64,000 nucleotides of DNA from an uncultured delta proteobacterium (GTDB taxonomy: Bacteria; Desulfobacterota; RBG-13-43-22). Under the pieces are notes generated by a model that saw only the letters and a list, made by a program, of their open reading frames with translations, did not search any database and was not told the origin of the DNA. The translations under genes were made by a program, and so were the position numbers. The stretch lies in the NCBI GenBank assembly GCA_963802945.1, contig CAWDKY010000025.1, positions 32,001-96,000 on the forward strand. Direction: 5' to 3'. Of this stretch, positions 1 through 64,000 are shown in pieces. The stretch's first letter is position 1; each line of letters opens with the position of its first letter.

Positions 1-1
1 C

Positions 2-865
2 TCCATCCGGGGACATTTGGCGGCTGGAGCAAAAGTTGTTATCAATTCCTCTCCATTCAAGATAAAGGATAAGGCCCTGTCTACACCGGAGGATGCGGTT
101 ACGCTGATCTATGGCATCAATCATAACGCCTTCGACAAGAAAAAGCATCAAGTTCTGTCGGCCGCTTCCTGTACAACCACGGGGCTGGCCCATATGGTCA
201 AGCCACTTCTGGAAAACGAGGCGACCAACAAGATACTCACGGCTTCTATGTCCACGGTCCATGCCGTAACCAATTCCCAGGCTGTTCTCGATTCCATGCC
301 CAAGGCGGGTGAGAAGGATTTAAGAAAAAACAGGAGTATTTTGAATAATATCATTCTTACCTCCACCAATGCCGCTGTGGCCCTGGCGGAGGTCATCCCG
401 GAGGTCCGGAATATCGGCTTCATGGCCGATTCCATACGGGTGCCAACCAACACGGAATCCTTGATTGTCCTAAATGTCACCTTTCAGAGTAAGAACAGCA
501 AAAATGGGGCGGCCTCCGAACTGGACATAAATACCATCAACCGGATCTATCAGGAAGTCGGGGAGCGGGATCCGGAAAAACTGCTCGTTTTTTCTATGGA
601 GCAGAATGTCTCCAGTGACCTCATCGGTTTGAATGCGGCCGTTGTGATCGAAGGTCAGTTCAATCACACTAGGACCTCTTTTATCGATATCGATTGCGGA
701 TGTATCCCCGGTCTGCCTCCGGCAGTACTTCCTTCCCTCCCCTCGAATACGATCAGGGTGCCGGTGGTCCATGCCAAGATTTTCGGCTGGTATGATAACG
801 AGTATGGGAGCTATACCAACCGATTGGGGGATTTAACGACCTTCGTGCATAAGCAGCTAGTGTAG
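2..865 (+). CDS. Divergent type I glyceraldehyde-3-phosphate dehydrogenase-like protein, 5'-truncated by the window edge
   Basis: Catalytic motif AASCTTTGL, STVHAVT, RVPT and WYDNEYG. The frame is open back to position 2 (SIRGHLAAGAKVVI). It has insertions relative to canonical GapA. Confidence 0.85.
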   Translation, partial: SIRGHLAAGAKVVINSSPFKIKDKALSTPEDAVTLIYGINHNAFDKKKHQVLSAASCTTTGLAHMVKPLLENEATNKILTASMSTVHAVTNSQAVLDSMPKAGEKDLRKNRSILNNIILTSTNAAVALAEVIPEVRNIGFMADSIRVPTNTESLIVLNVTFQSKNSKNGAASELDINTINRIYQEVGERDPEKLLVFSMEQNVSSDLIGLNAAVVIEGQFNHTRTSFIDIDCGCIPGLPPAVLPSLPSNTIRVPVVHAKIFGWYDNEYGSYTNRLGDLTTFVHKQLV

Positions 866-877
866 AAACGAAAAGAA

Positions 878-1003
878 CGTTCGGTGTTCAGCGTTCGGCG
901 TTCGGCGAAAACAACTGTAATAGGGATCAAAGATTCAATGAAGGTTTTTTATTATTCAATGCTTTTCACTTGAATCCTTGATCCCAGGAACCCTTGAATC
1001 CTG
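878..1003. repeat. Degenerate 7-mer (CGTTCGG x4) and 8-mer (TTGAATCC-like) arrays between convergent genes
   Basis: cgttcgg tgttcag cgttcgg cgttcgg at 878-905; ggatcaaagattcaa ... cttgaatccttgatcccaggaacccttgaatcc as an inverted pair. Confidence 0.7.
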
Positions 1004-1006
1004 CTT

Positions 1007-4000
1007 TTACAGCGTCACCCGGTTGGATTCCTTCGCTTCTTCTTCGTGACGGCCCTGATAGACGGCCCCGCTCCAGCCGTCGATGGAGATGAAATCCCCG
1101 CCTCGTATAGTTCGGCCGTCCACTGTGCTGTAGCCTTTGGTTTCATAAACACTCAACTTGGTAAAACCCACCACACCGACCTTGTCGAGTTGGGGAATGG
1201 TTACCGCGGCATGAGAGGTGCTGCCCCCCTTGGCCGTCAATAGACCCTCAACCAGGAGGATTACCCCGACATCATCAGGAACCGAATCGGGCCGGATGAG
1301 AATCAGAGGAGTATCCGGTTCTTTTTCTCGGTAGTGCCGGATTTCCTCTTCGGTGTACACGGCCCTTCCTGATAAGGCCCCGCCGCTCACCCCGATACCG
1401 GTGCCCAGAAGATCCCTTTTCAGTTTCTTGGTTTCTTTGAACATCTTTAATTTTTGTGTCTCCCTTTGGATCATATCCCGGGTCTGAAGTATCTGGAGAC
1501 TCTCCCGAGTGGCATTCTCAAAGGTGAACTCGATCTCCTGGTGGTCGAATCTTTTGTTGTAGATCAGTTTTTCTGAAAGGTAGATGAGTTCTCCGTAGAT
1601 CTCGGGAAAATTGGCCTCCAAAGATATGTCGGTATCTTTTCTCTCCCTCAGCCGTTGTTTCTCCGAAATGGGATAAGTGGCGACAAGGCCGGAAACAATA
1701 TCGTCCCCTTGAACCCCAAAAATGAAATCACCATAGAGATTGATACCGGGAGAGGACTCTTTGGGATCTCGGGTAAGAATCACGCCCGACCCTGATTGGT
1801 CATTTAGATTTCCGAAGATCATCGGCTGCACGATCACAGCCGTCCCCCACTCATCCGAGAAGTGCATCTGACGACGAAAAATTCGGGCCTGATCTGAATT
1901 CCAGGAGGCAATGACCTGTAGAACGGCATCTTGGAGCTGCTCCGTAGGCTGGTAAGGTACCTTGATTTCCCTTTCCTCCAGAGCCTGTTGGTAGGCCAGG
2001 GCTACCTGCTTCATCTGATCCGGGGTAAATTGGATTTTTCGTTCGACCCTGTCTTTTTTCTTGAAGGTGTCGATAATAGAGTCAAAAAAATTCCGGTCCA
2101 GTCCCCGCAACATTCCATAACTTTGGAGAAACCTGCGGAAGGAATCCCAGGCAGCCCAGGCAAAGTCAGGTTTTTTGCTGAGTCCCTCGGCGATTTTTTC
2201 ATTGATGCCTACATTTAGAATTGATTGCATCATCCCCGGTAAGGAAAGCGTGGCTCCGCTGCGCACACTTAAAAGTAGAGGATTTCGCTGATCACCAAAT
2301 TTTCGACCCACCATCCTTTCCAGCCGCCGGATCTCTTTGCCGATCCTGTTATTCAGATCTTCCAGGATATATTGGTAGCCCAATAGGCCTTCAAACCTGC
2401 GGAAGACCTCCGTGGTCAGGATGAACCCCGGGGGTATCGGGAAGCCCATTAAGGCCAGTTCCTTTAGAAAATAGCCCTTATTTCCCAGGAGCAATTGATT
2501 GTCGAGCCTTTTGTTGCGCCTGTAGATGGGTGTGATCGTCATTTCCGGATCATAGGACATGACCAGGGTTAAAATTTGTTTGTTTTCTTTGAACTTTTCC
2601 AATTCAGCTTGTAGGGTGCGAAGGATGCTGTTAATGAAATTATCGAGCACCTGAAGGCCGAAGGCCGACGATATAGCAGCCCGGATAAAATTCTCAGATA
2701 GCTGATAGAATAACTCTTCTTCCCTGGCCGAAGAGGTTTTTACATTTGAGGTTATGTTATTTTTCTTGAGGATTTGACCTATAATGATGGAAAGATTGGG
2801 ACGGTGGGCATCGATATAATAGTCCCTGATAATGTCCTGAATACCTTTGGAGATGAATTGGAAAATATTGATGTACTGATCGATGGAGAACTGTTTGATC
2901 TCCAGGGCGTTGCTCACATATTTCATTTTGGCGGTCAACCCCTCAGTGGCAATCCCTTCAAGGTCGAGGGCTTTTACATAGAGCCAGAGATAGTGATGGA
3001 TTCTCATCAAGGTGCTTTTGGTGATGAACGTCAGGTTAAGTGATTGGATCAGTTCCTCGAAGAGGACTGTGGCCAGACTCTCGAGACGCAGGGAAAGCCC
3101 AAGGGCTTCAAATTTTTCTTCCCGGTAGGTGCCGTACATGGATGGGATATCGGCGGCAATATGCCGTTTATGGTAGATATTCTCAACGTACTCTGTTTTC
3201 TGTGGAGAGAGGATCTTCTCCTTAAGTTGGACCAGGAAGTCGAGGACGATGGCCAGACTTTTATCTTGTTTTTTTTCCTGAATATAACGTTTAAGAGTCT
3301 TTACTTTTGTCGGTTCGAAGAGGTAGGAGGCCTCCAGATTTTTAATGACCTCAACATGCTGGTGATTATATTTCTTGTAAAGAAGTTGATAAAAACGGAT
3401 GAGGAGCCTGGCCTGTTCTCGGTCTCTCTCGGGCAGGCCCGGGACGGCTTGAATCTCTTTGACTATCTTAGGGTCATCCCAATCCAGGAAACCCCTTGGA
3501 TCACCGTGGACCCGTTCAAACAGGTTTTGAAATATGGCCTGAAGACTATTGGTTTTCTGGTGGCCTTCAGGAATCTGCTCATACACCTCGATTGGCAGGT
3601 GGTCACGCAGAAGGTCCTTTTTTCCTGAAACCCAATAGTGGAAAGCATTTTCCAAAAAGGTGACCAGTAAGCTGTTACTCTCCACATGAGACTGTTTGCG
3701 CATGAAATGGATAACTAGGTTTTGTCGAAAGGAGATCTCATCCATCTCGGTCGATATTTCCCGGAGTTCACCTTCGGCACCGATTTCATTGAAGTAGATT
3801 GGGAACAACCTGAGGAGTTGCTTGACCAGATTGTAGGCCGGAGCAATGTCGGTATTCAGAAGGGCCGAGATGTTTTTCTGGAGAAGGTCTGTGTCCCGGA
3901 TGAAGACTCCGCCTAATTTCAAGTTGATAATAAGGGCCGAGAGCAGTCTTTGGGTCCAGCGCGGTTTCAGGGCGATGATTTCAAGCCAGGCGCGGATATT

Positions 4001-5216
4001 CTCGATATGAGCCGGATTTACCCGGATCTGCCATTCGGTTGTAGTTCCGGATAGCTGCGGATGCTGGAAGCCGAATGAAATCAGCTCTTCAATAAAGGTA
4101 TTAACCAGAGGGTGATGATTCAGTCTGAAGACCTCCCGGGCCACCGTGATAATGCAATTCAGGATCGTGCTGCGGTATTGGGAAAAGGTGGTGCAGTTTT
4201 TGAGGAGATCGAATATTTTTCGAACAAAATCGTTTAAGTTCTCCGGTTTTTCATCCCGGAATACCATAGCCAGGCAACGATTGATCTCGATCAAAGCCCG
4301 TCCATGGATATCGGAAAGGGCAGGGACATTGATGATATGAAAAAGGAAATCGAGTTTGACTAGATATTCATGGCCGGTGAAGGCCTTCGACCTCTCCAGT
4401 TCATCGGCTACGAGCAGATAGCCGTCAATGATCTGCACATAGTCCGGAAGGGTAAGATACGAGGCCGTCCAGTTGCCGTCGTTTTGAGAGCAGAGAGTCT
4501 AATTTATCAAGCAGATCGGTAATGGACTGGTGAGTCAGGGGATTGACGATCGAATCATAGTCGAAGATCTTCGCTGCTTCCTCATTCTCCCTGCTGAACC
4601 AGTCCCGAGGGTCCGGCTGATCAAGCCAGAAGAGATAGGTTGTCTTGAAGCCATTGTGAAGAAAATGCTTCCAATGGTCCGTATCCAGGGGGGCGGAATG
4701 CTCCAGGGCCGTCTGGAGGAGCTTTTTCCCATAGGTCGAAACCTTTCTGAAGAGCAAGGGATCTTTTGGGTAGCAATCAATTAGGGATTGAATGAGATCG
4801 GGAAAGAGGGCCAAATTCCGGGAGAGCAGTCCATTGCTCTTGGAAAGGATAAGGGTTAAAAAATCAAAGAGGTATCGGACAGAGGTTTCCCTGGTTTCTT
4901 CACCGGCTGGGGAGCGTATAGTCTCAACGTAGATACCGACCAGGGTTTCCAGAGCTTCAAAACCTTTTTCATGGCTGTTGAAATCATAGAAATCGCCCAT
5001 GGACAGGGTCCGCAACTGCTTCAGAACATGTTCCCAATTGACAAAGGGATGGTTCTTCTCTGTAAGAAGGTCCTGTGTCCTTTTGAACACACCATAGTGC
5101 TCACGGGCAATACTGAGCAGGACCTGGTACCTGGCCGGAATTTCCACCGTAGCCGCTGTTCGTTCCAGGTTTACCTGGAGGGCCGAGGATGTAAATTGAG
5201 TTTCTTTTTCTGCCAT
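1007..5216 (-). CDS. Very large PPDK-like / PEP-utilising dikinase (about 1400 aa), split by a +1 frameshift near 4460-4485 into ORFs 4425-5216 and 1007-4438
   Basis: PPDK nucleotide-binding motifs (LLGNKG, PLLLSVRSGA..SLPGMM, QGDDIVSG, EIEFT..LQTR) and a phospho-His swivel domain (GGSTSHAAV). The reading ...SYLTLPDYVQIIDG continues across the junction in the shifted frame. Confidence 0.8.
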
Positions 5217-5257
5217 GGATTTTTATTCAAACGAGATAATTTTTAAGAAGCTGTTTT

Positions 5258-5360
5258 TTAGTTCGGAGTAATTAGTTCGGAGCGAAGACAAACCATGAAG
5301 CCTCCAACTCCGAACTCTGAACTAATAACTCCAAACTACTGTCTCCGAACTTCGAATCGT
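5258..5360. repeat. Inverted heptamer arrays (AGTTCGG / CCGAACT)
   Basis: agttcggagtaattagttcggagcg ... ctccaactccgaactctgaactaataactccaaact..ctccgaact. Confidence 0.75.
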
Positions 5361-5400
5361 CAGACTGAGTTAATAAATTTTAACCTTTGGCTTGGTTTCC

Positions 5401-6399
5401 TTATTTCATAACAAAAGACAAAAGTTCCAGCATTCGATTGGAGAAACCCCACTCGTTATCATACCAGGAGAGGATTTTGACTAACTTGCCCCCCATAACG
5501 TAGGTGTTGGGGAGATCGACAATCGAAGAATGGGGATTTCCATTGAAATCGTGTGATACCAATTCTTCGTCACTGCACAAAAGAATACCTTTAAGAGGAC
5601 CTGCGGCATATTCCTTAAGTTTGGCATTCACTTGCTCCTTGGTGACGGGCTTCGATAAAGTGGCCACGAAGTCCACCAGGGAAACGTTGGGAACAGGAAC
5701 TCTTATGGCCAGGCCATCCAGTCGGCCTTTCATTTCCGGTATGACTTCAGATATCGCCTTGGCCGCCCCGGTTGTTGTCGGGATCATGGAAAGAGCCGCC
5801 GCCCTGGCTCTTCGAAGATCTTTATGGGGCTCATCCGTAACGACCTGATCATTGGTATAGGCATGGATGGTGGTCATGAGACCATATTCGACACCGAACT
5901 CCTTCTGGAGTATCATAACGATCGGCGCCAGGCAGTTGGTGGTACAGGAGCCCATGGAGATGACGTTATGTTTCGTGGAATCGTATTCTTGCTCATTGAT
6001 TCCGAAAACCACAGTTACGTCCGGATTCTTGGCCGGTGCTGAAATGACGACCTTCCTGGCGCCGGCCATTAGGTGTTTTCTCGCTCCGGCCCGGTCGATA
6101 AATTTGCCGGTACTTTCCAGGACCACATCCACCCCAAGCTCCTTCCAGGGCAAGGCCTCCGGATCTTTTAAAGCAAAGGTCTTGATTTCTTTTCCGTTCA
6201 CCAAGAGAGAGCTGTCTTTGGTCTTGACCTCTGCATCCATGATTCCATGGACAGAATCATATTTTAAAAGGTGGGCCATGGTGTTGGTATTGGTGAGATC
6301 ATTGACAGCCACAAATTCGACCTCTTGGCTCCTGAATCCGGCCCGAAAAACCAACCGCCCAATTCGCCCAAAGCCATTGATGGCCACTTTGATCGACAT
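5401..6399 (-). CDS. gap: Type I glyceraldehyde-3-phosphate dehydrogenase
   Basis: INGFGRIGR, SCTTNCLAP, WYDNEWGFS; RBS GGAGG. Confidence 0.97.
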   Translation of the reverse strand: MSIKVAINGFGRIGRLVFRAGFRSQEVEFVAVNDLTNTNTMAHLLKYDSVHGIMDAEVKTKDSSLLVNGKEIKTFALKDPEALPWKELGVDVVLESTGKFIDRAGARKHLMAGARKVVISAPAKNPDVTVVFGINEQEYDSTKHNVISMGSCTTNCLAPIVMILQKEFGVEYGLMTTIHAYTNDQVVTDEPHKDLRRARAAALSMIPTTTGAAKAISEVIPEMKGRLDGLAIRVPVPNVSLVDFVATLSKPVTKEQVNAKLKEYAAGPLKGILLCSDEELVSHDFNGNPHSSIVDLPNTYVMGGKLVKILSWYDNEWGFSNRMLELLSFVMK

Positions 6400-6472
6400 T
6401 GTATCCTCCTATTTTTATTAAAAAGTTTCCCCAAAAGTGGTTGCTTGTCTCTTGGGTGAATTAGTCGATTAA

Positions 6473-6501
6473 ATAGTAACCCAAAGATAGGGCCTTGTCA
6501 A
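6473..6501 (-). promoter_or_regulatory. sigma70-type promoter for gap
   Basis: TTGACA-17 bp-TACTAT on the minus strand. Confidence 0.7.
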
Positions 6502-6583
6502 CTTTTTGCAATGATGAAAACGATTGCAGATGGGGTATGTTTTAGGGTAATGTTTAGTTACTCTTTAGAAGATCACCATTATC

Positions 6584-7261
6584 ATGAAAATGAAAGGGGA
6601 AGGCTGGATGGATCTTCAATTTATTCAGGCCCGGGACTTACCCGATGCCTGGTTTCAATGTGTTTCTGCGATCCTGGACCATGGGCAGGAATATGTCATC
6701 GACCGGGGCAGTTTCACAGGCCAAAAACGACTGGAGTTTGATTATCTGACGATTCAGATCAAATATCCTGGGACCCGTCCGTTGATTCCGGATATTCCTC
6801 TTGCCCTCGGTATCCCCAATCCGGTGGCCGAAGGTTATGTCGAGCAATATCTCCCCTACCTGATGACCTCGGTAAAGCAGCCTAATGAGGATTATACCTA
6901 TGGGCAATATCTGGAACCTCAGATTCAAGAAGTCATCCGCATGTATAAGGAAGAGGGTTATGGGACCAACCAAGCCTATATGACCGTTGGGAACCCAGAG
7001 GCCATTTATTTGAATGACCCGCCTTGCCTGCGGGGGATAGACACACGGGTCCGGAACAAACAACTCCATTTTTTCATTTATTTCCGATCCTGGGATTTAT
7101 GGAACGGCTTCCCGGCCAATCTGGCGGCCATCCAGTATCTCAAGGAATACATGGCCCAAGAAATCGGGGTCGGGGACGGCGAGATTGTGGCTGCCAGCAA
7201 AGGACTCCATCTCTATGATTATGTCTGGGAATTAGCCAAGCTGAGGGCATTGAAGAAGTGA
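6584..7261 (+). CDS. thyA: Short, archaeal-type thymidylate synthase
   Basis: YTYGQ, PPCL, YFRSWD..GFPAN, SKGLHLY motifs; the start may be the ATG at 6608. Confidence 0.85.
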   Translation: MKMKGEGWMDLQFIQARDLPDAWFQCVSAILDHGQEYVIDRGSFTGQKRLEFDYLTIQIKYPGTRPLIPDIPLALGIPNPVAEGYVEQYLPYLMTSVKQPNEDYTYGQYLEPQIQEVIRMYKEEGYGTNQAYMTVGNPEAIYLNDPPCLRGIDTRVRNKQLHFFIYFRSWDLWNGFPANLAAIQYLKEYMAQEIGVGDGEIVAASKGLHLYDYVWELAKLRALKK

Positions 7262-7554
7262 GGGGTGACAAGAAGAACTTTCAAAATGCAAAATTCAAAG
7301 TGAAGAAGTTACCATACTCTGACTTGCCGCAACCCGCAATTCGTAATCCACAATCCGATTTTGATGTTATTGTCATCGGCGCCGGGGCCTCAGGGATGAT
7401 GGCTGCGGGCCGGGCTGCGGAAATGGGGGCCCGAGTCCTTTTGTTGGAAAAGATGCCCCGCGTTGGATTGAAGCTCGGTATAACTGGCAAAGGGCGTTGC
7501 AATTTGACTAACCAGGGCGACATCAGAAACGATCGTGGTGTAGGGTCGCCGTGA
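7258..7554 (+). pseudogene. Truncated 5' copy of the BaiN/HI0933 flavoprotein gene
   Basis: DVIVIGAGASGMMAA...GKGRCNLTN is identical to the 9822-11126 protein; the homology stops abruptly at 7525. Confidence 0.9.
7319..7525 (+). repeat. Direct repeat copy 1 (207 bp) of 9841-10047
   Basis: 7345-7525 is identical to 9867-10047 (181 bp, offset 2522). The first 26 bp have 4 mismatches. Confidence 0.95.
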
Positions 7555-8002
7555 ACACTCTGTTACTAATCCACTCAACGCGTAATTCATCATCAACCAA
7601 AATCATTTTCAGAGTGGCATTATTCCTCAAATTTTTGAGTACGCAACGCCCTTCTTTATCAATGGTGGTCTGTTGCCTAATGTAGCCACCAACGAAATTC
7701 ATGGAGCTGCCCACTGAACTCACTACCGTAGCATTGATTGTACCATTACTGGGGTCGATTTCGATTCTCTCAAATACAACCTGTGCATTCGACATAATTT
7801 GTTCCCTAAGAGTCATGTATACTCCAGTCCACTTACCGGAAAGTTTGGCGATGCTCGGTGGAACTTCTGGCCCCGGCTCCACGATATTTAGGTCTTTTGG
7901 TAGCGGAGACCATTCCGCGATAGCTAAATTAACTATAGCTGGGTTAACTCCAAAAAAACAAACCATGGCCAATAAAACCATCAAAATAACACTTCTTCTC
8001 AT
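7523..8002 (-). CDS. Hypothetical exported protein, passenger next to the IS end
   Basis: RBS GGAGG, hydrophobic signal peptide, AT-richer codons. The stop codon TGA is supplied by the end of the direct repeat. Confidence 0.75.
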   Translation of the reverse strand: MRRSVILMVLLAMVCFFGVNPAIVNLAIAEWSPLPKDLNIVEPGPEVPPSIAKLSGKWTGVYMTLREQIMSNAQVVFERIEIDPSNGTINATVVSSVGSSMNFVGGYIRQQTTIDKEGRCVLKNLRNNATLKMILVDDELRVEWISNRVFTATLHHDRF

Positions 8003-8133
8003 TGTCTTTCCTCCCCATTATTAAGTTTTTTGTGTGCTTAAAACAATATACGCTATTTTGTATAGGCATATTATATATGGTTAGCTTAGCAAATTATAAA
8101 CACTTTTTGATAAGACTTTTCTTTTGATGGGAG

Positions 8134-8162
8134 ACTATAAAATAAGGGAAAGATAGAATCAA
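8134..8162 (-). promoter_or_regulatory. Outward-facing sigma70 promoter in the IS end
   Basis: TTGATT-17 bp-TATAGT pointing at ORF 7523-8002. Confidence 0.65.
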
Positions 8163-8320
8163 GGAGAAAAATGAGGCCAAAGATAGGGTGACAAAGGGGG
8201 ACTTCAAAAAAAAAGGTATTTTACCGGTCGAAATATTAACAATAGAGGGAGATAAAGAGAAAAGAAGAGGCAAATTGCCAAGATTTGAACAAACTACTCC
8301 CTTTACATCCTGATTTTCCC

Positions 8321-9655
8321 TTAACCGGAGGAATGATCTGAGGAAGTCCTGAAATCCTGGTCAAAGGCTTCCTCATAGAAAGGAAGTTGGGAGTCCGAGT
8401 AATCTATCTGAAGTTCGAGGGAGTTGGGTTTGGGTGGGGGTCTCTGATTGGTTTGCCATAAGCCCAAGTGCAAAAGAATCTTGTTGATTACTTCCTGATC
8501 GTCTATAATACTGATAATCCGCATCGGCCCTTGGCATTTGGGGCAGGTCAGGGGATCGACTTCGTAAATCTTTTGAATCAAGCGAGCCCAATTCCGGTTG
8601 GGTTTGGCGTTCTCATCTGGTTCCAGGACACAGGGAATGAGGGCATCTTCATTTTCTTTTTGACGAAGTCCCCGGGAGACGTTACTATAGAAACCATAAT
8701 AGCGAACCATTTGTTCACGCTGATCGGGGATATGGGAGGTCATGGCCGCCAGCCAATCTAAGGCATCGAAGATTTTTTCTTGCCGGTTGTCCTTGGAGCG
8801 GTAGATGATCCGGGATTCTTCCGGGAGATAGGGCATTCGTTCCTGAGAGAAAGAGGCCCGGATGATATAGCGTGCCAGGTTTTCCATAGCCTCTTTTTTT
8901 CTTGGCAGGATTCGGGGTCCGCAAAAAACCTGAAATCCCGAATGCCTCCAGGATTTCAGCAGATTAATATGATCGGGAGTGATTTTACCTTTAGAGAGAA
9001 GCAAGGTAAGAACTTTGGATCTGTAGATTTTTTCCAGATATTTAAGATTAACAGTCGGGACGACCTTAAAAAAACCCTTCTCGGGGAAACAACCATCGGT
9101 AATCAGAACATGGCCGTGGGGGTTAAAGCCCAGAAAATCTCCAAAGGTTTGGATGGCGATGACCGCCCCCGGAACGGATTTTTTACCCGGGTGGGAATGT
9201 TGATAATAGATTTTCAAAGATTCCCAAATACAGCGGCTGAGTTCTAAAAGCAACCTTCGATCGTAGAGAAAATATCTTCGCAAAATTTTAGGGATACCGA
9301 ACACGAAATGCCTGTGAGGGACGGCTTTAATTACGTTTTGACAGAGCCATTCCCCGAATTCCACTACCCTCTTTTGATGACAGGATGGGCAAAAGTGACG
9401 GCGTTTACAAGAAAAGGCCAATAGATATTCATGGCCGCAGTCTTCGCACTTGATCCTGGCAAAACCGTTGAGGAGATTGCCACAATCCAGATACCTCTCC
9501 ATAACCTTTCTGACATGTGGTCGAAAGAATCCGTATATCCTTTCAAAACGATCTTCATAAACTTGTTCCAGGGTTTCAAGGTGGTCTTCAACGCAGCGAT
9601 AGTAAGGGGTCTGTTTGGGATTTCGAGGACGGTATACGGGTGAAGGGACGAGCAT
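8321..9655 (-). CDS. IS91-family transposase (Zn-binding domain + HUH domain)
   Basis: GFARIKCEDCGHE..AFSCKRRHFCPSC, HRHFVF, QTFGD..FNPHGHVLITDG, LARYIIR, VRYYGFYSN, C-terminal CPKC. Confidence 0.95.
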   Translation of the reverse strand: MLVPSPVYRPRNPKQTPYYRCVEDHLETLEQVYEDRFERIYGFFRPHVRKVMERYLDCGNLLNGFARIKCEDCGHEYLLAFSCKRRHFCPSCHQKRVVEFGEWLCQNVIKAVPHRHFVFGIPKILRRYFLYDRRLLLELSRCIWESLKIYYQHSHPGKKSVPGAVIAIQTFGDFLGFNPHGHVLITDGCFPEKGFFKVVPTVNLKYLEKIYRSKVLTLLLSKGKITPDHINLLKSWRHSGFQVFCGPRILPRKKEAMENLARYIIRASFSQERMPYLPEESRIIYRSKDNRQEKIFDALDWLAAMTSHIPDQREQMVRYYGFYSNVSRGLRQKENEDALIPCVLEPDENAKPNRNWARLIQKIYEVDPLTCPKCQGPMRIISIIDDQEVINKILLHLGLWQTNQRPPPKPNSLELQIDYSDSQLPFYEEAFDQDFRTSSDHSSG

Positions 9656-9667
9656 GTTGCTGGAGAC

Positions 9668-9683
9668 TGCATATTCTTTGCCA
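9668..9683 (-). promoter_or_regulatory. Putative sigma54 (-24/-12) promoter for the transposase
   Basis: TGGCAAAGAATATGCA (GG-N10-GC), 12 nt upstream of the ATG. Confidence 0.5.
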
Positions 9684-9821
9684 TTTCATTTAGGTCGTTA
9701 TTTTAAGCAAAATACGGGATAATGAAGAATAATGTTGTAGATAACAGCGAAGAAACTTTACACCGATTGGAACTTTTAGTTTCAAATCAGAAAAAAGAAA
9801 TATTTTTTTGGATGAAGAAAA

Positions 9822-11126
9822 TTGGCCTCTTTCGTTTGCCCTGACTTCCCGCAATCCGCAATCCGCAATCCACAATCCGATTTTGATGTTATTGTCATCG
9901 GCGCCGGGGCCTCAGGGATGATGGCTGCGGGCCGGGCTGCGGAAATGGGGGCCCGAGTCCTTTTGTTGGAAAAGATGCCCCGCGTTGGATTGAAGCTCGG
10001 TATAACTGGCAAAGGGCGTTGCAATTTGACTAACCAGGGCGACATCAATGCCTTTCTGGACAGTTATTCTCCGGACGGCCGGTTTCTCCGAAATTGTCTG
10101 GCCCGTTTTTTTAATCAGGATTTGATGAATTTTTTTGAACAGCGTGGGGTGCCTTTAGTCGTGGAAAGGGGAGGGCGGGTTTTTCCAAAATCAAATCGGG
10201 CCCTGGATGTAGTTTCCGCTCTGGTGGGTTTTATAAGAGAGAAGAAAGTTACAATAGTCAAAGAAGATCCAGTCCAGGAAGTCATGGTTCATTCCGGCCA
10301 AGTGGAAGGGGTCGAGACACAAAATGGAGCCTTCAGGGCCCAGGCCGTAATTTTGGCCACAGGCGGGGCCTCATACCGGAAGACCGGTTCGACCGGGGAA
10401 GGTTTTCGAATGGCACAACAGGCTGGTCATAAGATTGTACCCATCCGTCCTTTTTTAATCCCTTTGAAAGTCAAGGACCCTTGGGTCAAAGAACTCCAGG
10501 GGCTTTCTTTAAAAAATGTCTCGGCATCTGTATTAATAAATGGCCGGAAGGATTGTTCGGAGTTTGGAGAGATGCTTTTTACCCATTTCGGGGTTTCCGG
10601 ACCGATCATCCTGACCCTGAGCGGCCGGGTGGCCGATGTCCTCAAACAAGGCCGAGTAGAAATCTCAATTAATCTTAAACCCGCTTTAACCCAGGAACAA
10701 CTGGATGAGAGATTGAAAAGAGAATTGAAGACCCATCATCTCAAAGGACTACAAGGGATATTGAAATTTTTATTGCCCAACAGGATGATCCCGGTTTTTC
10801 TGGCCCTTTCCCAAATTCCAAGGGATAAAAAAGGAAATCAGATTACCGCAGAAGAACGCTCACGAATGAGGACCTTGCTCAGCGACTTCAGAATGACAGT
10901 GACCGGGACCCGGCCTCTGGAAGAGGCGATCATCACTGCCGGCGGTGTTCTCTTGAAAGAGGTGAATCCCAAAACCATGGAATCGAGAATTATCAGCGGA
11001 CTTTTTCTTTGCGGCGAGGTTTTGGATATTCAGGGTAAAACCGGCGGCTACAACCTGCAGGCCGCCTTTTCTACCGGCTGGGTGGCCGGAGAGAGTGCGG
11101 CGAAACGAGTGACAAGTGACGAATGA
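9822..11126 (+). CDS. NAD(P)/FAD-dependent oxidoreductase, HI0933/BaiN (YhiN) family
   Basis: GAGASG, GKGRCNLTN, GRVFP, LFTHFGVSGP, TGGYNLQAAFSTG; start codon uncertain. Confidence 0.93.
   Translation: MASFVCPDFPQSAIRNPQSDFDVIVIGAGASGMMAAGRAAEMGARVLLLEKMPRVGLKLGITGKGRCNLTNQGDINAFLDSYSPDGRFLRNCLARFFNQDLMNFFEQRGVPLVVERGGRVFPKSNRALDVVSALVGFIREKKVTIVKEDPVQEVMVHSGQVEGVETQNGAFRAQAVILATGGASYRKTGSTGEGFRMAQQAGHKIVPIRPFLIPLKVKDPWVKELQGLSLKNVSASVLINGRKDCSEFGEMLFTHFGVSGPIILTLSGRVADVLKQGRVEISINLKPALTQEQLDERLKRELKTHHLKGLQGILKFLLPNRMIPVFLALSQIPRDKKGNQITAEERSRMRTLLSDFRMTVTGTRPLEEAIITAGGVLLKEVNPKTMESRIISGLFLCGEVLDIQGKTGGYNLQAAFSTGWVAGESAAKRVTSDE
9841..10047 (+). repeat. Direct repeat copy 2 of 7319-7525
   Basis: Direct sequence comparison; it begins in an AATCCGC heptamer tract. 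Confidence 0.95.
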
Positions 11127-11181
11127 CGAGTTACGAGTTTAAAAACATTTGAAAGGCTGACTTGAAAACCATAACTCGCAA
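11103..11181. repeat. Heptamer array (GTGACGA-like) overlapping the flavoprotein stop codon
   Basis: gtgacaa gtgacga atgacga gttacga ... cataactcgcaa. Confidence 0.7.
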
Positions 11182-11193
11182 TAAAAATCATTT

Positions 11194-12237
11194 ATGACCT
11201 CAAAAATCGATCTCCGAAATCTGACTTTCGAAGAATTGCGGGACTGGATTGCCGGCCTCGGATTAGAGCCTTACCGGGCCGAACAGATCTCTCGTTGGAT
11301 CTTTCAACCGGCCATCACCACCTTTGATCAAATGACTAATTTATCCAAGAAATGGCAAGGCCTTTTCCAGGAGCAGGCTTATTTAAGCAGGTTGTTAATT
11401 CAGAAAATCGAAACATCCTCCGATGGATCTCAAAAATTTCTTTTTAAGTTGGAGGATGGAGAGCATATTGAAAGTGTCCTGATCCCCGAACGGGGTCATT
11501 ACACCTTGTGCATTTCTTCCCAAGTAGGTTGTGCTCAAAAATGCCGTTTTTGTTTTACGGGTAAGATGGGTCTTAAAAGAAACCTCAAGGCTTCGGAGAT
11601 CATCAACCAGATCCTGGGCGTTCAAGAGACATTAAGAGACAAAGATCCCCTTTTGACCAACATTGTTTTAATGGGCATGGGGGAACCCCTGCACAATTTT
11701 GAAAGCACAATTCGGGCCTTAAAGACCATGCTATCCCCGAGGGGAATGCAGTTTTCTCACCGCCATGTAACTCTGTCCACGGCCGGTCTGATTCCGGAGA
11801 TCAAGGCCCTGGGTAAAATCCTTCCGGTAAGTCTGGCGGTTTCCTTGAATGCGGCCGATGATACGACCAGAAATCGCCTGATGCCTGTCAACCGGAAATA
11901 TCCCCTGGAATCCTTGATCCAGACTTGTCGGGAGTTTCCTTTGCCCCACGGTAAAAGGATCACCTTTGAATATATCCTGATTAAAGGCATCAATGATTCC
12001 CCACTGGCAGCCAAGGCCCTGGTCAAATTACTTTCCGGGGTAAAGGCCAAGCTCAATCTGATCCCTTTCAATCCCCATCCCGGCGTTGGCTTTGAACCTC
12101 CTGATGAAAAGGATCTCGTAAGGTTTCAAGATATCTTGATCCGTTCTCAGTATACCGCCATCATCCGTAGAAGCAAGGGGGCCGATATCTCGGCTGCCTG
12201 CGGGCAGCTCCACGCCGAATGGACCTCGCCTCATTAA
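11194..12237 (+). CDS. rlmN: Dual-specificity 23S rRNA/tRNA m2A methyltransferase
   Basis: CISSQVGCAQKCRFC, MGMGEP, DISAACGQL. Confidence 0.96.
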   Translation: MTSKIDLRNLTFEELRDWIAGLGLEPYRAEQISRWIFQPAITTFDQMTNLSKKWQGLFQEQAYLSRLLIQKIETSSDGSQKFLFKLEDGEHIESVLIPERGHYTLCISSQVGCAQKCRFCFTGKMGLKRNLKASEIINQILGVQETLRDKDPLLTNIVLMGMGEPLHNFESTIRALKTMLSPRGMQFSHRHVTLSTAGLIPEIKALGKILPVSLAVSLNAADDTTRNRLMPVNRKYPLESLIQTCREFPLPHGKRITFEYILIKGINDSPLAAKALVKLLSGVKAKLNLIPFNPHPGVGFEPPDEKDLVRFQDILIRSQYTAIIRRSKGADISAACGQLHAEWTSPH

Positions 12238-12281
12238 AAGGATATTCTTTAGAGAAACCAAATGCAGACAGTTTCAATAGG

Positions 12282-12310
12282 TTGACACGATTTCCTTTTA
12301 ATATTATAAT
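12282..12310 (+). promoter_or_regulatory. Consensus sigma70 promoter for the hisI-hisG operon
   Basis: TTGACA-17 bp-TATAAT, perfect match. Confidence 0.85.
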
Positions 12311-12373
12311 GTTTTAAATTGATTAGGAATTCTATTTTTTTACTATTTTTGTTTTCCAAAATGGAAACTTCCC

Positions 12374-12757
12374 ATGGAAATTAAACTTAATTTTGAGAAA
12401 GGAGACGGACTTCTTCCGGCCATCGCCCAGGACTGGCAGACCGGACAGGTCCTCATGATGGCCTTTATGAATCGGGAGGCCTGGGAGAAAACCTTGACCA
12501 CCCGTAAGGCTCATTACTGGAGTCGTTCCAGGAATGAACTTTGGTTTAAAGGCGGCACTTCCGGGCATGTACAGGAGGTCAAAGAGATTCTTGTCGATTG
12601 TGATGGGGATTCCATCTTGTTGAAGGTGGAACAACTTGGCGGGGGGGCTTGTCATATGGGCTATAAGAGCTGTTTCCATCAAAAAATCAAAGAAGACGGG
12701 ACGATGGAAATTGTCGGTAAAAAAGTTTTCGATCCCGAGGAGGTTTATAAAAAATGA
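12374..12757 (+). CDS. hisI: Phosphoribosyl-AMP cyclohydrolase
   Basis: [31 protein letters not shown]. Confidence 0.96.
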
Positions 12758-13626
12758 ACCCGTTAAAACTAGGCATACCCAAGGGGAGCCTTCAGGAAGC
12801 CACGATTAATCTGTTTAAACAATCGGGCTGGAAAATCGATCTCAACGGCCGGAATTATTTTCCGGAAATTGATGACTCGCAAATCCAATGTTCCATTTGT
12901 CGGGCACAGGAGATGTCCCGTTATGTGGAAAACGGGACCATCGATGTGGGTCTAACCGGAAAAGACTGGACCCTGGAAAACAATTCCAAAGTCAAAGTAG
13001 TGGCCGATCTTTTGTATTCCAAGGTCAGCCATCGTCCGGCCCGCTGGGTCCTGGCCGTGGCCAATGATTCTAAGTACAAAAAAATCGAGGATCTGAGCGG
13101 GAAAAAAATCGCCACTGAGCTAGTGAATTTTACTCGGCGCTATTTTTCCGAAAAAGGCATCCCTGTTCAGGTGGAGTTTTCTTGGGGGGCAACGGAAGGG
13201 AAGATCATCTCCGGTCTGGCCGATGCCATTGTAGAGGTGACTGAGACCGGCAGCACCATCCGGGCCCACGGCCTGAAGATCATCCACGAATTGATGATAT
13301 CCAATACCCAGGTCATTGCCAATCGAGAATCCTGGAAAGACCCCTGGAAAAAAGAAAAGATCAAACAGATCGTTTTGTTGTTGCAGGGGGCCTTACGGGC
13401 GGAAAAGATGGTCGGGCTGAAAATGAATGTCCCGGGAAACAGGCTCAAGGATATAGTGGCCATCCTTCCCAGTCTGAACGCCCCGACTATTGCCAATCTT
13501 TATAACAGTGACTGGTTGTCGGTGGAAACCGTGGTCGAAGAATCCCTGGTCAGAGAATTGATTCCCCAATTGATTCAAAAGGGAGCCGAGGGGATCATTG
13601 AATATCCCTTGAATAAGCTGATTTAA
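12754..13626 (+). CDS. hisG: ATP phosphoribosyltransferase (long form)
   Basis: [28 protein letters not shown]-terminal regulatory domain. Confidence 0.96.
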
Positions 13627-13629
13627 GTC

Positions 13630-14574
13630 ATGAGGCAAGGTGCAAAAACGTTCGGCGTTTCCCGCCAGGGGCGGGATTTGTCGAAAAAAGATTTAACAAA
13701 CCCAGACTGTTTCAATAAAAAGATAGAGGAATGCCTAATGACAGTGGTCAATGGCTTTGGATTAAACAGGCATGATATTCAAGGGATTAACGTTGAACGC
13801 TCCTGCCCCTCGCAGGCGCTGAACACCGAACGGAAGGTAAGATGGGTTGTCATCTGGTTGCTATTATCCTTCCTGACCGCCTGTGCCTCTTCCATGGATC
13901 GGAAGGAAGATGCCATGTCGAGTATGCGCGTAGGGCAATCGATGCTTCAGGAAGGGCGTCCCACCCAAGCACTGGCTGAATTAATCAAAGCCAATGACTT
14001 GGATCCGAATAATCCGGAAATACGCAACGTCCTGGGAATAGCCTACATGGAAAAAGGGATGTTTTCCCAGGCTATCAATCAGTTTGAAAAAGCCCTCTTT
14101 CTTAATCCCAATTATGTTGAGGTCCATAATAATATGGGCACGGCCCTCCTCCGGGATGGGAGGGTGAAAGAGGCTATCAAGGAGTTCAATGCGGCCCTGG
14201 AAAATCCGATGTACCCCACTCCCCATTTTGTTCAATACAATTTGGGTCAGGCCTATTTTGCTTTAAAGGAATTTGATAAAGCCCGGGAACATTATTTGGA
14301 GGCCATTAAACTTTCTCCTGATTACAGCCTGGCCTATCACGGATTAGGCTTGGCCTGGAAGGCTACAAACCACATGGAAGAAGCGGCCGAGGCCTTGAAA
14401 AAGGCCATTGAATATGCCCCCAAATTTGCCCAGGCCCATTATGATCTGGGAGAAGTGCTGGTGGAATTAAAGCAAGCCTCTTTGGCCCGATTGGCTTTTC
14501 AGGAAGTCATCAACCTGGCCCCCGAAAGCGATTTGAGGAGAAAGGCCCAACAAAGGTTAAAAGAATTAAAATGA
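13630..14574 (+). CDS. TPR-repeat lipoprotein (PilW/Tgl-like); true start probably downstream (e.g. 13738)
   Basis: Lipobox LTAC and multiple TPRs; the N-terminal ORF extension spans heptamer repeats. Confidence 0.8.
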   Translation: MRQGAKTFGVSRQGRDLSKKDLTNPDCFNKKIEECLMTVVNGFGLNRHDIQGINVERSCPSQALNTERKVRWVVIWLLLSFLTACASSMDRKEDAMSSMRVGQSMLQEGRPTQALAELIKANDLDPNNPEIRNVLGIAYMEKGMFSQAINQFEKALFLNPNYVEVHNNMGTALLRDGRVKEAIKEFNAALENPMYPTPHFVQYNLGQAYFALKEFDKAREHYLEAIKLSPDYSLAYHGLGLAWKATNHMEEAAEALKKAIEYAPKFAQAHYDLGEVLVELKQASLARLAFQEVINLAPESDLRRKAQQRLKELK

Positions 14575-15755
14575 GAGCTAACAGTCTTGATTTCACGTCG
14601 GTATCCCAACGCGCCCGTGAAATAACCCCTTTTATCGTCATGGATGTCATGGAAAAAGCTCAGGTCATGGAGCGATCAGGGGAAACCATCATCCATCTTG
14701 AAGTGGGAGAACCGGACTTTGATACACCGGAATGTATTAAAGAGGCAGCCATTCAAGCCCTGCGTGAAGGGAAAACGCACTATACCGATAGCCGGGGCCT
14801 TATTGAACTTAGAGAAGCAATAAGCGCCCATTATTTCCGACAATATCGAGTCAGTGTCTCCCCGGATCAAATCATTATTACCTCCGGGACCTCACCAGCC
14901 ATGTTTATGGTCTTTTTGGCCTTGTTGGAACCTGGGCAGGAGGTCATTATTTCCAACCCTCATTATGCCTGTTATCCCAATTTTATCCAATTCGCACAAG
15001 GGAAACCAGTGAAGGTCCAGGTCTTTGAAGAAGATGGTTTTCAATATTATCCGGAAGAAATCCTGAAACGAATCGGACCGCAAACCAAAGGCATTTTTAT
15101 CAACTCCCCGTCCAATCCAACGGGGACTCTTTTGTCAGAGGAACGGATGAAGGCCTTAGCCCAATACGACCCTTATATTATTTCGGACGAGGTTTATCAT
15201 GGGCTGGTCTATGAAGGCCAGGAGCATTCCATTCTGGAGTTTACCGACCGAGCCTTTGTCTTGAACGGTTTTTCTAAATTGTATGCCATGACCGGCTGGC
15301 GTTTGGGCTATTTAATTGCCCCTAAGGAGTTTATTCGCCCCTTACAGAAGATTCATCAAAACTTTTTTATTTCAGCCAACACAGTGGCCCAATGGGCCGG
15401 TATCACCGCTCTGACCCAGGCCCAGGAAGATGTGGCCCGGATGCGGGCCTTATACGATCAGCGTCGAAAAGTGATGATCAAACGGCTTAAAGCGCTGGGA
15501 TTGGGTCTGAAGGTTGAACCGACCGGGGCTTTTTATGTTTTGGCCAATGCCAAAGCTTTCCATCACGATTCCTATAAACTGGCCTTCGATATCCTGAAAA
15601 AAGCCAAGGTGGGGGTGGCCCCGGGGATTGATTTCGGTTCCGGCGCCGAAGGGTTTCTCAGGTTTACCTATGCCAACTCCATTGAGCGGATCGAAGAAGG
15701 AATGGAACGTCTTCAGGCCTATTTGCGCCGGGAAGATTATAAAAAAATTCCATGA
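14571..15755 (+). CDS. PLP-dependent class I/II aminotransferase (aspartate aminotransferase-like)
   Basis: GEPDF, NSPSNPTG, ISDEVY, NGFSKLYAMTGWRLG. Confidence 0.93.
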   Translation: MRANSLDFTSVSQRAREITPFIVMDVMEKAQVMERSGETIIHLEVGEPDFDTPECIKEAAIQALREGKTHYTDSRGLIELREAISAHYFRQYRVSVSPDQIIITSGTSPAMFMVFLALLEPGQEVIISNPHYACYPNFIQFAQGKPVKVQVFEEDGFQYYPEEILKRIGPQTKGIFINSPSNPTGTLLSEERMKALAQYDPYIISDEVYHGLVYEGQEHSILEFTDRAFVLNGFSKLYAMTGWRLGYLIAPKEFIRPLQKIHQNFFISANTVAQWAGITALTQAQEDVARMRALYDQRRKVMIKRLKALGLGLKVEPTGAFYVLANAKAFHHDSYKLAFDILKKAKVGVAPGIDFGSGAEGFLRFTYANSIERIEEGMERLQAYLRREDYKKIP

Positions 15756-16336
15756 TTATTAGGTCAGCGGAATTCATTAAAAGCGGACTGAAAACCGCCC
15801 AATTACCTAAACCTTCTTTCCCGGAGATTGCCTTTGCCGGTCGGTCCAATGTGGGGAAATCCTCATTAATCAATGCTCTATTGCGGAGAAAGTCCCTGGT
15901 CCGAACCAGCCGCAGACCTGGCCAAACCCGAACCTTGAATTTTTTTTTGATCAATGATACTTTCATGCTGGTTGACTTGCCGGGTTATGGTTTTTCCCAG
16001 GCATCCAAAGAGGTGATTGATGCCTATCAGGAAGCCACGGCAACCTATCTGAAGACAAGAACCAATCTGACCCTGGTGGTCTTGTTGCTGGATATTCGCC
16101 GTACCCTCAGTAATTTGGATAAGACTTTTTTCCATTTGATCCAATCCTGCGGCCGAGATGCTTTGCTGGTCTTGACCAAATCAGACACTGTGGGTCGCGG
16201 GTCCTGGGGTAATCACTGGTCGGAAATCGCCAAAGACCTCGATGGCCCACAGCTAAATCCAATATTTTTTTCAGCCAAAACTGGGTTGGGAAGAGATGAA
16301 ATTTGGGCCGGGATCGAAAGCCAGCTTAAGATATAG
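15752..16336 (+). CDS. engB: Ribosome biogenesis GTPase YihA/YsxC
   Basis: GRSNVGKSS, PGQT, DLPGYG, TKSD. Confidence 0.95.
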   Translation: MIIRSAEFIKSGLKTAQLPKPSFPEIAFAGRSNVGKSSLINALLRRKSLVRTSRRPGQTRTLNFFLINDTFMLVDLPGYGFSQASKEVIDAYQEATATYLKTRTNLTLVVLLLDIRRTLSNLDKTFFHLIQSCGRDALLVLTKSDTVGRGSWGNHWSEIAKDLDGPQLNPIFFSAKTGLGRDEIWAGIESQLKI

Positions 16337-16379
16337 GTTTTAAAATATATTTATCTTAAAAAATAAGAAGGGAGTTAAT

Positions 16380-17066
16380 ATGAAACAAGGAAAGAAAACA
16401 ATCGTGACTATTGGATTATTAACCATAATTTTTGTGCTTGCTTCGATACCGGCTCTGGCTGCTCCGCCTGATAATTATACCTGCAAAATGGTATTTATGG
16501 GCATGTCCATGCCTATGGCCAAGTTAGGTAATAAGACGCGGGTGGAAAATGTAATGATGGGTGGTTTGGTGACCATAAACCTGATGGACGTAAAAAAGTC
16601 CATCACCATGAATACAAAAAACAAGACTTATTTTGAACAACCCACCCAGGAAAGGGTCCCCTCGATTTACAACCCGAATGTGGTCATTGAAAAAAAGAAG
16701 ATCGGAATGGAAACCATTGACGGACATCCTTGTATTAAATATAACGCAGTTTATTATACGAAAGACAAACCGGAAGAAAAATTTAAATCCGTTCTTTGGG
16801 AGGCCCAGGATTTGGGAGGATTGCCTATTAAAAACGAAGTAGTGGTCCCTGAGAATAAACGAAAGGAAGGCGGCCCGGAGAAAGTTGCTTCTGAAATAAA
16901 AGAGATCAAAATAGGTGCCGCTACGGCCGCCATGTTTGAAGTCCCCAAAGATTTCAAAAAAGTCAGCAGCATGAATGAAGTCATGGGTATGGGGCAAGGA
17001 GATATGGGAGAATTAATAAAACAGATGCAAAAAAAGAGCAACTCCAAAGCGCCCAAGGGTGAGTAA
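16380..17066 (+). CDS. Exported protein, DUF4412-like
   Basis: Signal peptide; KKIGMETIDGHPCIKY and MFEVPKDF motifs. Confidence 0.65.
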   Translation: MKQGKKTIVTIGLLTIIFVLASIPALAAPPDNYTCKMVFMGMSMPMAKLGNKTRVENVMMGGLVTINLMDVKKSITMNTKNKTYFEQPTQERVPSIYNPNVVIEKKKIGMETIDGHPCIKYNAVYYTKDKPEEKFKSVLWEAQDLGGLPIKNEVVVPENKRKEGGPEKVASEIKEIKIGAATAAMFEVPKDFKKVSSMNEVMGMGQGDMGELIKQMQKKSNSKAPKGE

Positions 17067-17516
17067 TAACCTAGAACCAACTTGCTTGATACCGCAGGCA
17101 GTGAGAAAAGGATTTCGTTTGATGATTTTTTTTCGGAAAGTTTTTTTATTTTTAGTAGGCACCATCGTCTCGTTGCTGCTTTTTTCGGCCTGCACTACTG
17201 AAAAGGCTTATCAGGTGGGCCCCGCAAGAACCTTCAACGATTCTCTGGTCGAGAAGGCCAATACTTGGCAGGGGGGGCTATTGGGGCTGCTTTAGGCAGC
17301 CCCACGGAAGGGAAGGTAATGGAAATGTCCGTCCGTGCCCTACAAGAAGCGGCTCAGGAAGGAAAACCCGTAGCCTATCTAAGTCTTGATGGATTTCAGC
17401 GAGTAGAGGCTTATCCGGTTGGAAAAGGAACTACCCCCAACTGCCGCTTAATCAGGGAGCAGATTTTTCAGGAGGGTAAGCTGGTTCGTGATGAGGTAAA
17501 GGAAGGTTGTTTATAA
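17059..17516 (+). CDS. Putative lipoprotein split by a frameshift in a G7 run (17271-17277)
   Basis: Lipobox FSAC in ORF 17059-17295; one extra G would join it to GAIGAALG... of ORF 17265-17516. Confidence 0.6.
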
Positions 17517-17844
17517 TACACGTCCAGTTATCTACAATTTTTTCCCTTTCCGTGTCATTCGCCTATCAATCAACTGCCAGATAGGCTTTATCTTTTTTCC
17601 CAATTAAAAACCCATAATGCCGATCCGTCTCCATTTCCGATGGTATTTTCTTCTAAAATTGAAGACCTCCAACCTGTTTGGCCGAAGTAAAGCAATAGGT
17701 TCATAGGGTTATCTGGGGTTTTAAGATAGTCATAGCCGTTATTAAAAACATCATTGAGGTCCCTGTTGCTGCCGAAATTTAGTTTAACCAATTGGAAAAA
17801 CAAGGAAAAAATTTCCTTTAAATTTTTTGTCCGGCAGTTTATAA

Positions 17845-17891
17845 TACCATCTATTGTAGAATGGATTAAACGCTTCCCCATCTGTTGTAGT
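17845..17891 (+). promoter_or_regulatory. Tandem NrdR boxes upstream of the class II RNR
   Basis: taccatctattgtaga (17845) and ccccatctgttgtagt (17876), 31 bp apart, directly after a TATAAT at 17840. Confidence 0.7.
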
Positions 17892-17969
17892 TGAAACGGC
17901 AAAGTGAGAGCGTTCGCCTCAAACAATAAAATCGAAATTCGGCAGGATAATAGAAAAGGAAATTAAGTC

Positions 17970-20156
17970 ATGACCTCTCAAAATTCCCCGCTTGTACTGA
18001 CCCCCAATGCCAAAATCGTCCTGGAGAAACGTTACCTAAAAAAAGATGCCCAGGGCCAAGTAACCGAAACGCCGGAGGACATGTTCCGCCGAGTGGCCAA
18101 GGTTATAGCTTCGGCCGACGCCCTCTATGGGAAAGAGGACCAAGTCCAATCCACCGAAGAATTATTTTTCCAGATCATGACCCGCTTGGAATTTTTACCT
18201 AATTCTCCCACGTTGATGAATGCCGGCCGGTCATTAGGTCAGTTGTCGGCTTGTTTTGTTTTGCCTGTCGAGGATTCGATCGATAGCATCTTTGAGGCTA
18301 TTAAACAAACAGCCATTATCCATAAAAGCGGCGGAGGAACCGGATTTTCCTTTTCCAGGATCCGGCCGGAGAAAGATATGGTTAAGTCGACTCATGGCAT
18401 TTCCAGCGGGCCTATTTCCTTTATGACCGTGTTTGACGTGGCCACGGAAACCATTAAACAGGGAGGGACCCGAAGAGGGGCCAACATGGGTCTGCTGCGG
18501 GTGGACCACCCGGATATAGAAAAATTTATCGATGCTAAATTACAGACCGACCGCTTGAATAACTTTAACATTTCGGTTTTAATCCCGGATTCTTTTATGG
18601 AGGCCCTTAAAAACAAACAGGAATACGACTTGTGCAATCCCCACACCGGCCTGAAAACCCGGTCGATTTCCGCCCAGGCTATTTTTGACAAGATCGTGGA
18701 TTCGGCCTGGAGAAGCGGAGAGCCGGGAGTGGTCTTTATTGACCGGATCAATCGGGATAATCCTACGCCGCATCTGGGGCCTATAGAAGCCACCAATCCC
18801 TGCGGAGAACAACCGCTTTTAGCTTATGAGTCCTGCAATCTGGGTTCGATCAATCTGGCCCGGATGGTTAAGAAGGGGGAAATTGATTTTAATCGGCTTA
18901 AAACCTTGGTGCACACGGCCGTTCATTTTTTAGACAATGTCATCGATGTCAATAAATATCCCTTACCCAAGATTGAAAAGATGAGCAAAGGAAACAGAAA
19001 AATCGGATTGGGGGTCATGGGTTTTGCCGACCTGTTGATCCAGTTGGGTATCCCTTATGATTCCCCCCAGGCGGTGGAAGTTTCCGAAAAAGTGATGGGT
19101 GTTATTGACACCGAGTCCCGTCAGGCCTCCGAACAATTGGCCGGAGAAAGAGGGAATTTCCCTAATTTTGTAGGCAGTGTGTTTGATCGGCCCGACAAAA
19201 ATCTTTCAGGGATGCGCAATGCCACTACCACAACTATTGCGCCTACTGGGACGATCAGTATCATTGCCGGTGCTTCCAGCGGAATCGAACCGTTGTTTGC
19301 CGTATCCTATTACCGGACGGTATTGGATGGGACGCAGTTGGTCGAAGTCAATCCTTATTTTAAAAAGATGGCCAAAGAAAAAGGCTTTTATTCCCCGCGA
19401 CTCATGGAACAAATTGCCCAGGAGGGCTCGATACGAAACATTCCGGACATACCTGAGGAGATTAAGGCCCTTTTCGTCACTTCTCACGATATCAGCCCGG
19501 AAAGTCACATCCAGATTCAGGCTGCATTTCAGAAATACACCGACAATGCGGTCTCCAAGACCATTAACTTTCCCCATGAGGCTACGCCGGAAGATGTTCA
19601 GAATGCCTACCTGACGGCCTATCACCAGGGGTGTAAGGGAGTGACCATATACCGATACGGCAGCCGGGAAACTCAGGTATTAAATCTAAATAAATACACC
19701 GAAAGTTCTACAATCAATCCCCGGCCGCGTCCCAGCCGAACCCTGGGGATTACGGAACGAATCTCTACCGGCTGCGGAAAATTATATGTGACCATCAATT
19801 CCGATGAAAAGGGGATCTGTGAGGTCTTTGCCCAGATGGGCAAGACCGGGGGGTGTGCTTCATCACAGATCGAGGCCACCGGCCGATTGATCTCTTTGGC
19901 CTTGCGGTCCGGGGTCAGTCTGCCCTCTATCCTTAAACAGATTTCCGGGATACGCTGTCCCTCTCCCACCTGGGGAAACGGCCATCAGATTCTATCCTGT
20001 CCGGATGCCATCAGCCGGGTGATCATCAACTATACTCAGGCAAAAATCGAAGATGATGACCGGATTATGGGCTCCTGCCCGGATTGCGGCGGTCAGGTGG
20101 TTCATGAAAACGGCTGTCTGACCTGCCATTCGTGCGGTTTCTCACGATGCAGTTAA
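17970..20156 (+). CDS. nrdJ: Vitamin B12-dependent (class II) ribonucleotide reductase with C-terminal TSCPD/Zn-ribbon domain
   Basis: [47 protein letters not shown]. Confidence 0.95.
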
Positions 20157-20286
20157 TTTGGAAATAACGATCGTCGTTGGGAGTTCGTTGTTCGGTGAAG
20201 GTCGGGGGCTTTGGGTGAGGGTCTCTTGACCCCTAATAAATATCCCATGAGTTCACCAAGGCAAGGGGCGCAAGAGGGGCGGGTGA

Positions 20287-21816
20287 TCAAATATTAAGTT
20301 TGCGCAATTCTTTGCGTAGAATTTTTCCCATGGGGTTTCGGGGCAGGTTTTCTGTAAATTCAATATATTTCGGCCATTTGTTTTTGGCCAGTTTTTCCCG
20401 GCAATACTTTAAAATCTCCTCCTGCGTTGCGGTCAGGCCTGGCTTTAAAACGATATATAATTTTATCTCTTCCCCCATAATCTCATCAGGCACGCCAATG
20501 GCCACTACGTCCTGAACTGCCGGATGCTGGTAGAGGATTTCTTCCAGATCTCGCGGATAAATATTAAACCCGCCTCGGATAATCAAATCTTTCTTACGTT
20601 CAACAATATAAAGATAACCGTCTTCATCCATCTTGGCCATGTCACCGGTGTGAAGCCAGCCATGGCAAAATGTTTTAGCTGTCTCTTCAGGCATTTTGTA
20701 ATAGCCCACTGAAATATTGGGGCCGGACACCAGTAATTCGCCGACTTCTCCCACAGGGACATCCTGGTCTTCATCATCCACAATACGGACCTGTACTTCA
20801 GGAATAGGCTGGCCGATGGAGCCGGGCTTTGTCGGTCGGTGATGATAATTGGTGCTGACCGCAGGAGAAGCTTCGGATAGTCCATAGGCCTCATAAACCG
20901 TGCAGTTAAATTTTTTTTGAAAGGCCAGAAGATTGGCTACCGGAAACGGCGCCGAACCGGAAAGACAGCCCTGCAATGAAGACAGATCGTATTTATCGGC
21001 CTCAGGACTGTTGAGCATAGTCATGAACATAGCCGGTGAGCCCGGAAAATCGGTCACTTTGTATTTTTCGATCAATTGGAAAACCTTTTCCACCTCGAAT
21101 TTGGGCATCAAGACATGAAGGTTGCCATACTTATAAGCCTTATTCATAGTTGTCAAACCGAAAGAATGGGAAAGAGGCAGAGCAACCAGAGTTATGTCCG
21201 AAGATTGTGTGTCATGGGCGCGGGCGGCATTGACGGCGTTGGAATAAAGATTCTTATGCGTAAGCATGACGCCTTTGGGCGTTGAGGTAGTGCCGGCGGT
21301 GTAAAGGATCACCGCCAGATCATCCTCGGCAATGGCTGGGACAACCTGTTTTTCAGGATGGTCATTGATCAGTTGAGAAAAAGAAATGGCCTTCCCGCTT
21401 TTTGCTGGGCTTGCAGTCGGGTCATGGCCGTCCCTGATGATTATATGCTGCAGCGTCTCGATGGTTCGCAGTATGGCTTCATTTTTCTGAGCAATATCGC
21501 TGATGGTGATCATGGCGACTGCGCCGCAGTTATTAAAAATGTGGGTTAATTCCTGCGGGGTCGTCAAAGGGATGAGGGGAACTATAACAGCACCGCAGCG
21601 GAGGATACCCTGATAACTGATAATGACCTGGGGGCAGTTGGGGAGCATGACCAGTACATGATCGCCTTTTTTCACGCCGAGTTTTGTCAAAGAACCGGCC
21701 AGATTTTGGGCCTCGCGGATAATTTGCTGGTTGGTGAAGATCTGATCATCAAAAATCAGAAACGGATATTCATTGAAACTCTTCAGATTCTCATCAGCAA
21801 GTGCGACAAGGTTCAT
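20287..21816 (-). CDS. Long-chain fatty acid--CoA ligase
   Basis: YTAGTTSTPKG, YGLSE, HTGD, PRNPMGK. Confidence 0.92.
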   Translation of the reverse strand: MNLVALADENLKSFNEYPFLIFDDQIFTNQQIIREAQNLAGSLTKLGVKKGDHVLVMLPNCPQVIISYQGILRCGAVIVPLIPLTTPQELTHIFNNCGAVAMITISDIAQKNEAILRTIETLQHIIIRDGHDPTASPAKSGKAISFSQLINDHPEKQVVPAIAEDDLAVILYTAGTTSTPKGVMLTHKNLYSNAVNAARAHDTQSSDITLVALPLSHSFGLTTMNKAYKYGNLHVLMPKFEVEKVFQLIEKYKVTDFPGSPAMFMTMLNSPEADKYDLSSLQGCLSGSAPFPVANLLAFQKKFNCTVYEAYGLSEASPAVSTNYHHRPTKPGSIGQPIPEVQVRIVDDEDQDVPVGEVGELLVSGPNISVGYYKMPEETAKTFCHGWLHTGDMAKMDEDGYLYIVERKKDLIIRGGFNIYPRDLEEILYQHPAVQDVVAIGVPDEIMGEEIKLYIVLKPGLTATQEEILKYCREKLAKNKWPKYIEFTENLPRNPMGKILRKELRKLNI

Positions 21817-21856
21817 CGGCCGTCCTCCCTTGGTGAAATATTTGGGATGGATAAAA

Positions 21857-21885
21857 AATATAAAAAAGTTTCAGGGAAGAGTCAA
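21857..21885 (-). promoter_or_regulatory. sigma70-type promoter for the acyl-CoA ligase (outside the IS remnant)
   Basis: TTGACT-17 bp-TATATT. Confidence 0.55.
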
Positions 21886-21898
21886 TACCTTTCTGAGT

Positions 21899-22097
21899 TT
21901 AATAAGACTATTCGTTCTAAAGAGGCTACTACAAAACAGGAAAACATGGGATCAAGGGGGAACATAAGGCCAAAAGTGAGGGGGTAAAGGGGGCTTGTTA
22001 AGAAAATGGGGCTTAACCAATGTAGATTTTACCAGGTAGAAAGGAAGCTGGGAATCGGAGTAGACCATCTGCATTTCGTGGGATTTGGGTTTGGTGG
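21899..22097 (-). mobile_element. Decayed, internally deleted IS91-like remnant (end + transposase C-terminal fragment)
   Basis: 21899-22035 aligns with 8107-8235; 22036-22097 aligns with 8377-8438 (PPKPKSHEMQMVYSDSQLPFY vs PPKPNSLELQIDYSDSQLPFY). Confidence 0.8.
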
Positions 22098-22196
22098 AAA
22101 AAGTATTTTATGAACCTAGTGGACAACGTCACCTTCTAACCCACCGGCAGCTGGCCACATCGGGACGCAGCAATACAGTCATAGCCGTCGCTTGCC

Positions 22197-23870
22197 TCAG
22201 GCCCGCGTCGGTTCTGACGGCACTGTAGATTTCATGGCATTTTTCTGGGACCATCTGAGAAAAGCAAGCCGAATGATGGCCGGAAGCATGGCCAACAAGT
22301 ATAATATACGGTAAGACGGAGCGTTCTCAAAACCTGTGACCGGTGGTGGGAGGGGCAGCGATTCGCGAGCGGCCAGCTTTTCTTCTCGGAGCACCTCTCT
22401 GTCGTCATAAAGGCCGGCCTCGATTTTTTTCAGATGGCGGATATAATCCTTCCGGGCATATCGGGAAAGATTGCGGTTGATCCGTTTCATGGAATACCCA
22501 AAGCCGATCCCGAAGAAAGATCGGAACAGGTCTTTGGAAAAGATATTTTTCAGAATGTTCCAGTGGGAAAAGACCTCGTTGTTGATCTCAAAAATCAATT
22601 TCTGCAGTGTGCTCGGCTTCATACGCTTCGGGAAATAAGTAACAAAGCTCCCCGTCATATAGTCGTAGTAATCAAGATTGCCTGGTGCCGTTTTATCGTA
22701 GTATGTTTTGAACCGCCTATTTAAAGGGGTCAGAAGTTCTTTCGATTCATCGGTTTCCAGGTCATGCAGAATAAACAGGTTTAAAAAAAGCCTGTTCTGT
22801 TTGACGAATCGTATTATCTCCCGAGCACTTTCCGGCGTATCTTCATCATGACCGATGACGAATGTGGAAAGCGCGTTCATGCCGTGCGCCTGGATATTAT
22901 GGATGCTTTTCAGGACGGCATCGTGGGTCTGCTTTTTATTGAAGGCCTCGAGGCTTTTATCGCTCAAGGACTCGACGCCGACAATGATCACTTTTACCCC
23001 CGCCTGCCGGAGAAGCTCGAGCATCTCCGGGTCTCTGCCGATCTCATGACGTTCAAAGATGATAAATCCGGCGGCGATGTTTTCCTCAATGATTCTTTGC
23101 AGAAGTTCCCGGGTCTGTTGACGGTCGCTGCAGAAGTCGTTGTCCACAATAAAACATCGATCCTGAGGTTTGAACCTTTTCTTGATGTTGGCCACGACAC
23201 TCTCGACATTTCTCCGCCGGTAGACGCCCTGAAAGAGCCTGTTCGTGGGGCAGAATTTGCAGCGAAACCGGCAGCCCCGCGTGGTCTGAAGGGTGTGGAT
23301 ATTGACCCGGAGCCTTTTGAACAATGGCTTGACGCGGTCAAAACCCTCGATGAGCGTTGTGTCCGGCATGGTTGACGGTATTTCCGGAGGACTTCCTTCC
23401 GGGTTATGGATGGCCTGTCCGTCTTTCAGATAAGAAATTCCCGGAAGGCCGTGCGTATCGAGACCCTCATTGAGGCATTCAATAATGCGCGGCAGGACCT
23501 CATCGCCTTCACATCGAACGGCATACGAACAGCAATCGAGGACCGTCTCTGGAAAGAAACAGACTTGCGGTCCTCCCAGGATGATCGTCAGGTTCGGCTT
23601 CTCTTGTAAAACTCTCTGGCAGAAAGCCCTCACTTTGTTCAGCGCCGGAACAAACACGGAAAGACACAGGACGTCGGCATCCGTTATCACATCAAAGTCT
23701 AAATCACTCACACCCTCGAGAAAATATCGGACCTCATAACCCTTGTCCCGCATGAGAGAGGCCAATAGCAAGCTGCCGTACTTGGGAAAGACCGCCATGA
23801 GTGTACCGAGCGTGTTGGTCTTAGCATTAAACTCCACAAAATTGATCCTGCGAAGGCGAGACCCTGTCAT
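22197..23870 (-). CDS. B12-binding domain radical SAM protein
   Basis: QTTRGCRFRCKFC and an N-terminal cobalamin-binding-like region; the ATG at 23870 follows GGAGG. Confidence 0.88.
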   Translation of the reverse strand: MTGSRLRRINFVEFNAKTNTLGTLMAVFPKYGSLLLASLMRDKGYEVRYFLEGVSDLDFDVITDADVLCLSVFVPALNKVRAFCQRVLQEKPNLTIILGGPQVCFFPETVLDCCSYAVRCEGDEVLPRIIECLNEGLDTHGLPGISYLKDGQAIHNPEGSPPEIPSTMPDTTLIEGFDRVKPLFKRLRVNIHTLQTTRGCRFRCKFCPTNRLFQGVYRRRNVESVVANIKKRFKPQDRCFIVDNDFCSDRQQTRELLQRIIEENIAAGFIIFERHEIGRDPEMLELLRQAGVKVIIVGVESLSDKSLEAFNKKQTHDAVLKSIHNIQAHGMNALSTFVIGHDEDTPESAREIIRFVKQNRLFLNLFILHDLETDESKELLTPLNRRFKTYYDKTAPGNLDYYDYMTGSFVTYFPKRMKPSTLQKLIFEINNEVFSHWNILKNIFSKDLFRSFFGIGFGYSMKRINRNLSRYARKDYIRHLKKIEAGLYDDREVLREEKLAARESLPLPPPVTGFENAPSYRILYLLAMLPAIIRLAFLRWSQKNAMKSTVPSEPTRA

Positions 23871-24063
23871 CAGTATTACCTCCAAATTATCCCCGAATCG
23901 GATAATTTTACTTCTTTACCAGCCATTTTTTGTAGCAGGCCCCCCGCGATCTGCAAAGGGCCGCCCTATTCACGGAGAGGCTCGAGTAACCTTGTTTGAG
24001 TGCCGCCAGATTTTTCTTTTTTCAGTCTCTTTAATAAGCCCATCGTGGAAATCAGAATGGGCA

Positions 24064-24360
24064 TTGATAGGACTTGCTTTTTATAGGGAGAGTATAAAAC
24101 AACAAAAAAATAAGATCAAAGAAAAAAGAGGGCCAAAGGTGAGGAGACAAAGGGTCTTCTGAAGAAAAAGTAACTTTGCCGGGTTGTATTTTACAGATAG
24201 CAGGCGATAGGGAGAAAAAAGAGGTAATGAGGGGGTCTTCATTTTCTTTTTGACGAAGCCTTCGGGAAGCGTTACTATAAAACCATAATAGCGAACTATT
24301 TGCTCGCGCTGGTCGGGCATAGGAGAGTACATAGCCGCTGGCCTATCTAAGCCATCAAAT
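24064..24360 (-). mobile_element. Internally deleted IS91-like remnant (end + transposase fragment)
   Basis: 24064-24227 aligns with 8107-8275; 24228-24360 aligns with about 8638-8770 (PDQREQIVRYYGF). Confidence 0.9.
24091..24119 (-). promoter_or_regulatory. IS-borne outward sigma70 promoter pointing at the radical SAM gene
   Basis: TTGATC-17 bp-TATACT. Confidence 0.65.
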
Positions 24361-25099
24361 GAACATCCCCATTATTGATACCCACGTCCATTTGGATGAA
24401 ATTGCCGATCCGGAAGAGGCCATCCTGGAAGCCAAAAAGGCCGGCTTGTCGGGAATAGTGGCCGTGGGTATGGACATCACCTCCAATGAAAAAATCCTGA
24501 CCTTTTCTAGACAATATCCGAATGTGGTTTTTCCAGCCCTGGGATACCATCCCTGGAAAGTCAGCATCTCCGGAATCAGAGACAATCTGGATTTCCTCCG
24601 CCTTCATCTGGATCAGGCTGTTGCCTTGGGCGAAGTGGGATTGGATTACAAAAGTTCGACACCCAAAGAAATACAGGAAGGGGTCTTTAAGGATCTTTTA
24701 GAATTAGCCTGGGAAAAGAAAAAGCCAGTTATTGTACATTCCCGGCTGTCCCATGAAAAGACCTTTACCTTGGTTCGAAAACATGATCTGAAAAAAGTAG
24801 TCTTCCACTGGTACAGCGGTCCAAAGGAGATCTTAAAAGAATTGTTATTGCTGGGTTATTATATTTCAGCGACCCCGGCCCTGGTTTACAGTCCCAAACA
24901 CCGGGAGGCCGTAACCGCTGCCCCGCTGAAACAGATTTTAATCGAAACCGATGCCCCAACCATTTATCAAGGTGTGGTTTCTTCACCGGCTCAGGTGTTA
25001 AAGACACTGACGGAACTGTCTAGAATGAAAGGGATGGAAATTGAAGAAGTGGCCCTAAAAACCACCCAGAACGCCCGGGATTTTTTTGGCATTACTTAA
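24359..25099 (+). CDS. tatD: TatD family hydrolase
   Basis: IDTHVHLD, GYHP, GEVGLDY, VHSR, FHWY, ETDAP. Confidence 0.93.
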   Translation: MNIPIIDTHVHLDEIADPEEAILEAKKAGLSGIVAVGMDITSNEKILTFSRQYPNVVFPALGYHPWKVSISGIRDNLDFLRLHLDQAVALGEVGLDYKSSTPKEIQEGVFKDLLELAWEKKKPVIVHSRLSHEKTFTLVRKHDLKKVVFHWYSGPKEILKELLLLGYYISATPALVYSPKHREAVTAAPLKQILIETDAPTIYQGVVSSPAQVLKTLTELSRMKGMEIEEVALKTTQNARDFFGIT

Positions 25100-25118
25100 T
25101 CTTTCTTAAATCTTAAAT

Positions 25119-26015
25119 ATGTCCGACCCCTATCCGACCAAACCCTATCTTGATTTCAAGGCCGTTTTAATTCTTCTTATTCTCTGCCTATTATGGGGTG
25201 GGAATATGGCCGCCATCAAATTCAGCAACCGGGGAATGGAGCCGATCTTTACCGCTGGTCTTCGCTCCCTGATTGCCTCTGGATTGATGCTTCCTTGGAT
25301 GGTTTATCGAAAAGAATCCCTCTTTCCCCGGTCTTTTAAATGGATTCACGCCCTGGTCGTCGGTTTTCTTTTTGGCCTTGAATTCTGCTTTATCTATCTC
25401 TCCTTACTTTTCACCATGGCCGGCCGCGGTTATATCTTTTTATATACGGCTCCCTTTTGGGTGGCCTTGGGGGCGCATTTTCTACTCACCGGGGACCGGC
25501 TCACCTGGCGTCGCCTGGGCGGTTTGGCTCTGGCCTTCCTGGGTTTGATTTTAATTTTTTCCGAAGGGCTTTTTCATTTCTCGTCCCAAGTACTTTTCGG
25601 AGATTTTTTGATGATCCTGGCGGCCTTGGCCTGGGCAGCGACTACCGTTTATGTCAAAAGATTTTTCACCCAAGATTGTACTCCTTTCCAAACCCTTCTT
25701 TATCAACTGCTGTTTTCGTTTCCCATTTTATTCCTGTTGAGTTTTATCCTGGAAAACGATCCGATTCGTTATATTGATCTCACAATTTTTCTGTCCCTTT
25801 TTTATCAGACCATCATTGTGGCCTTCTTAAGTTACTGGGCCTGGTTTTATTTGATCCATATTTATCCGGTAACCAGTCTATCGGCCTTTTCTTTTTTTAC
25901 TCCCATTTTTGGGGTGTTTCTGAGCAGTATCATATTGAATGAGCCCTTAAGCCTCTGGTTGTTGATTGCCCTGGCCTTGGTTTCCATAGGCATTTATTGG
26001 GTCAATAAACGGTGA
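25119..26015 (+). CDS. DMT/EamA family transporter
   Basis: About 10 TM helices, LWGGN and YTAPFWV motifs. Confidence 0.9.
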   Translation: MSDPYPTKPYLDFKAVLILLILCLLWGGNMAAIKFSNRGMEPIFTAGLRSLIASGLMLPWMVYRKESLFPRSFKWIHALVVGFLFGLEFCFIYLSLLFTMAGRGYIFLYTAPFWVALGAHFLLTGDRLTWRRLGGLALAFLGLILIFSEGLFHFSSQVLFGDFLMILAALAWAATTVYVKRFFTQDCTPFQTLLYQLLFSFPILFLLSFILENDPIRYIDLTIFLSLFYQTIIVAFLSYWAWFYLIHIYPVTSLSAFSFFTPIFGVFLSSIILNEPLSLWLLIALALVSIGIYWVNKR

Positions 26016-26068
26016 CGGCTTTGTAAAAAGTCATAAAATATTTTAAGAAAATCTTTTAATAATGGAGG

Positions 26069-26530
26069 ATGTCTTTATTGATGGAAACCGACACGATCAT
26101 TTTAACCTGCCCCCAATGCGGGGTAAAAAATCGTATTCCAAAAAATCGTTTAACTCTTAAACCTGTTTGCGGAAAATGCCGAGCCTCCCTTCCTTCTAAA
26201 TCCTTTTTGGATCACCCAATCGAGGTGACCGATCAAACTTTTAATCAGGAAGTCCTGTCTTTTCCTGGATCGGTGGTTTTGGATTGCTGGGCCCCGTGGT
26301 GCGGTCCCTGCCGGATGGTGGCACCTGTTTTAGATCAATTGGCAAAGGAGTATGCAGGCCGGATCAAATTCACCAAATTAAATACCGATGAAAATCAACA
26401 GACCGCCGGGCAATTTTCCATCCAGAGTATTCCCACCTTGCTTTTTTTCAAAGGAGGGAAGCTGGTCAATCGCCAGGTCGGAGCTCTACCTAAAGGGGAG
26501 ATTGAAAGACAGTTACAATCCATTATATAG
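26069..26530 (+). CDS. trxC: Thioredoxin 2 with Zn-finger
   Basis: CPQC..NR..CGKC and WCGPC. Confidence 0.92.
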   Translation: MSLLMETDTIILTCPQCGVKNRIPKNRLTLKPVCGKCRASLPSKSFLDHPIEVTDQTFNQEVLSFPGSVVLDCWAPWCGPCRMVAPVLDQLAKEYAGRIKFTKLNTDENQQTAGQFSIQSIPTLLFFKGGKLVNRQVGALPKGEIERQLQSII

Positions 26531-26655
26531 ATGCACAAATTAATGGTGACTTCATGATCTCCCGGGCAAAGCCAGTTCCTAAACCTAACTAAAAAATCAT
26601 TCTAAGATCTCGGTTGCATTTTTCTTGACTGTTATTCAAAAAAGTGTTTTTATTT

Positions 26656-26686
26656 TGACCCAGAGTCATAATCTGAATCTTAGTCA
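26656..26686. promoter_or_regulatory. Putative TetR operator pair
   Basis: TGACccagaGTCA (26656) and TGAAtcttaGTCA (26674) just upstream of the TetR start. Confidence 0.55.
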
Positions 26687-26698
26687 TTAATTTTCCCT

Positions 26699-27340
26699 AT
26701 GGCCACCCTTAAACGACTTGCCGAAGAAAAAAAGGAATTAACCCAAAAAGCCATTCAAAAAGCGGCCAAAAAGGTTTTTTTCGAAAAGGGGTATGTCAAC
26801 GCCACGATCGCCGAAATCGCCAAGTTGGCCGGTGTCGCCAAAGGGTCTATTTATTTATATTTTCAGACCAAAGATGATTTATACCTTTCTTTAATGGTCC
26901 CTATCTTGGAAGAGATCAAAAATTCGCTGAGCAGCCTAAAAGACAAGATTACCCAGGGGCAATACCGAACCGGGAGTGAAATCATGACCGGTTTTTACAA
27001 CCACTATAAGAGAATTTATAGCTTCGACCCTGACGGCATCCGCATTATCCAAGCCTTCCAATTAGGGGATTTGATTTCCGCCATGTCTGAAAAAAACAGG
27101 GAAGAATTGAATCTCTTGGCCAGGGAGAATTTCAGGCTCTCCAGAGGTATCTTTTCCCTGGCCATGAAACGCAAATCGATTTCCAAAATGAATCCGGCTC
27201 AATTAGTCGATATTTCCTGGTCAACTTTCATCGGGATCGTTCAACTCGAAGAGAGCAAATTACGGCTGACGAAAAAAGATCATTTAGAAGCTACACTAAG
27301 GGCGACCTTTACGATTTTAGCAAAAGGGTTATCCCTATAA
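26699..27340 (+). CDS. TetR/AcrR family regulator
   Basis: ATIAEIAKLAGVAKGSIYLYF HTH. Confidence 0.93.
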   Translation: MATLKRLAEEKKELTQKAIQKAAKKVFFEKGYVNATIAEIAKLAGVAKGSIYLYFQTKDDLYLSLMVPILEEIKNSLSSLKDKITQGQYRTGSEIMTGFYNHYKRIYSFDPDGIRIIQAFQLGDLISAMSEKNREELNLLARENFRLSRGIFSLAMKRKSISKMNPAQLVDISWSTFIGIVQLEESKLRLTKKDHLEATLRATFTILAKGLSL

Positions 27341-27396
27341 AACTACAGGGAAGGCATCATTTCGGTCGGTAAGGGCATTCCAATTTTTCGGCTTTC

Positions 27397-27603
27397 GAGA
27401 CTGTGTCGCAATTACTTTGTTGTCATTCCGTGCAAGCGAAGCACGACGAGGAGCCTGCCCCGGACTCGATCCGGGGGAATCCAGAGGATATGGGTCTGGT
27501 TCCCGGCTTTCGCCGGGACGACGTCTGGCTGCCGGCTTTCGCCGGCATGACAGCCTTAATGGCGTTGTCAGTTATTACAACACAACCTCTTCATCGGAAT
27601 GAC
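27397..27603. repeat. Nested palindromic REP/MITE-like element
   Basis: GTCATTCCG...CGGAATGAC ends, two CCGGCTTTCGCCGG hairpins, imperfect IR gagactgtgtcgcaa/ttacaacacaacctc. Confidence 0.75.
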
Positions 27604-27660
27604 AAAATTTGGGTTCTGTGAGTTTTAAATAATCGTTAATAATAAGGAGGAAACAAAAGC

Positions 27661-28425
27661 ATGTCTTTTTTAGAAAAGAACGGTGTAAAGATTTTTTATG
27701 AAGTCAACGGGGCGGCCAGCGATAAGACCCCGGTTTTATTAACCCACGGTTACTCAGCGACGTCGGAGATGTGGCAGCCAAATCTGGAGGCCCTCAGCGC
27801 CCGGCGGCAGGTTATCACTTGGGATATTCGGGGACACGGACGCAGTGATTCACCGGAGGACCAATCAATGTATTCAGAGGAGTTAAGCGTGGCCGATATG
27901 GACGCCATACTCGATGCCGTTGGCATCAATAGGGCGGTGGTGGGTGGCCTGTCCCTGGGAGGCTACCTGTCCCTGGCCTTTCATCTTCGCCATCCGAAAC
28001 GGGTCGCAGCTTTGATGCTGTTTGACACTGGCCCTGGTTTCAAACGGGACGAACCGCGGGAAGCCTGGAACCGCACGGCTGAGGCGACTGCTGTGGGTTA
28101 CGAGACCCGTGGACTCGATGCCCTGCCCAACCGCCCTGAAGTGGGCCGGTCCACGCATTACAGCGCCGCCGGTTTGGCGAAAGCGGCCAGAGGGATACTC
28201 GCTCAGCATGATGCCAGCGTCATTGAGTCGCTTTCGACCATTGCCGTTCCGACACTGGTGGTGGTCGGGGCGCTCGATAACCCTTTCCTGGCTGCGACGG
28301 ACTATATGGCCACTAAAATACCTGATGCAATTAAGTCCATTATCAACGATGCCGGTCATGCTTCCAACATCGACCAGCCTGAAGAATTCAATCGGGGCGT
28401 CCTTGATTTTCTGGAACGAGTTTAA
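27661..28425 (+). CDS. Alpha/beta fold hydrolase
   Basis: HG oxyanion motif, DIRGHG, GLSLGG nucleophile elbow, AGH. Confidence 0.92.
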   Translation: MSFLEKNGVKIFYEVNGAASDKTPVLLTHGYSATSEMWQPNLEALSARRQVITWDIRGHGRSDSPEDQSMYSEELSVADMDAILDAVGINRAVVGGLSLGGYLSLAFHLRHPKRVAALMLFDTGPGFKRDEPREAWNRTAEATAVGYETRGLDALPNRPEVGRSTHYSAAGLAKAARGILAQHDASVIESLSTIAVPTLVVVGALDNPFLAATDYMATKIPDAIKSIINDAGHASNIDQPEEFNRGVLDFLERV

Positions 28426-28460
28426 GATCCCCAATGGTCAAAAAGAAAATTCTTGTAAGA

Positions 28461-28871
28461 CTATTTTGTGTTTTTCGATGTTGGTCCATGAGGTAGAAAA
28501 AGAACTATCAGGGTAATGGCGGCCACAACAATGGCAATCAGGTAAAGGCCGGCTCCAACCGCCAATCCGATGCCTGCTGTCGCCCAAATCGCTGCGGCAG
28601 TAGTCAGCCCTTCAACCCCTCCATGTCGGTGCAATATGGCCCCTGCTCCCAGAAAACCGATGCCGGTGACAATGCCGGAGGCAATCCTTGAAGGGTCGCC
28701 GCCAACGAAACCCATTTCGGAAATGATGGCAAACAGGGCTGACCCGACGGAAATCAGAGGCAGCGTCCTGACACCAGCCGGTTTATCCTTCCACTCCCTC
28801 TGAAGACCAATGACAAAACCAAGGGCAGCGGCGACCAACAGTCGAAGGATCATTTCCATTTCTTGAGACAT
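28461..28871 (-). CDS. MgtC/SapB family membrane protein
   Basis: IGLQRE..KPAGVRT, DPSRIASGIVTGIGFLGAG, GLTTAA. Confidence 0.93.
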   Translation of the reverse strand: MSQEMEMILRLLVAAALGFVIGLQREWKDKPAGVRTLPLISVGSALFAIISEMGFVGGDPSRIASGIVTGIGFLGAGAILHRHGGVEGLTTAAAIWATAGIGLAVGAGLYLIAIVVAAITLIVLFLPHGPTSKNTK

Positions 28872-28946
28872 GGACCTCCTTTATATTCCTTTATATTCCT
28901 TGAGGATTTTTTAGCTAATTCAACAAGGTCCTCATTGGCTTTGGGG

Positions 28947-29236
28947 TTATCTGGTAAGATTTAATTCGCCTTTAATTTTATCGGAAAGCCAGTGGCGGAT
29001 TAAAGTCTGATAGGGAATGGATTTTGTAACCGCCATTTTTCGTATCATCTGGATCTGAAGGGGGTCCATTTTGATGGTCAAATTTTTAAGCCTTCTCACC
29101 CGTTCCCGGAAAGGATCTCTTTCTGAAGCCTATCATCCAAACTGAAATGAACGGGTTCTTCTAAAAGCTCGTTAAGAATATCCCCTCGCTCATAATACTC
29201 GGGCCAGTCTTTGTTCGTCGCTTTTCTTTTGGACAA
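28947..29236 (-). pseudogene. Frameshifted CopG/BrnA-type antitoxin (not in the ORF track)
   Basis: LSKRK..DWPEYYERGD...ILSG / RVRRLKNLTIKMDP..MAVTKSIPYQTLIRHWL; 1-bp loss near 29104. Confidence 0.7.
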
Positions 29237-29291
29237 TTTATTTTCTCTTATTCTCAGATTGATCTTGTTGCTTTTCTCTTTCTCGGGAGGT

Positions 29292-29555
29292 CTATTGGGT
29301 TTTGGCTTCTTTTTCTTTTTTGACTCGATCGTAAAGCCAGACCTTCATCAAAGCCCCTCGATCAACACCGATGGATTCCCGGATTGCATCGATTTCTTTA
29401 ACTAAGGATTGGCTGATATCCAAGGTGATACGAACTTTTTTGGCCGGCTTATTGATAATCACCTTGGATATATCAATAAGTTGATGAATGTCTTCGCCTT
29501 GGTCAAACCTTTGATCAAACTCTTCATTGGTTTGGGCTAATTTTTTCTTTTTCAT
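29292..29555 (-). CDS. BrnA/CopG-like RHH antitoxin
   Basis: EEFDQRFDQGEDI, VRITLD..IDAIRESIGVDRGALMKVWL; overlaps the toxin. Confidence 0.8.
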   Translation of the reverse strand: MKKKKLAQTNEEFDQRFDQGEDIHQLIDISKVIINKPAKKVRITLDISQSLVKEIDAIRESIGVDRGALMKVWLYDRVKKEKEAKTQ

Positions 29556-29820
29556 ACAATTTTTTCTCCTCTTTTCGAGAACGTCTCACCGAAATAATCC
29601 TAATCGTCTCATTTCTTATTGTATAGATAGCCGTCCATAAATGATTACGGAGATTTCCGATCAGAATGAAACGATTTTCCAGTGGATATGGTGCTTCAAT
29701 TTCTATTCGGTCAGGATCTTCCCAAAGCATCCTGGCCGAATAGAAATCAATCCCGTGCTTTTCCCGGTTAAGTCCCCTCTTGATGGGATCCCAATCAAAA
29801 TTCATGGGAATATTATACAT
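29524..29820 (-). CDS. BrnT family toxin
   Basis: FDWDP.K...N.EKHGIDF, IRIISVRR. Confidence 0.88.
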   Translation of the reverse strand: MYNIPMNFDWDPIKRGLNREKHGIDFYSARMLWEDPDRIEIEAPYPLENRFILIGNLRNHLWTAIYTIRNETIRIISVRRSRKEEKKLYEKEKISPNQ

Positions 29821-29858
29821 ATTTTGTACAAAATTGCAAAAGATAAATTAGGTCTGAC

Positions 29859-32800
29859 CTATGCCTTCAGTATCTCCTTGTGCCGGAGGGCGCGTTCAAG
29901 ATAGGTGTTCATCTTCATGTCGCGGAACTCGGGGATGACGAAGTCCAGGTGGGCGATGGCTTCTGACTTCTCCTGCGGAAAGTGCTTCAGCAGCAATTCC
30001 GCAAGTTCAAGACGGCTGAGGGCCAACTCCGGCCGGAACCTCATCTCTGTGCAAATTCTGATGGCTTCCTGGTAGTGCTGGTGGGCTTCATCATATCTCT
30101 CCAGCAGGGCCGCCGCCCCGCCCATGTGGCGGGGGATGCAGGTGGGAAAGAAAATGCCATTTGTAACCACGCCGGTACCGGCGAAGCGCTTCAGCAGCAG
30201 TTCGGCCGCTGGTTTATAAGAGGTCAACACAGCAGCCTCGAAAAAAGGGGGGTCCACAAAATTAGGTGTCTCATCTTCATCCGTACCAATAAAAGGGCGC
30301 CTCACCACCCCTTGTTTCAATAATTCTATTGCCTCCTCTTTCCTTCCAAGATGAGCCAATACCAGGCAAAGCAATGAAGTTGGCCCTTGACTTGCAATAA
30401 AAAGGCGGAGACGACGTTCAAGGTCCTCAAGAGACCTGCCCAGATATAACAGGGCTCTATTCCCAGTCAAGCCGGCTGTTATAATGGCACTTTGGAGCAT
30501 ACCGGCTTCTTCACCTTTGGAGCGTATCTCTCGGGCTGTATCTAACGCCTCTTCTATTCGGCCATCCATAAGCTGCAGTAGCGCATCCATTCCTAAGGAC
30601 CCAACCAAAAGGTTAGTCAGCCGTGTGCGTTTGGCTATGTCTCGTAGCTCTGTCCAAACCTCCTCCGCTTTTTGCCGTCTTCCTAAAGCGAGAAAGGTAC
30701 TACCAGCCGATGCCAAAAATCCACCCCTAAGATATGCTTTCACTCTTGGGTTTGACACTTCTATTAACTCTTCGGCAAGTTTTGCGTTCTCTTGAGCGTG
30801 CTTGGGTGCCGTCCGATAGGTTAATAGCATATAAGCTCCTGCCAATAAATTATTTGGGTCATTTTGATTTCGTGCCAAATCAAATCCCTTGGTCAGGAGC
30901 TTGATCCCCAAAAGCATATTTCCTGTAGAGTAGGTTATAGCCCCGAGAGTCATGTCCGCAAGGGCTCTCCCTAAGGTGTCAGGACTGGTATGACGATCGG
31001 CTCGTTCAGCCCACTCCGCTGTTTGAGGAGTGGCAACCCCCGGGCCGGCTTGTTCGCCATTAATGGCCCATAACGCGGACTCACAGACACGAAAAGCTCG
31101 TGAACTATCCTTAAGTGCTTCGGCAAGTGCAAAGGCCTCCGGGGCCACTTCGTCCTGAATACGTTTGAATTCCACGGCTAAAAGTAAGGCATCGCATAAG
31201 TCCAAAAGCAGGTCGCATCTTTTCGCCTTGTCCTCCGGGTCCAGGATTTCCTGGACCTTGATGGCCTGGTCAAGGAGTTTTACAGCCTCTCCGTAAGCAT
31301 AAACGGCCGTTGCCCTCTTAGCCGCCATCTCCCCATAGTTCACTGCTTTCGTCAGGTCGGCGGGATCGGATGAATAAGAGAAATGCTCGGCCAGCTCCGC
31401 CGCATGCTCCTCCAGCCGTGCCTTGTACACTTCCTCCAAGGCCCTTGCCACCTGCTGGTGCAGCCGGATACGGCGTGGGGCAATAATCTCTTCATAGAGT
31501 GTCTGGCGAAAGAAGGCATGGGCAAAGCGATAGTTGACGGTAGCTCCCACACCGGTCCTCTCTTCTATCACTGCCGCCTTCCTGGCTTCCTCCAGGGCTT
31601 TAAAGATTTCTTCATCGGTCATCCCGGCGACCTTCTGCAAGACCTCCAGCCGGAAGTCCCGACCAATGACCGCCGCCACGGCCAGCACCTTGTTACATGA
31701 TTCGCTTAAGCTGGAAAGACGCTTGCCGATGACATCCCTCAGTCCGTCCGGGATGCGCATCTCCACCGGAGTGTCGCCTTTGGTCTGCCAGCGCCCTTGC
31801 TCCCGGGAGATGACACCCTCTTCCGCCAGGTAACGCACCACCTCCTGAACAAAGAGGGGATTGCCTTCGGTCTGGCGGTGCACGGCTTCGGCCAGTCCCC
31901 AGGGCACCTCCTGCCCGGCGATGCTGGAAAGCATCCTTCTGACCTCATCGGCATTAAGACCTCTTAGGAGAACACGCCCGAAGTTGGGCAAACGTCTTAA
32001 TTCGGCCAAAGAGGCGGAAAGGGGATGGGCCCGGTCCACTTCAATATCCCGGTAGGTGCCGACCAGCAAGAGCCGCTTTCCCTCTAAGTAACGGCAGACA
32101 TGCCCGAGCATCTCCAGAGTGCCCCTGTCGGCGCTATGCAGGTCCTCCAGCACAATCAGCAAAGGCTGGGCCTTTGAGGCATTGCCTAAGAAGTCGGTCA
32201 CAGCCTGTAAGAGACGGTATCTTTCTTCCTCGGGGTTGACCTTGGGATCGGGCTCTATCTTGAGCCGCTCCCTCACCTCGGAGCAAATACGGGCCACGTC
32301 GGGTGCACCTGTGCCCAGTTCCTTCCTGAGTTCAGTCAGGTCACGGTCTGTGGCGTAGGACCTCAAGGCCTCCACAAAGGCCAGATAAGGCAGGGATAGT
32401 GAGCCTTCTTCATAGCAGTGACCGACGATGGATTTACCACCCCGCAGGCTTACATAAGTAGCCAACTGCTCGGTAAGGGCGGTTTTGCCGATGCCCGGCT
32501 CACCCACTACCATTCTTAAAGAACCTTGTCCTGATAGGGTATTATCAAAAGCAGACTGGAGTTGTCTTAACTCCGGCTCCCGGCCGATGAACACCTTCCG
32601 GTAGAGGGGATTCTCCACCATTACTTCTTTTGTGGATGCCTTCAAGGTTTTTCCTGCCTCGATGGTTTCCAAAGCCTTCAGCACCTCGGTGGCTGAAGCC
32701 GGGCGTTTCTGCGGGTCTTTCTCCAAAAGCTGTAAAATGAGGGCGGACAGGGGAGAAGGTAGATCAGGTCTGTGCCAGGTAAGGGCCACAGGCGGGGTAT

Positions 32801-33665
32801 TGATATGCTGTCCGATGATGGCCACGGCATCATCGCCGCTGAAAGGAGGCCGGCCGGTCAGCATCTCGTAGAGCATGGCTCCCAGAGAGTAAAGGTCTGC
32901 TTTGGCCGTAACCTCACCACCCATGGCCTGCTCCGGCGGCATATAATAATAGGTGCCCACCATCATCCCGGATTGGGTCAGTCGGGAGAGCTCCATAGCG
33001 ATGGCCAGTCCGAAATCGCCGATCTTGGCTGTGCCGTCTGTGCCCATCCAGATATTGCCGGGCTTGATGTCCCGGTGGATAATACCTTTCCCATGGGCAT
33101 ACTCCAGACCTTTACACACGGCCTTGGCTATGCTGAGCGTTTTTTCAGGGGACAGGCGGTGCTCCGGGGCTTTCTCGATAAGACCCTCGACATCGCCGCC
33201 GGGCATGAGCGGTAAAACGACGTAGGGTTGACCATTCTCCTCGCCCATATCGAAGATACCGACGATATTGGGATGGTCGCCGAGTTTGCCCATGGCCTTC
33301 GCTTCCCGGCTGACACGCAGGCGGGAGGCTTTGTCCAGCTTCTCGGTCTTGATCAGGGCAAAGGCCACATCCCGGTCCAGCACCGTATCATGAGCCAGAT
33401 AGACTTTCTTCTTTCCCCCTTCACCCAAGAATTTTTTGACCTGATAGCGGCCATTGGCAAAGGAGGTGGGGACAGGGGAGGGCGGGAGCGTAACCGCCGG
33501 TGGAGCTTGAGTTAGAGGCTGGCCACATTGGAGGCAAAACTTAGCGGCAGGAGGATTGGCATGTTTGCACTGGGTACAAATCAATTCGTTCTGCAGTGTC
33601 CGGCCACAAACCATGCAAAACTTGGAATCATCAGGAAGCTCAATCAGGCAACTCGGGCATTTCAT
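29859..33665 (-). CDS. Double zinc-ribbon + Ser/Thr kinase + STAND-like AAA ATPase + helical/TPR-like protein
   Basis: CPSC/CMVC/CTQC/CLQC; HRDIKPGN, DFG; Walker A GEPGIGKT; LEDLH; TEGNPLF; YRFAHAF. Confidence 0.9.
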   Translation of the reverse strand: MKCPSCLIELPDDSKFCMVCGRTLQNELICTQCKHANPPAAKFCLQCGQPLTQAPPAVTLPPSPVPTSFANGRYQVKKFLGEGGKKKVYLAHDTVLDRDVAFALIKTEKLDKASRLRVSREAKAMGKLGDHPNIVGIFDMGEENGQPYVVLPLMPGGDVEGLIEKAPEHRLSPEKTLSIAKAVCKGLEYAHGKGIIHRDIKPGNIWMGTDGTAKIGDFGLAIAMELSRLTQSGMMVGTYYYMPPEQAMGGEVTAKADLYSLGAMLYEMLTGRPPFSGDDAVAIIGQHINTPPVALTWHRPDLPSPLSALILQLLEKDPQKRPASATEVLKALETIEAGKTLKASTKEVMVENPLYRKVFIGREPELRQLQSAFDNTLSGQGSLRMVVGEPGIGKTALTEQLATYVSLRGGKSIVGHCYEEGSLSLPYLAFVEALRSYATDRDLTELRKELGTGAPDVARICSEVRERLKIEPDPKVNPEEERYRLLQAVTDFLGNASKAQPLLIVLEDLHSADRGTLEMLGHVCRYLEGKRLLLVGTYRDIEVDRAHPLSASLAELRRLPNFGRVLLRGLNADEVRRMLSSIAGQEVPWGLAEAVHRQTEGNPLFVQEVVRYLAEEGVISREQGRWQTKGDTPVEMRIPDGLRDVIGKRLSSLSESCNKVLAVAAVIGRDFRLEVLQKVAGMTDEEIFKALEEARKAAVIEERTGVGATVNYRFAHAFFRQTLYEEIIAPRRIRLHQQVARALEEVYKARLEEHAAELAEHFSYSSDPADLTKAVNYGEMAAKRATAVYAYGEAVKLLDQAIKVQEILDPEDKAKRCDLLLDLCDALLLAVEFKRIQDEVAPEAFALAEALKDSSRAFRVCESALWAINGEQAGPGVATPQTAEWAERADRHTSPDTLGRALADMTLGAITYSTGNMLLGIKLLTKGFDLARNQNDPNNLLAGAYMLLTYRTAPKHAQENAKLAEELIEVSNPRVKAYLRGGFLASAGSTFLALGRRQKAEEVWTELRDIAKRTRLTNLLVGSLGMDALLQLMDGRIEEALDTAREIRSKGEEAGMLQSAIITAGLTGNRALLYLGRSLEDLERRLRLFIASQGPTSLLCLVLAHLGRKEEAIELLKQGVVRRPFIGTDEDETPNFVDPPFFEAAVLTSYKPAAELLLKRFAGTGVVTNGIFFPTCIPRHMGGAAALLERYDEAHQHYQEAIRICTEMRFRPELALSRLELAELLLKHFPQEKSEAIAHLDFVIPEFRDMKMNTYLERALRHKEILKA

Positions 33666-34081
33666 GATAACCTCCTATCAGAATTGCATGATGAGTATAG
33701 GTTGGTCATTGGTGATTGTCAAGAAGCCAGGGAATACGGCACCAGTTCGATTCATCAACATTTTCTGCTTTCTCAGGTTGGCTGGATTACCAAAGCTTTG
33801 GCATTATGTAAAACTTGATATAATTTGTTCATCATGCTATTTTAATTAAGAAAACATTATGTTTATGTCTATCAATTAAAGGGAAAAAAATAATAAATCC
33901 GCGCTGGACCTCAAATCTAAGAAGTGTGGACCTGACATCGATGAAAAAGCAACTGAATATATTGCAGCAAGCAGTTAACAGTATTTTAGTACTTACACGA
34001 TGATTGAAAATTTATATTGGGTTCAACCTATTTTTCATATAATATAAAAGCCATCTTTATTAATGAATGGAGTTTTATTAA

Positions 34082-34936
34082 ATGAAAAATTTCAAATGGA
34101 ATGTTTCAACCTGTTGGACCTTGTTTGTTGTGGCTTGCATCTTGATTTTCGTCGGTTGCGCCGGTATTCAAGCCCCGAGCAAGCCTGCTGCCGTTCCTGA
34201 GATCAGTCCCGGGCTCCTGAAGGGTTATCTGCCGTTCAACGCACTCCCCAACAGCTTGGCCTTGATTCCTCAACCCCCGACAACGGGCTCCACTGCTTTG
34301 GCCCTGGATGAGGAAATTTTTCGTAAAACTCGCACCTTTCGCGGTACACCGCGCTGGGAGCTGGCAACTCAAGACGCTGAGCTGAAGTTCCCGCAGGCGG
34401 CCGGGACTTTCTCTTGTGCCATCAATGCCCCGATCACCGAGAAGGATACCCCCCGTCTTTATATACTGATGCGTCGTACCCTCATGGATGCGGGACTTTC
34501 AACCTACGCGGCCAAGAGTAAATACAAACGACCCCGCCCTTTCGTTGTGAACAAAGAGACAAGCTGTACCCCTGATGAAGAAAAAAAACTGATGACCGAC
34601 GGATCATATCCTTCCGGCCATGCTTCTCTCGGCTGGGCTTGGGCCCTCATCCTCACGGAGATCGACCCGGAACATACCAATGCCATATTGGCCAGAGGCA
34701 GGGCTTTCGGTGAAAGCCGGGTAGTTTGCGGCGTCCATTGGCAGAGCGACGTGACCGAAGGGCAATTCATAGGAGCAGGTACAGTCGCCAGGTTACATGA
34801 CGATCCGGTCTTCCGCGCAGATATTGAGGCCGCCAAGGCCGAATTGGCAGCCGTCCGTGCTAAAGGCTTCAAACCGCTTCGTGATTGCCAGGCAGAAGCA
34901 GCGGCGATGGCCTTCCAGCCGCCCCCAGCTAAGTAG
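34082..34936 (+). CDS. Class A nonspecific acid phosphatase (PAP2), lipoprotein
   Basis: KYKRPRP, SYPSGH, SRVVCGVHWQSD; lipobox VGC. Confidence 0.92.
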   Translation: MKNFKWNVSTCWTLFVVACILIFVGCAGIQAPSKPAAVPEISPGLLKGYLPFNALPNSLALIPQPPTTGSTALALDEEIFRKTRTFRGTPRWELATQDAELKFPQAAGTFSCAINAPITEKDTPRLYILMRRTLMDAGLSTYAAKSKYKRPRPFVVNKETSCTPDEEKKLMTDGSYPSGHASLGWAWALILTEIDPEHTNAILARGRAFGESRVVCGVHWQSDVTEGQFIGAGTVARLHDDPVFRADIEAAKAELAAVRAKGFKPLRDCQAEAAAMAFQPPPAK

Positions 34937-35141
34937 CCGGCCGATTAAATTTATTTTGACAGGTTGAATAAAGGACTGAGGCTTTGTTATGTGTTTTCCA
35001 AAGCCCCAAATGAGGATTGGCCTTAGATCGGAATGACGGTCGCAGGGATTTAAAATTCAAGATTAAAGGTTTTTGACTTTTTTCATTTTAGCAGGAAGGG
35101 GTTAACAGCCGCCTCCCGTCGGCACCCGGTTGAACTACACC

Positions 35142-37337
35142 CTAAGCGTTAAGTGTCTCGCTGATTCTTGTTTTTGTTTCCTCATTCAGGAAATCCCATA
35201 ACCCCACCTTTTTTAAGGTATTGATCGTTGGGATTCCCGAATCGTTCCAACCCCGTTCCTGATAATAGACTTGAATCAACTTGCGAAGTTGCTCTTTCCT
35301 ATAGTTCATCAGAATTTCCCGTTTTTCTGATAGGTTCATGGCTGAGATCTCCGGGATGGGTTTTCCCAAAATCCGGCTCACTTCATGATCGTTATAATCC
35401 ATTTCAGCCTTATAGATTTGATCATCGGTCGGTCCGATGGCCCTGTCGGGTATCCAGTCGTGTTCCCCGGTAGTTTTTCCGTAAGTCATTATGTTCATAA
35501 CCCGCTGGAGATTGATATCCCGATCCGTCTGCTCGAAGATTTTTTCCCAGGTCATTTCCGTTCCCAGCATGCCGTTATAAAATTCGGCGTATATCTCCTG
35601 GGAAGCGGGATTGATGTATTTATCCGTATCCTTTTTGTTTTCGGACTCGGGATTGAACACATCCACCCAGGGGAGCTTGCACAGACCCAGATTGTCGTTT
35701 CCCAGACGGACACGGGGATAGGTGATCAAGGCCCTGGCCTTGGCTTCAAAAGTAGGAAAGGCCCCGATTAGATCCAACTTGATGAGCCAGGCGGCGGCAT
35801 GATGGGCTCCGATATCGCTGGCCGCTGCATAGGAACCCTGCATGGACAAGGAGCGGTGGGTGCGGTAAAGCGAGAAGGGAAGCCCTTTGGTGTGCATGGC
35901 AAAGCGTGCCAGCTCTTTTAAAGGAGCCGCCTTTCCTGTTCTCCGAGCATATTTCCCGGCTATCCAGTTGATTAATTCAATCATTCCTTTGCCGGCTGTT
36001 TCAGCCAATTCGTTTTCCTTATAGGCAATTTGATGGATAAAGGCCAAGGCTGCTTTTTGATCGCCCCAGTTCAATTTAAATCCGTTGGTATCCTCTTCCG
36101 TCAGATAACCTCTTTGAAAGCATTCCATGATCAAGGCCATAATGACGGCCACGGTAATGGTATCCATGCCATAGTTGTCGCAGTGCCAGTTGGCCTCCAT
36201 GATAAACTCAGGATTCCATATGCCGAGGTTGGAACCGAAGCCGGCGGCTGTTTCATATTCCGGCCCATCCACCCAGACCCGCTCTTGGCGGGGACCGGTG
36301 GTCAGGGTCACGCAGCCCCCCTTGGTGCATCTCAAATTGCATCCCGGAAAACAGCCATCCATCCCACGATGCTCAAATAATCGCTCGGCATAGGTCGTAC
36401 CACATATCTGCCCGGCCTGAGGGTCTGACCCAAACTGGTAATTTTTCACCGGCAGGGACTGATAGGCCTCTTGATTCATGAAAGAGATCAGACCGGCAGA
36501 GCCCTTCTTGGACATTTGCAAGGAGTTCGGGTCGACTTCCTTGACGACTTTGTGAAGCCGGGCCCCGGCCTTTTTGACCCTCTCCCAGTCATGAGCGCCA
36601 TAGGGGTTTTCGCCGTGAGGATATTCAGCCAGGATAACGACGGCCCGTATATTTTTATCCATCATCACCGAACCCAGACCGGTCCTGCCGGCCTGTTTGG
36701 TTCGAAAAATGCCTCGGCTTCCATCCATCGGTTTAGTAGGATCATAGTAATGACTGTTAATACATCCATAGGTCGTATTGGCGGCCCCAATACCTGTAGA
36801 AATAAAAACGATATCTTTTTTGCCATAACCCTGACCCAAGAATTCATCGACCAGATTCTTTCCGAATGCAAAAACCTGATCAATGGCCGATGCCTCTGTC
36901 AAATAGATCTCGCCTTTAAAACCATCGATGACAATCATGGTGCCTTTTGGAGCTTTCCCGATTATTTCCAAGACATCGAAACCGGCATATTTAAGGTAAG
37001 CTCCGAAATGCCCTCCGAAATTGGAAACACCGGGGATATGGGTTATGGGAGATAGCGATATGGCCATGCATTTGCTGGTGCCTGGGAACTGAGGGATGCC
37101 CCCGAGAGGCCCGGGAGACAGTATCAGGGGATTTTCCGGATCATAGGCCGAGGTTTTTGAGGTTACCCTTCTGTGAAGGAAATATAGGCCCAGTGCCCGG
37201 CCGCCTATAAAGAAGTCCCTTATCTTCGGATCCAGTTTTTGGACCTTGATGTCACCTGTGTCCACATAGATGGAAAGTGTCTGATTGGCATATCCGTGAT
37301 GAAGATGAGGTTTTGAATAGCTCATCATTTTTGACAA
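35142..37337 (-). CDS. Aldehyde:ferredoxin oxidoreductase family (W/Mo-pterin)
   Basis: FIGGR, SNFGG, AGRTGLGSVM..KNI, C..C...C, GPEYET, CDNYGMDTI, YYQERGW. Confidence 0.92.
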   Translation of the reverse strand: MSKMMSYSKPHLHHGYANQTLSIYVDTGDIKVQKLDPKIRDFFIGGRALGLYFLHRRVTSKTSAYDPENPLILSPGPLGGIPQFPGTSKCMAISLSPITHIPGVSNFGGHFGAYLKYAGFDVLEIIGKAPKGTMIVIDGFKGEIYLTEASAIDQVFAFGKNLVDEFLGQGYGKKDIVFISTGIGAANTTYGCINSHYYDPTKPMDGSRGIFRTKQAGRTGLGSVMMDKNIRAVVILAEYPHGENPYGAHDWERVKKAGARLHKVVKEVDPNSLQMSKKGSAGLISFMNQEAYQSLPVKNYQFGSDPQAGQICGTTYAERLFEHRGMDGCFPGCNLRCTKGGCVTLTTGPRQERVWVDGPEYETAAGFGSNLGIWNPEFIMEANWHCDNYGMDTITVAVIMALIMECFQRGYLTEEDTNGFKLNWGDQKAALAFIHQIAYKENELAETAGKGMIELINWIAGKYARRTGKAAPLKELARFAMHTKGLPFSLYRTHRSLSMQGSYAAASDIGAHHAAAWLIKLDLIGAFPTFEAKARALITYPRVRLGNDNLGLCKLPWVDVFNPESENKKDTDKYINPASQEIYAEFYNGMLGTEMTWEKIFEQTDRDINLQRVMNIMTYGKTTGEHDWIPDRAIGPTDDQIYKAEMDYNDHEVSRILGKPIPEISAMNLSEKREILMNYRKEQLRKLIQVYYQERGWNDSGIPTINTLKKVGLWDFLNEETKTRISETLNA

Positions 37338-37364
37338 TACATTCCTCTTTTTGAGTTGTTATAA

Positions 37365-37535
37365 CCGAATTGGGCGAGTATAAGATAGAGAGGAAAAGGG
37401 AGTCAAGGAGAAAATCGGTGAAAAAAGAGAAGAAAAATCGGACCGGTTCGAGATAATCGAACGGGAGTTAGAATCGAAAGAAAATGAAAGGAATGAAAAG
37501 GGTGGGCGGTCTTCTGGGTGTTACCATAGAAAGAA
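37365..37535 (-). mobile_element. Highly decayed IS91-like end directly upstream of AOR
   Basis: ggg.gagtataa...tcaaggagaaaa resembles 8129-8170, followed by vestiges of DS(Q)LPF and LW..RPP; promoter TTGACT-18-TATACT (37377-37406). Confidence 0.5.
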
Positions 37536-37835
37536 TGACAAAAGAAATCTAATACACCTCGGATCGGCCCTTCTTAAAGCAAGGTGGATAGAAAAACTTC
37601 AACCCTTTGAAGAGCGGGGGTACAATAAAAGAAAGGGTGCGGATCGCCGATAGGAGATGAAGATATCCCTACCATGGTAACCAGCACAGAACTTCAGCGG
37701 AAGAAATGGCTTGACGACGTCAGGGTCTGCATTGATCTATTTTTTCCAAAAGAAAGCAAGGCAAAGACCCCATAGGGCAATAATTGCTTATAAGAAGAAT
37801 AATGTACCCACAAAAAGTAGACGTTAGCATGTTTT

Positions 37836-37865
37836 CGTCATTCCGGTGAAAGCCGGAATTCAGTT
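37836..37865. repeat. REP-like palindrome related to 27397-27603
   Basis: cgtcattccggtgaaagccggaattcag. Confidence 0.6.
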
Positions 37866-37956
37866 TTTTGAGTAGTTAGACTTAAGCTTTGGAATGGAAG
37901 CAAGAAATAAACACTGATTTCTTGACGTTTGTTGTAAAGAGGTCTAAGAGTTTAAC

Positions 37957-38907
37957 ATGAAAAAAGCTGTTTTTCTATTTTGGATATCCCTTGGATTGTG
38001 CCTGACTTCGGGCCTTTCTGCCAAGGAACCGGGAAAGCCCCTCAGGGTGGTCTGTACCATTCTTCCCATCTATTCTCTGACGCTCAATGTGATTAACGGA
38101 ATTTCGGGTGTCCAGGTTGAACTGCTCCTGCCGCCCCAACAAGGGTGCCCCCATAATTATGATGTGACCCCGGGTGATTTGATTAAGTTGTCCCGGACCG
38201 ATCTTATTATCACCAATGGTTTAGGAATGGAAGAATTCCTGGGCAAGGCCTTGAAACAAGGCCACCTCAAAGCTCGAGTCATTGAGGCGGCTGAAAAAGT
38301 GGAACCCATAGTGAATACCCCAGATGCGAGGTCTTCACACTATTCCAAAAACTCAACCGCTACCGACCATGGCCATGACCATGCCGAATCGGTTAATGGA
38401 CATGCCTGGGTCAGTCCAAAGGCAGCAGCCGTCATGGTTGGGACCATTGCCGAAGGGCTGGCCATTCAAGACCCTGTTCATGAGCGAGAATATCGTTTCA
38501 ATGCCAAGCAGTATTCAATGAGACTGGAAGGGCTGGCCCGCGAAATGAAGGCCTGGGTCTCTCGGGCCAAAAATAAAAAATGTCTGGCCTTTCATGATGT
38601 CCTGGCCTATCTGGCCCGGGATATCGGGCTGACCATCATCGGAGTCATTGAATCCCATCCAGGGATAGAACCCTCTCCAAAGGATATGATCCGGCTGATC
38701 TATATGTTAAAAAGCCAAAAAGCTGTGGCTATCTTTTCAGAACCTCAATATTCTGATAAAATAGCTCGAACTCTATCCCGTGAATCAGGGGTTCCGTTAT
38801 TCGAACTGGATCCGGTGGCTACCGGGAAACCGGCAGCCGATACTTATGAAAAGGCCATGAGGAAGAATCTTGAGATATTGCGTAAGGCAGTAAAAGAATA
38901 TGAATAA
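37957..38907 (+). CDS. znuA: Zn/Mn ABC transporter substrate-binding protein
   Basis: PHNY, NGLGME, His-rich loop, HAWVSP, FHD, FSEPQ. Confidence 0.88.
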   Translation: MKKAVFLFWISLGLCLTSGLSAKEPGKPLRVVCTILPIYSLTLNVINGISGVQVELLLPPQQGCPHNYDVTPGDLIKLSRTDLIITNGLGMEEFLGKALKQGHLKARVIEAAEKVEPIVNTPDARSSHYSKNSTATDHGHDHAESVNGHAWVSPKAAAVMVGTIAEGLAIQDPVHEREYRFNAKQYSMRLEGLAREMKAWVSRAKNKKCLAFHDVLAYLARDIGLTIIGVIESHPGIEPSPKDMIRLIYMLKSQKAVAIFSEPQYSDKIARTLSRESGVPLFELDPVATGKPAADTYEKAMRKNLEILRKAVKEYE

Positions 38908-39020
38908 TAGGAGCGAATTAGCACTTCAGTACGAATATTGAATAACGAACATCGAATTTCGAATCAGGAAGCAATTGGTTTCTATTTAACTTCGACATTT
39001 AGAATTTTCCTGCTACGTTG
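38895..39020. repeat. Heptamer array (GAATATT/CGAATTT-like) with partial inverted partner
   Basis: gaatatt gaataac gaacatc gaatttc gaa ... cttcgacattt. Confidence 0.65.
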
Positions 39021-39047
39021 CGCCCCAAAAGGGTTTGAGTGTTTATT

Positions 39048-39827
39048 ATGCATCCAGATCAAAATATTGTTTATCCGTCAGCTATTGAAGTCAGGAATCT
39101 CGGGGTGTCTCTTCGCAACATTGAGATCCTTAAGGAAGTGAATTGTTCTTTTCCTGCCGGAGAAACTACAGCCGTTATCGGGCCTAACGGGGCAGGAAAG
39201 ACAACCTTGCTACTGGCCATCCTGGGATTGATCCCTTATACCGGGAGCATTGATTTTAATCAGGCCGTGGGTGAACGTCCTTCCATCGGCTATATTCCTC
39301 AACGCCTGGAATTTGACCGGGGTCTGCCTTGTACGGTAGAAGATCTGATCACCCTTTCCATCAGCAGGAAAGCTCTCTGGTTGGGAAAAAATAAAAAGAT
39401 CAGGGAACGGGTTAGAAGCGGGCTGCATAAAGTTGGGGCCCAGGCATTAAGAGACCGGTTTATCGGCAAACTCTCCGGCGGGGAATTGCAGCGGGTACTT
39501 CTGGCCATGGCCTTGGAAGGAAATCCCAAAATCTTGCTTCTGGATGAACCGACAGCCGGGATCGATGCCCCGGGAGAGGAGCTTTTCTGCGACCTCCTGT
39601 CTGATATTCAGGATCAGGCCCAGTTGACCGTCATCTTGGTTTCTCACGATCTTTCTGTGGTTTCTAACCACGCCAACCACGTCATTTGTTTAAATAAGAC
39701 GGTCCGTTGTTCCGGCGGACTCAGCACACTCACCGAAGAGAACCTGCTCAAGACCTTTGGGCTTCATGTCCAAATTTATCCCCATCCTCATGGCCCACAT
39801 CCATCCATTAGGGATCACAACTCCTGA
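39048..39827 (+). CDS. znuC: Metal ABC transporter ATP-binding protein
   Basis: GPNGAGKT, LSGGELQR, LLDEPT, SHD. Confidence 0.9.
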   Translation: MHPDQNIVYPSAIEVRNLGVSLRNIEILKEVNCSFPAGETTAVIGPNGAGKTTLLLAILGLIPYTGSIDFNQAVGERPSIGYIPQRLEFDRGLPCTVEDLITLSISRKALWLGKNKKIRERVRSGLHKVGAQALRDRFIGKLSGGELQRVLLAMALEGNPKILLLDEPTAGIDAPGEELFCDLLSDIQDQAQLTVILVSHDLSVVSNHANHVICLNKTVRCSGGLSTLTEENLLKTFGLHVQIYPHPHGPHPSIRDHNS

Positions 39828-39829
39828 CT

Positions 39830-40678
39830 ATGGAAGCCTTCTTTCAGCCTATATATTCTTTTTTGCAAGTCTGGGTCCCTTTTGAATGGGCTCAATTTGC
39901 TTTCGTCTGGCGGGCCATAGGGGCTATGTTGATCATTGCCCCCCTCTGCGCTGTTTTGGGGGTTCATGTGGTCAATTTCAGGATGGCTTTTTTTTCCGAT
40001 GCCATAAGCCATTCCACCTTTGCTGGCGTGGCCCTGGGAGTCCTCTGGGGCCTGAATCCCATGTTCACACTGGTAGGATTTGGGATTTTGGCTGGGCTCA
40101 GCATTACCTTGGTCAAGGACCGGTCTGATTTGTCTTCCGATACGGTGATTAGTGTTATTCTGTCGGCTACCGTGGCTATTGGGATTACAGTCCTTTATGC
40201 CCAAAAAGAAACCCGCAATCTCGAAACCTACCTATACGGATCTATTTTAGCTGTCAGTGAATTAAAACTTTTTTTGCTTCTAGTGGTCGGGATTCTTATT
40301 TTTTTGGTTATGATCCCCTTGTTCAATCGGTTGTTGTTAATCAGCCTTAATCACCACCTGGCTGCTTCCCGAGGGGTTCCGGTCAGGGGGTTGGAATATA
40401 TTTTTTCCCTGATACTGGCCGTCATGGTGACCTTCAGTATTCAGGTCATAGGACTTTTTTTGGTCACCGCCATGTTGGTTGTGCCGGCGGCTACAGCCAG
40501 AAATCTGGCTGGAAGCATGTCCGGTTTGTTCTGGGTGGCTGTGATCTCTTCCTTGATAGCGGGTATTGCCGGAATCCTGCTCTCTTTCTATTTGAACGCA
40601 CCGGTTGGGGCGGCTACTATTTTAATCAGCTGTATCTTTTTCCTTTTTTCTTGGATTAAAATAAGATGGTTGTCGTAA
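39830..40678 (+). CDS. znuB: Metal ABC transporter permease
   Basis: AFFSDAISH, YLYGSILAV, VPAATA. Confidence 0.9.
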   Translation: MEAFFQPIYSFLQVWVPFEWAQFAFVWRAIGAMLIIAPLCAVLGVHVVNFRMAFFSDAISHSTFAGVALGVLWGLNPMFTLVGFGILAGLSITLVKDRSDLSSDTVISVILSATVAIGITVLYAQKETRNLETYLYGSILAVSELKLFLLLVVGILIFLVMIPLFNRLLLISLNHHLAASRGVPVRGLEYIFSLILAVMVTFSIQVIGLFLVTAMLVVPAATARNLAGSMSGLFWVAVISSLIAGIAGILLSFYLNAPVGAATILISCIFFLFSWIKIRWLS

Positions 40679-40822
40679 GAGACCTTAACAGGTTGCTGAA
40701 ACCGGGCACCGCCTCGATGGGGTGGGAGTGAGACGAGATGTGGGGCGAACAAAAAGGCCCATTTATCCCGCTAAAGGCGGGACTGGGATATTATTTTAAA
40801 TCAAAACAAAGCATTTTTTCAT

Positions 40823-40851
40823 TTGACATAAAATACCGTTTTGAGTAAAAT
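40823..40851 (+). promoter_or_regulatory. sigma70 promoter for the tRNA pair
   Basis: TTGACA-17 bp-TAAAAT. Confidence 0.8.
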
Positions 40852-40863
40852 ATTTTTATTTGA

Positions 40864-40938
<75 letters not shown>

Positions 40939-40960
40939 GATACAGGGTTCCTGTCTGTAA

Positions 40961-41036
40961 GGCGGCATAGCCAAGTGGCTAAGGCAGCGGTCTGCAAAAC
41001 CGTTATTCACCGGTTCGAGTCCGGTTGCCGCCTCCA
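40961..41036 (+). tRNA. tRNA-Cys(GCA)
   Basis: GGCGGCA/TGCCGCC acceptor stem, CTGCAAA loop, GGTTCGAGTCC, encoded CCA. Confidence 0.97.
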
Positions 41037-41071
41037 TTTTTTTTAAGTCATTGTTTGCCTGCCTTCGAAAC

Positions 41072-41911
41072 ATGAAATCCATTATAGCTTTTTTAATCAT
41101 TGCTCTTTTATTTTTCCCTTCCGTCCTAACTGGGCAGGACAAACCCAATCCTGCGCTGATTTCCTGGCAAACTCTTTCCCCTGGTCTCTCCTTTCTTCGC
41201 TGGGCGGTCCGTTCTGAAAATACCGTAGTGGATACTATAGCCATATTACGCATTCATCCTGAGTACTGGTCATTTAAAGTATTTTTTAACGGGGAACCCA
41301 AAACGATCAAGGAATGGCAGCAGACTACCGGGGCCACCGTCGTTTGCAATGGAGGATTTTATCTGGAAAATTTTCAACCGGCCGGAAGAATTCTGGTTGA
41401 TGGAACCTTCCTGGGACCTCTCAGAAACCGGCACATGAAAGGGATGTTCCTGGCTGAACCTAAAAAAGATTTTGAGCATCTTCCCAAAGCGGTTTTAATT
41501 GATTTAAAAGACAATGACAGCGAGGAGCGAATTTCTTCCTACCTGCAGGGGATTCAGTCTTTTCCCATCCTCTTGGATCCTAAAGGGCAGGTCCGGGTAA
41601 ATCCAAGCAGTTTTCAGACCAACAGAACAGTCTTGGCCCAGGATCGATTAGGGTATATTTATCTTTTAGTAACGGAGAAGCCCTATTTTACCCTTTATGA
41701 TTTTGGAAATTATTTAAAAGGTCTCCCTTTTGGATTTAAATTCATTTTAAATTTAGATGGAGGGTCTCGAACTCAATTATTAATTAAAGCCAATACGTTT
41801 AAATATTTTTCCAGCGGTCAGGGGGAAGGGAAAGACCCTTCACGTCTCTTTTTCCCAGAGGCTGTCAAGCTTCCTTCAGTGATCGGTATTTTCCCGAGAG
41901 GCCGCCGTTGA
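41072..41911 (+). CDS. Phosphodiester glycosidase (NAGPA-like) family exported protein
   Basis: NGGFY, RTVLAQD, LNLDGGS; signal peptide from MKSII. Confidence 0.8.
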   Translation: MKSIIAFLIIALLFFPSVLTGQDKPNPALISWQTLSPGLSFLRWAVRSENTVVDTIAILRIHPEYWSFKVFFNGEPKTIKEWQQTTGATVVCNGGFYLENFQPAGRILVDGTFLGPLRNRHMKGMFLAEPKKDFEHLPKAVLIDLKDNDSEERISSYLQGIQSFPILLDPKGQVRVNPSSFQTNRTVLAQDRLGYIYLLVTEKPYFTLYDFGNYLKGLPFGFKFILNLDGGSRTQLLIKANTFKYFSSGQGEGKDPSRLFFPEAVKLPSVIGIFPRGRR

Positions 41912-42549
41912 CCCAGGTGTTTATAGTCGGATTCGGTAAGTTTGGGAAAATGGCCCTGGCCCAATGGGTTCGTCTATGGGGAAAGGCCCGGATCTGGATT
42001 ATTGATTCGCGGCCGGAAGCCTTGATAGACCGAGGTCCTTTTCCGGGAATCCGTGTCTTGGCTGACGGCCCGCAATTTTTATCAGACTATCAAGTATGGA
42101 TTAAAGATGAAGATTGGGTCATTCCCGCTTTGCCGGTTCATCTGGCCTGGAAATGGTTGGGTCTAAATTTAAAAACCCGGCTAAGGCCTAAAGCCATATT
42201 GCCCCCTCAAAGTTTGGGTTTAGACCTACCTTATTGTCGAACCGACAGAAAAGGCCTCTATTTAAGTTATGCCGACTTTATCTGTCCTGAAAATTGTCCC
42301 GCCCCCCTTGGCCACTGTTTTAAAACCAAGGAGAAGCGAGCTGTTCCTCTCTGGAAATCCCTGGCCGAGCAATCATCCCCAAAGGGGACCTTGGAGGTTA
42401 TTGAAAGTCGACAAATAGCACCGGGATTGGGTGGATATGCCTTTAAGGAATTAAGAAGGATCGGTAAACTGGCTAAAAAAGCCGGCCCCCCTTTTTTTGT
42501 GGCCACGGCCTGCCGCTGTCACGGAGTGATTCACGGAGCGACCTGGTAA
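41908..42549 (+). CDS. Hypothetical protein with an N-terminal Rossmann-like motif and conserved-looking Cys residues
   Basis: IVGFGKFG; SYADFICPENC; ATACRCHGV. Confidence 0.65.
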   Translation: MTQVFIVGFGKFGKMALAQWVRLWGKARIWIIDSRPEALIDRGPFPGIRVLADGPQFLSDYQVWIKDEDWVIPALPVHLAWKWLGLNLKTRLRPKAILPPQSLGLDLPYCRTDRKGLYLSYADFICPENCPAPLGHCFKTKEKRAVPLWKSLAEQSSPKGTLEVIESRQIAPGLGGYAFKELRRIGKLAKKAGPPFFVATACRCHGVIHGATW

Positions 42550-42713
42550 GAGAGTGAAGGGGAGAGTTAGAAAAAAATTAGTCAGAATGGAAGGGGTCTT
42601 TTTTCTGGTTTTTCTTGACTTAATGAGAGGAGAATGATAATTTACTACTATTAATAATTACTATTTTTTAACCGCCCTGGAATTCATTACAAGTCATAGA
42701 AAGGAGCCGGGAG

Positions 42714-43202
42714 ATGATATTAAAAAAGGGTTTCAAAGTATTGAGATGGATGGTTGTCTGTTTTGGCTTGATGGGACTCATGCTGGGCTGCGGCAGTGTC
42801 CTTAATGAGCAAAAGAAGGAATCTTCTACCTCAGTGACAGTCCCCCAACCTCAGCCCGACAAAAAGCTGGACCGTCCGGATGCCAGATATTACGATTTTG
42901 AAGATATCCAAATCCCCAATGAACTTAAACAGGATACCAAAAAAACCCAGGTTTTTCAATCCCCCAATTTGCTTGCCGGGGTCGAGGTATTTGATGGTAA
43001 TGTGGAAGTGAAATCATTGAGCAATTATTTTAAAGACGCCATGGCCCGTGACAACTGGCAGGCCAAAGGGAATTTTAAACTGCCTCCCAAAACGGTTTTA
43101 TTGTTTGAAAAAAAGAACAAGCGTAGTTTCTTTTTTATTGAAGAGACTATGTTTAACACCCATGTTGAGATTTGGGTGATCCCAACCCAGGAGGGACAGT
43201 AG
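42714..43202 (+). CDS. Hypothetical lipoprotein
   Basis: Lipobox LGC, RBS GGAG. Confidence 0.75.
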   Translation: MILKKGFKVLRWMVVCFGLMGLMLGCGSVLNEQKKESSTSVTVPQPQPDKKLDRPDARYYDFEDIQIPNELKQDTKKTQVFQSPNLLAGVEVFDGNVEVKSLSNYFKDAMARDNWQAKGNFKLPPKTVLLFEKKNKRSFFFIEETMFNTHVEIWVIPTQEGQ

Positions 43203-43298
43203 GGGAATCTACGACTTTTGCCCTTTTTACTTTGCCTATAGTTAATTTGAAAAATGTACGATTTGCGTAGGACGACAGGCTAAAGTCAACACCCAATT

Positions 43299-44522
43299 GT
43301 GGCAAATTTTATGCTTAAAGACAAGCACATTGTTTTGGGCATCAGCGGCGGGATAGCAGCCTTTAAGACCGTTGAATTACTTCGCCGCCTTTCCGATGGT
43401 GAGGCCCAAGTGGCGGTGGTCATGACCCGGAATGCTCAGCGGTTCATTACCCCCTTGACCTTTCAGGCCTTGACCCCTTATGGAGTCTATGCTGACCTTT
43501 TCGATTCTTACAGTCCTGGGGCCATGAATCATATCGAGTTGGCCGGATGGGCGGACCTGATCATCCTGGCCCCAGCTACAGCCAATCTGATCGCCAAGGC
43601 GGCCCACGGCCTGGCCGATGATTTGCTTTCCACCTTTCTTTTGGCCTGTCCGGCACCCAAACTGTTTTGTCCGGCCATGAACGTTCGAATGTATGAAAAT
43701 CCCGTTGTCCAATCTAATTTAAAAATGCTAAAAAAATTCGGCCATCGAGTCCTGGAGCCTTCCTCAGGGCCTTTGGCCTGTGGACAAACAGGGCCGGGAC
43801 GTCTGCCGGATCCGGAAGTCATCCTTGAAGAAGTCCTTAATCTGTTTTCTCCCCAAGACCTGAAAGGAGAAGAGGTACTGATAACGGCTGGCTGTACATG
43901 GGAAGCCATAGACCCAGTCCGATTTATTGCTAATCCCTCGACCGGCAAGATGGGTTTTTCTCTGGCCCGGGTGGCCCGGAGGAGGGGGGCTGAGGTTACC
44001 TTGATCACCGGACCGACCTATCTGGAAACGGTGCCCGGTGTTTCAACCATTCGAGTCACCTCGGCCCTGGAAATGGAAAAAGAGGTCATGAAGGCTTTTC
44101 CCACGGCCTCTATTGTCATCAAGGCCGCCGCTGTTTCTGATTATCGTCCGCAAGAGGTTACCCCCCATAAAATAAAAAAGAAGGGGCAAACCTCTCTTCA
44201 TTTAACCTTGATCCAAAATCCGGATATCCTCAAGCGGTTGGGACAAAAGAAAAAAAATCAATTTCTGGTGGGATTTGCCGCTGAAACAGAAGATCTCATT
44301 AACAATGCCCTTCAGAAGCTGAAAGAGAAAAATCTGGATTTGATTGTGGCCAATCCTATCGGAAAGCCGGATGCCGGTTTCGGCTATGATACCAATCAGG
44401 TCCTTTTCCTTTTTCCTGACGGGAAAACCAAGTTTTTGCCGCTGATGCCCAAGGATGAAGTGGCCAGCCTCATTTTTGATAATATTGTCAATCGCAAAAA
44501 TAAGAAGCTCAAAAAATCGTGA
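43299..44522 (+). CDS. coaBC: Phosphopantothenoylcysteine decarboxylase/ligase
   Basis: [43 protein letters not shown]. Confidence 0.96.
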
Positions 44523-45232
44523 CGGTTTCCGATATGTATCCAGCCGGCCTCGATCAATTCGTAGGACAGCTCAAAGAACTTCTTGAACTTCAAAAAGACT
44601 GGGGGAGGCCATTTTTACCCTGGCCAAAAAAAAACCGAGAGCTATCGGGCCATACCCGTCATTCATCTGACCACTTCGAATCGATCCCGGATTTAAACAG
44701 GACGATACTTGAATGTCAAAAATGCCGTTTATTCCGGAATCGGCTTCAGGCCGTCCCGGGGCAGGGGACTTCAAATTCCCGTCTGATGTTTATTGGGGAA
44801 GGCCCTGGGTTTGAAGAAGATCGACAAGGCCGCCCTTTTGTCGGACCGGCCGGGCAACTGTTGACAAAAATGATTCAAGCCATTGAATTGCGCCGGGAGG
44901 ATGTCTATATTACCAACATGGTCAAGTGTCGCCCTCCGGAAAACCGGGTACCCTTGGAGGAGGAGGTTGAGGCCTGCCGGCCCTTTATCGAAGAAGAAAT
45001 TCGGTTGATCGATCCTCAAATCCTGGTTCCCCTCGGTAATTCCGCTGCTCAGGCCTTAACCCGATCAAAGAAGAAAATTTCAGACTTGAGAGGACACCTA
45101 TTTGATTTAAACGGCAGGCAACTCATACCAAGTTTTCATCCGGCGTATCTCCTCAGAAATCCTGAATTTAAACGGGAAGCCTGGGAGGATTTGAAAAAAA
45201 TCAGGCGTATTTATGATGGATTGGAAAAATAA
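44519..45232 (+). CDS. Uracil-DNA glycosylase family 4
   Basis: CQKC, GEGPG..ED..GRPFVG, KCRPPENR, HPAYLLR. Confidence 0.93.
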   Translation: MTVSDMYPAGLDQFVGQLKELLELQKDWGRPFLPWPKKNRELSGHTRHSSDHFESIPDLNRTILECQKCRLFRNRLQAVPGQGTSNSRLMFIGEGPGFEEDRQGRPFVGPAGQLLTKMIQAIELRREDVYITNMVKCRPPENRVPLEEEVEACRPFIEEEIRLIDPQILVPLGNSAAQALTRSKKKISDLRGHLFDLNGRQLIPSFHPAYLLRNPEFKREAWEDLKKIRRIYDGLEK

Positions 45233-45360
45233 AGTTCGGAGTTGCGGATTGCGGATTGCGGATTTTTAATGATGGACTGGGGACGACCTTTTCGCTAAGA
45301 CAAGGGATGACCTATCATCCGCCCTTCCGCGTCCAACATCCCTCGTCCAACATCCCTCGT
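45232..45360. repeat. Heptamer array (TTGCGGA) and downstream partner repeats
   Basis: agttcgg agttgcgg attgcgg attgcgg att; gtccaacatccctc x2. Confidence 0.7.
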
Positions 45361-46656
45361 TTCTCCTATTTCGTTTTAGCCCTAATTTTCCTGGTGGTCT
45401 TATTGTCGTGGTCTCTAGCCGTGCAGGCCTCCGAAAAGCCACCCATCTATGTCATTACCATTGCCGGTTCCATCAATCCTCCGGTGGCTGATTTTATAAC
45501 CCGATCCATCACTAAGTCCGAAAAAGACAAGGCGGCCGTCCTGGTGATTCAACTGGATACACCCGGAGGTCTGGATTCTTCTATGCGGGCCATTGTTCAG
45601 GGGCTTTTAAACGCTCAGATTCCAATAATCGTCTTTGTCTCTCCCAGCGGGGCCCGTGCGGCTTCGGCCGGGGTATTGGTTGTCCTGGCTGCTGATCTGG
45701 CGGCTATGTCCCCGGGGACCAATATCGGAGCTGCCCATCCAGTTAATGTTGGCGGTAAAGACATTGATAAGACCATGGCCCAAAAGGTTGAAAAGGACAT
45801 GGTAGCCTATGTGCGCAGTATTGCTGATCAACGAAAGCGCAATGCGGATTGGGTTGAATCGGCAGTTTCAAAAAGTGAATCCATCACTGCTGAAAAGGCC
45901 GTGGAACTCAAAGTGATCGACCTGGTGGCCAATGATCTAACGGACTTGCTGCAAAAATCTGACGCCCGGCAGATTACCACTTCCAAACAACCGAAGATGA
46001 TCCGGACCCAGGGTCTTCCGGTTGTCTATCTCAAAGAAAATTTTCGTGACCGTATCCTTCGGACCATCAGTGACCCTAATCTGGCTTACATATTGATGAT
46101 GCTGGGCATGATGGGCATTTTTTTTGAATTAGCCCATCCCGGGGGCATTTTCCCCGGAGTCATCGGTGGGATATGTCTGATTCTGGCCTTTTTTGCCCTG
46201 CAGACCTTGCCGGTCAATTATGCCGGAGTCCTTCTCATTTTTCTGTCCATTGTCTTTTTTATCGCCGAGATCAAGGTGATCAGCCACGGTCTATTGACCG
46301 TGGCCGGTATTGTTTCTTTAACGCTCGGCTCTCTGATGCTATTCAAAACAGGGGAGGGGCAAATGGGGGTTTCTCTTCAGGTCCTGATTACAACGGTTTT
46401 GGTTATCTCCGGATTTTTTGTTTTTGTTATCGCCTTGGCTGTAAAGGCCTACCGAAGGAAACCGCAGACTGGGGATCAGGGGATTATCAAAGAAGTGGGA
46501 CGGGTGCATCAAAAAATTACCCCAGACAATCCGGGAAAAGTTTTCGTCCATGGAGAAATCTGGAATGCGAGCTCCGAAGAAATCATTGAACCCGGAGAAG
46601 TCGTGGAAGTAGAAAACATCGAAAATCTGGTGCTGAAAGTGAAACGAAAGCAATAG
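45307..46656 (+). CDS. nfeD: NfeD family membrane-bound serine protease (start uncertain)
   Basis: LDTPGG, ARAASAG, NIGAAHPV, TM block, GKVFVHGEIWNA. Confidence 0.92.
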   Translation: MTYHPPFRVQHPSSNIPRFSYFVLALIFLVVLLSWSLAVQASEKPPIYVITIAGSINPPVADFITRSITKSEKDKAAVLVIQLDTPGGLDSSMRAIVQGLLNAQIPIIVFVSPSGARAASAGVLVVLAADLAAMSPGTNIGAAHPVNVGGKDIDKTMAQKVEKDMVAYVRSIADQRKRNADWVESAVSKSESITAEKAVELKVIDLVANDLTDLLQKSDARQITTSKQPKMIRTQGLPVVYLKENFRDRILRTISDPNLAYILMMLGMMGIFFELAHPGGIFPGVIGGICLILAFFALQTLPVNYAGVLLIFLSIVFFIAEIKVISHGLLTVAGIVSLTLGSLMLFKTGEGQMGVSLQVLITTVLVISGFFVFVIALAVKAYRRKPQTGDQGIIKEVGRVHQKITPDNPGKVFVHGEIWNASSEEIIEPGEVVEVENIENLVLKVKRKQ

Positions 46657-46671
46657 TATGTCTAATTCAAA

Positions 46672-46760
46672 AGGGCGATGAACGATGCCCGATGCCCGAT
46701 GCCTGATAAAAACCGGGGATGACAGTCGGCATCCTGGAATCCGCAATCTACTATCAACAA
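46672..46760. repeat. Heptamer array (CGATGCC) between nfeD and the SPFH gene
   Basis: cgatgaa cgatgcc cgatgcc cgatgcc ... cggcatcctggaatccgcaatc. Confidence 0.7.
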
Positions 46761-46780
46761 TTAAAAGAAAGGAGTTTATT

Positions 46781-47545
46781 ATGTACTTCCTGGCAGCCAT
46801 TATTATTCTGGTTATCTTCTTTTTAAGCAGTGCCATACGTATCTTAAACGAATATGAACGAGGCGTCATTTTCCGCCTGGGGCGGGTGTTGGGGTCGAAA
46901 GGACCGGGATTGATTCTCCTGATTCCCATTGTTGATAAAATGATTAAAGTGGATTTGCGGACTGTGACCATGGATGTTCCGCCACAGGACGTTATCACTC
47001 GGGACAATGTCTCCGTGAAGGTCAATGCCGTGGTTTACTTTCGCGTCATGGATGCCGTCAAGGCCACCATCGAAGTTCAGCAATATCTTTATGCCACCTC
47101 TCAGTTGGCCCAAACCACTTTGCGCAGTGTCTGCGGCCAGGCGGAATTGGATAAGATCCTGTCGGAACGGGAAAAGGTCAATACGGAAATACAGGAAATC
47201 CTGGATATGCATACCGATCCCTGGGGAATTAAGGTGACGGTCGTAGAAGTGAAACAAATCGATCTGCCCCAGGAGATGCAACGGGCCATGGCCAAGCAGG
47301 CCGAGGCCGAACGGGAAAGAAGGGCCAAGGTCATCAACGCTGAAGGGGAATTCCAGGCTGCTTCCCGCATGGCCGATGCCGCCGGCATCATTGAAGCCCA
47401 CCCGATTGCCCTTCAACTTCGCTATCTCCAGACCTTAAGGGAAGTGGCTTCGGAGCATAATTCAACCACCCTTTTTCCCATCCCCATTGATCTTTTTAAG
47501 CCGTTTTTAAAAATGGCGGAATTAGCTGAAACAAAAAAAGGATAA
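46781..47545 (+). CDS. SPFH/stomatin-like (slipin) protein
   Basis: [42 protein letters not shown]; RBS AGGAG before ATG 46781. Confidence 0.95.
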
Positions 47546-47560
47546 AGGAGAAAAGGCATT

Positions 47561-47890
47561 ATGAGTAAAAAAGAAAGGGCCGAAAAAAAAGAAAAACCTT
47601 TGGAAAAAATGACGGCCAAGGAACTGCGTGATGTGGCTTTGACCATTCCCGAGATATCCGGCGTTCACGGGATGAATAAAGAGGAAGTCCTGGCGGCCAT
47701 TAAAAAGGCCCGAGGGATAAAAGAAGATTCCGGCAAAAAAGGGGATCGATCTATGCGCCAATTGAAAGAGAAGATAATGGAGCTACGGAAAAAGAAATTG
47801 GAAGCCCGAGAGAAAAAGGATAAAAAAGGCATTGATCAATTAAGACGCCGGATCAGCCGTTTGAAAAAGAAGACTCGGAAAGCAGCCTAA
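47561..47890 (+). CDS. Small basic protein with a Rho N-terminal-like domain
   Basis: LEKMTAKELRDVA..I..ISGVHGMNKEE. Confidence 0.7.
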   Translation: MSKKERAEKKEKPLEKMTAKELRDVALTIPEISGVHGMNKEEVLAAIKKARGIKEDSGKKGDRSMRQLKEKIMELRKKKLEAREKKDKKGIDQLRRRISRLKKKTRKAA

Positions 47891-47896
47891 AAAAAG

Positions 47897-48040
47897 AAAG
47901 GATTCAAGGATTCCAGGGGTCAAGGATTCAAGGGATTTTTCTTGGAAGAAACGGTTAAGAACGATCTCTTTAAGTTATTTGAGAAATCGTTAAAAAAGGC
48001 AATCCCTGATTCCTGGAATCCTCGACCCCTGGAATTCTAC
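47897..48040. repeat. Inverted octamer arrays (GGATTCAA / TTGAATCC-like)
   Basis: aaggattc aaggattc caggggtc aaggattc ... cctggaatcctcgacccctggaattc. Confidence 0.75.
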
Positions 48041-48046
48041 TTTTTC

Positions 48047-49312
48047 ATGATAACCCTTTCCATCCCCTATGGCAACAAAACTCTCCCGCTTAAGATCCCA
48101 AAGAAAAACTGGGGAGAGCTTCTTGCTCCCCGGGAAATTCAGGCCATCTCTTTTGAAACAGGAATAAAAAAGGCCCTTGAACATCCCCTGAACTCCCCAC
48201 GCTTGTCTGAATTTTTAAAAGGATGCCGGTCGTTATTGGTCATCGTCAATGATGAAACCCGGCCGACCCCAACCGGCCGAGTCTTGGAATTCCTCTGGCC
48301 GGAACTTGCTCCTTACCCGTTGAAGATCATGGTGGCTACCGGAATACATAAAAAGAGCAGTGAAGAAGGGTGCCTCCGTATCTTTGATCCCCTATGGCCG
48401 GAAGTTAGGAATAAACTTATGTTCCATGACTGCCGGCAGGAACGGGGCATGGTCTTCCTTGGGGAAACAACCCGTGGAACGCGGGTTATGGTCAATCAAG
48501 AGATTGTGATGGCCGACCGGCTGTTGGTCATCGGTTCCGTGGAACCCCATTATTTTGCCGGTTATACCGGAGGCAGAAAAACGGTTATCCCTGGAGTGGC
48601 GGCCTATTCTTCCATTGTGGCCAATCACTCCCTGGCTATGGAGCTGGAAGCCCAACCGCTGCGTCTGGCTGGCAATCCGGTGCATGAAGATCTGGAAGAG
48701 GCCCTGCGATTAATGCCGGTTCCGCCTATCTTTTCCCTGATGCTGGTTCTGACTCCGGAACATCAGCTTTATGCTGCCTTCAGCGGTTCCATTCAGAAAA
48801 CCTTGATGGCCTCTGCTCAAAAGGCCGATGAGGTCTTCACGCTCCCTTTTCAAAACAAAGCGGATATTTTGATCAGCGTTGCTTTGCCACCTTTGGATAT
48901 CGATCTTTATCAATCCCAAAAGCCCATTGAACATGGAAAAATGGCCTTAAAGGAGGACGGCATTCTGATCCTGGTCATGCCGTGCCCTCAGGGTCCGGGT
49001 CCGGCAGACTTTCAAGAATTGATCCGGCAAACCGGCGACTTGCAAAAGGCTCGGGCATTGCTTGACCAACCTTATCGTTTGGGGAATCATAGAGTCATCA
49101 GGAATTTAAAATTCCTGGAGCAGGGTGGGCAGATCTGGGGCCTAACGGATTTGGATCCCCATTTCTTATCCCAAACCTTTATCAAGCCTATGCCTTCTTT
49201 GCAAGAGGCCATAGACGCGGCTTTGGCGCAAAAGGGCAGGGCGGCCAGGGTGAATATCCTATTCAATGCCGGCCTTTGCGTTCCGAAACAACGAAACAAG
49301 CTATTCCAATAG
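48047..49312 (+). CDS. Nickel-pincer-dependent lactate racemase (LarA) family protein
   Basis: VNDETRPTP, ATGIH, HD, GETTRGT, PHYFAGYTGGRK, NH, LYQSQK. Confidence 0.88.
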   Translation: MITLSIPYGNKTLPLKIPKKNWGELLAPREIQAISFETGIKKALEHPLNSPRLSEFLKGCRSLLVIVNDETRPTPTGRVLEFLWPELAPYPLKIMVATGIHKKSSEEGCLRIFDPLWPEVRNKLMFHDCRQERGMVFLGETTRGTRVMVNQEIVMADRLLVIGSVEPHYFAGYTGGRKTVIPGVAAYSSIVANHSLAMELEAQPLRLAGNPVHEDLEEALRLMPVPPIFSLMLVLTPEHQLYAAFSGSIQKTLMASAQKADEVFTLPFQNKADILISVALPPLDIDLYQSQKPIEHGKMALKEDGILILVMPCPQGPGPADFQELIRQTGDLQKARALLDQPYRLGNHRVIRNLKFLEQGGQIWGLTDLDPHFLSQTFIKPMPSLQEAIDAALAQKGRAARVNILFNAGLCVPKQRNKLFQ

Positions 49313-50015
49313 CAACCGCGTTCGCACACCAGTTTGGGCCCGTGGCCGGTTATGGAGGCGGCCGATATCTTGTAGCTTGGAACGATAGCCGGGAAACTGT
49401 TGGCGCCATCTATGGCCAGGTTTTGGAGCAGGCGAAAGTTTCCCAATCTGTCCGTCAGACAGTCTATAAACTGAAGAAGGCGGATTGGACGGTGGAAACC
49501 GCACCGATCATGACTTATGCAAATGCCGGACTCGCGTTCTCGGCAAAAGATTCGTGGGTATTTGGTGAATCGGACGCATACCATTACCAGAATGGCATAT
49601 GGAAAGCTGAGGCGATATTCCCCGTATCACATCTGTACGGTTCTTGGGCGAGTGGACCAATTGACATATGGGTTACAGGTTGGTGTGGTGGATTTAGCCA
49701 CTATAATGGTCAAGTATGGACATATAAGAACTGTACATGGGGTGGTGATGAAAACCCACATACTGCAACTGCCTTGTGGGGTACCGATTCGACAAATCTA
49801 TGAGCAACTAAAAACAATGGAAAGCTGATCCATTACGATGGTATTACTAATATGGGATATTATTTGATAGTGGTTTATCGTTTGATCTATCGGATTTATG
49901 GGGCACCTCGGCCAGTAATATCTATGCCGTAGGCGAGCGAGGCACTGTGTTGCACTACGATGGCACGACTTGGAGTCAGCAGACAGGTATTCCGACGATT
50001 CAGAGATTAAATGAC
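49276..50015 (+). pseudogene. Fragmented beta-propeller-like extracellular protein remnant
   Basis: Repeats WASGPIDIWVTG..HYNG, LWGT..N, IHYDG, LWGTSASNIYAVG..LHYDGTTW spread over several frames; no start or RBS. Confidence 0.65.
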
Positions 50016-50387
50016 CGTATAAAAGAGGTTATCCAGCGTTTTGTCCTTAACGCGACCCTCAAGCTTATCTTTCCTTTGTTCTCCACTGCTTATCATAGCC
50101 TACCTCCTGTTTCCTTCACTTTACCAGCTACAGGTCAGGTGGGCTAAAGGTTAATCGTTAATTTTCTGGTCTATCTTTTTAAAACAGTTGTAAGTGAAAA
50201 TCGTAGGAAGAGTTATCTGGACACTGTCCGTCAACCCAAATACTAGTCAGAACATTTATGTCACTCTAAGTGAAGTTTGGATTTTAACAAAATATCGATC
50301 ATTTTTTTTCGTTGGGAAAGCTGTGTGATGCCGCATCCCCTTGAGGTAAGGTCTGCCTATGTTCTTTTGAAGCGGTCTTAAAAAAGT

Positions 50388-51026
50388 CTAAACTGTTTTT
50401 TTCTCAGCCAGCTTGACGATCATTGCTATGATCGTTGGGAAGGCGAATAGGCTTGAGTCAATGCAAAGGTGATAGTTTCGGGCATCCGTCCAATCGACCC
50501 CGGCCATATCTCGTATGAACTTGGCCCTGATGTGGTCCGATTCTTTAAGTCTGGCCTGAACTTCCTTTTTGTCTTTTATGTTTTGAGCCTTCATTATCCG
50601 TTCAATTCGAAATTCCAGCGGGGCGTGGACAAATACCCGAATCACTTCAGGGCGATTTTTCAGGGTATTAAATCCCCCTCGACCTACGATCACGGCACTG
50701 TATCGGTCGGCGATCTCGTTCATGATTTTACACTCCACGGAAAACAATTCCCTGTGGTCCACCGGCCGCCGCTGAGGCAAGGGAAGGGATATTTCCGGCA
50801 GGCCGAAAGAAAAACCTTTCATGATCGTCTCTAAAAGGCTGGCCGATCTTCCATCCAGATGTTCAAGCGCCCCGGCATCCGTCCCAAGACGTTCAGCCGC
50901 TTGGCGTAATATCTCCCGGTCAATGTACTTGAAACCGAGTTCTTTGGCCGCCGAATAACCGATATAAGACCCGCCGCTTCCCATCTGCCTCGAGATAGTT
51001 ATGGTTATAGGTGATTTTTCCATCAT
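50388..51026 (-). CDS. Cytidylate kinase-like family protein
   Basis: ITISRQMGSGG, VIVGRG, YHLCIDS. Confidence 0.88.
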   Translation of the reverse strand: MMEKSPITITISRQMGSGGSYIGYSAAKELGFKYIDREILRQAAERLGTDAGALEHLDGRSASLLETIMKGFSFGLPEISLPLPQRRPVDHRELFSVECKIMNEIADRYSAVIVGRGGFNTLKNRPEVIRVFVHAPLEFRIERIMKAQNIKDKKEVQARLKESDHIRAKFIRDMAGVDWTDARNYHLCIDSSLFAFPTIIAMIVKLAEKKTV

Positions 51027-52576
51027 GCCCCCTCCTTAAAATTGGCCAATCTGTCGTCTCTAATGAGGAATACCAAAGGGATTGAGATCAAGAAAAGCAC
51101 AGCGACCAAGAAGTAAATATGATTAAAGGCCAGCATACTTGATTGTTTCATAACGATCCCTTCTACCACCTTACCAGCCCTTTGCTCTGCACCAGTCTGG
51201 TCCAAGCCAAGTGAATAAAAATAGGATGAAAGATGGCGCAGGAATTCATTCGTAACGTTTCTATTCACGGTTATGTTTTTTACCAGCAAGGCCCTGTTCC
51301 AGTTTTCTCCCCGGGTCAACAGGGTAGCCGCCGCGGCGATGCCGATGCTTCCGAATACCTGCCGGACGACCGAGTAAAGGCCGGAAGCATCAATCAAGAG
51401 CGGTTTTTCAATAGTGGACAAGGCCGCTGTACTTAAGGAAACAAATATGAGTCCGAATCCGATTCCCTGTAAGGCCTGGGGGACAAATATATCCCAATAG
51501 CCGACGGCGAGGGAGAGGCGCGAAAACTGATAAAATGAAACACAAGTCATAAAGAGCCCCAACCCGATCAACCACTTTGGTCCTGTCCGGTTATAGAGCC
51601 TGCCCCCGATCGGCATAGCCATGAGCATGGCAATGCTCCTCGGCAGAAGCGCTAGTCCCGAGTTGAAGGCCGGGTAATTAAGGAGCTGTTGCAGGAAGAG
51701 CGGTAAGGTGAAAAGACCGCCCATGAGACCCATCCCGAGGAGACCGCCGAGAAAGGTTCCTGAGGTGAAATTGAGATCCTTTAAGATCCGCAGATTAACT
51801 GCTGGTCTATCGGTGGTCAATTCCCGCCAGATAAACAGCAGAAAACCCAGGCAGGAGATGATGGCCAGATATTTGATGAAATTGGATGAAAACCAATTTT
51901 CTATATTGCCTTTTTCCAACAAAATCTGGAATGCTCCCAGGCCGAAGGCCATGAACAGCAGGCCGGCAAAATCCATTTTTCCTTTTTCTCGAACCAGAAA
52001 GGGCGGATCCTTAATGAACCTTATGACCAGGAGAATGTTGATGATGCCAATAGGTACGTTGATATAAAAGATCCACGGCCAGGAATAGTTATCGGTAATC
52101 CATCCTCCGAGAGTGGGGCCCAACGCAGGACCCAGCATAACGCCAATCCCATAGATACTCATGGCCCTGGCCTGCTCTTCGGGTGGGAAGGTTTCTCTAA
52201 GTATGGCCATGGCCGCAGGTATGAGGGCGCCACCGCCTATGCCCTGAATAATACGGAAGGTAATCAATGAATTCAAATCCCAGCCAAGTCCACAGAGCAT
52301 GGAAGCACCAGTAAATATCAGCACAGCAATATTAAGGAACCGCTTGCGTCCGAACCGGGAACTCAGCAGGGCCACAATGGGCATGATGATGACGCTGGAG
52401 AGAATGTAGCCTGTGGCGACCCAGGTAATCTCCTCGACGGAGGCGCCAATGGAGGCTCTAATGTGGGGCAGGGCGACATTGACAATGCTGCCATCCATAG
52501 CAGACATGATGGTTCCGGTCATCACCGTTATGGCGATCAGCCATTTATGAATCGGGGTTTCTTGCTTTTCGTCCAC
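51023..52576 (-). CDS. emrB: DHA2 family MFS efflux permease (EmrB-like)
   Basis: DGSIVNVALP, RFGRKR, FRIIQGIGGG, GPTLGGWITDNYSWPWIFYINVP. Confidence 0.9.
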   Translation of the reverse strand: MDEKQETPIHKWLIAITVMTGTIMSAMDGSIVNVALPHIRASIGASVEEITWVATGYILSSVIIMPIVALLSSRFGRKRFLNIAVLIFTGASMLCGLGWDLNSLITFRIIQGIGGGALIPAAMAILRETFPPEEQARAMSIYGIGVMLGPALGPTLGGWITDNYSWPWIFYINVPIGIINILLVIRFIKDPPFLVREKGKMDFAGLLFMAFGLGAFQILLEKGNIENWFSSNFIKYLAIISCLGFLLFIWRELTTDRPAVNLRILKDLNFTSGTFLGGLLGMGLMGGLFTLPLFLQQLLNYPAFNSGLALLPRSIAMLMAMPIGGRLYNRTGPKWLIGLGLFMTCVSFYQFSRLSLAVGYWDIFVPQALQGIGFGLIFVSLSTAALSTIEKPLLIDASGLYSVVRQVFGSIGIAAAATLLTRGENWNRALLVKNITVNRNVTNEFLRHLSSYFYSLGLDQTGAEQRAGKVVEGIVMKQSSMLAFNHIYFLVAVLFLISIPLVFLIRDDRLANFKEGA

Positions 52577-52583
52577 AAGACCT

Positions 52584-53630
52584 CTATGGATTAGACAGTT
52601 TGGAGCCGGTTTGGCGGCTCACGTTCACATCAGGAACAACGGACATGCCCGGCCATAAAGGGTGATCCGGGTCGAATGGAGAATCGATAACGATCTTGAC
52701 CGGAATGCGCTGCACCACTTTGACGAAATTACCGGTAGCGTTCTCCGGAGGGAGCAGGCTGAAAACAGCGCCTGTGCCTGGTTGCAGACTGTCAATGTGC
52801 CCTTTAAAAACCTTGCCGGGATAGGCATCAACTTTTATCTTCACAGGCTGTCCCACAGTCATTTTTTTGATTTGGGTTTCCTTGAAATTGGCCACGATCC
52901 AGGGATCCTCTTTAACAATGGAAAGCAGGGTCTGCCCGGGCTGCACGTATTTTCCCACATCAATATTTTTCATGGCGATGATCCCAGCGATGGGTGCCGA
53001 GACTACCGTTCTTGACAGATCTAATTGGGCCCTATTCCGTGCCAATTCCGCCTCTTTGACCCGATAATTCTGGGTATTGAAACGGGCCTCAAGGGTTTTT
53101 ATGGCCGTTTCCGCTCCGGCCGCCGCCGCCGCCGCCGCTTCTTTGCGGGCCTGGGCCACCTGCAAGACGGATTCTGCATGTTCGAACTGACTCGTGGTAA
53201 CCAATCCCTCTTTATATAAATTATGATGCCGCTCCAATTCTTTGTCGGCCAGATTTTCCTCAGCCAGAGCGGCATTCAAACTGGCCCGGGCCTGCTGGAG
53301 GGCTTTCTTTTTTTCTTCTACCGAGTCTTGAATCTCGCCTTCTTCGGCTGTCAAGCGTGCTACCGTCTCTTTCCTTTCTTGAAACAGAGAGTTAAAATCT
53401 TCTTGAAAAATTTCCAGCAACGGCTTTCCGGCATCGACCTGTTGGTTGTCCTTAATAAAAATTTTCACGACTCGCCCTCTGACCTCTGAGGCAATGGGCA
53501 CAATGGTTCCGGCCACATAGGCATCGTCCACCTTTTCATGAGAAAGTGATCGGATAAAATAAACGGCCCCATAAATGACCACGGCCAAAATCACCAATAG
53601 AACTACACCCCTGAATGCCCATTTTTTCAT
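52584..53630 (-). CDS. emrA: HlyD/EmrA family membrane fusion protein
   Basis: DDAYV, ANFKETQ, FSLLPPENATGNFVKVVQRIPV. Confidence 0.92.
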   Translation of the reverse strand: MKKWAFRGVVLLVILAVVIYGAVYFIRSLSHEKVDDAYVAGTIVPIASEVRGRVVKIFIKDNQQVDAGKPLLEIFQEDFNSLFQERKETVARLTAEEGEIQDSVEEKKKALQQARASLNAALAEENLADKELERHHNLYKEGLVTTSQFEHAESVLQVAQARKEAAAAAAAGAETAIKTLEARFNTQNYRVKEAELARNRAQLDLSRTVVSAPIAGIIAMKNIDVGKYVQPGQTLLSIVKEDPWIVANFKETQIKKMTVGQPVKIKVDAYPGKVFKGHIDSLQPGTGAVFSLLPPENATGNFVKVVQRIPVKIVIDSPFDPDHPLWPGMSVVPDVNVSRQTGSKLSNP

Positions 53631-53954
53631 GAGTTTCTTCTCGCCTTTCGGATCTGCTCGGCCGGTCTATCGCCGACTGATTTCTCAGTTATCCGCTTCA
53701 TTTAATTTGATAAAAAATTATTTGCTTTGTTATTTACTAAACAAATGTTATCAGGCCCTGAATAATTTTTCTACAATTAATTTTAGGGTGATATTTTAAT
53801 TTTTTTTTGCCTCCCTTTTTCTCCTAGATAAGATTAAAAATTTTGCTTTTTAAAAAAACTTATTCTTGATATCTTTCATATTTATGATATAGATATAGGC
53901 CTTATAAGCCAACCCCTTCACGCCAACGTTTTTCCCTTAGAAAGGAGATTGAAA

Positions 53955-55673
53955 ATGGAAGCAAGGACTTACCCTGAGTATAGCACTAATTACCCTCTAC
54001 TCCTCACGACCTTTATGAGAAGGCCTGTTAAAATCTACCCGAACGAGATAGGGATCGTTTACCGTAACCAATTCACCGCTGAATATCAGCGATTCACCTG
54101 GCTTCAGTGGTACAAACGGACCTGCAAGCTGGCCAATGCTCTTAAAAAGCTGGGAATCAAGCCCGGCAAGCCGGGAGAACCCGGAGACCGGGTCGGCACC
54201 ATGGCCCTGAATACCCACCGTCATATGGAGCTCTATTACGCCGTTCCCTGCTCCGGGGCTATGCTCCATCCCATCAATGTCCGGCTAGCCCTGGAACATA
54301 TCATCTACACCATCAATCATGCCGAAGATAAAGCCATTTTCTTTGACGATATCCTCCTGCCCATGGTGGAAGGCATCTATGATCAGATCAAGGACAAAGT
54401 GAAAAGTTTTGTCTATATGTCCGATAAACGGGGACTGCCTAAAAGCAAAATTGAAAATCTTTATGAATACGAGGCCCTGCTGGAAGCGGAATCGGATGAA
54501 TTCGAATGGCCCCATCTGCACGAAGACACCTTTGCCACCCTCTGCTACACCACGGCCACCACAGGTCTTCCCAAAGGGGCTATGTTTACTCACCGGGCCC
54601 TTTATCTGCAAACCATTCATCTGATGGCCATGCAGGCTGTCGGCAATGATCCCAGTGTCGAGTATCTTGGAGAAAATGTTGTGCCCATGATGACTACACC
54701 TCTTTTCCACATTCATGCCTGGTGTCAGCCTTTTGCCTATGTATTCAGTGCTGCAAAAATCGTCCTACCGGGGATGTTTACCGTGGATGGTTTTTGCGAC
54801 CTGGTTCAAACCGAAAAGGTGACCGTGGTGGCGGTCGTGCCGACTATTCTGGCCCTAATTCTGGAATATAAAGATTTGGACAAATATGACCTGAGCAGCC
54901 TGAAGTCAGTGGGTGTCGGCGGTGGGGCCCTGCCTTTGGGCTTAAAGGCCAAGGTGGAAAAGCGCATTCCGGGATTCAGCGCCGCTTCCGGATACGGTAT
55001 GACCGAAACAGCGCCCGTGACCATCGGGGCCTTTGTTAAGAAATATATGAGAAACTGGCCTAAGGAAAAAATTGACGAAGTCAAGGTCAAAACAGGACTT
55101 CCCATACTCGGGCTGGACATCGAGGTGGTGGATGAAAAAGGGAATCCGGTGCCTCACAACAACAGCACTATCGGCGAGATCATTATTCGAGGGCCATGGG
55201 TCATGGAACAGTATTATAAAAATCCTGAAAAAACGGCTGAAGTCTGGCGCGACGGCTGGTTCCACACCGGAGATATGGCCACAGTGGATGAAGAGGACTT
55301 TATTATCATTGCCGACAGGATGTCTGATGTTATTCGCAGCGGTTCTGAAATGGTCCCGACCGTGTTGCTGGAAAATCTGGCCGGTCTGGCCGACTTTGTG
55401 CTGGAAGCTACCGTCGTCGGAGTTCCGGATGATGTCTGGGGGGAAATACCCTTGGCCTTGGTCAAGCTGGTTCCAGGTTCCAAGTCCACGGAAGAAGATT
55501 TCATTAAATTTCTGGAGGCCGAAGGCGTGTCCAAAGGAAAAATCACCAAGTGGATGCTGCCCAAACTGGTGGCCATTGTGGATGACGTGCCCAAGACCAG
55601 TGTGGGGAAATACAACAAACGAGACATCAAAAACAATTTGAAAACCTACCTGGAAAAGGCCAAAAGGATGTAA
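53955..55673 (+). CDS. Fatty acid--CoA ligase (AlkK-like)
   Basis: YTTATTGLPKG, GYGMTET, WFHTGD, PKTSVGK. Confidence 0.9.
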   Translation: MEARTYPEYSTNYPLLLTTFMRRPVKIYPNEIGIVYRNQFTAEYQRFTWLQWYKRTCKLANALKKLGIKPGKPGEPGDRVGTMALNTHRHMELYYAVPCSGAMLHPINVRLALEHIIYTINHAEDKAIFFDDILLPMVEGIYDQIKDKVKSFVYMSDKRGLPKSKIENLYEYEALLEAESDEFEWPHLHEDTFATLCYTTATTGLPKGAMFTHRALYLQTIHLMAMQAVGNDPSVEYLGENVVPMMTTPLFHIHAWCQPFAYVFSAAKIVLPGMFTVDGFCDLVQTEKVTVVAVVPTILALILEYKDLDKYDLSSLKSVGVGGGALPLGLKAKVEKRIPGFSAASGYGMTETAPVTIGAFVKKYMRNWPKEKIDEVKVKTGLPILGLDIEVVDEKGNPVPHNNSTIGEIIIRGPWVMEQYYKNPEKTAEVWRDGWFHTGDMATVDEEDFIIIADRMSDVIRSGSEMVPTVLLENLAGLADFVLEATVVGVPDDVWGEIPLALVKLVPGSKSTEEDFIKFLEAEGVSKGKITKWMLPKLVAIVDDVPKTSVGKYNKRDIKNNLKTYLEKAKRM

Positions 55674-55726
55674 GGAAAAATTAACAAGGCCTAACTTCCC
55701 CTTTTTTCCTTAAACAGTATCGAATT

Positions 55727-55760
55727 CATGAACGCCGGCCTTATACTTCCGGCGTTCATG
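55727..55760 (+). terminator. Hairpin downstream of the acyl-CoA ligase
   Basis: catgaacgccgg-loop-ccggcgttcatg. Confidence 0.55.
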
Positions 55761-56049
55761 AACTTAAACACTTATTCAAACCCTTTTAAGATATCTCCTT
55801 ATCAAGGAATATCCTGTTTCGGCGCTCCCTCTAAGGTCATTTCCACCTTCGTTGGGTTTCCTTTATGGAATTTTGCTGAAGGTTTTGTTTACTCCCAGTT
55901 TATCAAAAATCCACTAAAAACGAATTCAGTTGTCACTAAATCGGCCCGCTATAAAAGGAGATAATTCCCCATGAAGGGCTTAATAAATCCTGATAGGTTA
56001 GCCGTTGGCCAACCTTTCGTCCTTCGACAGAAACCTTCCTTCCATCAAC

Positions 56050-56255
56050 TCCCTTGAAGGATGGATTGGTTGAATGGAGGACTGACGTTGCAGACAAGCG
56101 AATCATAAACACCTTTATAACCAAAAAGGGGATTAGATTTTTAAAAGAAAGTATGTTAAGCATAAAAAAATGGTTAAAAAAGTTTGATAGGATTGGGTGA
56201 TGAGGACCTTGGTTTACTTGATGCTGCTTTCTGAACCGTTAGAATCATTGGCCAA
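56050..56255 (+). pseudogene. Decayed MarR paralogue fragment
   Basis: LKDGLVEWRTDVADKRIINTFITKKGIRFLKESM matches KKNGLVDRKYDDKDRRVIKIIITPKGIMFLKESM of the MarR at 58923, then frameshift and stop. Confidence 0.75.
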
Positions 56256-56315
56256 AAATTAGGACGGAAAAACAATAAAGTCCCGATATTATATCCCCAA
56301 GTTTTCAGGTACCTA

Positions 56316-57293
56316 TTGAAAGAAAATATTCAAGAAATTGCCTCCGGACTCTATAGAATCAGCTTGCCTCTTTCCTTTGGGCTGGATGGTGTCCACACCT
56401 TTGCAGCAGTTGAACAGGAACGGCTCGCCCTTTTCGACACCGGGCCTTATGTACCAGCAAGTCTGTCCATGTACAAAAACGTCTTGGCCCGCATAGGGAG
56501 GAGCGTGGAAGATGTCGATCGGATATTCATCACCCACTCCCATGTGGATCACTGCGGGTTCGCCGGGCGAATCAAAGAAATTTCAGGCGGCAGTATTTAT
56601 CTCTCGGAGATTGAATTCGAGTCTATTTGCCGTGCTCATCGGGATCATCGGAAAATGGACTCGATCGGATATTTTTGGCGGCATCATGGACTGGATGAAA
56701 AAACTATTTATACCTTTAGCGCCGTATTGGACGCCTTTACATCAGCAACCGCCCAATTCATCACCCAACATTTTCTAAATGACGAAGAATTGATAAAGAT
56801 TGGAGACAGGACCTTCTGCGCTCTCTTTACCCCGGGACATACCCGGGGGCATGTTTCTTTTTTTTTACCAGAAGAACAAATCCTTCTCTCTGGGGATTGT
56901 ATTTTGCCCCATATAACACCCAACTTGAGTCCCGACCTGGCCTGTCCGTCTTTTCTCCCTTTGGATCATTTTATAAGGTCTCTGGAACGGATAGAAGGTT
57001 TGCAGGTCCAATGGGTCTATCCAGCCCATGGGGAGCCATTTAACAATCTTAAAGCGAGGGTGGGAGAAATTTTAGATCATCACGTCCAAAGAAAGGACTT
57101 GACCTGGCAGTCCGTTTCAAATAATCCCCAAACGGCCTCTGAAATATCAAAAAAGATTTTCGGAGACGCTCTTCCCGGTTTTGACAAGGGTCTGGCCTTC
57201 AATGAGACCTATGTTCATTTAATACAACTGGAAAAAGAGGGACGAATTAAAAGAACGCAAAAGGACGGTCGAATCTACTTTATTAGAATTTAA
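56316..57293 (+). CDS. MBL-fold metallo-hydrolase with C-terminal wHTH
   Basis: THSHVDH, PGHTRGH, SGD, PAHG. Confidence 0.9.
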   Translation: MKENIQEIASGLYRISLPLSFGLDGVHTFAAVEQERLALFDTGPYVPASLSMYKNVLARIGRSVEDVDRIFITHSHVDHCGFAGRIKEISGGSIYLSEIEFESICRAHRDHRKMDSIGYFWRHHGLDEKTIYTFSAVLDAFTSATAQFITQHFLNDEELIKIGDRTFCALFTPGHTRGHVSFFLPEEQILLSGDCILPHITPNLSPDLACPSFLPLDHFIRSLERIEGLQVQWVYPAHGEPFNNLKARVGEILDHHVQRKDLTWQSVSNNPQTASEISKKIFGDALPGFDKGLAFNETYVHLIQLEKEGRIKRTQKDGRIYFIRI

Positions 57294-57323
57294 GGTGGGG
57301 CATGGATCTCACCCTGGTTTCGT

Positions 57324-58703
57324 TTGGTAAGGAGGTTAATATTGGGACATTGGGCCTATGATTCGATTTTCTACCACATTTATCCGCTCGGATTTTGCGG
57401 TGCTCCGCTGGAGAATGATTTTTCCTCTCCTGGCAGTCCGCGGCTGAAACTGATCTACGACTGGCTGGATCATTTACAGAATTTGGGCGTAAACGCATTG
57501 TACCTGGGGCCGTTATTTGAATCCACCAGTCACGGTTACGATACGGCCGATTATTACCATATAGACCGCCGTCTGGGTAGTAATGAAATGTTATCACACT
57601 TGAGCGCTGTTCTTCACCAAAAGAATTTTCGCTTGATCCTGGACGGGGTCTTTCATCATGTCGGAAGAGATTTCTGGGCCTTCAGGGATGTCTTAGAGCG
57701 CGGTGAGCAATCTGCCTATTGCGACTGGTTCCAGGGACTCGATTTTCAGAAGCGCAGTCCTTATAACGATCCTTTCGCCTATGAAGGCTGGAATGGTCAT
57801 TACAACCTGGTTAACCTTAGTCTAAAAAATTCGTCAGTCAAAGATCATCTCTTCCAGGCCATTGCCATGTGGATTAAGGAATTTAATATTGACGGATTAC
57901 GGCTGGATGTTGCGGATTCCCTGGATATTGACTTTCTAAAGGAACTATCGAGAATTTGTAAAAGCCATCTTCCTGATTTCTGGTTAATGGGAGAAGTCAT
58001 TCACGGGGACTACCGAAAATGGGTCAATCCGGAAACCCTGGATTCGGTCACCAACTATGTGGGCTACAAGGGCTTGTACTCAAGTCATGTAGACCAAAAT
58101 TATTTTGAACTCGCCCATACGCTAAATCGACAATTTGGAGAAAAGGGTATATACCAAAATCTCCTCCTTTACTCTTTTGCCGATAACCACGACGTGAATC
58201 GTGTGGCCAGTCAACTCCGGAATTCGGCCCATCTTTATCCGCTCTACACCCTTTTATTTACGATGCCGGGTGTCCCTTCGATCTACTATGGAAGCGAATG
58301 GGGCATCGAGGGGAAAAGGACCAGTAAAAGCGATAAGGCGCTTCGGCCGCATCTCGATTTGTACGAGGTCTCTCGCAACAGCCCAAACCGCGATTTGTCC
58401 AAAGCGATCAGCCGCCTCGCTCATATTCGGCGTCATTCTATTGCCCTGCGATACGGTAATTACCGCCCGCTGTTAGTCAAACCGGAACAATTTGCCTTTT
58501 CACGTCAGACTCAAGATGAATGTGTCATCGTGGCCGTAAATACAGCGGACAAACCGGTTTCCTTTAAATTAACCCTACCGGTGAAGGGGGGGAAGCAGAT
58601 GATTGATCTGCTGAACCAAGGGGACCGTTTCCCGGTGCAGGACGGAAAAGTGCTCATCCCGGCTGTGAATCCCTGCTGGTCACGTATTTTGGCAGTGCAA
58701 TAG
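57324..58703 (+). CDS. GH13 alpha-amylase family glycosidase (cyclomaltodextrinase-like); start uncertain
   Basis: HGYDT.DY, DGVFHH, DGLRLDVA, GEV, DNHD, PGVPSIYYGSE. Confidence 0.9.
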   Translation: MVRRLILGHWAYDSIFYHIYPLGFCGAPLENDFSSPGSPRLKLIYDWLDHLQNLGVNALYLGPLFESTSHGYDTADYYHIDRRLGSNEMLSHLSAVLHQKNFRLILDGVFHHVGRDFWAFRDVLERGEQSAYCDWFQGLDFQKRSPYNDPFAYEGWNGHYNLVNLSLKNSSVKDHLFQAIAMWIKEFNIDGLRLDVADSLDIDFLKELSRICKSHLPDFWLMGEVIHGDYRKWVNPETLDSVTNYVGYKGLYSSHVDQNYFELAHTLNRQFGEKGIYQNLLLYSFADNHDVNRVASQLRNSAHLYPLYTLLFTMPGVPSIYYGSEWGIEGKRTSKSDKALRPHLDLYEVSRNSPNRDLSKAISRLAHIRRHSIALRYGNYRPLLVKPEQFAFSRQTQDECVIVAVNTADKPVSFKLTLPVKGGKQMIDLLNQGDRFPVQDGKVLIPAVNPCWSRILAVQ

Positions 58704-58893
58704 CAAGCTTGACCATCCTAAATGATTATTTTTCTGTTTTTCCATTAGACCCCTGATGGGAGCTTATTTTGTTATGTTTTTAACAAGATAACGCCAGCCT
58801 TAACTTTTTTTCATAAAAAGAATATTTTTTAAAAAAATCGCTTGACTTTTACTTAATTTATAGTAATGTATTATTACTATCATAAAAATTAAC

Positions 58894-58907
58894 TATCATA
58901 TATGATA
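58894..58907. promoter_or_regulatory. Perfect palindrome, putative MarR operator
   Basis: TATCATATATGATA between a TTGACT promoter and the MarR RBS; the half-site is repeated at 58878. Confidence 0.55.
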
Positions 58908-58922
58908 ACCAAAGGAGGCGTC

Positions 58923-59378
58923 ATGAGAGAAAAACAAGTCGATGAGATCGCTCAGAGCGCACTGATACTCTTTCCATTTCTGAAACAACTATTTAATGGA
59001 GATCCCGGTGACCCGGCGCTGGCGCCACTCCGAAACCATACCTATAACATCCTTCGCATATTGGAACGGGAAGGACCGCTCCCGATGTCGGCTATTGCCA
59101 GGCGTCTGCTCAGCGCCAAGCAAAACATGACTACTATCATCGACAAACTTAAGAAAAACGGATTGGTCGATCGCAAGTACGATGATAAAGACAGGCGGGT
59201 CATAAAAATTATCATAACCCCAAAGGGGATTATGTTTCTAAAAGAGAGTATGCCGGGTCTGAAAAAAATCGTCAGAGAAAACTTGTCTAAATTGAGTAAT
59301 GAGGACATTGAATCACTGCAGACCGTTTTTCGGGTAATCAGAAACGTCGTCCCTAAATTGCATGATGAAGGACGTTAG
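58923..59378 (+). CDS. MarR family regulator
   Basis: MSAIARRL..AKQNMTTIIDKL...GLV, DRR; GGAGG before ATG 58923. Confidence 0.92.
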   Translation: MREKQVDEIAQSALILFPFLKQLFNGDPGDPALAPLRNHTYNILRILEREGPLPMSAIARRLLSAKQNMTTIIDKLKKNGLVDRKYDDKDRRVIKIIITPKGIMFLKESMPGLKKIVRENLSKLSNEDIESLQTVFRVIRNVVPKLHDEGR

Positions 59379-59556
59379 GATCAGACTACAGATTGCTGAA
59401 ATCGGGAAGCCTTGTATTTGAACCTTTTTGAGCAACCTTTAAAAAAGATTTTCCGCATCCCTTTAATTCGTGGATGCAGTTACAAAGCCATTGGGATTTG
59501 GCCCGATTGTGGTCTTGGCAATGAGTGAAGAAATTCCGGAAAGGTAAATTAAAAAT

Positions 59557-61178
59557 ATGCTGATTAAAGATTTTTCATTAGAAACCGTTGAAGTTGGAGG
59601 CTATCCGATTCAAACCTTTAAGAACCGTTTTCGGAATTTGTGGGAAATGTTTCTTAAAAGTGCCGTCACCTATAAAGACGAGATATATCTGATCGAAGGG
59701 CAAAAACGAGCCACCTTCGGGAAGGCGGCGGACTTGGCCGTCGGTCTGGCTGCCCACATTAAAGAGAAGACCGGTGCCGGGCAAGGGGACCATGTGGGGA
59801 TCCTGATGGAGAATTCCATCGCTTTTATCATCTCTTTCTGGGCCATCCAGAACCTCGGAGCAACTGCTGTCATTTTCAACACCCGTTTGGCTGCTCCGGA
59901 ACTTAAACGGCAGCTTCAATTTTCCGATCTGAAAGGCCTACTTATTTCTCCGCTTTTATCGGGAAAGGTACAAGAGATTCCTGCTGCACCTCTGGAATTC
60001 CAACAGATCGTTCTTGGAGATGGTTGGATGACTGACCTCCCCAAAGGGGAGCAGGCACCCATTTTGAAAGGGATTTCTGAAGATGATACGGCCTTTATTC
60101 TTTTCACCTCCGGGACATCCGGAACACCGAAAGGGGTCATGCTGACCCATCGCAACCTCATCACCTGTGCCATACGCTCGGGGGCAGTTATTACACAAGG
60201 TCTGGCACTGGCTGCTTCTGAAGGTTTTACGATCCAACAGCCATCCAAAGAGCAGTACATGGTGATCGTCGCCCCTCTCTTTCACATCATGGCCATTGAG
60301 CAGATGGCAGCGGCCGTTTTCCTCGGTCGGGGCAGTATTCTGCTCCCCTCTTTCAATCCTCAGGAAATTATGGATCTCATCAATCGTGGAAAAATTTTTG
60401 GATTGACCGGAACCCCGACCATGTATTGGCTGCTGCTTCATAAAACGACCATTCGTGGCTCTAAGGTTGACAATATCCGGAGTCTGGGTTTTGGAGCGGC
60501 CCCTATGGCTCCGGATCTTTTAAAAGAACTCAAGGAGGTTTTTCCTTCGGCCCGACGAAGAAACGGATACGGGATGACCGAAGCCCCCTCGATAAGCGCC
60601 CTGCCGGACCTGTATATGGAAAGCCATCCTACTTCTGTAGGAAAACCGAATTTGTGCACCGAAGTAAAGATTGTCGATCCGGAAACCCGAGAGAAATTGG
60701 GTCCGCAATGTTGTGGGTGAACTGGCGGTTCGAGGTGCCCTGGTCACCAAGGGGTATTACAAGGCCCCGGAAGAAACCGCCAAGGTCTATCAGCAGGGCT
60801 GGTTTTATAGCGGTGACATGGCCTATCAGGATACAGATGGATTCCTCTATCTGGTTGGACGCAGCCGGGAGATGATCAACCGGGGAGGGGAGAATGTCTA
60901 TCCGGTCGAGGTGGAAAACGTCCTACACCTGCATCCCAAGATTCTGGATGTGGCGGTTTTCGGCCTGCCTGATCCGGTCATGGGCAGCATCGTGGTCTGT
61001 GCCGATAGTTCCCAGGCCGGGACCTGAGAGAATCACCCTAAAAGAAATACAGGAATACTGCCGGGATCAACTGGCCTCTTATAAAATTCCCCAAAAGGTT
61101 TTCTTTTTATCAGAGATGCCGACCAATCCGGGCGGGAAGGTGATGAAGAATAAGCTCGTCGAACAATTTAACGAATAA
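59557..61178 (+). CDS. Acyl-CoA synthetase with two +1 frameshifts (about 60706 and 61004)
   Basis: FTSGTSGTPKG, GYGMTE / GELAVRG, SGD, RGGENVYP / PTNPGGK spread across three ORFs. Confidence 0.85.
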
Positions 61179-61219
61179 TTTAACGCAACCACTTCTTCGT
61201 GAAAAAAGGAGAGTACACC

Positions 61220-62012
61220 ATGGACAAGCCAGAAATTTTGTTTAAGAAAGAGGAAGGAATCGCTACGATTACCTTGAATTGCCCCGAAAGGAAAAATTCT
61301 TTCTCGATGGACATGATAGACCAATGGGCCAATGCGCTGGGGCAATGGCGCTCCGACCCGGAGGTGAAGGTCATCGTCCTGACAGGCAGCGGCGACTCTT
61401 TTTGCAGCGGGGCGTATTTGGCACCGTCGCCGGCTGGAGCGGCAACGGCACCCACGGCCTTCGACCAAAAAAGCAATTTATGGGAACAGAATCCATCGCA
61501 TCCCTCTGACCTTGGAAGATATCGATAAACCCGTCATAGCCGCTTTAAACGGGGTGGCCGTCGGGGCGGGACTGGACATGGCCTTGATGTGTGATATCCG
61601 CTTCGCTGCGGAATCGGCCAGATTTGCCGAAGGATATGTCAAGGTAGGCTTTGTCCCCGGCGACGGGGGGGCCTACTACCTGCCCCGTTTGGTTGGCGTG
61701 GCCAAGGCCCTGGAACTCTTCTTGACTGGAGACTTTATTTTCGCACCTGAGGCAGAGAGAATCGGGATGGTCAATAAGGTCTTCCCCGACGACAAGCTGA
61801 TGGAAGAAACCTACAAATTTGCCCGAAGGCTGGCCGACGGCCCAACCAAGGTAATCCAACTGATCAAGCGGGCCGTCTATCAGAGCAGCCGCGTTGATTT
61901 GCGGACGGCCCTGGACCTGATCTCCTCACACATGGGCGTTATACGCACCACCAGGGACAGTCAAGAGGCCATGAAGGCTTCAATGGTAAGGCTCAAAGGC
62001 GGGAAAAAATAA
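61220..62012 (+). CDS. Enoyl-CoA hydratase/isomerase with a +1 frameshift (about 61490)
   Basis: ITLNCPERKN, VLTGSGDSFCSG / KPVIAALNGVAVGAGLDMALMCD, PGDGG. Confidence 0.85.
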
Positions 62013-62043
62013 TAATAAATAGAAAAAAAGAAAGGAATGACTC

Positions 62044-63330
62044 ATGGACTTTTCCAACAACTACAATAAGGAGCAGGAAGAATTCGCCAAAGAGGTACGG
62101 GCCTGGCTTTCGGAGAACATTCCCAAGGACTTGGTCAAACCGAGGAGGATTTTGGAGATGAGCCGTAAGGAATGGGAAAGGCGGCGGGACTTGTGCCGTA
62201 AATTGGGCCAGAAGGGATGGCTGTATCCCACGTCTCCCCGGGAATACGGAGGAGGCGGACTGAATGGAGACAAAGCTGCTGTTCTGAATATCGAGATAGC
62301 CCAACAAGGATTGAGTCTTCCCCCGTTGTATGATTCGGGGAGACTGGCCGTCCCAACCCTTATGGCCTGCGCCACAGATGAGCAGAAAAAGCGCTTGCTG
62401 CCGCCGATCTTAAAAGGAGAAGCCGTCACCTGGCAGCTTTTCACCGAACCGGAGGCCGGAACGGACGAGGCCAATCAACAGACCAATGCCTTGCGCTCGG
62501 TCAAGGAAAAGGATTATTTCATCGTTAACGGCGGGAAAATATTCGTCGGCGCCCTTTATGCCCCGCCCGACCAGTTTCTGTTGCTGACTCGGAGCAGCCT
62601 GGAGGCCCCCCGGCATCAAAACCTGGCCATGTTCCTGGCCCCGGCCGATTTACCCGGCGTTCAGATTTTTCCTCTCAATCTTTTCCCGGATGGCACCTTT
62701 TCCCAGGTCTGTTATGGATCATCGGACAGTGCACCGGGCGTTAAGCATTCCGTATTCTTTGAGGATGTCAAGATTCATGAATCATACCTGATCGGCGGGG
62801 AGCAGGATGGCTGGAAAGTAACCAATGCCACCCTGCAGGTCGAGCATGGAGACCGGGCCAGCGGCCAGCCCAGTGGCCAGGGCAGGGCCGGTGCTGCCTA
62901 TATTCCCGGTGCCGCCTATATTCCCCGCAATCAGGTAGTGGATAAATTTTTGGACCAATGCCGGAACAATCCGGAAATAAAAAGACGCTTGCTTGAAAAT
63001 CCCCAGTTGCAAGGGGACATGGTCGAGGCTTACATCGGCGGAGAGATTGAAAGGCTTTTCCATTTAAGGACTATAGGTCTGCGCCGGTCCGGAAAGCGCG
63101 CCGCTCACGCGGGACCGCAAAACACCTTGTTTACTAAGACCTTTGGAATGAAGATGACCGGATACCTATCCAGGGTTCTGGGGCCTCTTGCCCTGACCAG
63201 TGACGAGGACTGGGGTCTTGAAGAAGGCCTCTTTGAGGTTTGCGAACGAAACGGTATATGTATAGCTCCGGGCGGCACTCCCGAGGCTTTAAAAATCATT
63301 ATCGCTCGGGCCTTGCGGATTGGGAGATAA
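62044..63330 (+). CDS. Acyl-CoA dehydrogenase family protein
   Basis: EYGGGG, QLFTEPEAGTD, NGGKIF, VFFEDV, GGTPE. Confidence 0.9.
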   Translation: MDFSNNYNKEQEEFAKEVRAWLSENIPKDLVKPRRILEMSRKEWERRRDLCRKLGQKGWLYPTSPREYGGGGLNGDKAAVLNIEIAQQGLSLPPLYDSGRLAVPTLMACATDEQKKRLLPPILKGEAVTWQLFTEPEAGTDEANQQTNALRSVKEKDYFIVNGGKIFVGALYAPPDQFLLLTRSSLEAPRHQNLAMFLAPADLPGVQIFPLNLFPDGTFSQVCYGSSDSAPGVKHSVFFEDVKIHESYLIGGEQDGWKVTNATLQVEHGDRASGQPSGQGRAGAAYIPGAAYIPRNQVVDKFLDQCRNNPEIKRRLLENPQLQGDMVEAYIGGEIERLFHLRTIGLRRSGKRAAHAGPQNTLFTKTFGMKMTGYLSRVLGPLALTSDEDWGLEEGLFEVCERNGICIAPGGTPEALKIIIARALRIGR

Positions 63331-63348
63331 GCAAAAGTCAAAAAACCC

Positions 63349-63418
63349 GGTACAAGGTACGAGGTGCAGGGTACACGGTTTTAACCTTAAACCTCAGACC
63401 TTAGACCTTGAACCTTTT
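63349..63418. repeat. Inverted heptamer arrays (GGTACAA / AACCTTA-like)
   Basis: ggtacaa ggtacga ggtgcag ggtacac ggtt-ttaacc ttaaacc tcagacc ttagacc ttgaacc. Confidence 0.75.
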
Positions 63419-63436
63419 CTTTAAAGGAGAATAGAT

Positions 63437-64000
63437 ATGAATTTGGATTTGAGACTGACCGAAAGCGAAGAAATACTGAGGACCACGGCCGTCAATTTTT
63501 TAAAACGAGATATCAACAAGGAAACATTGGAGGCCCTTCATGAATCCGACACCGGATTCAATGAAGATATCTGGCGAAAAGTGGTGGACATGGGCTGGTT
63601 GGGCATTATTACACCCGAGGAATATGGAGGAACCGGATATCCGCTGACCACCGCCGGGATATTATTCGAGGCCCTGGGGAGCGCCCCACTGCCCGGCCCC
63701 TATTTTTCCTCTGGGATTCTGGGGAGTTTGATCCTCCAGGAGATCGGGACCGAGGGACAAAAAAAAGAAATTTTACCACAGGTGGCCGAGGGAAAGATTG
63801 TATTGTCCACGATTTTGACCGAAGCCGAATTAGGCTGGCATTCCGAAGTCCAGGTTGAGAGAAAAAATGGGGATTTTATTTTGAACGTCGAAAAAGGGAT
63901 TGCCCATGACGCCTCGGCGGCAACACATCTGATTGTGCCGGTCCGGACCGGGGAGAACAATTCTCTTTCCCTTTACCTGGTGGATAAAAAGACGAGCGGG
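63437..64000 (+). CDS. Second acyl-CoA dehydrogenase family protein, 3'-truncated by the window edge
   Basis: RBS GGAG; MNLDLRLTESEEILR..MGWLGII.PEEYGG..PLPGPY..LTEAE; frame open to the end. Confidence 0.85.
   Translation, partial: MNLDLRLTESEEILRTTAVNFLKRDINKETLEALHESDTGFNEDIWRKVVDMGWLGIITPEEYGGTGYPLTTAGILFEALGSAPLPGPYFSSGILGSLILQEIGTEGQKKEILPQVAEGKIVLSTILTEAELGWHSEVQVERKNGDFILNVEKGIAHDASAATHLIVPVRTGENNSLSLYLVDKKTSG

Follow-up and report, generated by a model that had tools for sequence, protein, structure and literature searches.

The window, by which we mean the whole 64,000-nt stretch of DNA analysed here (a window coordinate is the contig C25 coordinate minus 32000), carries on its minus strand an intact IS91-family insertion sequence (IS), shorter copies of the right end of this IS and the genes that follow them:

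7319-7525, no strand assigned: 207-nt direct repeat, copy 1, the 5′ part of an HI0933-like flavoprotein gene (Pfam)
7523-8002, minus: gene whose 159-aa product has a signal-peptide-like N-terminus; it lies 104 nt past the IS end, in the same orientation as the predicted outward promoter
8104-9786, minus: intact IS91-family insertion sequence, 1,683 bp
8104-8176, minus: right-end (oriIS-side) module of the intact IS (sequence, promoter scan, profile columns 150-220)
8321-9655, minus: tnpA, 444 aa, the sole intact copy in the assembly
9841-10047, no strand assigned: 207-nt direct repeat, copy 2, running into an intact flavoprotein gene (9822-11126, plus)
20287-21816, minus: AMP-dependent acyl-CoA ligase gene (Pfam, NCBIfam)
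21857-21885, minus: sigma-70-like site of the ligase gene itself (TTGACT-17-TATATT), lying outside the remnant
21898-22072, minus: right-end remnant at the ligase gene, profile columns 46-220
22037-22094, minus: tnpA 3′-end scrap joined to the ligase remnant (IS positions 1354-1411, 83% identity)
22197-23885, minus: B12-binding radical SAM gene (Pfam)
24064-24220, minus: right-end remnant at the radical SAM gene, profile columns 59-219, with TTGATC-17-TATACT at 24119-24091
24222-24359, minus: tnpA 3′ scrap fused to the radical SAM remnant (IS positions 1017-1155, 83% identity)
35142-37337, minus: aldehyde:ferredoxin oxidoreductase (AOR) gene (Pfam AFOR_N, AFOR_C), likely ATG at 37328
37330-37426, minus: borderline, old module copy abutting the AOR start codon, with TTGACT-18-TATACT at 37406-37377

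The insertion sequence and its right end

The tnpA product contains the Pfam domains Y2_Tnp (7.7e-22) and Zn_Tnp_IS91 (5e-20) and passes the NCBIfam equivalog model for IS91 family transposases (NF033538; 174.1 bits, cut-off 125), and it does not reach the threshold of the NCBIfam model ISCR_clade_Ia (126.9 bits, cut-off 925). A tblastn search with tnpA returned 53 HSPs in the assembly, full length only at 8321-9655. The element is an IS91-family rolling-circle IS native to this Desulfobacterota genus. Homology with independent copies begins at 9786 on the left (L001, L008, L026) and ends at 8103-8108 on the right (L009, L013, L049); the left (ter-side) edge is ambiguous and possibly lies up to ~40 nt farther out, near 9826. 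Read from the sequence, the two termini share just 5 nt of complementarity. Subterminal palindromes were not detected when both ends and strands were folded as DNA (z -0.22 to 0.78 against shuffles), in a test that could miss weak palindromes; at the right end there was no inverted-repeat structure beyond those 5 nt, and its hairpin was no stronger than in shuffled sequence. Positions +1 to +4 past the right end were near background in 50 copies, and a target tetranucleotide could be among the invariant last bases that we count here as part of the element.

An empty site for the IS alone was not found. The two copies of the 207-nt repeat are 98% identical and flank a block made up of the signal-peptide gene, the IS and 54 nt; genome G005 has one copy of the repeat and lacks the insert. 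The 159-aa protein has no Pfam or NCBIfam family and no paralogue in the genome, and a 49% identical homologue is encoded in G005 amid IS scraps.

The piece that recurs in the window is the right end of the IS, distal to tnpA and on the oriIS side. Within its final ~70 nt we predict an outward-pointing, near-consensus sigma-70 promoter of the general form TTGAC(C/T), 17 nt, TATA(C)T. In the intact IS the module at 8104-8176 consists of a T-tract, the -35 box TTGATT (8162-8157), a 17-nt spacer, the -10 box TATAGT (8139-8134) and a terminal stretch of ~30 nt that ends ...TTATCAAA; the conserved ~25-nt leader past the promoter contains two ATCAAA repeats. The module directly follows the tnpA stop codon in the window, and the same succession was seen in copies from other genomes (L001, L009, L049, L040, L070-L073, L075, L078). 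A sigma-70 consensus scan of 7900-9900 gave sites no more numerous than in shuffled sequence, and on the tnpA strand the promoter scan placed no sigma-70-like site in the stretch from the left end of the IS to the start codon of tnpA.

Three minus-strand stretches of the window matched an nhmmer profile of this end (8106-8323, 24064-24220 and 21898-22072). The first-pass annotation had described four co-oriented copies, and three of these stand; the fourth, which it gave at 37365-37440, aligns here at 37330-37426 and is a borderline match (17.7 bits over columns 143-220 when searched locally, the alignment containing a 14-nt insertion) below the genome-wide profile cut-off of E <= 1e-3. It was right that the radical SAM and ligase remnants are fused to scraps of the 3′ part of tnpA, and that the copies precede minus-strand genes, namely those for the signal-peptide protein, the B12/radical SAM protein, the AMP-dependent ligase and AOR. 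All of the -35 and -10 boxes that it quoted, including those of the ligase gene's own site, are present in the sequence. The ligase remnant has a degenerate -10 (TTGATC-16-TGTAGT at 21955-21928). The likely ATG of the radical SAM gene is at 23870, 193 nt past the end of its remnant; a search of 13 other genomes of the genus with this gene, the only one whose acquired status was examined, gave no match at E <= 1e-100.

Orientation and conservation of right-end copies

A profile iterated with nhmmer from window 8090-8330 (minus strand) gave 135 matches in the genome at E <= 1e-3, of which 128 reach the right end and 124 are non-redundant, with no matches in the reversed genome and none in a locally shuffled one. 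Retention of the two ends is very unequal: 128 matches reach the right end, and the left side is represented by just two blastn fragments touching the ~130 nt before the tnpA start, neither of which reaches the left end. With 124 right-end copies to one intact tnpA, and with modules kept at orthologous sites (see below), the earlier proposal that these ends persist after the transposase has decayed is supported. The copies grade from full right ends that carry tnpA scraps down to bare modules, the homology of 55 of the 124 beginning only ~12-16 nt upstream of the -35. Many pairs are 75-90% identical over 60-100 nt, and the left edges of nested copies share no clear common tetranucleotide. One mini-element of ~265 nt has both IS ends, but these are unlike and its flanks contain no duplication, which distinguishes it from a MITE; mobilisation in trans would be plausible only for a mini-element retaining both ends.

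Genes were taken as the longest ORFs of at least 90 aa by greedy choice, so the calls are crude. The next ORF is co-oriented with the module at 106 of 124 copies, at 59 of 63 when it lies within 100 nt and at 86 of 93 within 300 nt (binomial p = 2e-18), and the bias was present at all score cut-offs; the copies are therefore not randomly oriented across the genome, in agreement with the first-pass annotation. In gaps between co-directional genes we counted 61 sense and 5 antisense copies. Copies in divergent gaps outnumber those in convergent gaps 42:12, compared with a share of 0.59 expected from the length available (p = 0.005), and co-orientation is much commoner with the downstream than with the upstream gene (discordant cases 42:12, p = 5e-5). 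The strand bias of genes over long range is only ~0.6, so insertion on one replication strand cannot yield the observed orientation bias. A copy sits no more than 300 nt upstream of about 2% of the ORFs in the genome. Many copies stop 5-60 nt ahead of a ribosome-binding site and start codon, which leaves no space for a second promoter there.

The predicted promoter boxes stand out from their surroundings. Among 69 copies anchored by upstream sequence, the columns of the -35 (TTGAC) are 1.00/1.00/0.96/0.87/0.67 conserved and those of the -10 (TATACT) 0.94/0.97/0.97/0.94/0.71/0.99. With a promoter-blind detection profile that ends before the -35, 48 copies were found, in which the hexamers are conserved at 0.833, the spacer at 0.688 and the leader at 0.684 (permutation p = 0.0012), so that the boxes exceed the spacer and flanks even when detection does not depend on them; like the orientation bias, this outcome favours the first-pass annotation. 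The pattern TTG...TAnnnT is kept in 37 of these 48; the ligase remnant is one of the 11 without it. Diverged IS91-like lineages, with transposase identities of only about 45-59%, likewise conserve both promoter boxes and the terminal motif with a different spacer (4 of 12 loci, each reached by at most 7 of 300 shuffles). The predicted promoter thus belongs to the IS end by ancestry, and conservation of the boxes cannot be credited to host selection alone, being partly a property of the IS itself.

Copies were present in all 12 other genomes of the genus searched; 8 genomes of the phylum that belong to other families had none. In the relatives (69 loci) the downstream ORF is co-oriented at 51 of 71 ends and at 39 of 52 within 300 nt, a weaker bias of 72-75%, and the least eroded copies (profile start <= 10) are near random (12/19 overall, 5/9 within 300 nt). 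At orthologous sites, in six comparisons, the module is 80-96% identical, close to the 84-96% of the first 150 coding nucleotides; in four of the six, identity drops to 34-60% over the 100 nt ahead of the module. For one pair with a long leader (G000/G004) the module is 87% identical, the leader 49% and the flanks 45-49%. Not all copies are maintained, since in one orthologous set the -35 of the module is lost in G008 and the module was not found in G005.

A proposed portable promoter and alternative readings

We propose, with a probability of about 0.68, that the right end of this IS is a portable promoter recruited by the genes downstream of it, comparable to the POUT promoters of ISCR1, and kept while the rest of the IS erodes. 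The module copies most likely switch on unrelated downstream genes. We infer both promoter activity and selection on the copies, and likewise the origin of the truncated ones: right-end-only copies probably arise by premature termination of rolling-circle transposition, which experiments have demonstrated for IS801, and later deletion on the spot is a second probable source. At least one copy looks like erosion on the spot. In one orthologous set the upstream part of the IS is present in G000 and G008 and absent from G005. Persisting copies would overwhelmingly be those that point into gene 5′ ends, where the module would serve as the promoter of the gene and would then be held under constraint as the remaining IS erodes. 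Such a module would work like the POUT of ISCR1, but genome-wide. The further suggestion in the first-pass annotation that the ends are gene-capture handles is not supported, because replication in the IS91 family runs from the ori end toward ter, and so away from the downstream gene, according to the available portions of PMC13181058 and PMC3189936.

The boxes may possibly, at clearly less than even odds, serve the IS itself, either as an outward promoter that reads into tnpA in a circular intermediate, where the ori end meets the ter end, or as part of an origin recognised by the transposase, the copies having inherited them. Their retention with the terminal motif in diverged lineages and the lack of a sigma-70-like site ahead of tnpA fit this reading, which accounts for the IS having a promoter but not for the orientation bias, and leaves retention at orthologous sites long after loss of tnpA unexplained. 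It is compatible with a portable promoter and does not exclude one. An active promoter might also act only as a filter, harmful antisense or 3′-end-directed copies being purged and sense copies tolerated without being needed by the genes. Orientation bias by itself does not distinguish tolerance from use, and both the ligase gene, which has its own promoter-like site beside a decayed remnant, and the orthologous set with the module degraded in G008 and missing in G005 are as expected from tolerance. We nevertheless regard a filter alone as unlikely, given that the G000/G004 module has coding-like identity between diverged flanks and that another promoter would not fit between many copies and the start codon.

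Insertion preference, with the transposase targeting promoter-proximal DNA or one strand in a fixed orientation, draws some support from the use of single-stranded DNA and the target specificity of IS91-family elements (available portion of PMC13181058) and from the under-representation of IS91 in convergent contexts in a large survey (available portion of PMC9208149). It appears very improbable here: a 61:5 ratio is not attainable from the long-range strand bias, the downstream gene is favoured far over the upstream one, conserved bases beside the right end are absent in the 50 copies, and preference predicts the opposite of the near-random orientation of the least eroded copies in relatives. 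The reverse direction of events, in which a host repeat promoter was captured at the 3′ end of the IS and the short copies were never IS, would suit the 55 copies whose homology starts just upstream of the -35. We find it hardly credible in view of the graded series, the identical terminal nucleotide of the module and of independent full IS copies, the shared architecture of diverged IS lineages in other taxa, and the orthologous set in which the upstream IS part is missing from G005 but not from G000 or G008.

Beyond the recruitment of a portable promoter gene by gene, the copies might form a shared cassette: more than 100 genes per genome with the same promoter and ~25-nt leader are possibly controlled together, unrelated as they are, through a factor that binds the right end. 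We consider this doubtful. Candidate binders would be an IS91-type transposase, a derivative of it or a host factor, and a free circular IS would drive tnpA across the ori-ter junction from the same promoter. If true, a whole genus would share a regulatory cassette derived from the ori end of a selfish rolling-circle element.

Comparison with known systems

The present IS shares with IS91, IS801 and IS1294 the Zn-binding N-terminal and Y2 domains, functionally unlike ends and right-end-only derivatives, as far as these are covered in the available portions of PMC13181058 and PMC3189936, where no outward promoter is described for the three. It differs from them in that subterminal palindromes were not detected at either end and a conserved target tetranucleotide was not seen outside the end. 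For IS801 of Pseudomonas syringae, the available portion of PMC3189936 reports that 26% of transposition events yield right-end fragments (229, 360 and 679 nt), which arise when transposition starts at ori and ends early, and describes 17 truncated fragments over several genomes, most of which its authors judged to be rearrangement products. Those fragments and the present copies are alike nested, with the same right (ori) terminus and a variable left start; the IS801 copy numbers are small against the 124 found here, and that portion of the source describes no promoter role for the fragments.

Short multi-copy repeats such as Correia elements, ERIC and REPIN also place one promoter before unrelated genes (PMC3575422), as the present module is predicted to do. 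They are MITE- or REP-type elements with inverted repeats, whereas the carrier here is one asymmetric end of a rolling-circle IS. Putative mobile promoters in the sense of Nijveen and Matus-Garcia are delimited by an identity of 80% or more across 50 nt or more, between -150 and -50, at non-paralogous genes.

The closest parallel is ISCR1, also a rolling-circle, IS91-related element, whose POUT promoters (PCR1-1 and PCR1-2), on the oriIS side, increase the expression of genes downstream by a factor of 13 to 15 (available portion of PMC6218425). On the same evidence, both elements have an outward promoter past the transposase gene, on the oriIS side, before co-oriented and varied genes; activity was shown experimentally for ISCR1 and is predicted here from motif, position and orientation. 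The present IS has a single promoter, much nearer to consensus. Its host is an environmental member of the Desulfobacterota in which the downstream genes are metabolic and miscellaneous rather than resistance genes, and one chromosome carries more than 100 copies, most of them without a transposase.

The intact element and its copies in the window

The window carries a single intact IS on the minus strand, whose limits were set against independent copies, full or partial, from other genomes. The similarity begins at 9786 in three fetched loci (L001, L008 and L026) and ends at 8103-8108 in three others (L009, L013 and L049), thus the IS is approximately 1,683 bp, with about 40 nt of doubt further out at the left edge owing to weak outer similarity and the longer left part of a mini-element described below. 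The transposase exceeds the NCBIfam IS91 equivalog cut-off (174.1 bits against 125) and, judged from its sequence, belongs to the IS91 family and not to the ISCR clade. The segment from the tnpA stop codon to the right terminus lies downstream of tnpA, which is described as the oriIS side in this family (PMC13181058). We found no Rfam family match in window 7400-10100 at E <= 1, no hairpins at the IS ends above the shuffled level, and no target tetranucleotide beyond the right end in 50 copies.

IS features in the window (all minus strand)
8321-9655, tnpA, 444 aa, Pfam Y2_Tnp and Zn_Tnp_IS91; IS positions 132-1466
8107-8275, IS segment from the tnpA stop codon to the right terminus
8106-8323, right-end copy, intact IS
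24064-24220, right-end copy, before the radical SAM gene
24222-24359, tnpA 3′ scrap, IS 1017-1155
21898-22072, right-end copy, before the acyl-CoA ligase gene
22037-22094, tnpA 3′ scrap, IS 1354-1411

The first-pass annotation had described four co-oriented copies of the IS end, each with an outward promoter before a gene, and this observation was largely borne out. Three copies were recovered on the minus strand by an nhmmer profile iterated from 8090-8330 (minus strand), the two remnants are fused to 3′ scraps of tnpA with the remaining gene lost, and all of the -35/-10 strings that had been read from the sequence are present in place. The fourth copy, upstream of the AOR gene, was missed at the genome-wide cut-off and scored 17.7 bits locally over columns 143-220 with a 14-nt insertion; it is at best a borderline copy, and probably an old one.

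Right-end modules and mini-elements across the genome

A search of the whole source assembly (4.37 Mb, 72 contigs) yielded 135 profile matches, 128 of which reach the right terminus and 124 of which are non-redundant, four duplicates with identical flanks being excluded from the counts. Such identical-flank copies occur on separate contigs (C64/C16 and C72/C29) or as an inverted pair on C62, which suggests assembly redundancy or recent segmental duplication. Neither a reversed nor a locally shuffled genome gave any match at the same threshold, so the genomic matches are not generic promoters gathered by profile drift. There is one intact tnpA in the genome, and the other 52 tblastn HSPs are all fragments. 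The copies form a graded series, from full right ends with tnpA 3′ scraps, through internally deleted copies, to bare modules of about 70 nt that start 12-16 nt upstream of the -35 box. The left end is almost never retained: of the roughly 130 nt that precede tnpA in the IS, parts are matched by only two blastn fragments, both of which fall short of the left terminus.

Two processes may account for this series. For IS801, 26% of transposition events are reported to yield fragments with a common right terminus and varied internal starts, which have been ascribed to transposition initiated at ori and terminated prematurely (PMC3189936). The nested right-end series found here fits that pattern; a common tetranucleotide at the left edges of the copies was looked for and not found. 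Erosion in place evidently also occurs. At one orthologous set of sites, IS-derived DNA lies upstream of the module in the source genome and in its congener G008, whereas in G005, another relative from the same genus, homology begins at the module, which argues for erosion in place to the promoter core. At another orthologous gene, a counter-example to retention of the module, G008 has lost everything before the spacer and G005 has no module. Three queries for empty sites in five relatives returned mostly other repeat copies and gave no clean empty site for a single copy, although one locus exhibited a present, partly present and absent series.

A distinct mini-element of about 265 nt was found at at least six loci with unrelated flanks, with approximately 10-16 near-full copies in the genome. 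It consists of a left part of about 75 nt, which also occurs in some 30 solo copies, joined to IS ~1330-1407 and IS ~1590-1681, so that both ends are retained, and its parts match dozens of places in G005.

Examples of the mini-element in the source genome
C53:117443-117705
C53:121783-122040
C34:104083-104330
C6:1164-1393
C15:387222-387472

The mini-element resembles a non-autonomous derivative amplified once its internal deletions were in place. Mobilisation in trans, which the first-pass annotation had proposed for the remnants in general, would be well founded only for this form. Other short repeats, unrelated to the IS end, were noted on C53 (positions 430-497, 1709-1750 and 1751-1801 of fetched locus L152) with many matches in G005 and some in G008, and the genus seems rich in small dispersed repeats.

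Orientation and conservation of the putative promoter

If the IS end served as a portable promoter, as had been suggested, copies should be oriented towards genes and the boxes preserved, and the genomic copies agree on both counts. Gene calls were crude (a greedy choice of the longest ORFs, minimum 90 aa), giving 4,028 ORFs over 81% of the source genome. The orientation is non-random: the next downstream ORF is co-oriented in 106 of 124 copies, in 59 of the 63 with an ORF within 100 nt and in 86 of 93 within 300 nt (p = 2e-18). The bias persists whichever score cut-off is applied; with a minimum of 60 bits and an ORF within 300 nt, for instance, 38 of 39 copies are co-oriented. Among the 120 copies flanked by ORFs on both sides, those in co-directional gaps are sense in 61 cases and antisense in 5 (p = 3e-13), and copies in divergent gaps outnumber those in convergent gaps by 42 to 12, against a divergent share of 0.59 expected by available length (p = 0.005). 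Insertion tied to the replication strand cannot account for this pattern, since the leading-strand bias, taken from gene-strand correlation across 10-40 genes, is only about 0.6. The median distance from module end to ORF start is 82 nt, and a module lies no more than 300 nt upstream of approximately 2.1% of the crude ORFs.

In the 69 copies anchored by DNA that precedes the promoter, the columns of the -35 box (TTGAC) are conserved at 1.00/1.00/0.96/0.87/0.67 and the -10 TATACT columns at 0.94/0.97/0.97/0.94/0.71/0.99, the latter mirroring the information profile of sigma-70 sites, while most spacer columns lie between 0.4 and 0.9. Detection bias was removed with a second profile built from columns 1-158 only, ending before the -35 box, which gave 56 matches; 51 extend at least as far as column 140, 49 of them unique, with sufficient downstream sequence in 48. 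The boxes in these 48 copies are indeed more conserved than their flanks, the twelve hexamer columns averaging 0.833, the spacer 0.688 and the DNA past the -10 box 0.684 (permutation p = 0.0012). The pattern TTG...TAnnnT is retained in 37 of the 48, and the ligase copy of the window is among the 11 that lack it.

A BLAST search with the IS end found copies in each of 12 other genomes of the genus and in none of eight genomes from other families in the phylum. We fetched 69 loci around the best-listed places in the relatives, containing 78 ends, 71 of which have a downstream ORF in the fetched stretch. The orientation bias in the relatives is real and weaker than in the source genome, with 51 of the 71 ends co-oriented, and 39 of 52 where the ORF lies within 300 nt (p = 4e-4). 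The least eroded copies in the relatives are near random (12/19, against 39/52), and copies in the source genome with a profile start at or before column 10 are co-oriented in 14 of 16 cases; a trend from randomly placed young copies to oriented old ones is therefore not claimed.

Six comparisons of orthologous sites between the source genome and G004 (a further congener), G005 or G008, with protein identities of 71-96%, placed the identity of the 70-nt module at 80-96%, alongside 84-96% for the first 150 nt of coding sequence, while the 100 nt upstream of the module fell to 34-60% in four of the six. Only one pair has a long leader, and there identity is 49% in the leader and 87% in the module. 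The term acquired, as applied to the downstream genes in the first-pass annotation, was checked on one gene, the radical SAM gene of the window, for which no orthologue passing E <= 1e-100 was found across 13 other congeneric genomes.

Conservation of the boxes need not reflect use by the host alone. Twelve diverged IS91-like loci from other Desulfobacterota MAGs, undetected by the profile and with transposases about 45-59% identical in the best segment, were inspected, and four of them (L010, L014, L020 and L043) have a TTGAC-17-TA..(A/C)T site about 180-205 nt past the tnpA stop, which arose by chance in at most 7 of 300 shuffles per locus. The same terminal motif then follows the site in these four, boxes and motif together occupying about 180-300 nt after the tnpA stop, and the spacer is unrelated. 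The boxes and terminal motif common to such diverged loci point to the outward promoter as an old, conserved right-end feature of this IS clade, which weakens any argument for conservation solely through host use. We infer a second role, in which the promoter would read into tnpA in a circular intermediate where the ori end abuts the ter end; a consensus scan found no sigma-70-like site upstream of tnpA on the tnpA strand. The reading of the IS end as a portable promoter holds in both orientation and box conservation, with the promoter activity itself putative.

Adjoining genes and comparison with known systems

The genes adjoining the modules are varied. Seven modules, all in one orientation, are packed into 16 kb of C30 (L174, G000:C30:271500-290500) beside unrelated single genes, with adjoining ORFs that include a radical SAM protein, a DAPG-hydrolase-like protein, two nitroreductases, MarC, DUF2804 and a metallo-beta-lactamase fold. 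The alternative proposal that the ends act as gene-capture handles does not fit replication as described for the family, which proceeds from ori to ter and past it, in the direction opposite to the gene downstream of the promoter.

The intact IS itself lies in a 2,522-bp block that contains the signal-peptide gene (7523-8002, minus strand), the IS and 54 nt. On either side of the block is a 207-nt direct repeat (98% identity between the two copies), which corresponds to the 5′ part of an HI0933-like flavoprotein gene; with both repeats the region spans window 7319-10047. The stop codon of the signal-peptide gene falls within the first repeat. Four 7-nt units (GGATTGC-like, minus strand) lie inside the repeat near the flavoprotein gene start (9850-9890 and 7330-7370), and the few differences between the two repeat copies fall in this run. 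The close relative G005 displays the block-free state, with one repeat copy and no insert (L151). Candidate readings are a circle integrated by homologous recombination or a duplicative insertion; an origin by rolling-circle read-through was rejected on geometry, the extra gene being situated on the ori side. We also dropped the idea that the signal-peptide gene is an IS-carried paralogue, as it has no paralogue in the source genome. The only homologue of its protein (49% identity) is in L150 (G005:C110:2500-7300), among IS91-like scraps and two right-end modules.

Outward promoters borne by ISs have mostly been described for single resistance genes of clinical bacteria. In the present genome, that of an uncultured anaerobe, one IS91-type end appears to supply a promoter for about 2% of ORFs, with the same picture across the genus. 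If true, the ends of rolling-circle ISs would be a general, long-lasting means by which environmental bacteria gain promoters and rewire transcription, and the module would offer a short, strong, ready-made promoter for a phylum poor in genetic tools. The modules, numbering over 100 per genome across 14 species, also form a clean natural data set on a selfish sequence worn to a useful core.

We found no description of IS91-type right ends as genome-wide promoters in open-access literature text. Multi-copy mobile promoters are represented by Correia, ERIC and REPIN elements and by a survey of putative mobile promoters (PMC3575422). The present case would be an IS-borne outward promoter of a familiar sort, here carried on right-end miniatures of a rolling-circle IS at more than 100 copies per genome and genus-wide. 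The functionally closest system is ISCR1, in which two POUT promoters in the 232-bp oriIS region are reported to raise expression of blaCTX-M-9 and dfrA19 13- to 15-fold (PMC6218425), and from which the element described here differs by its IS91-family transposase.
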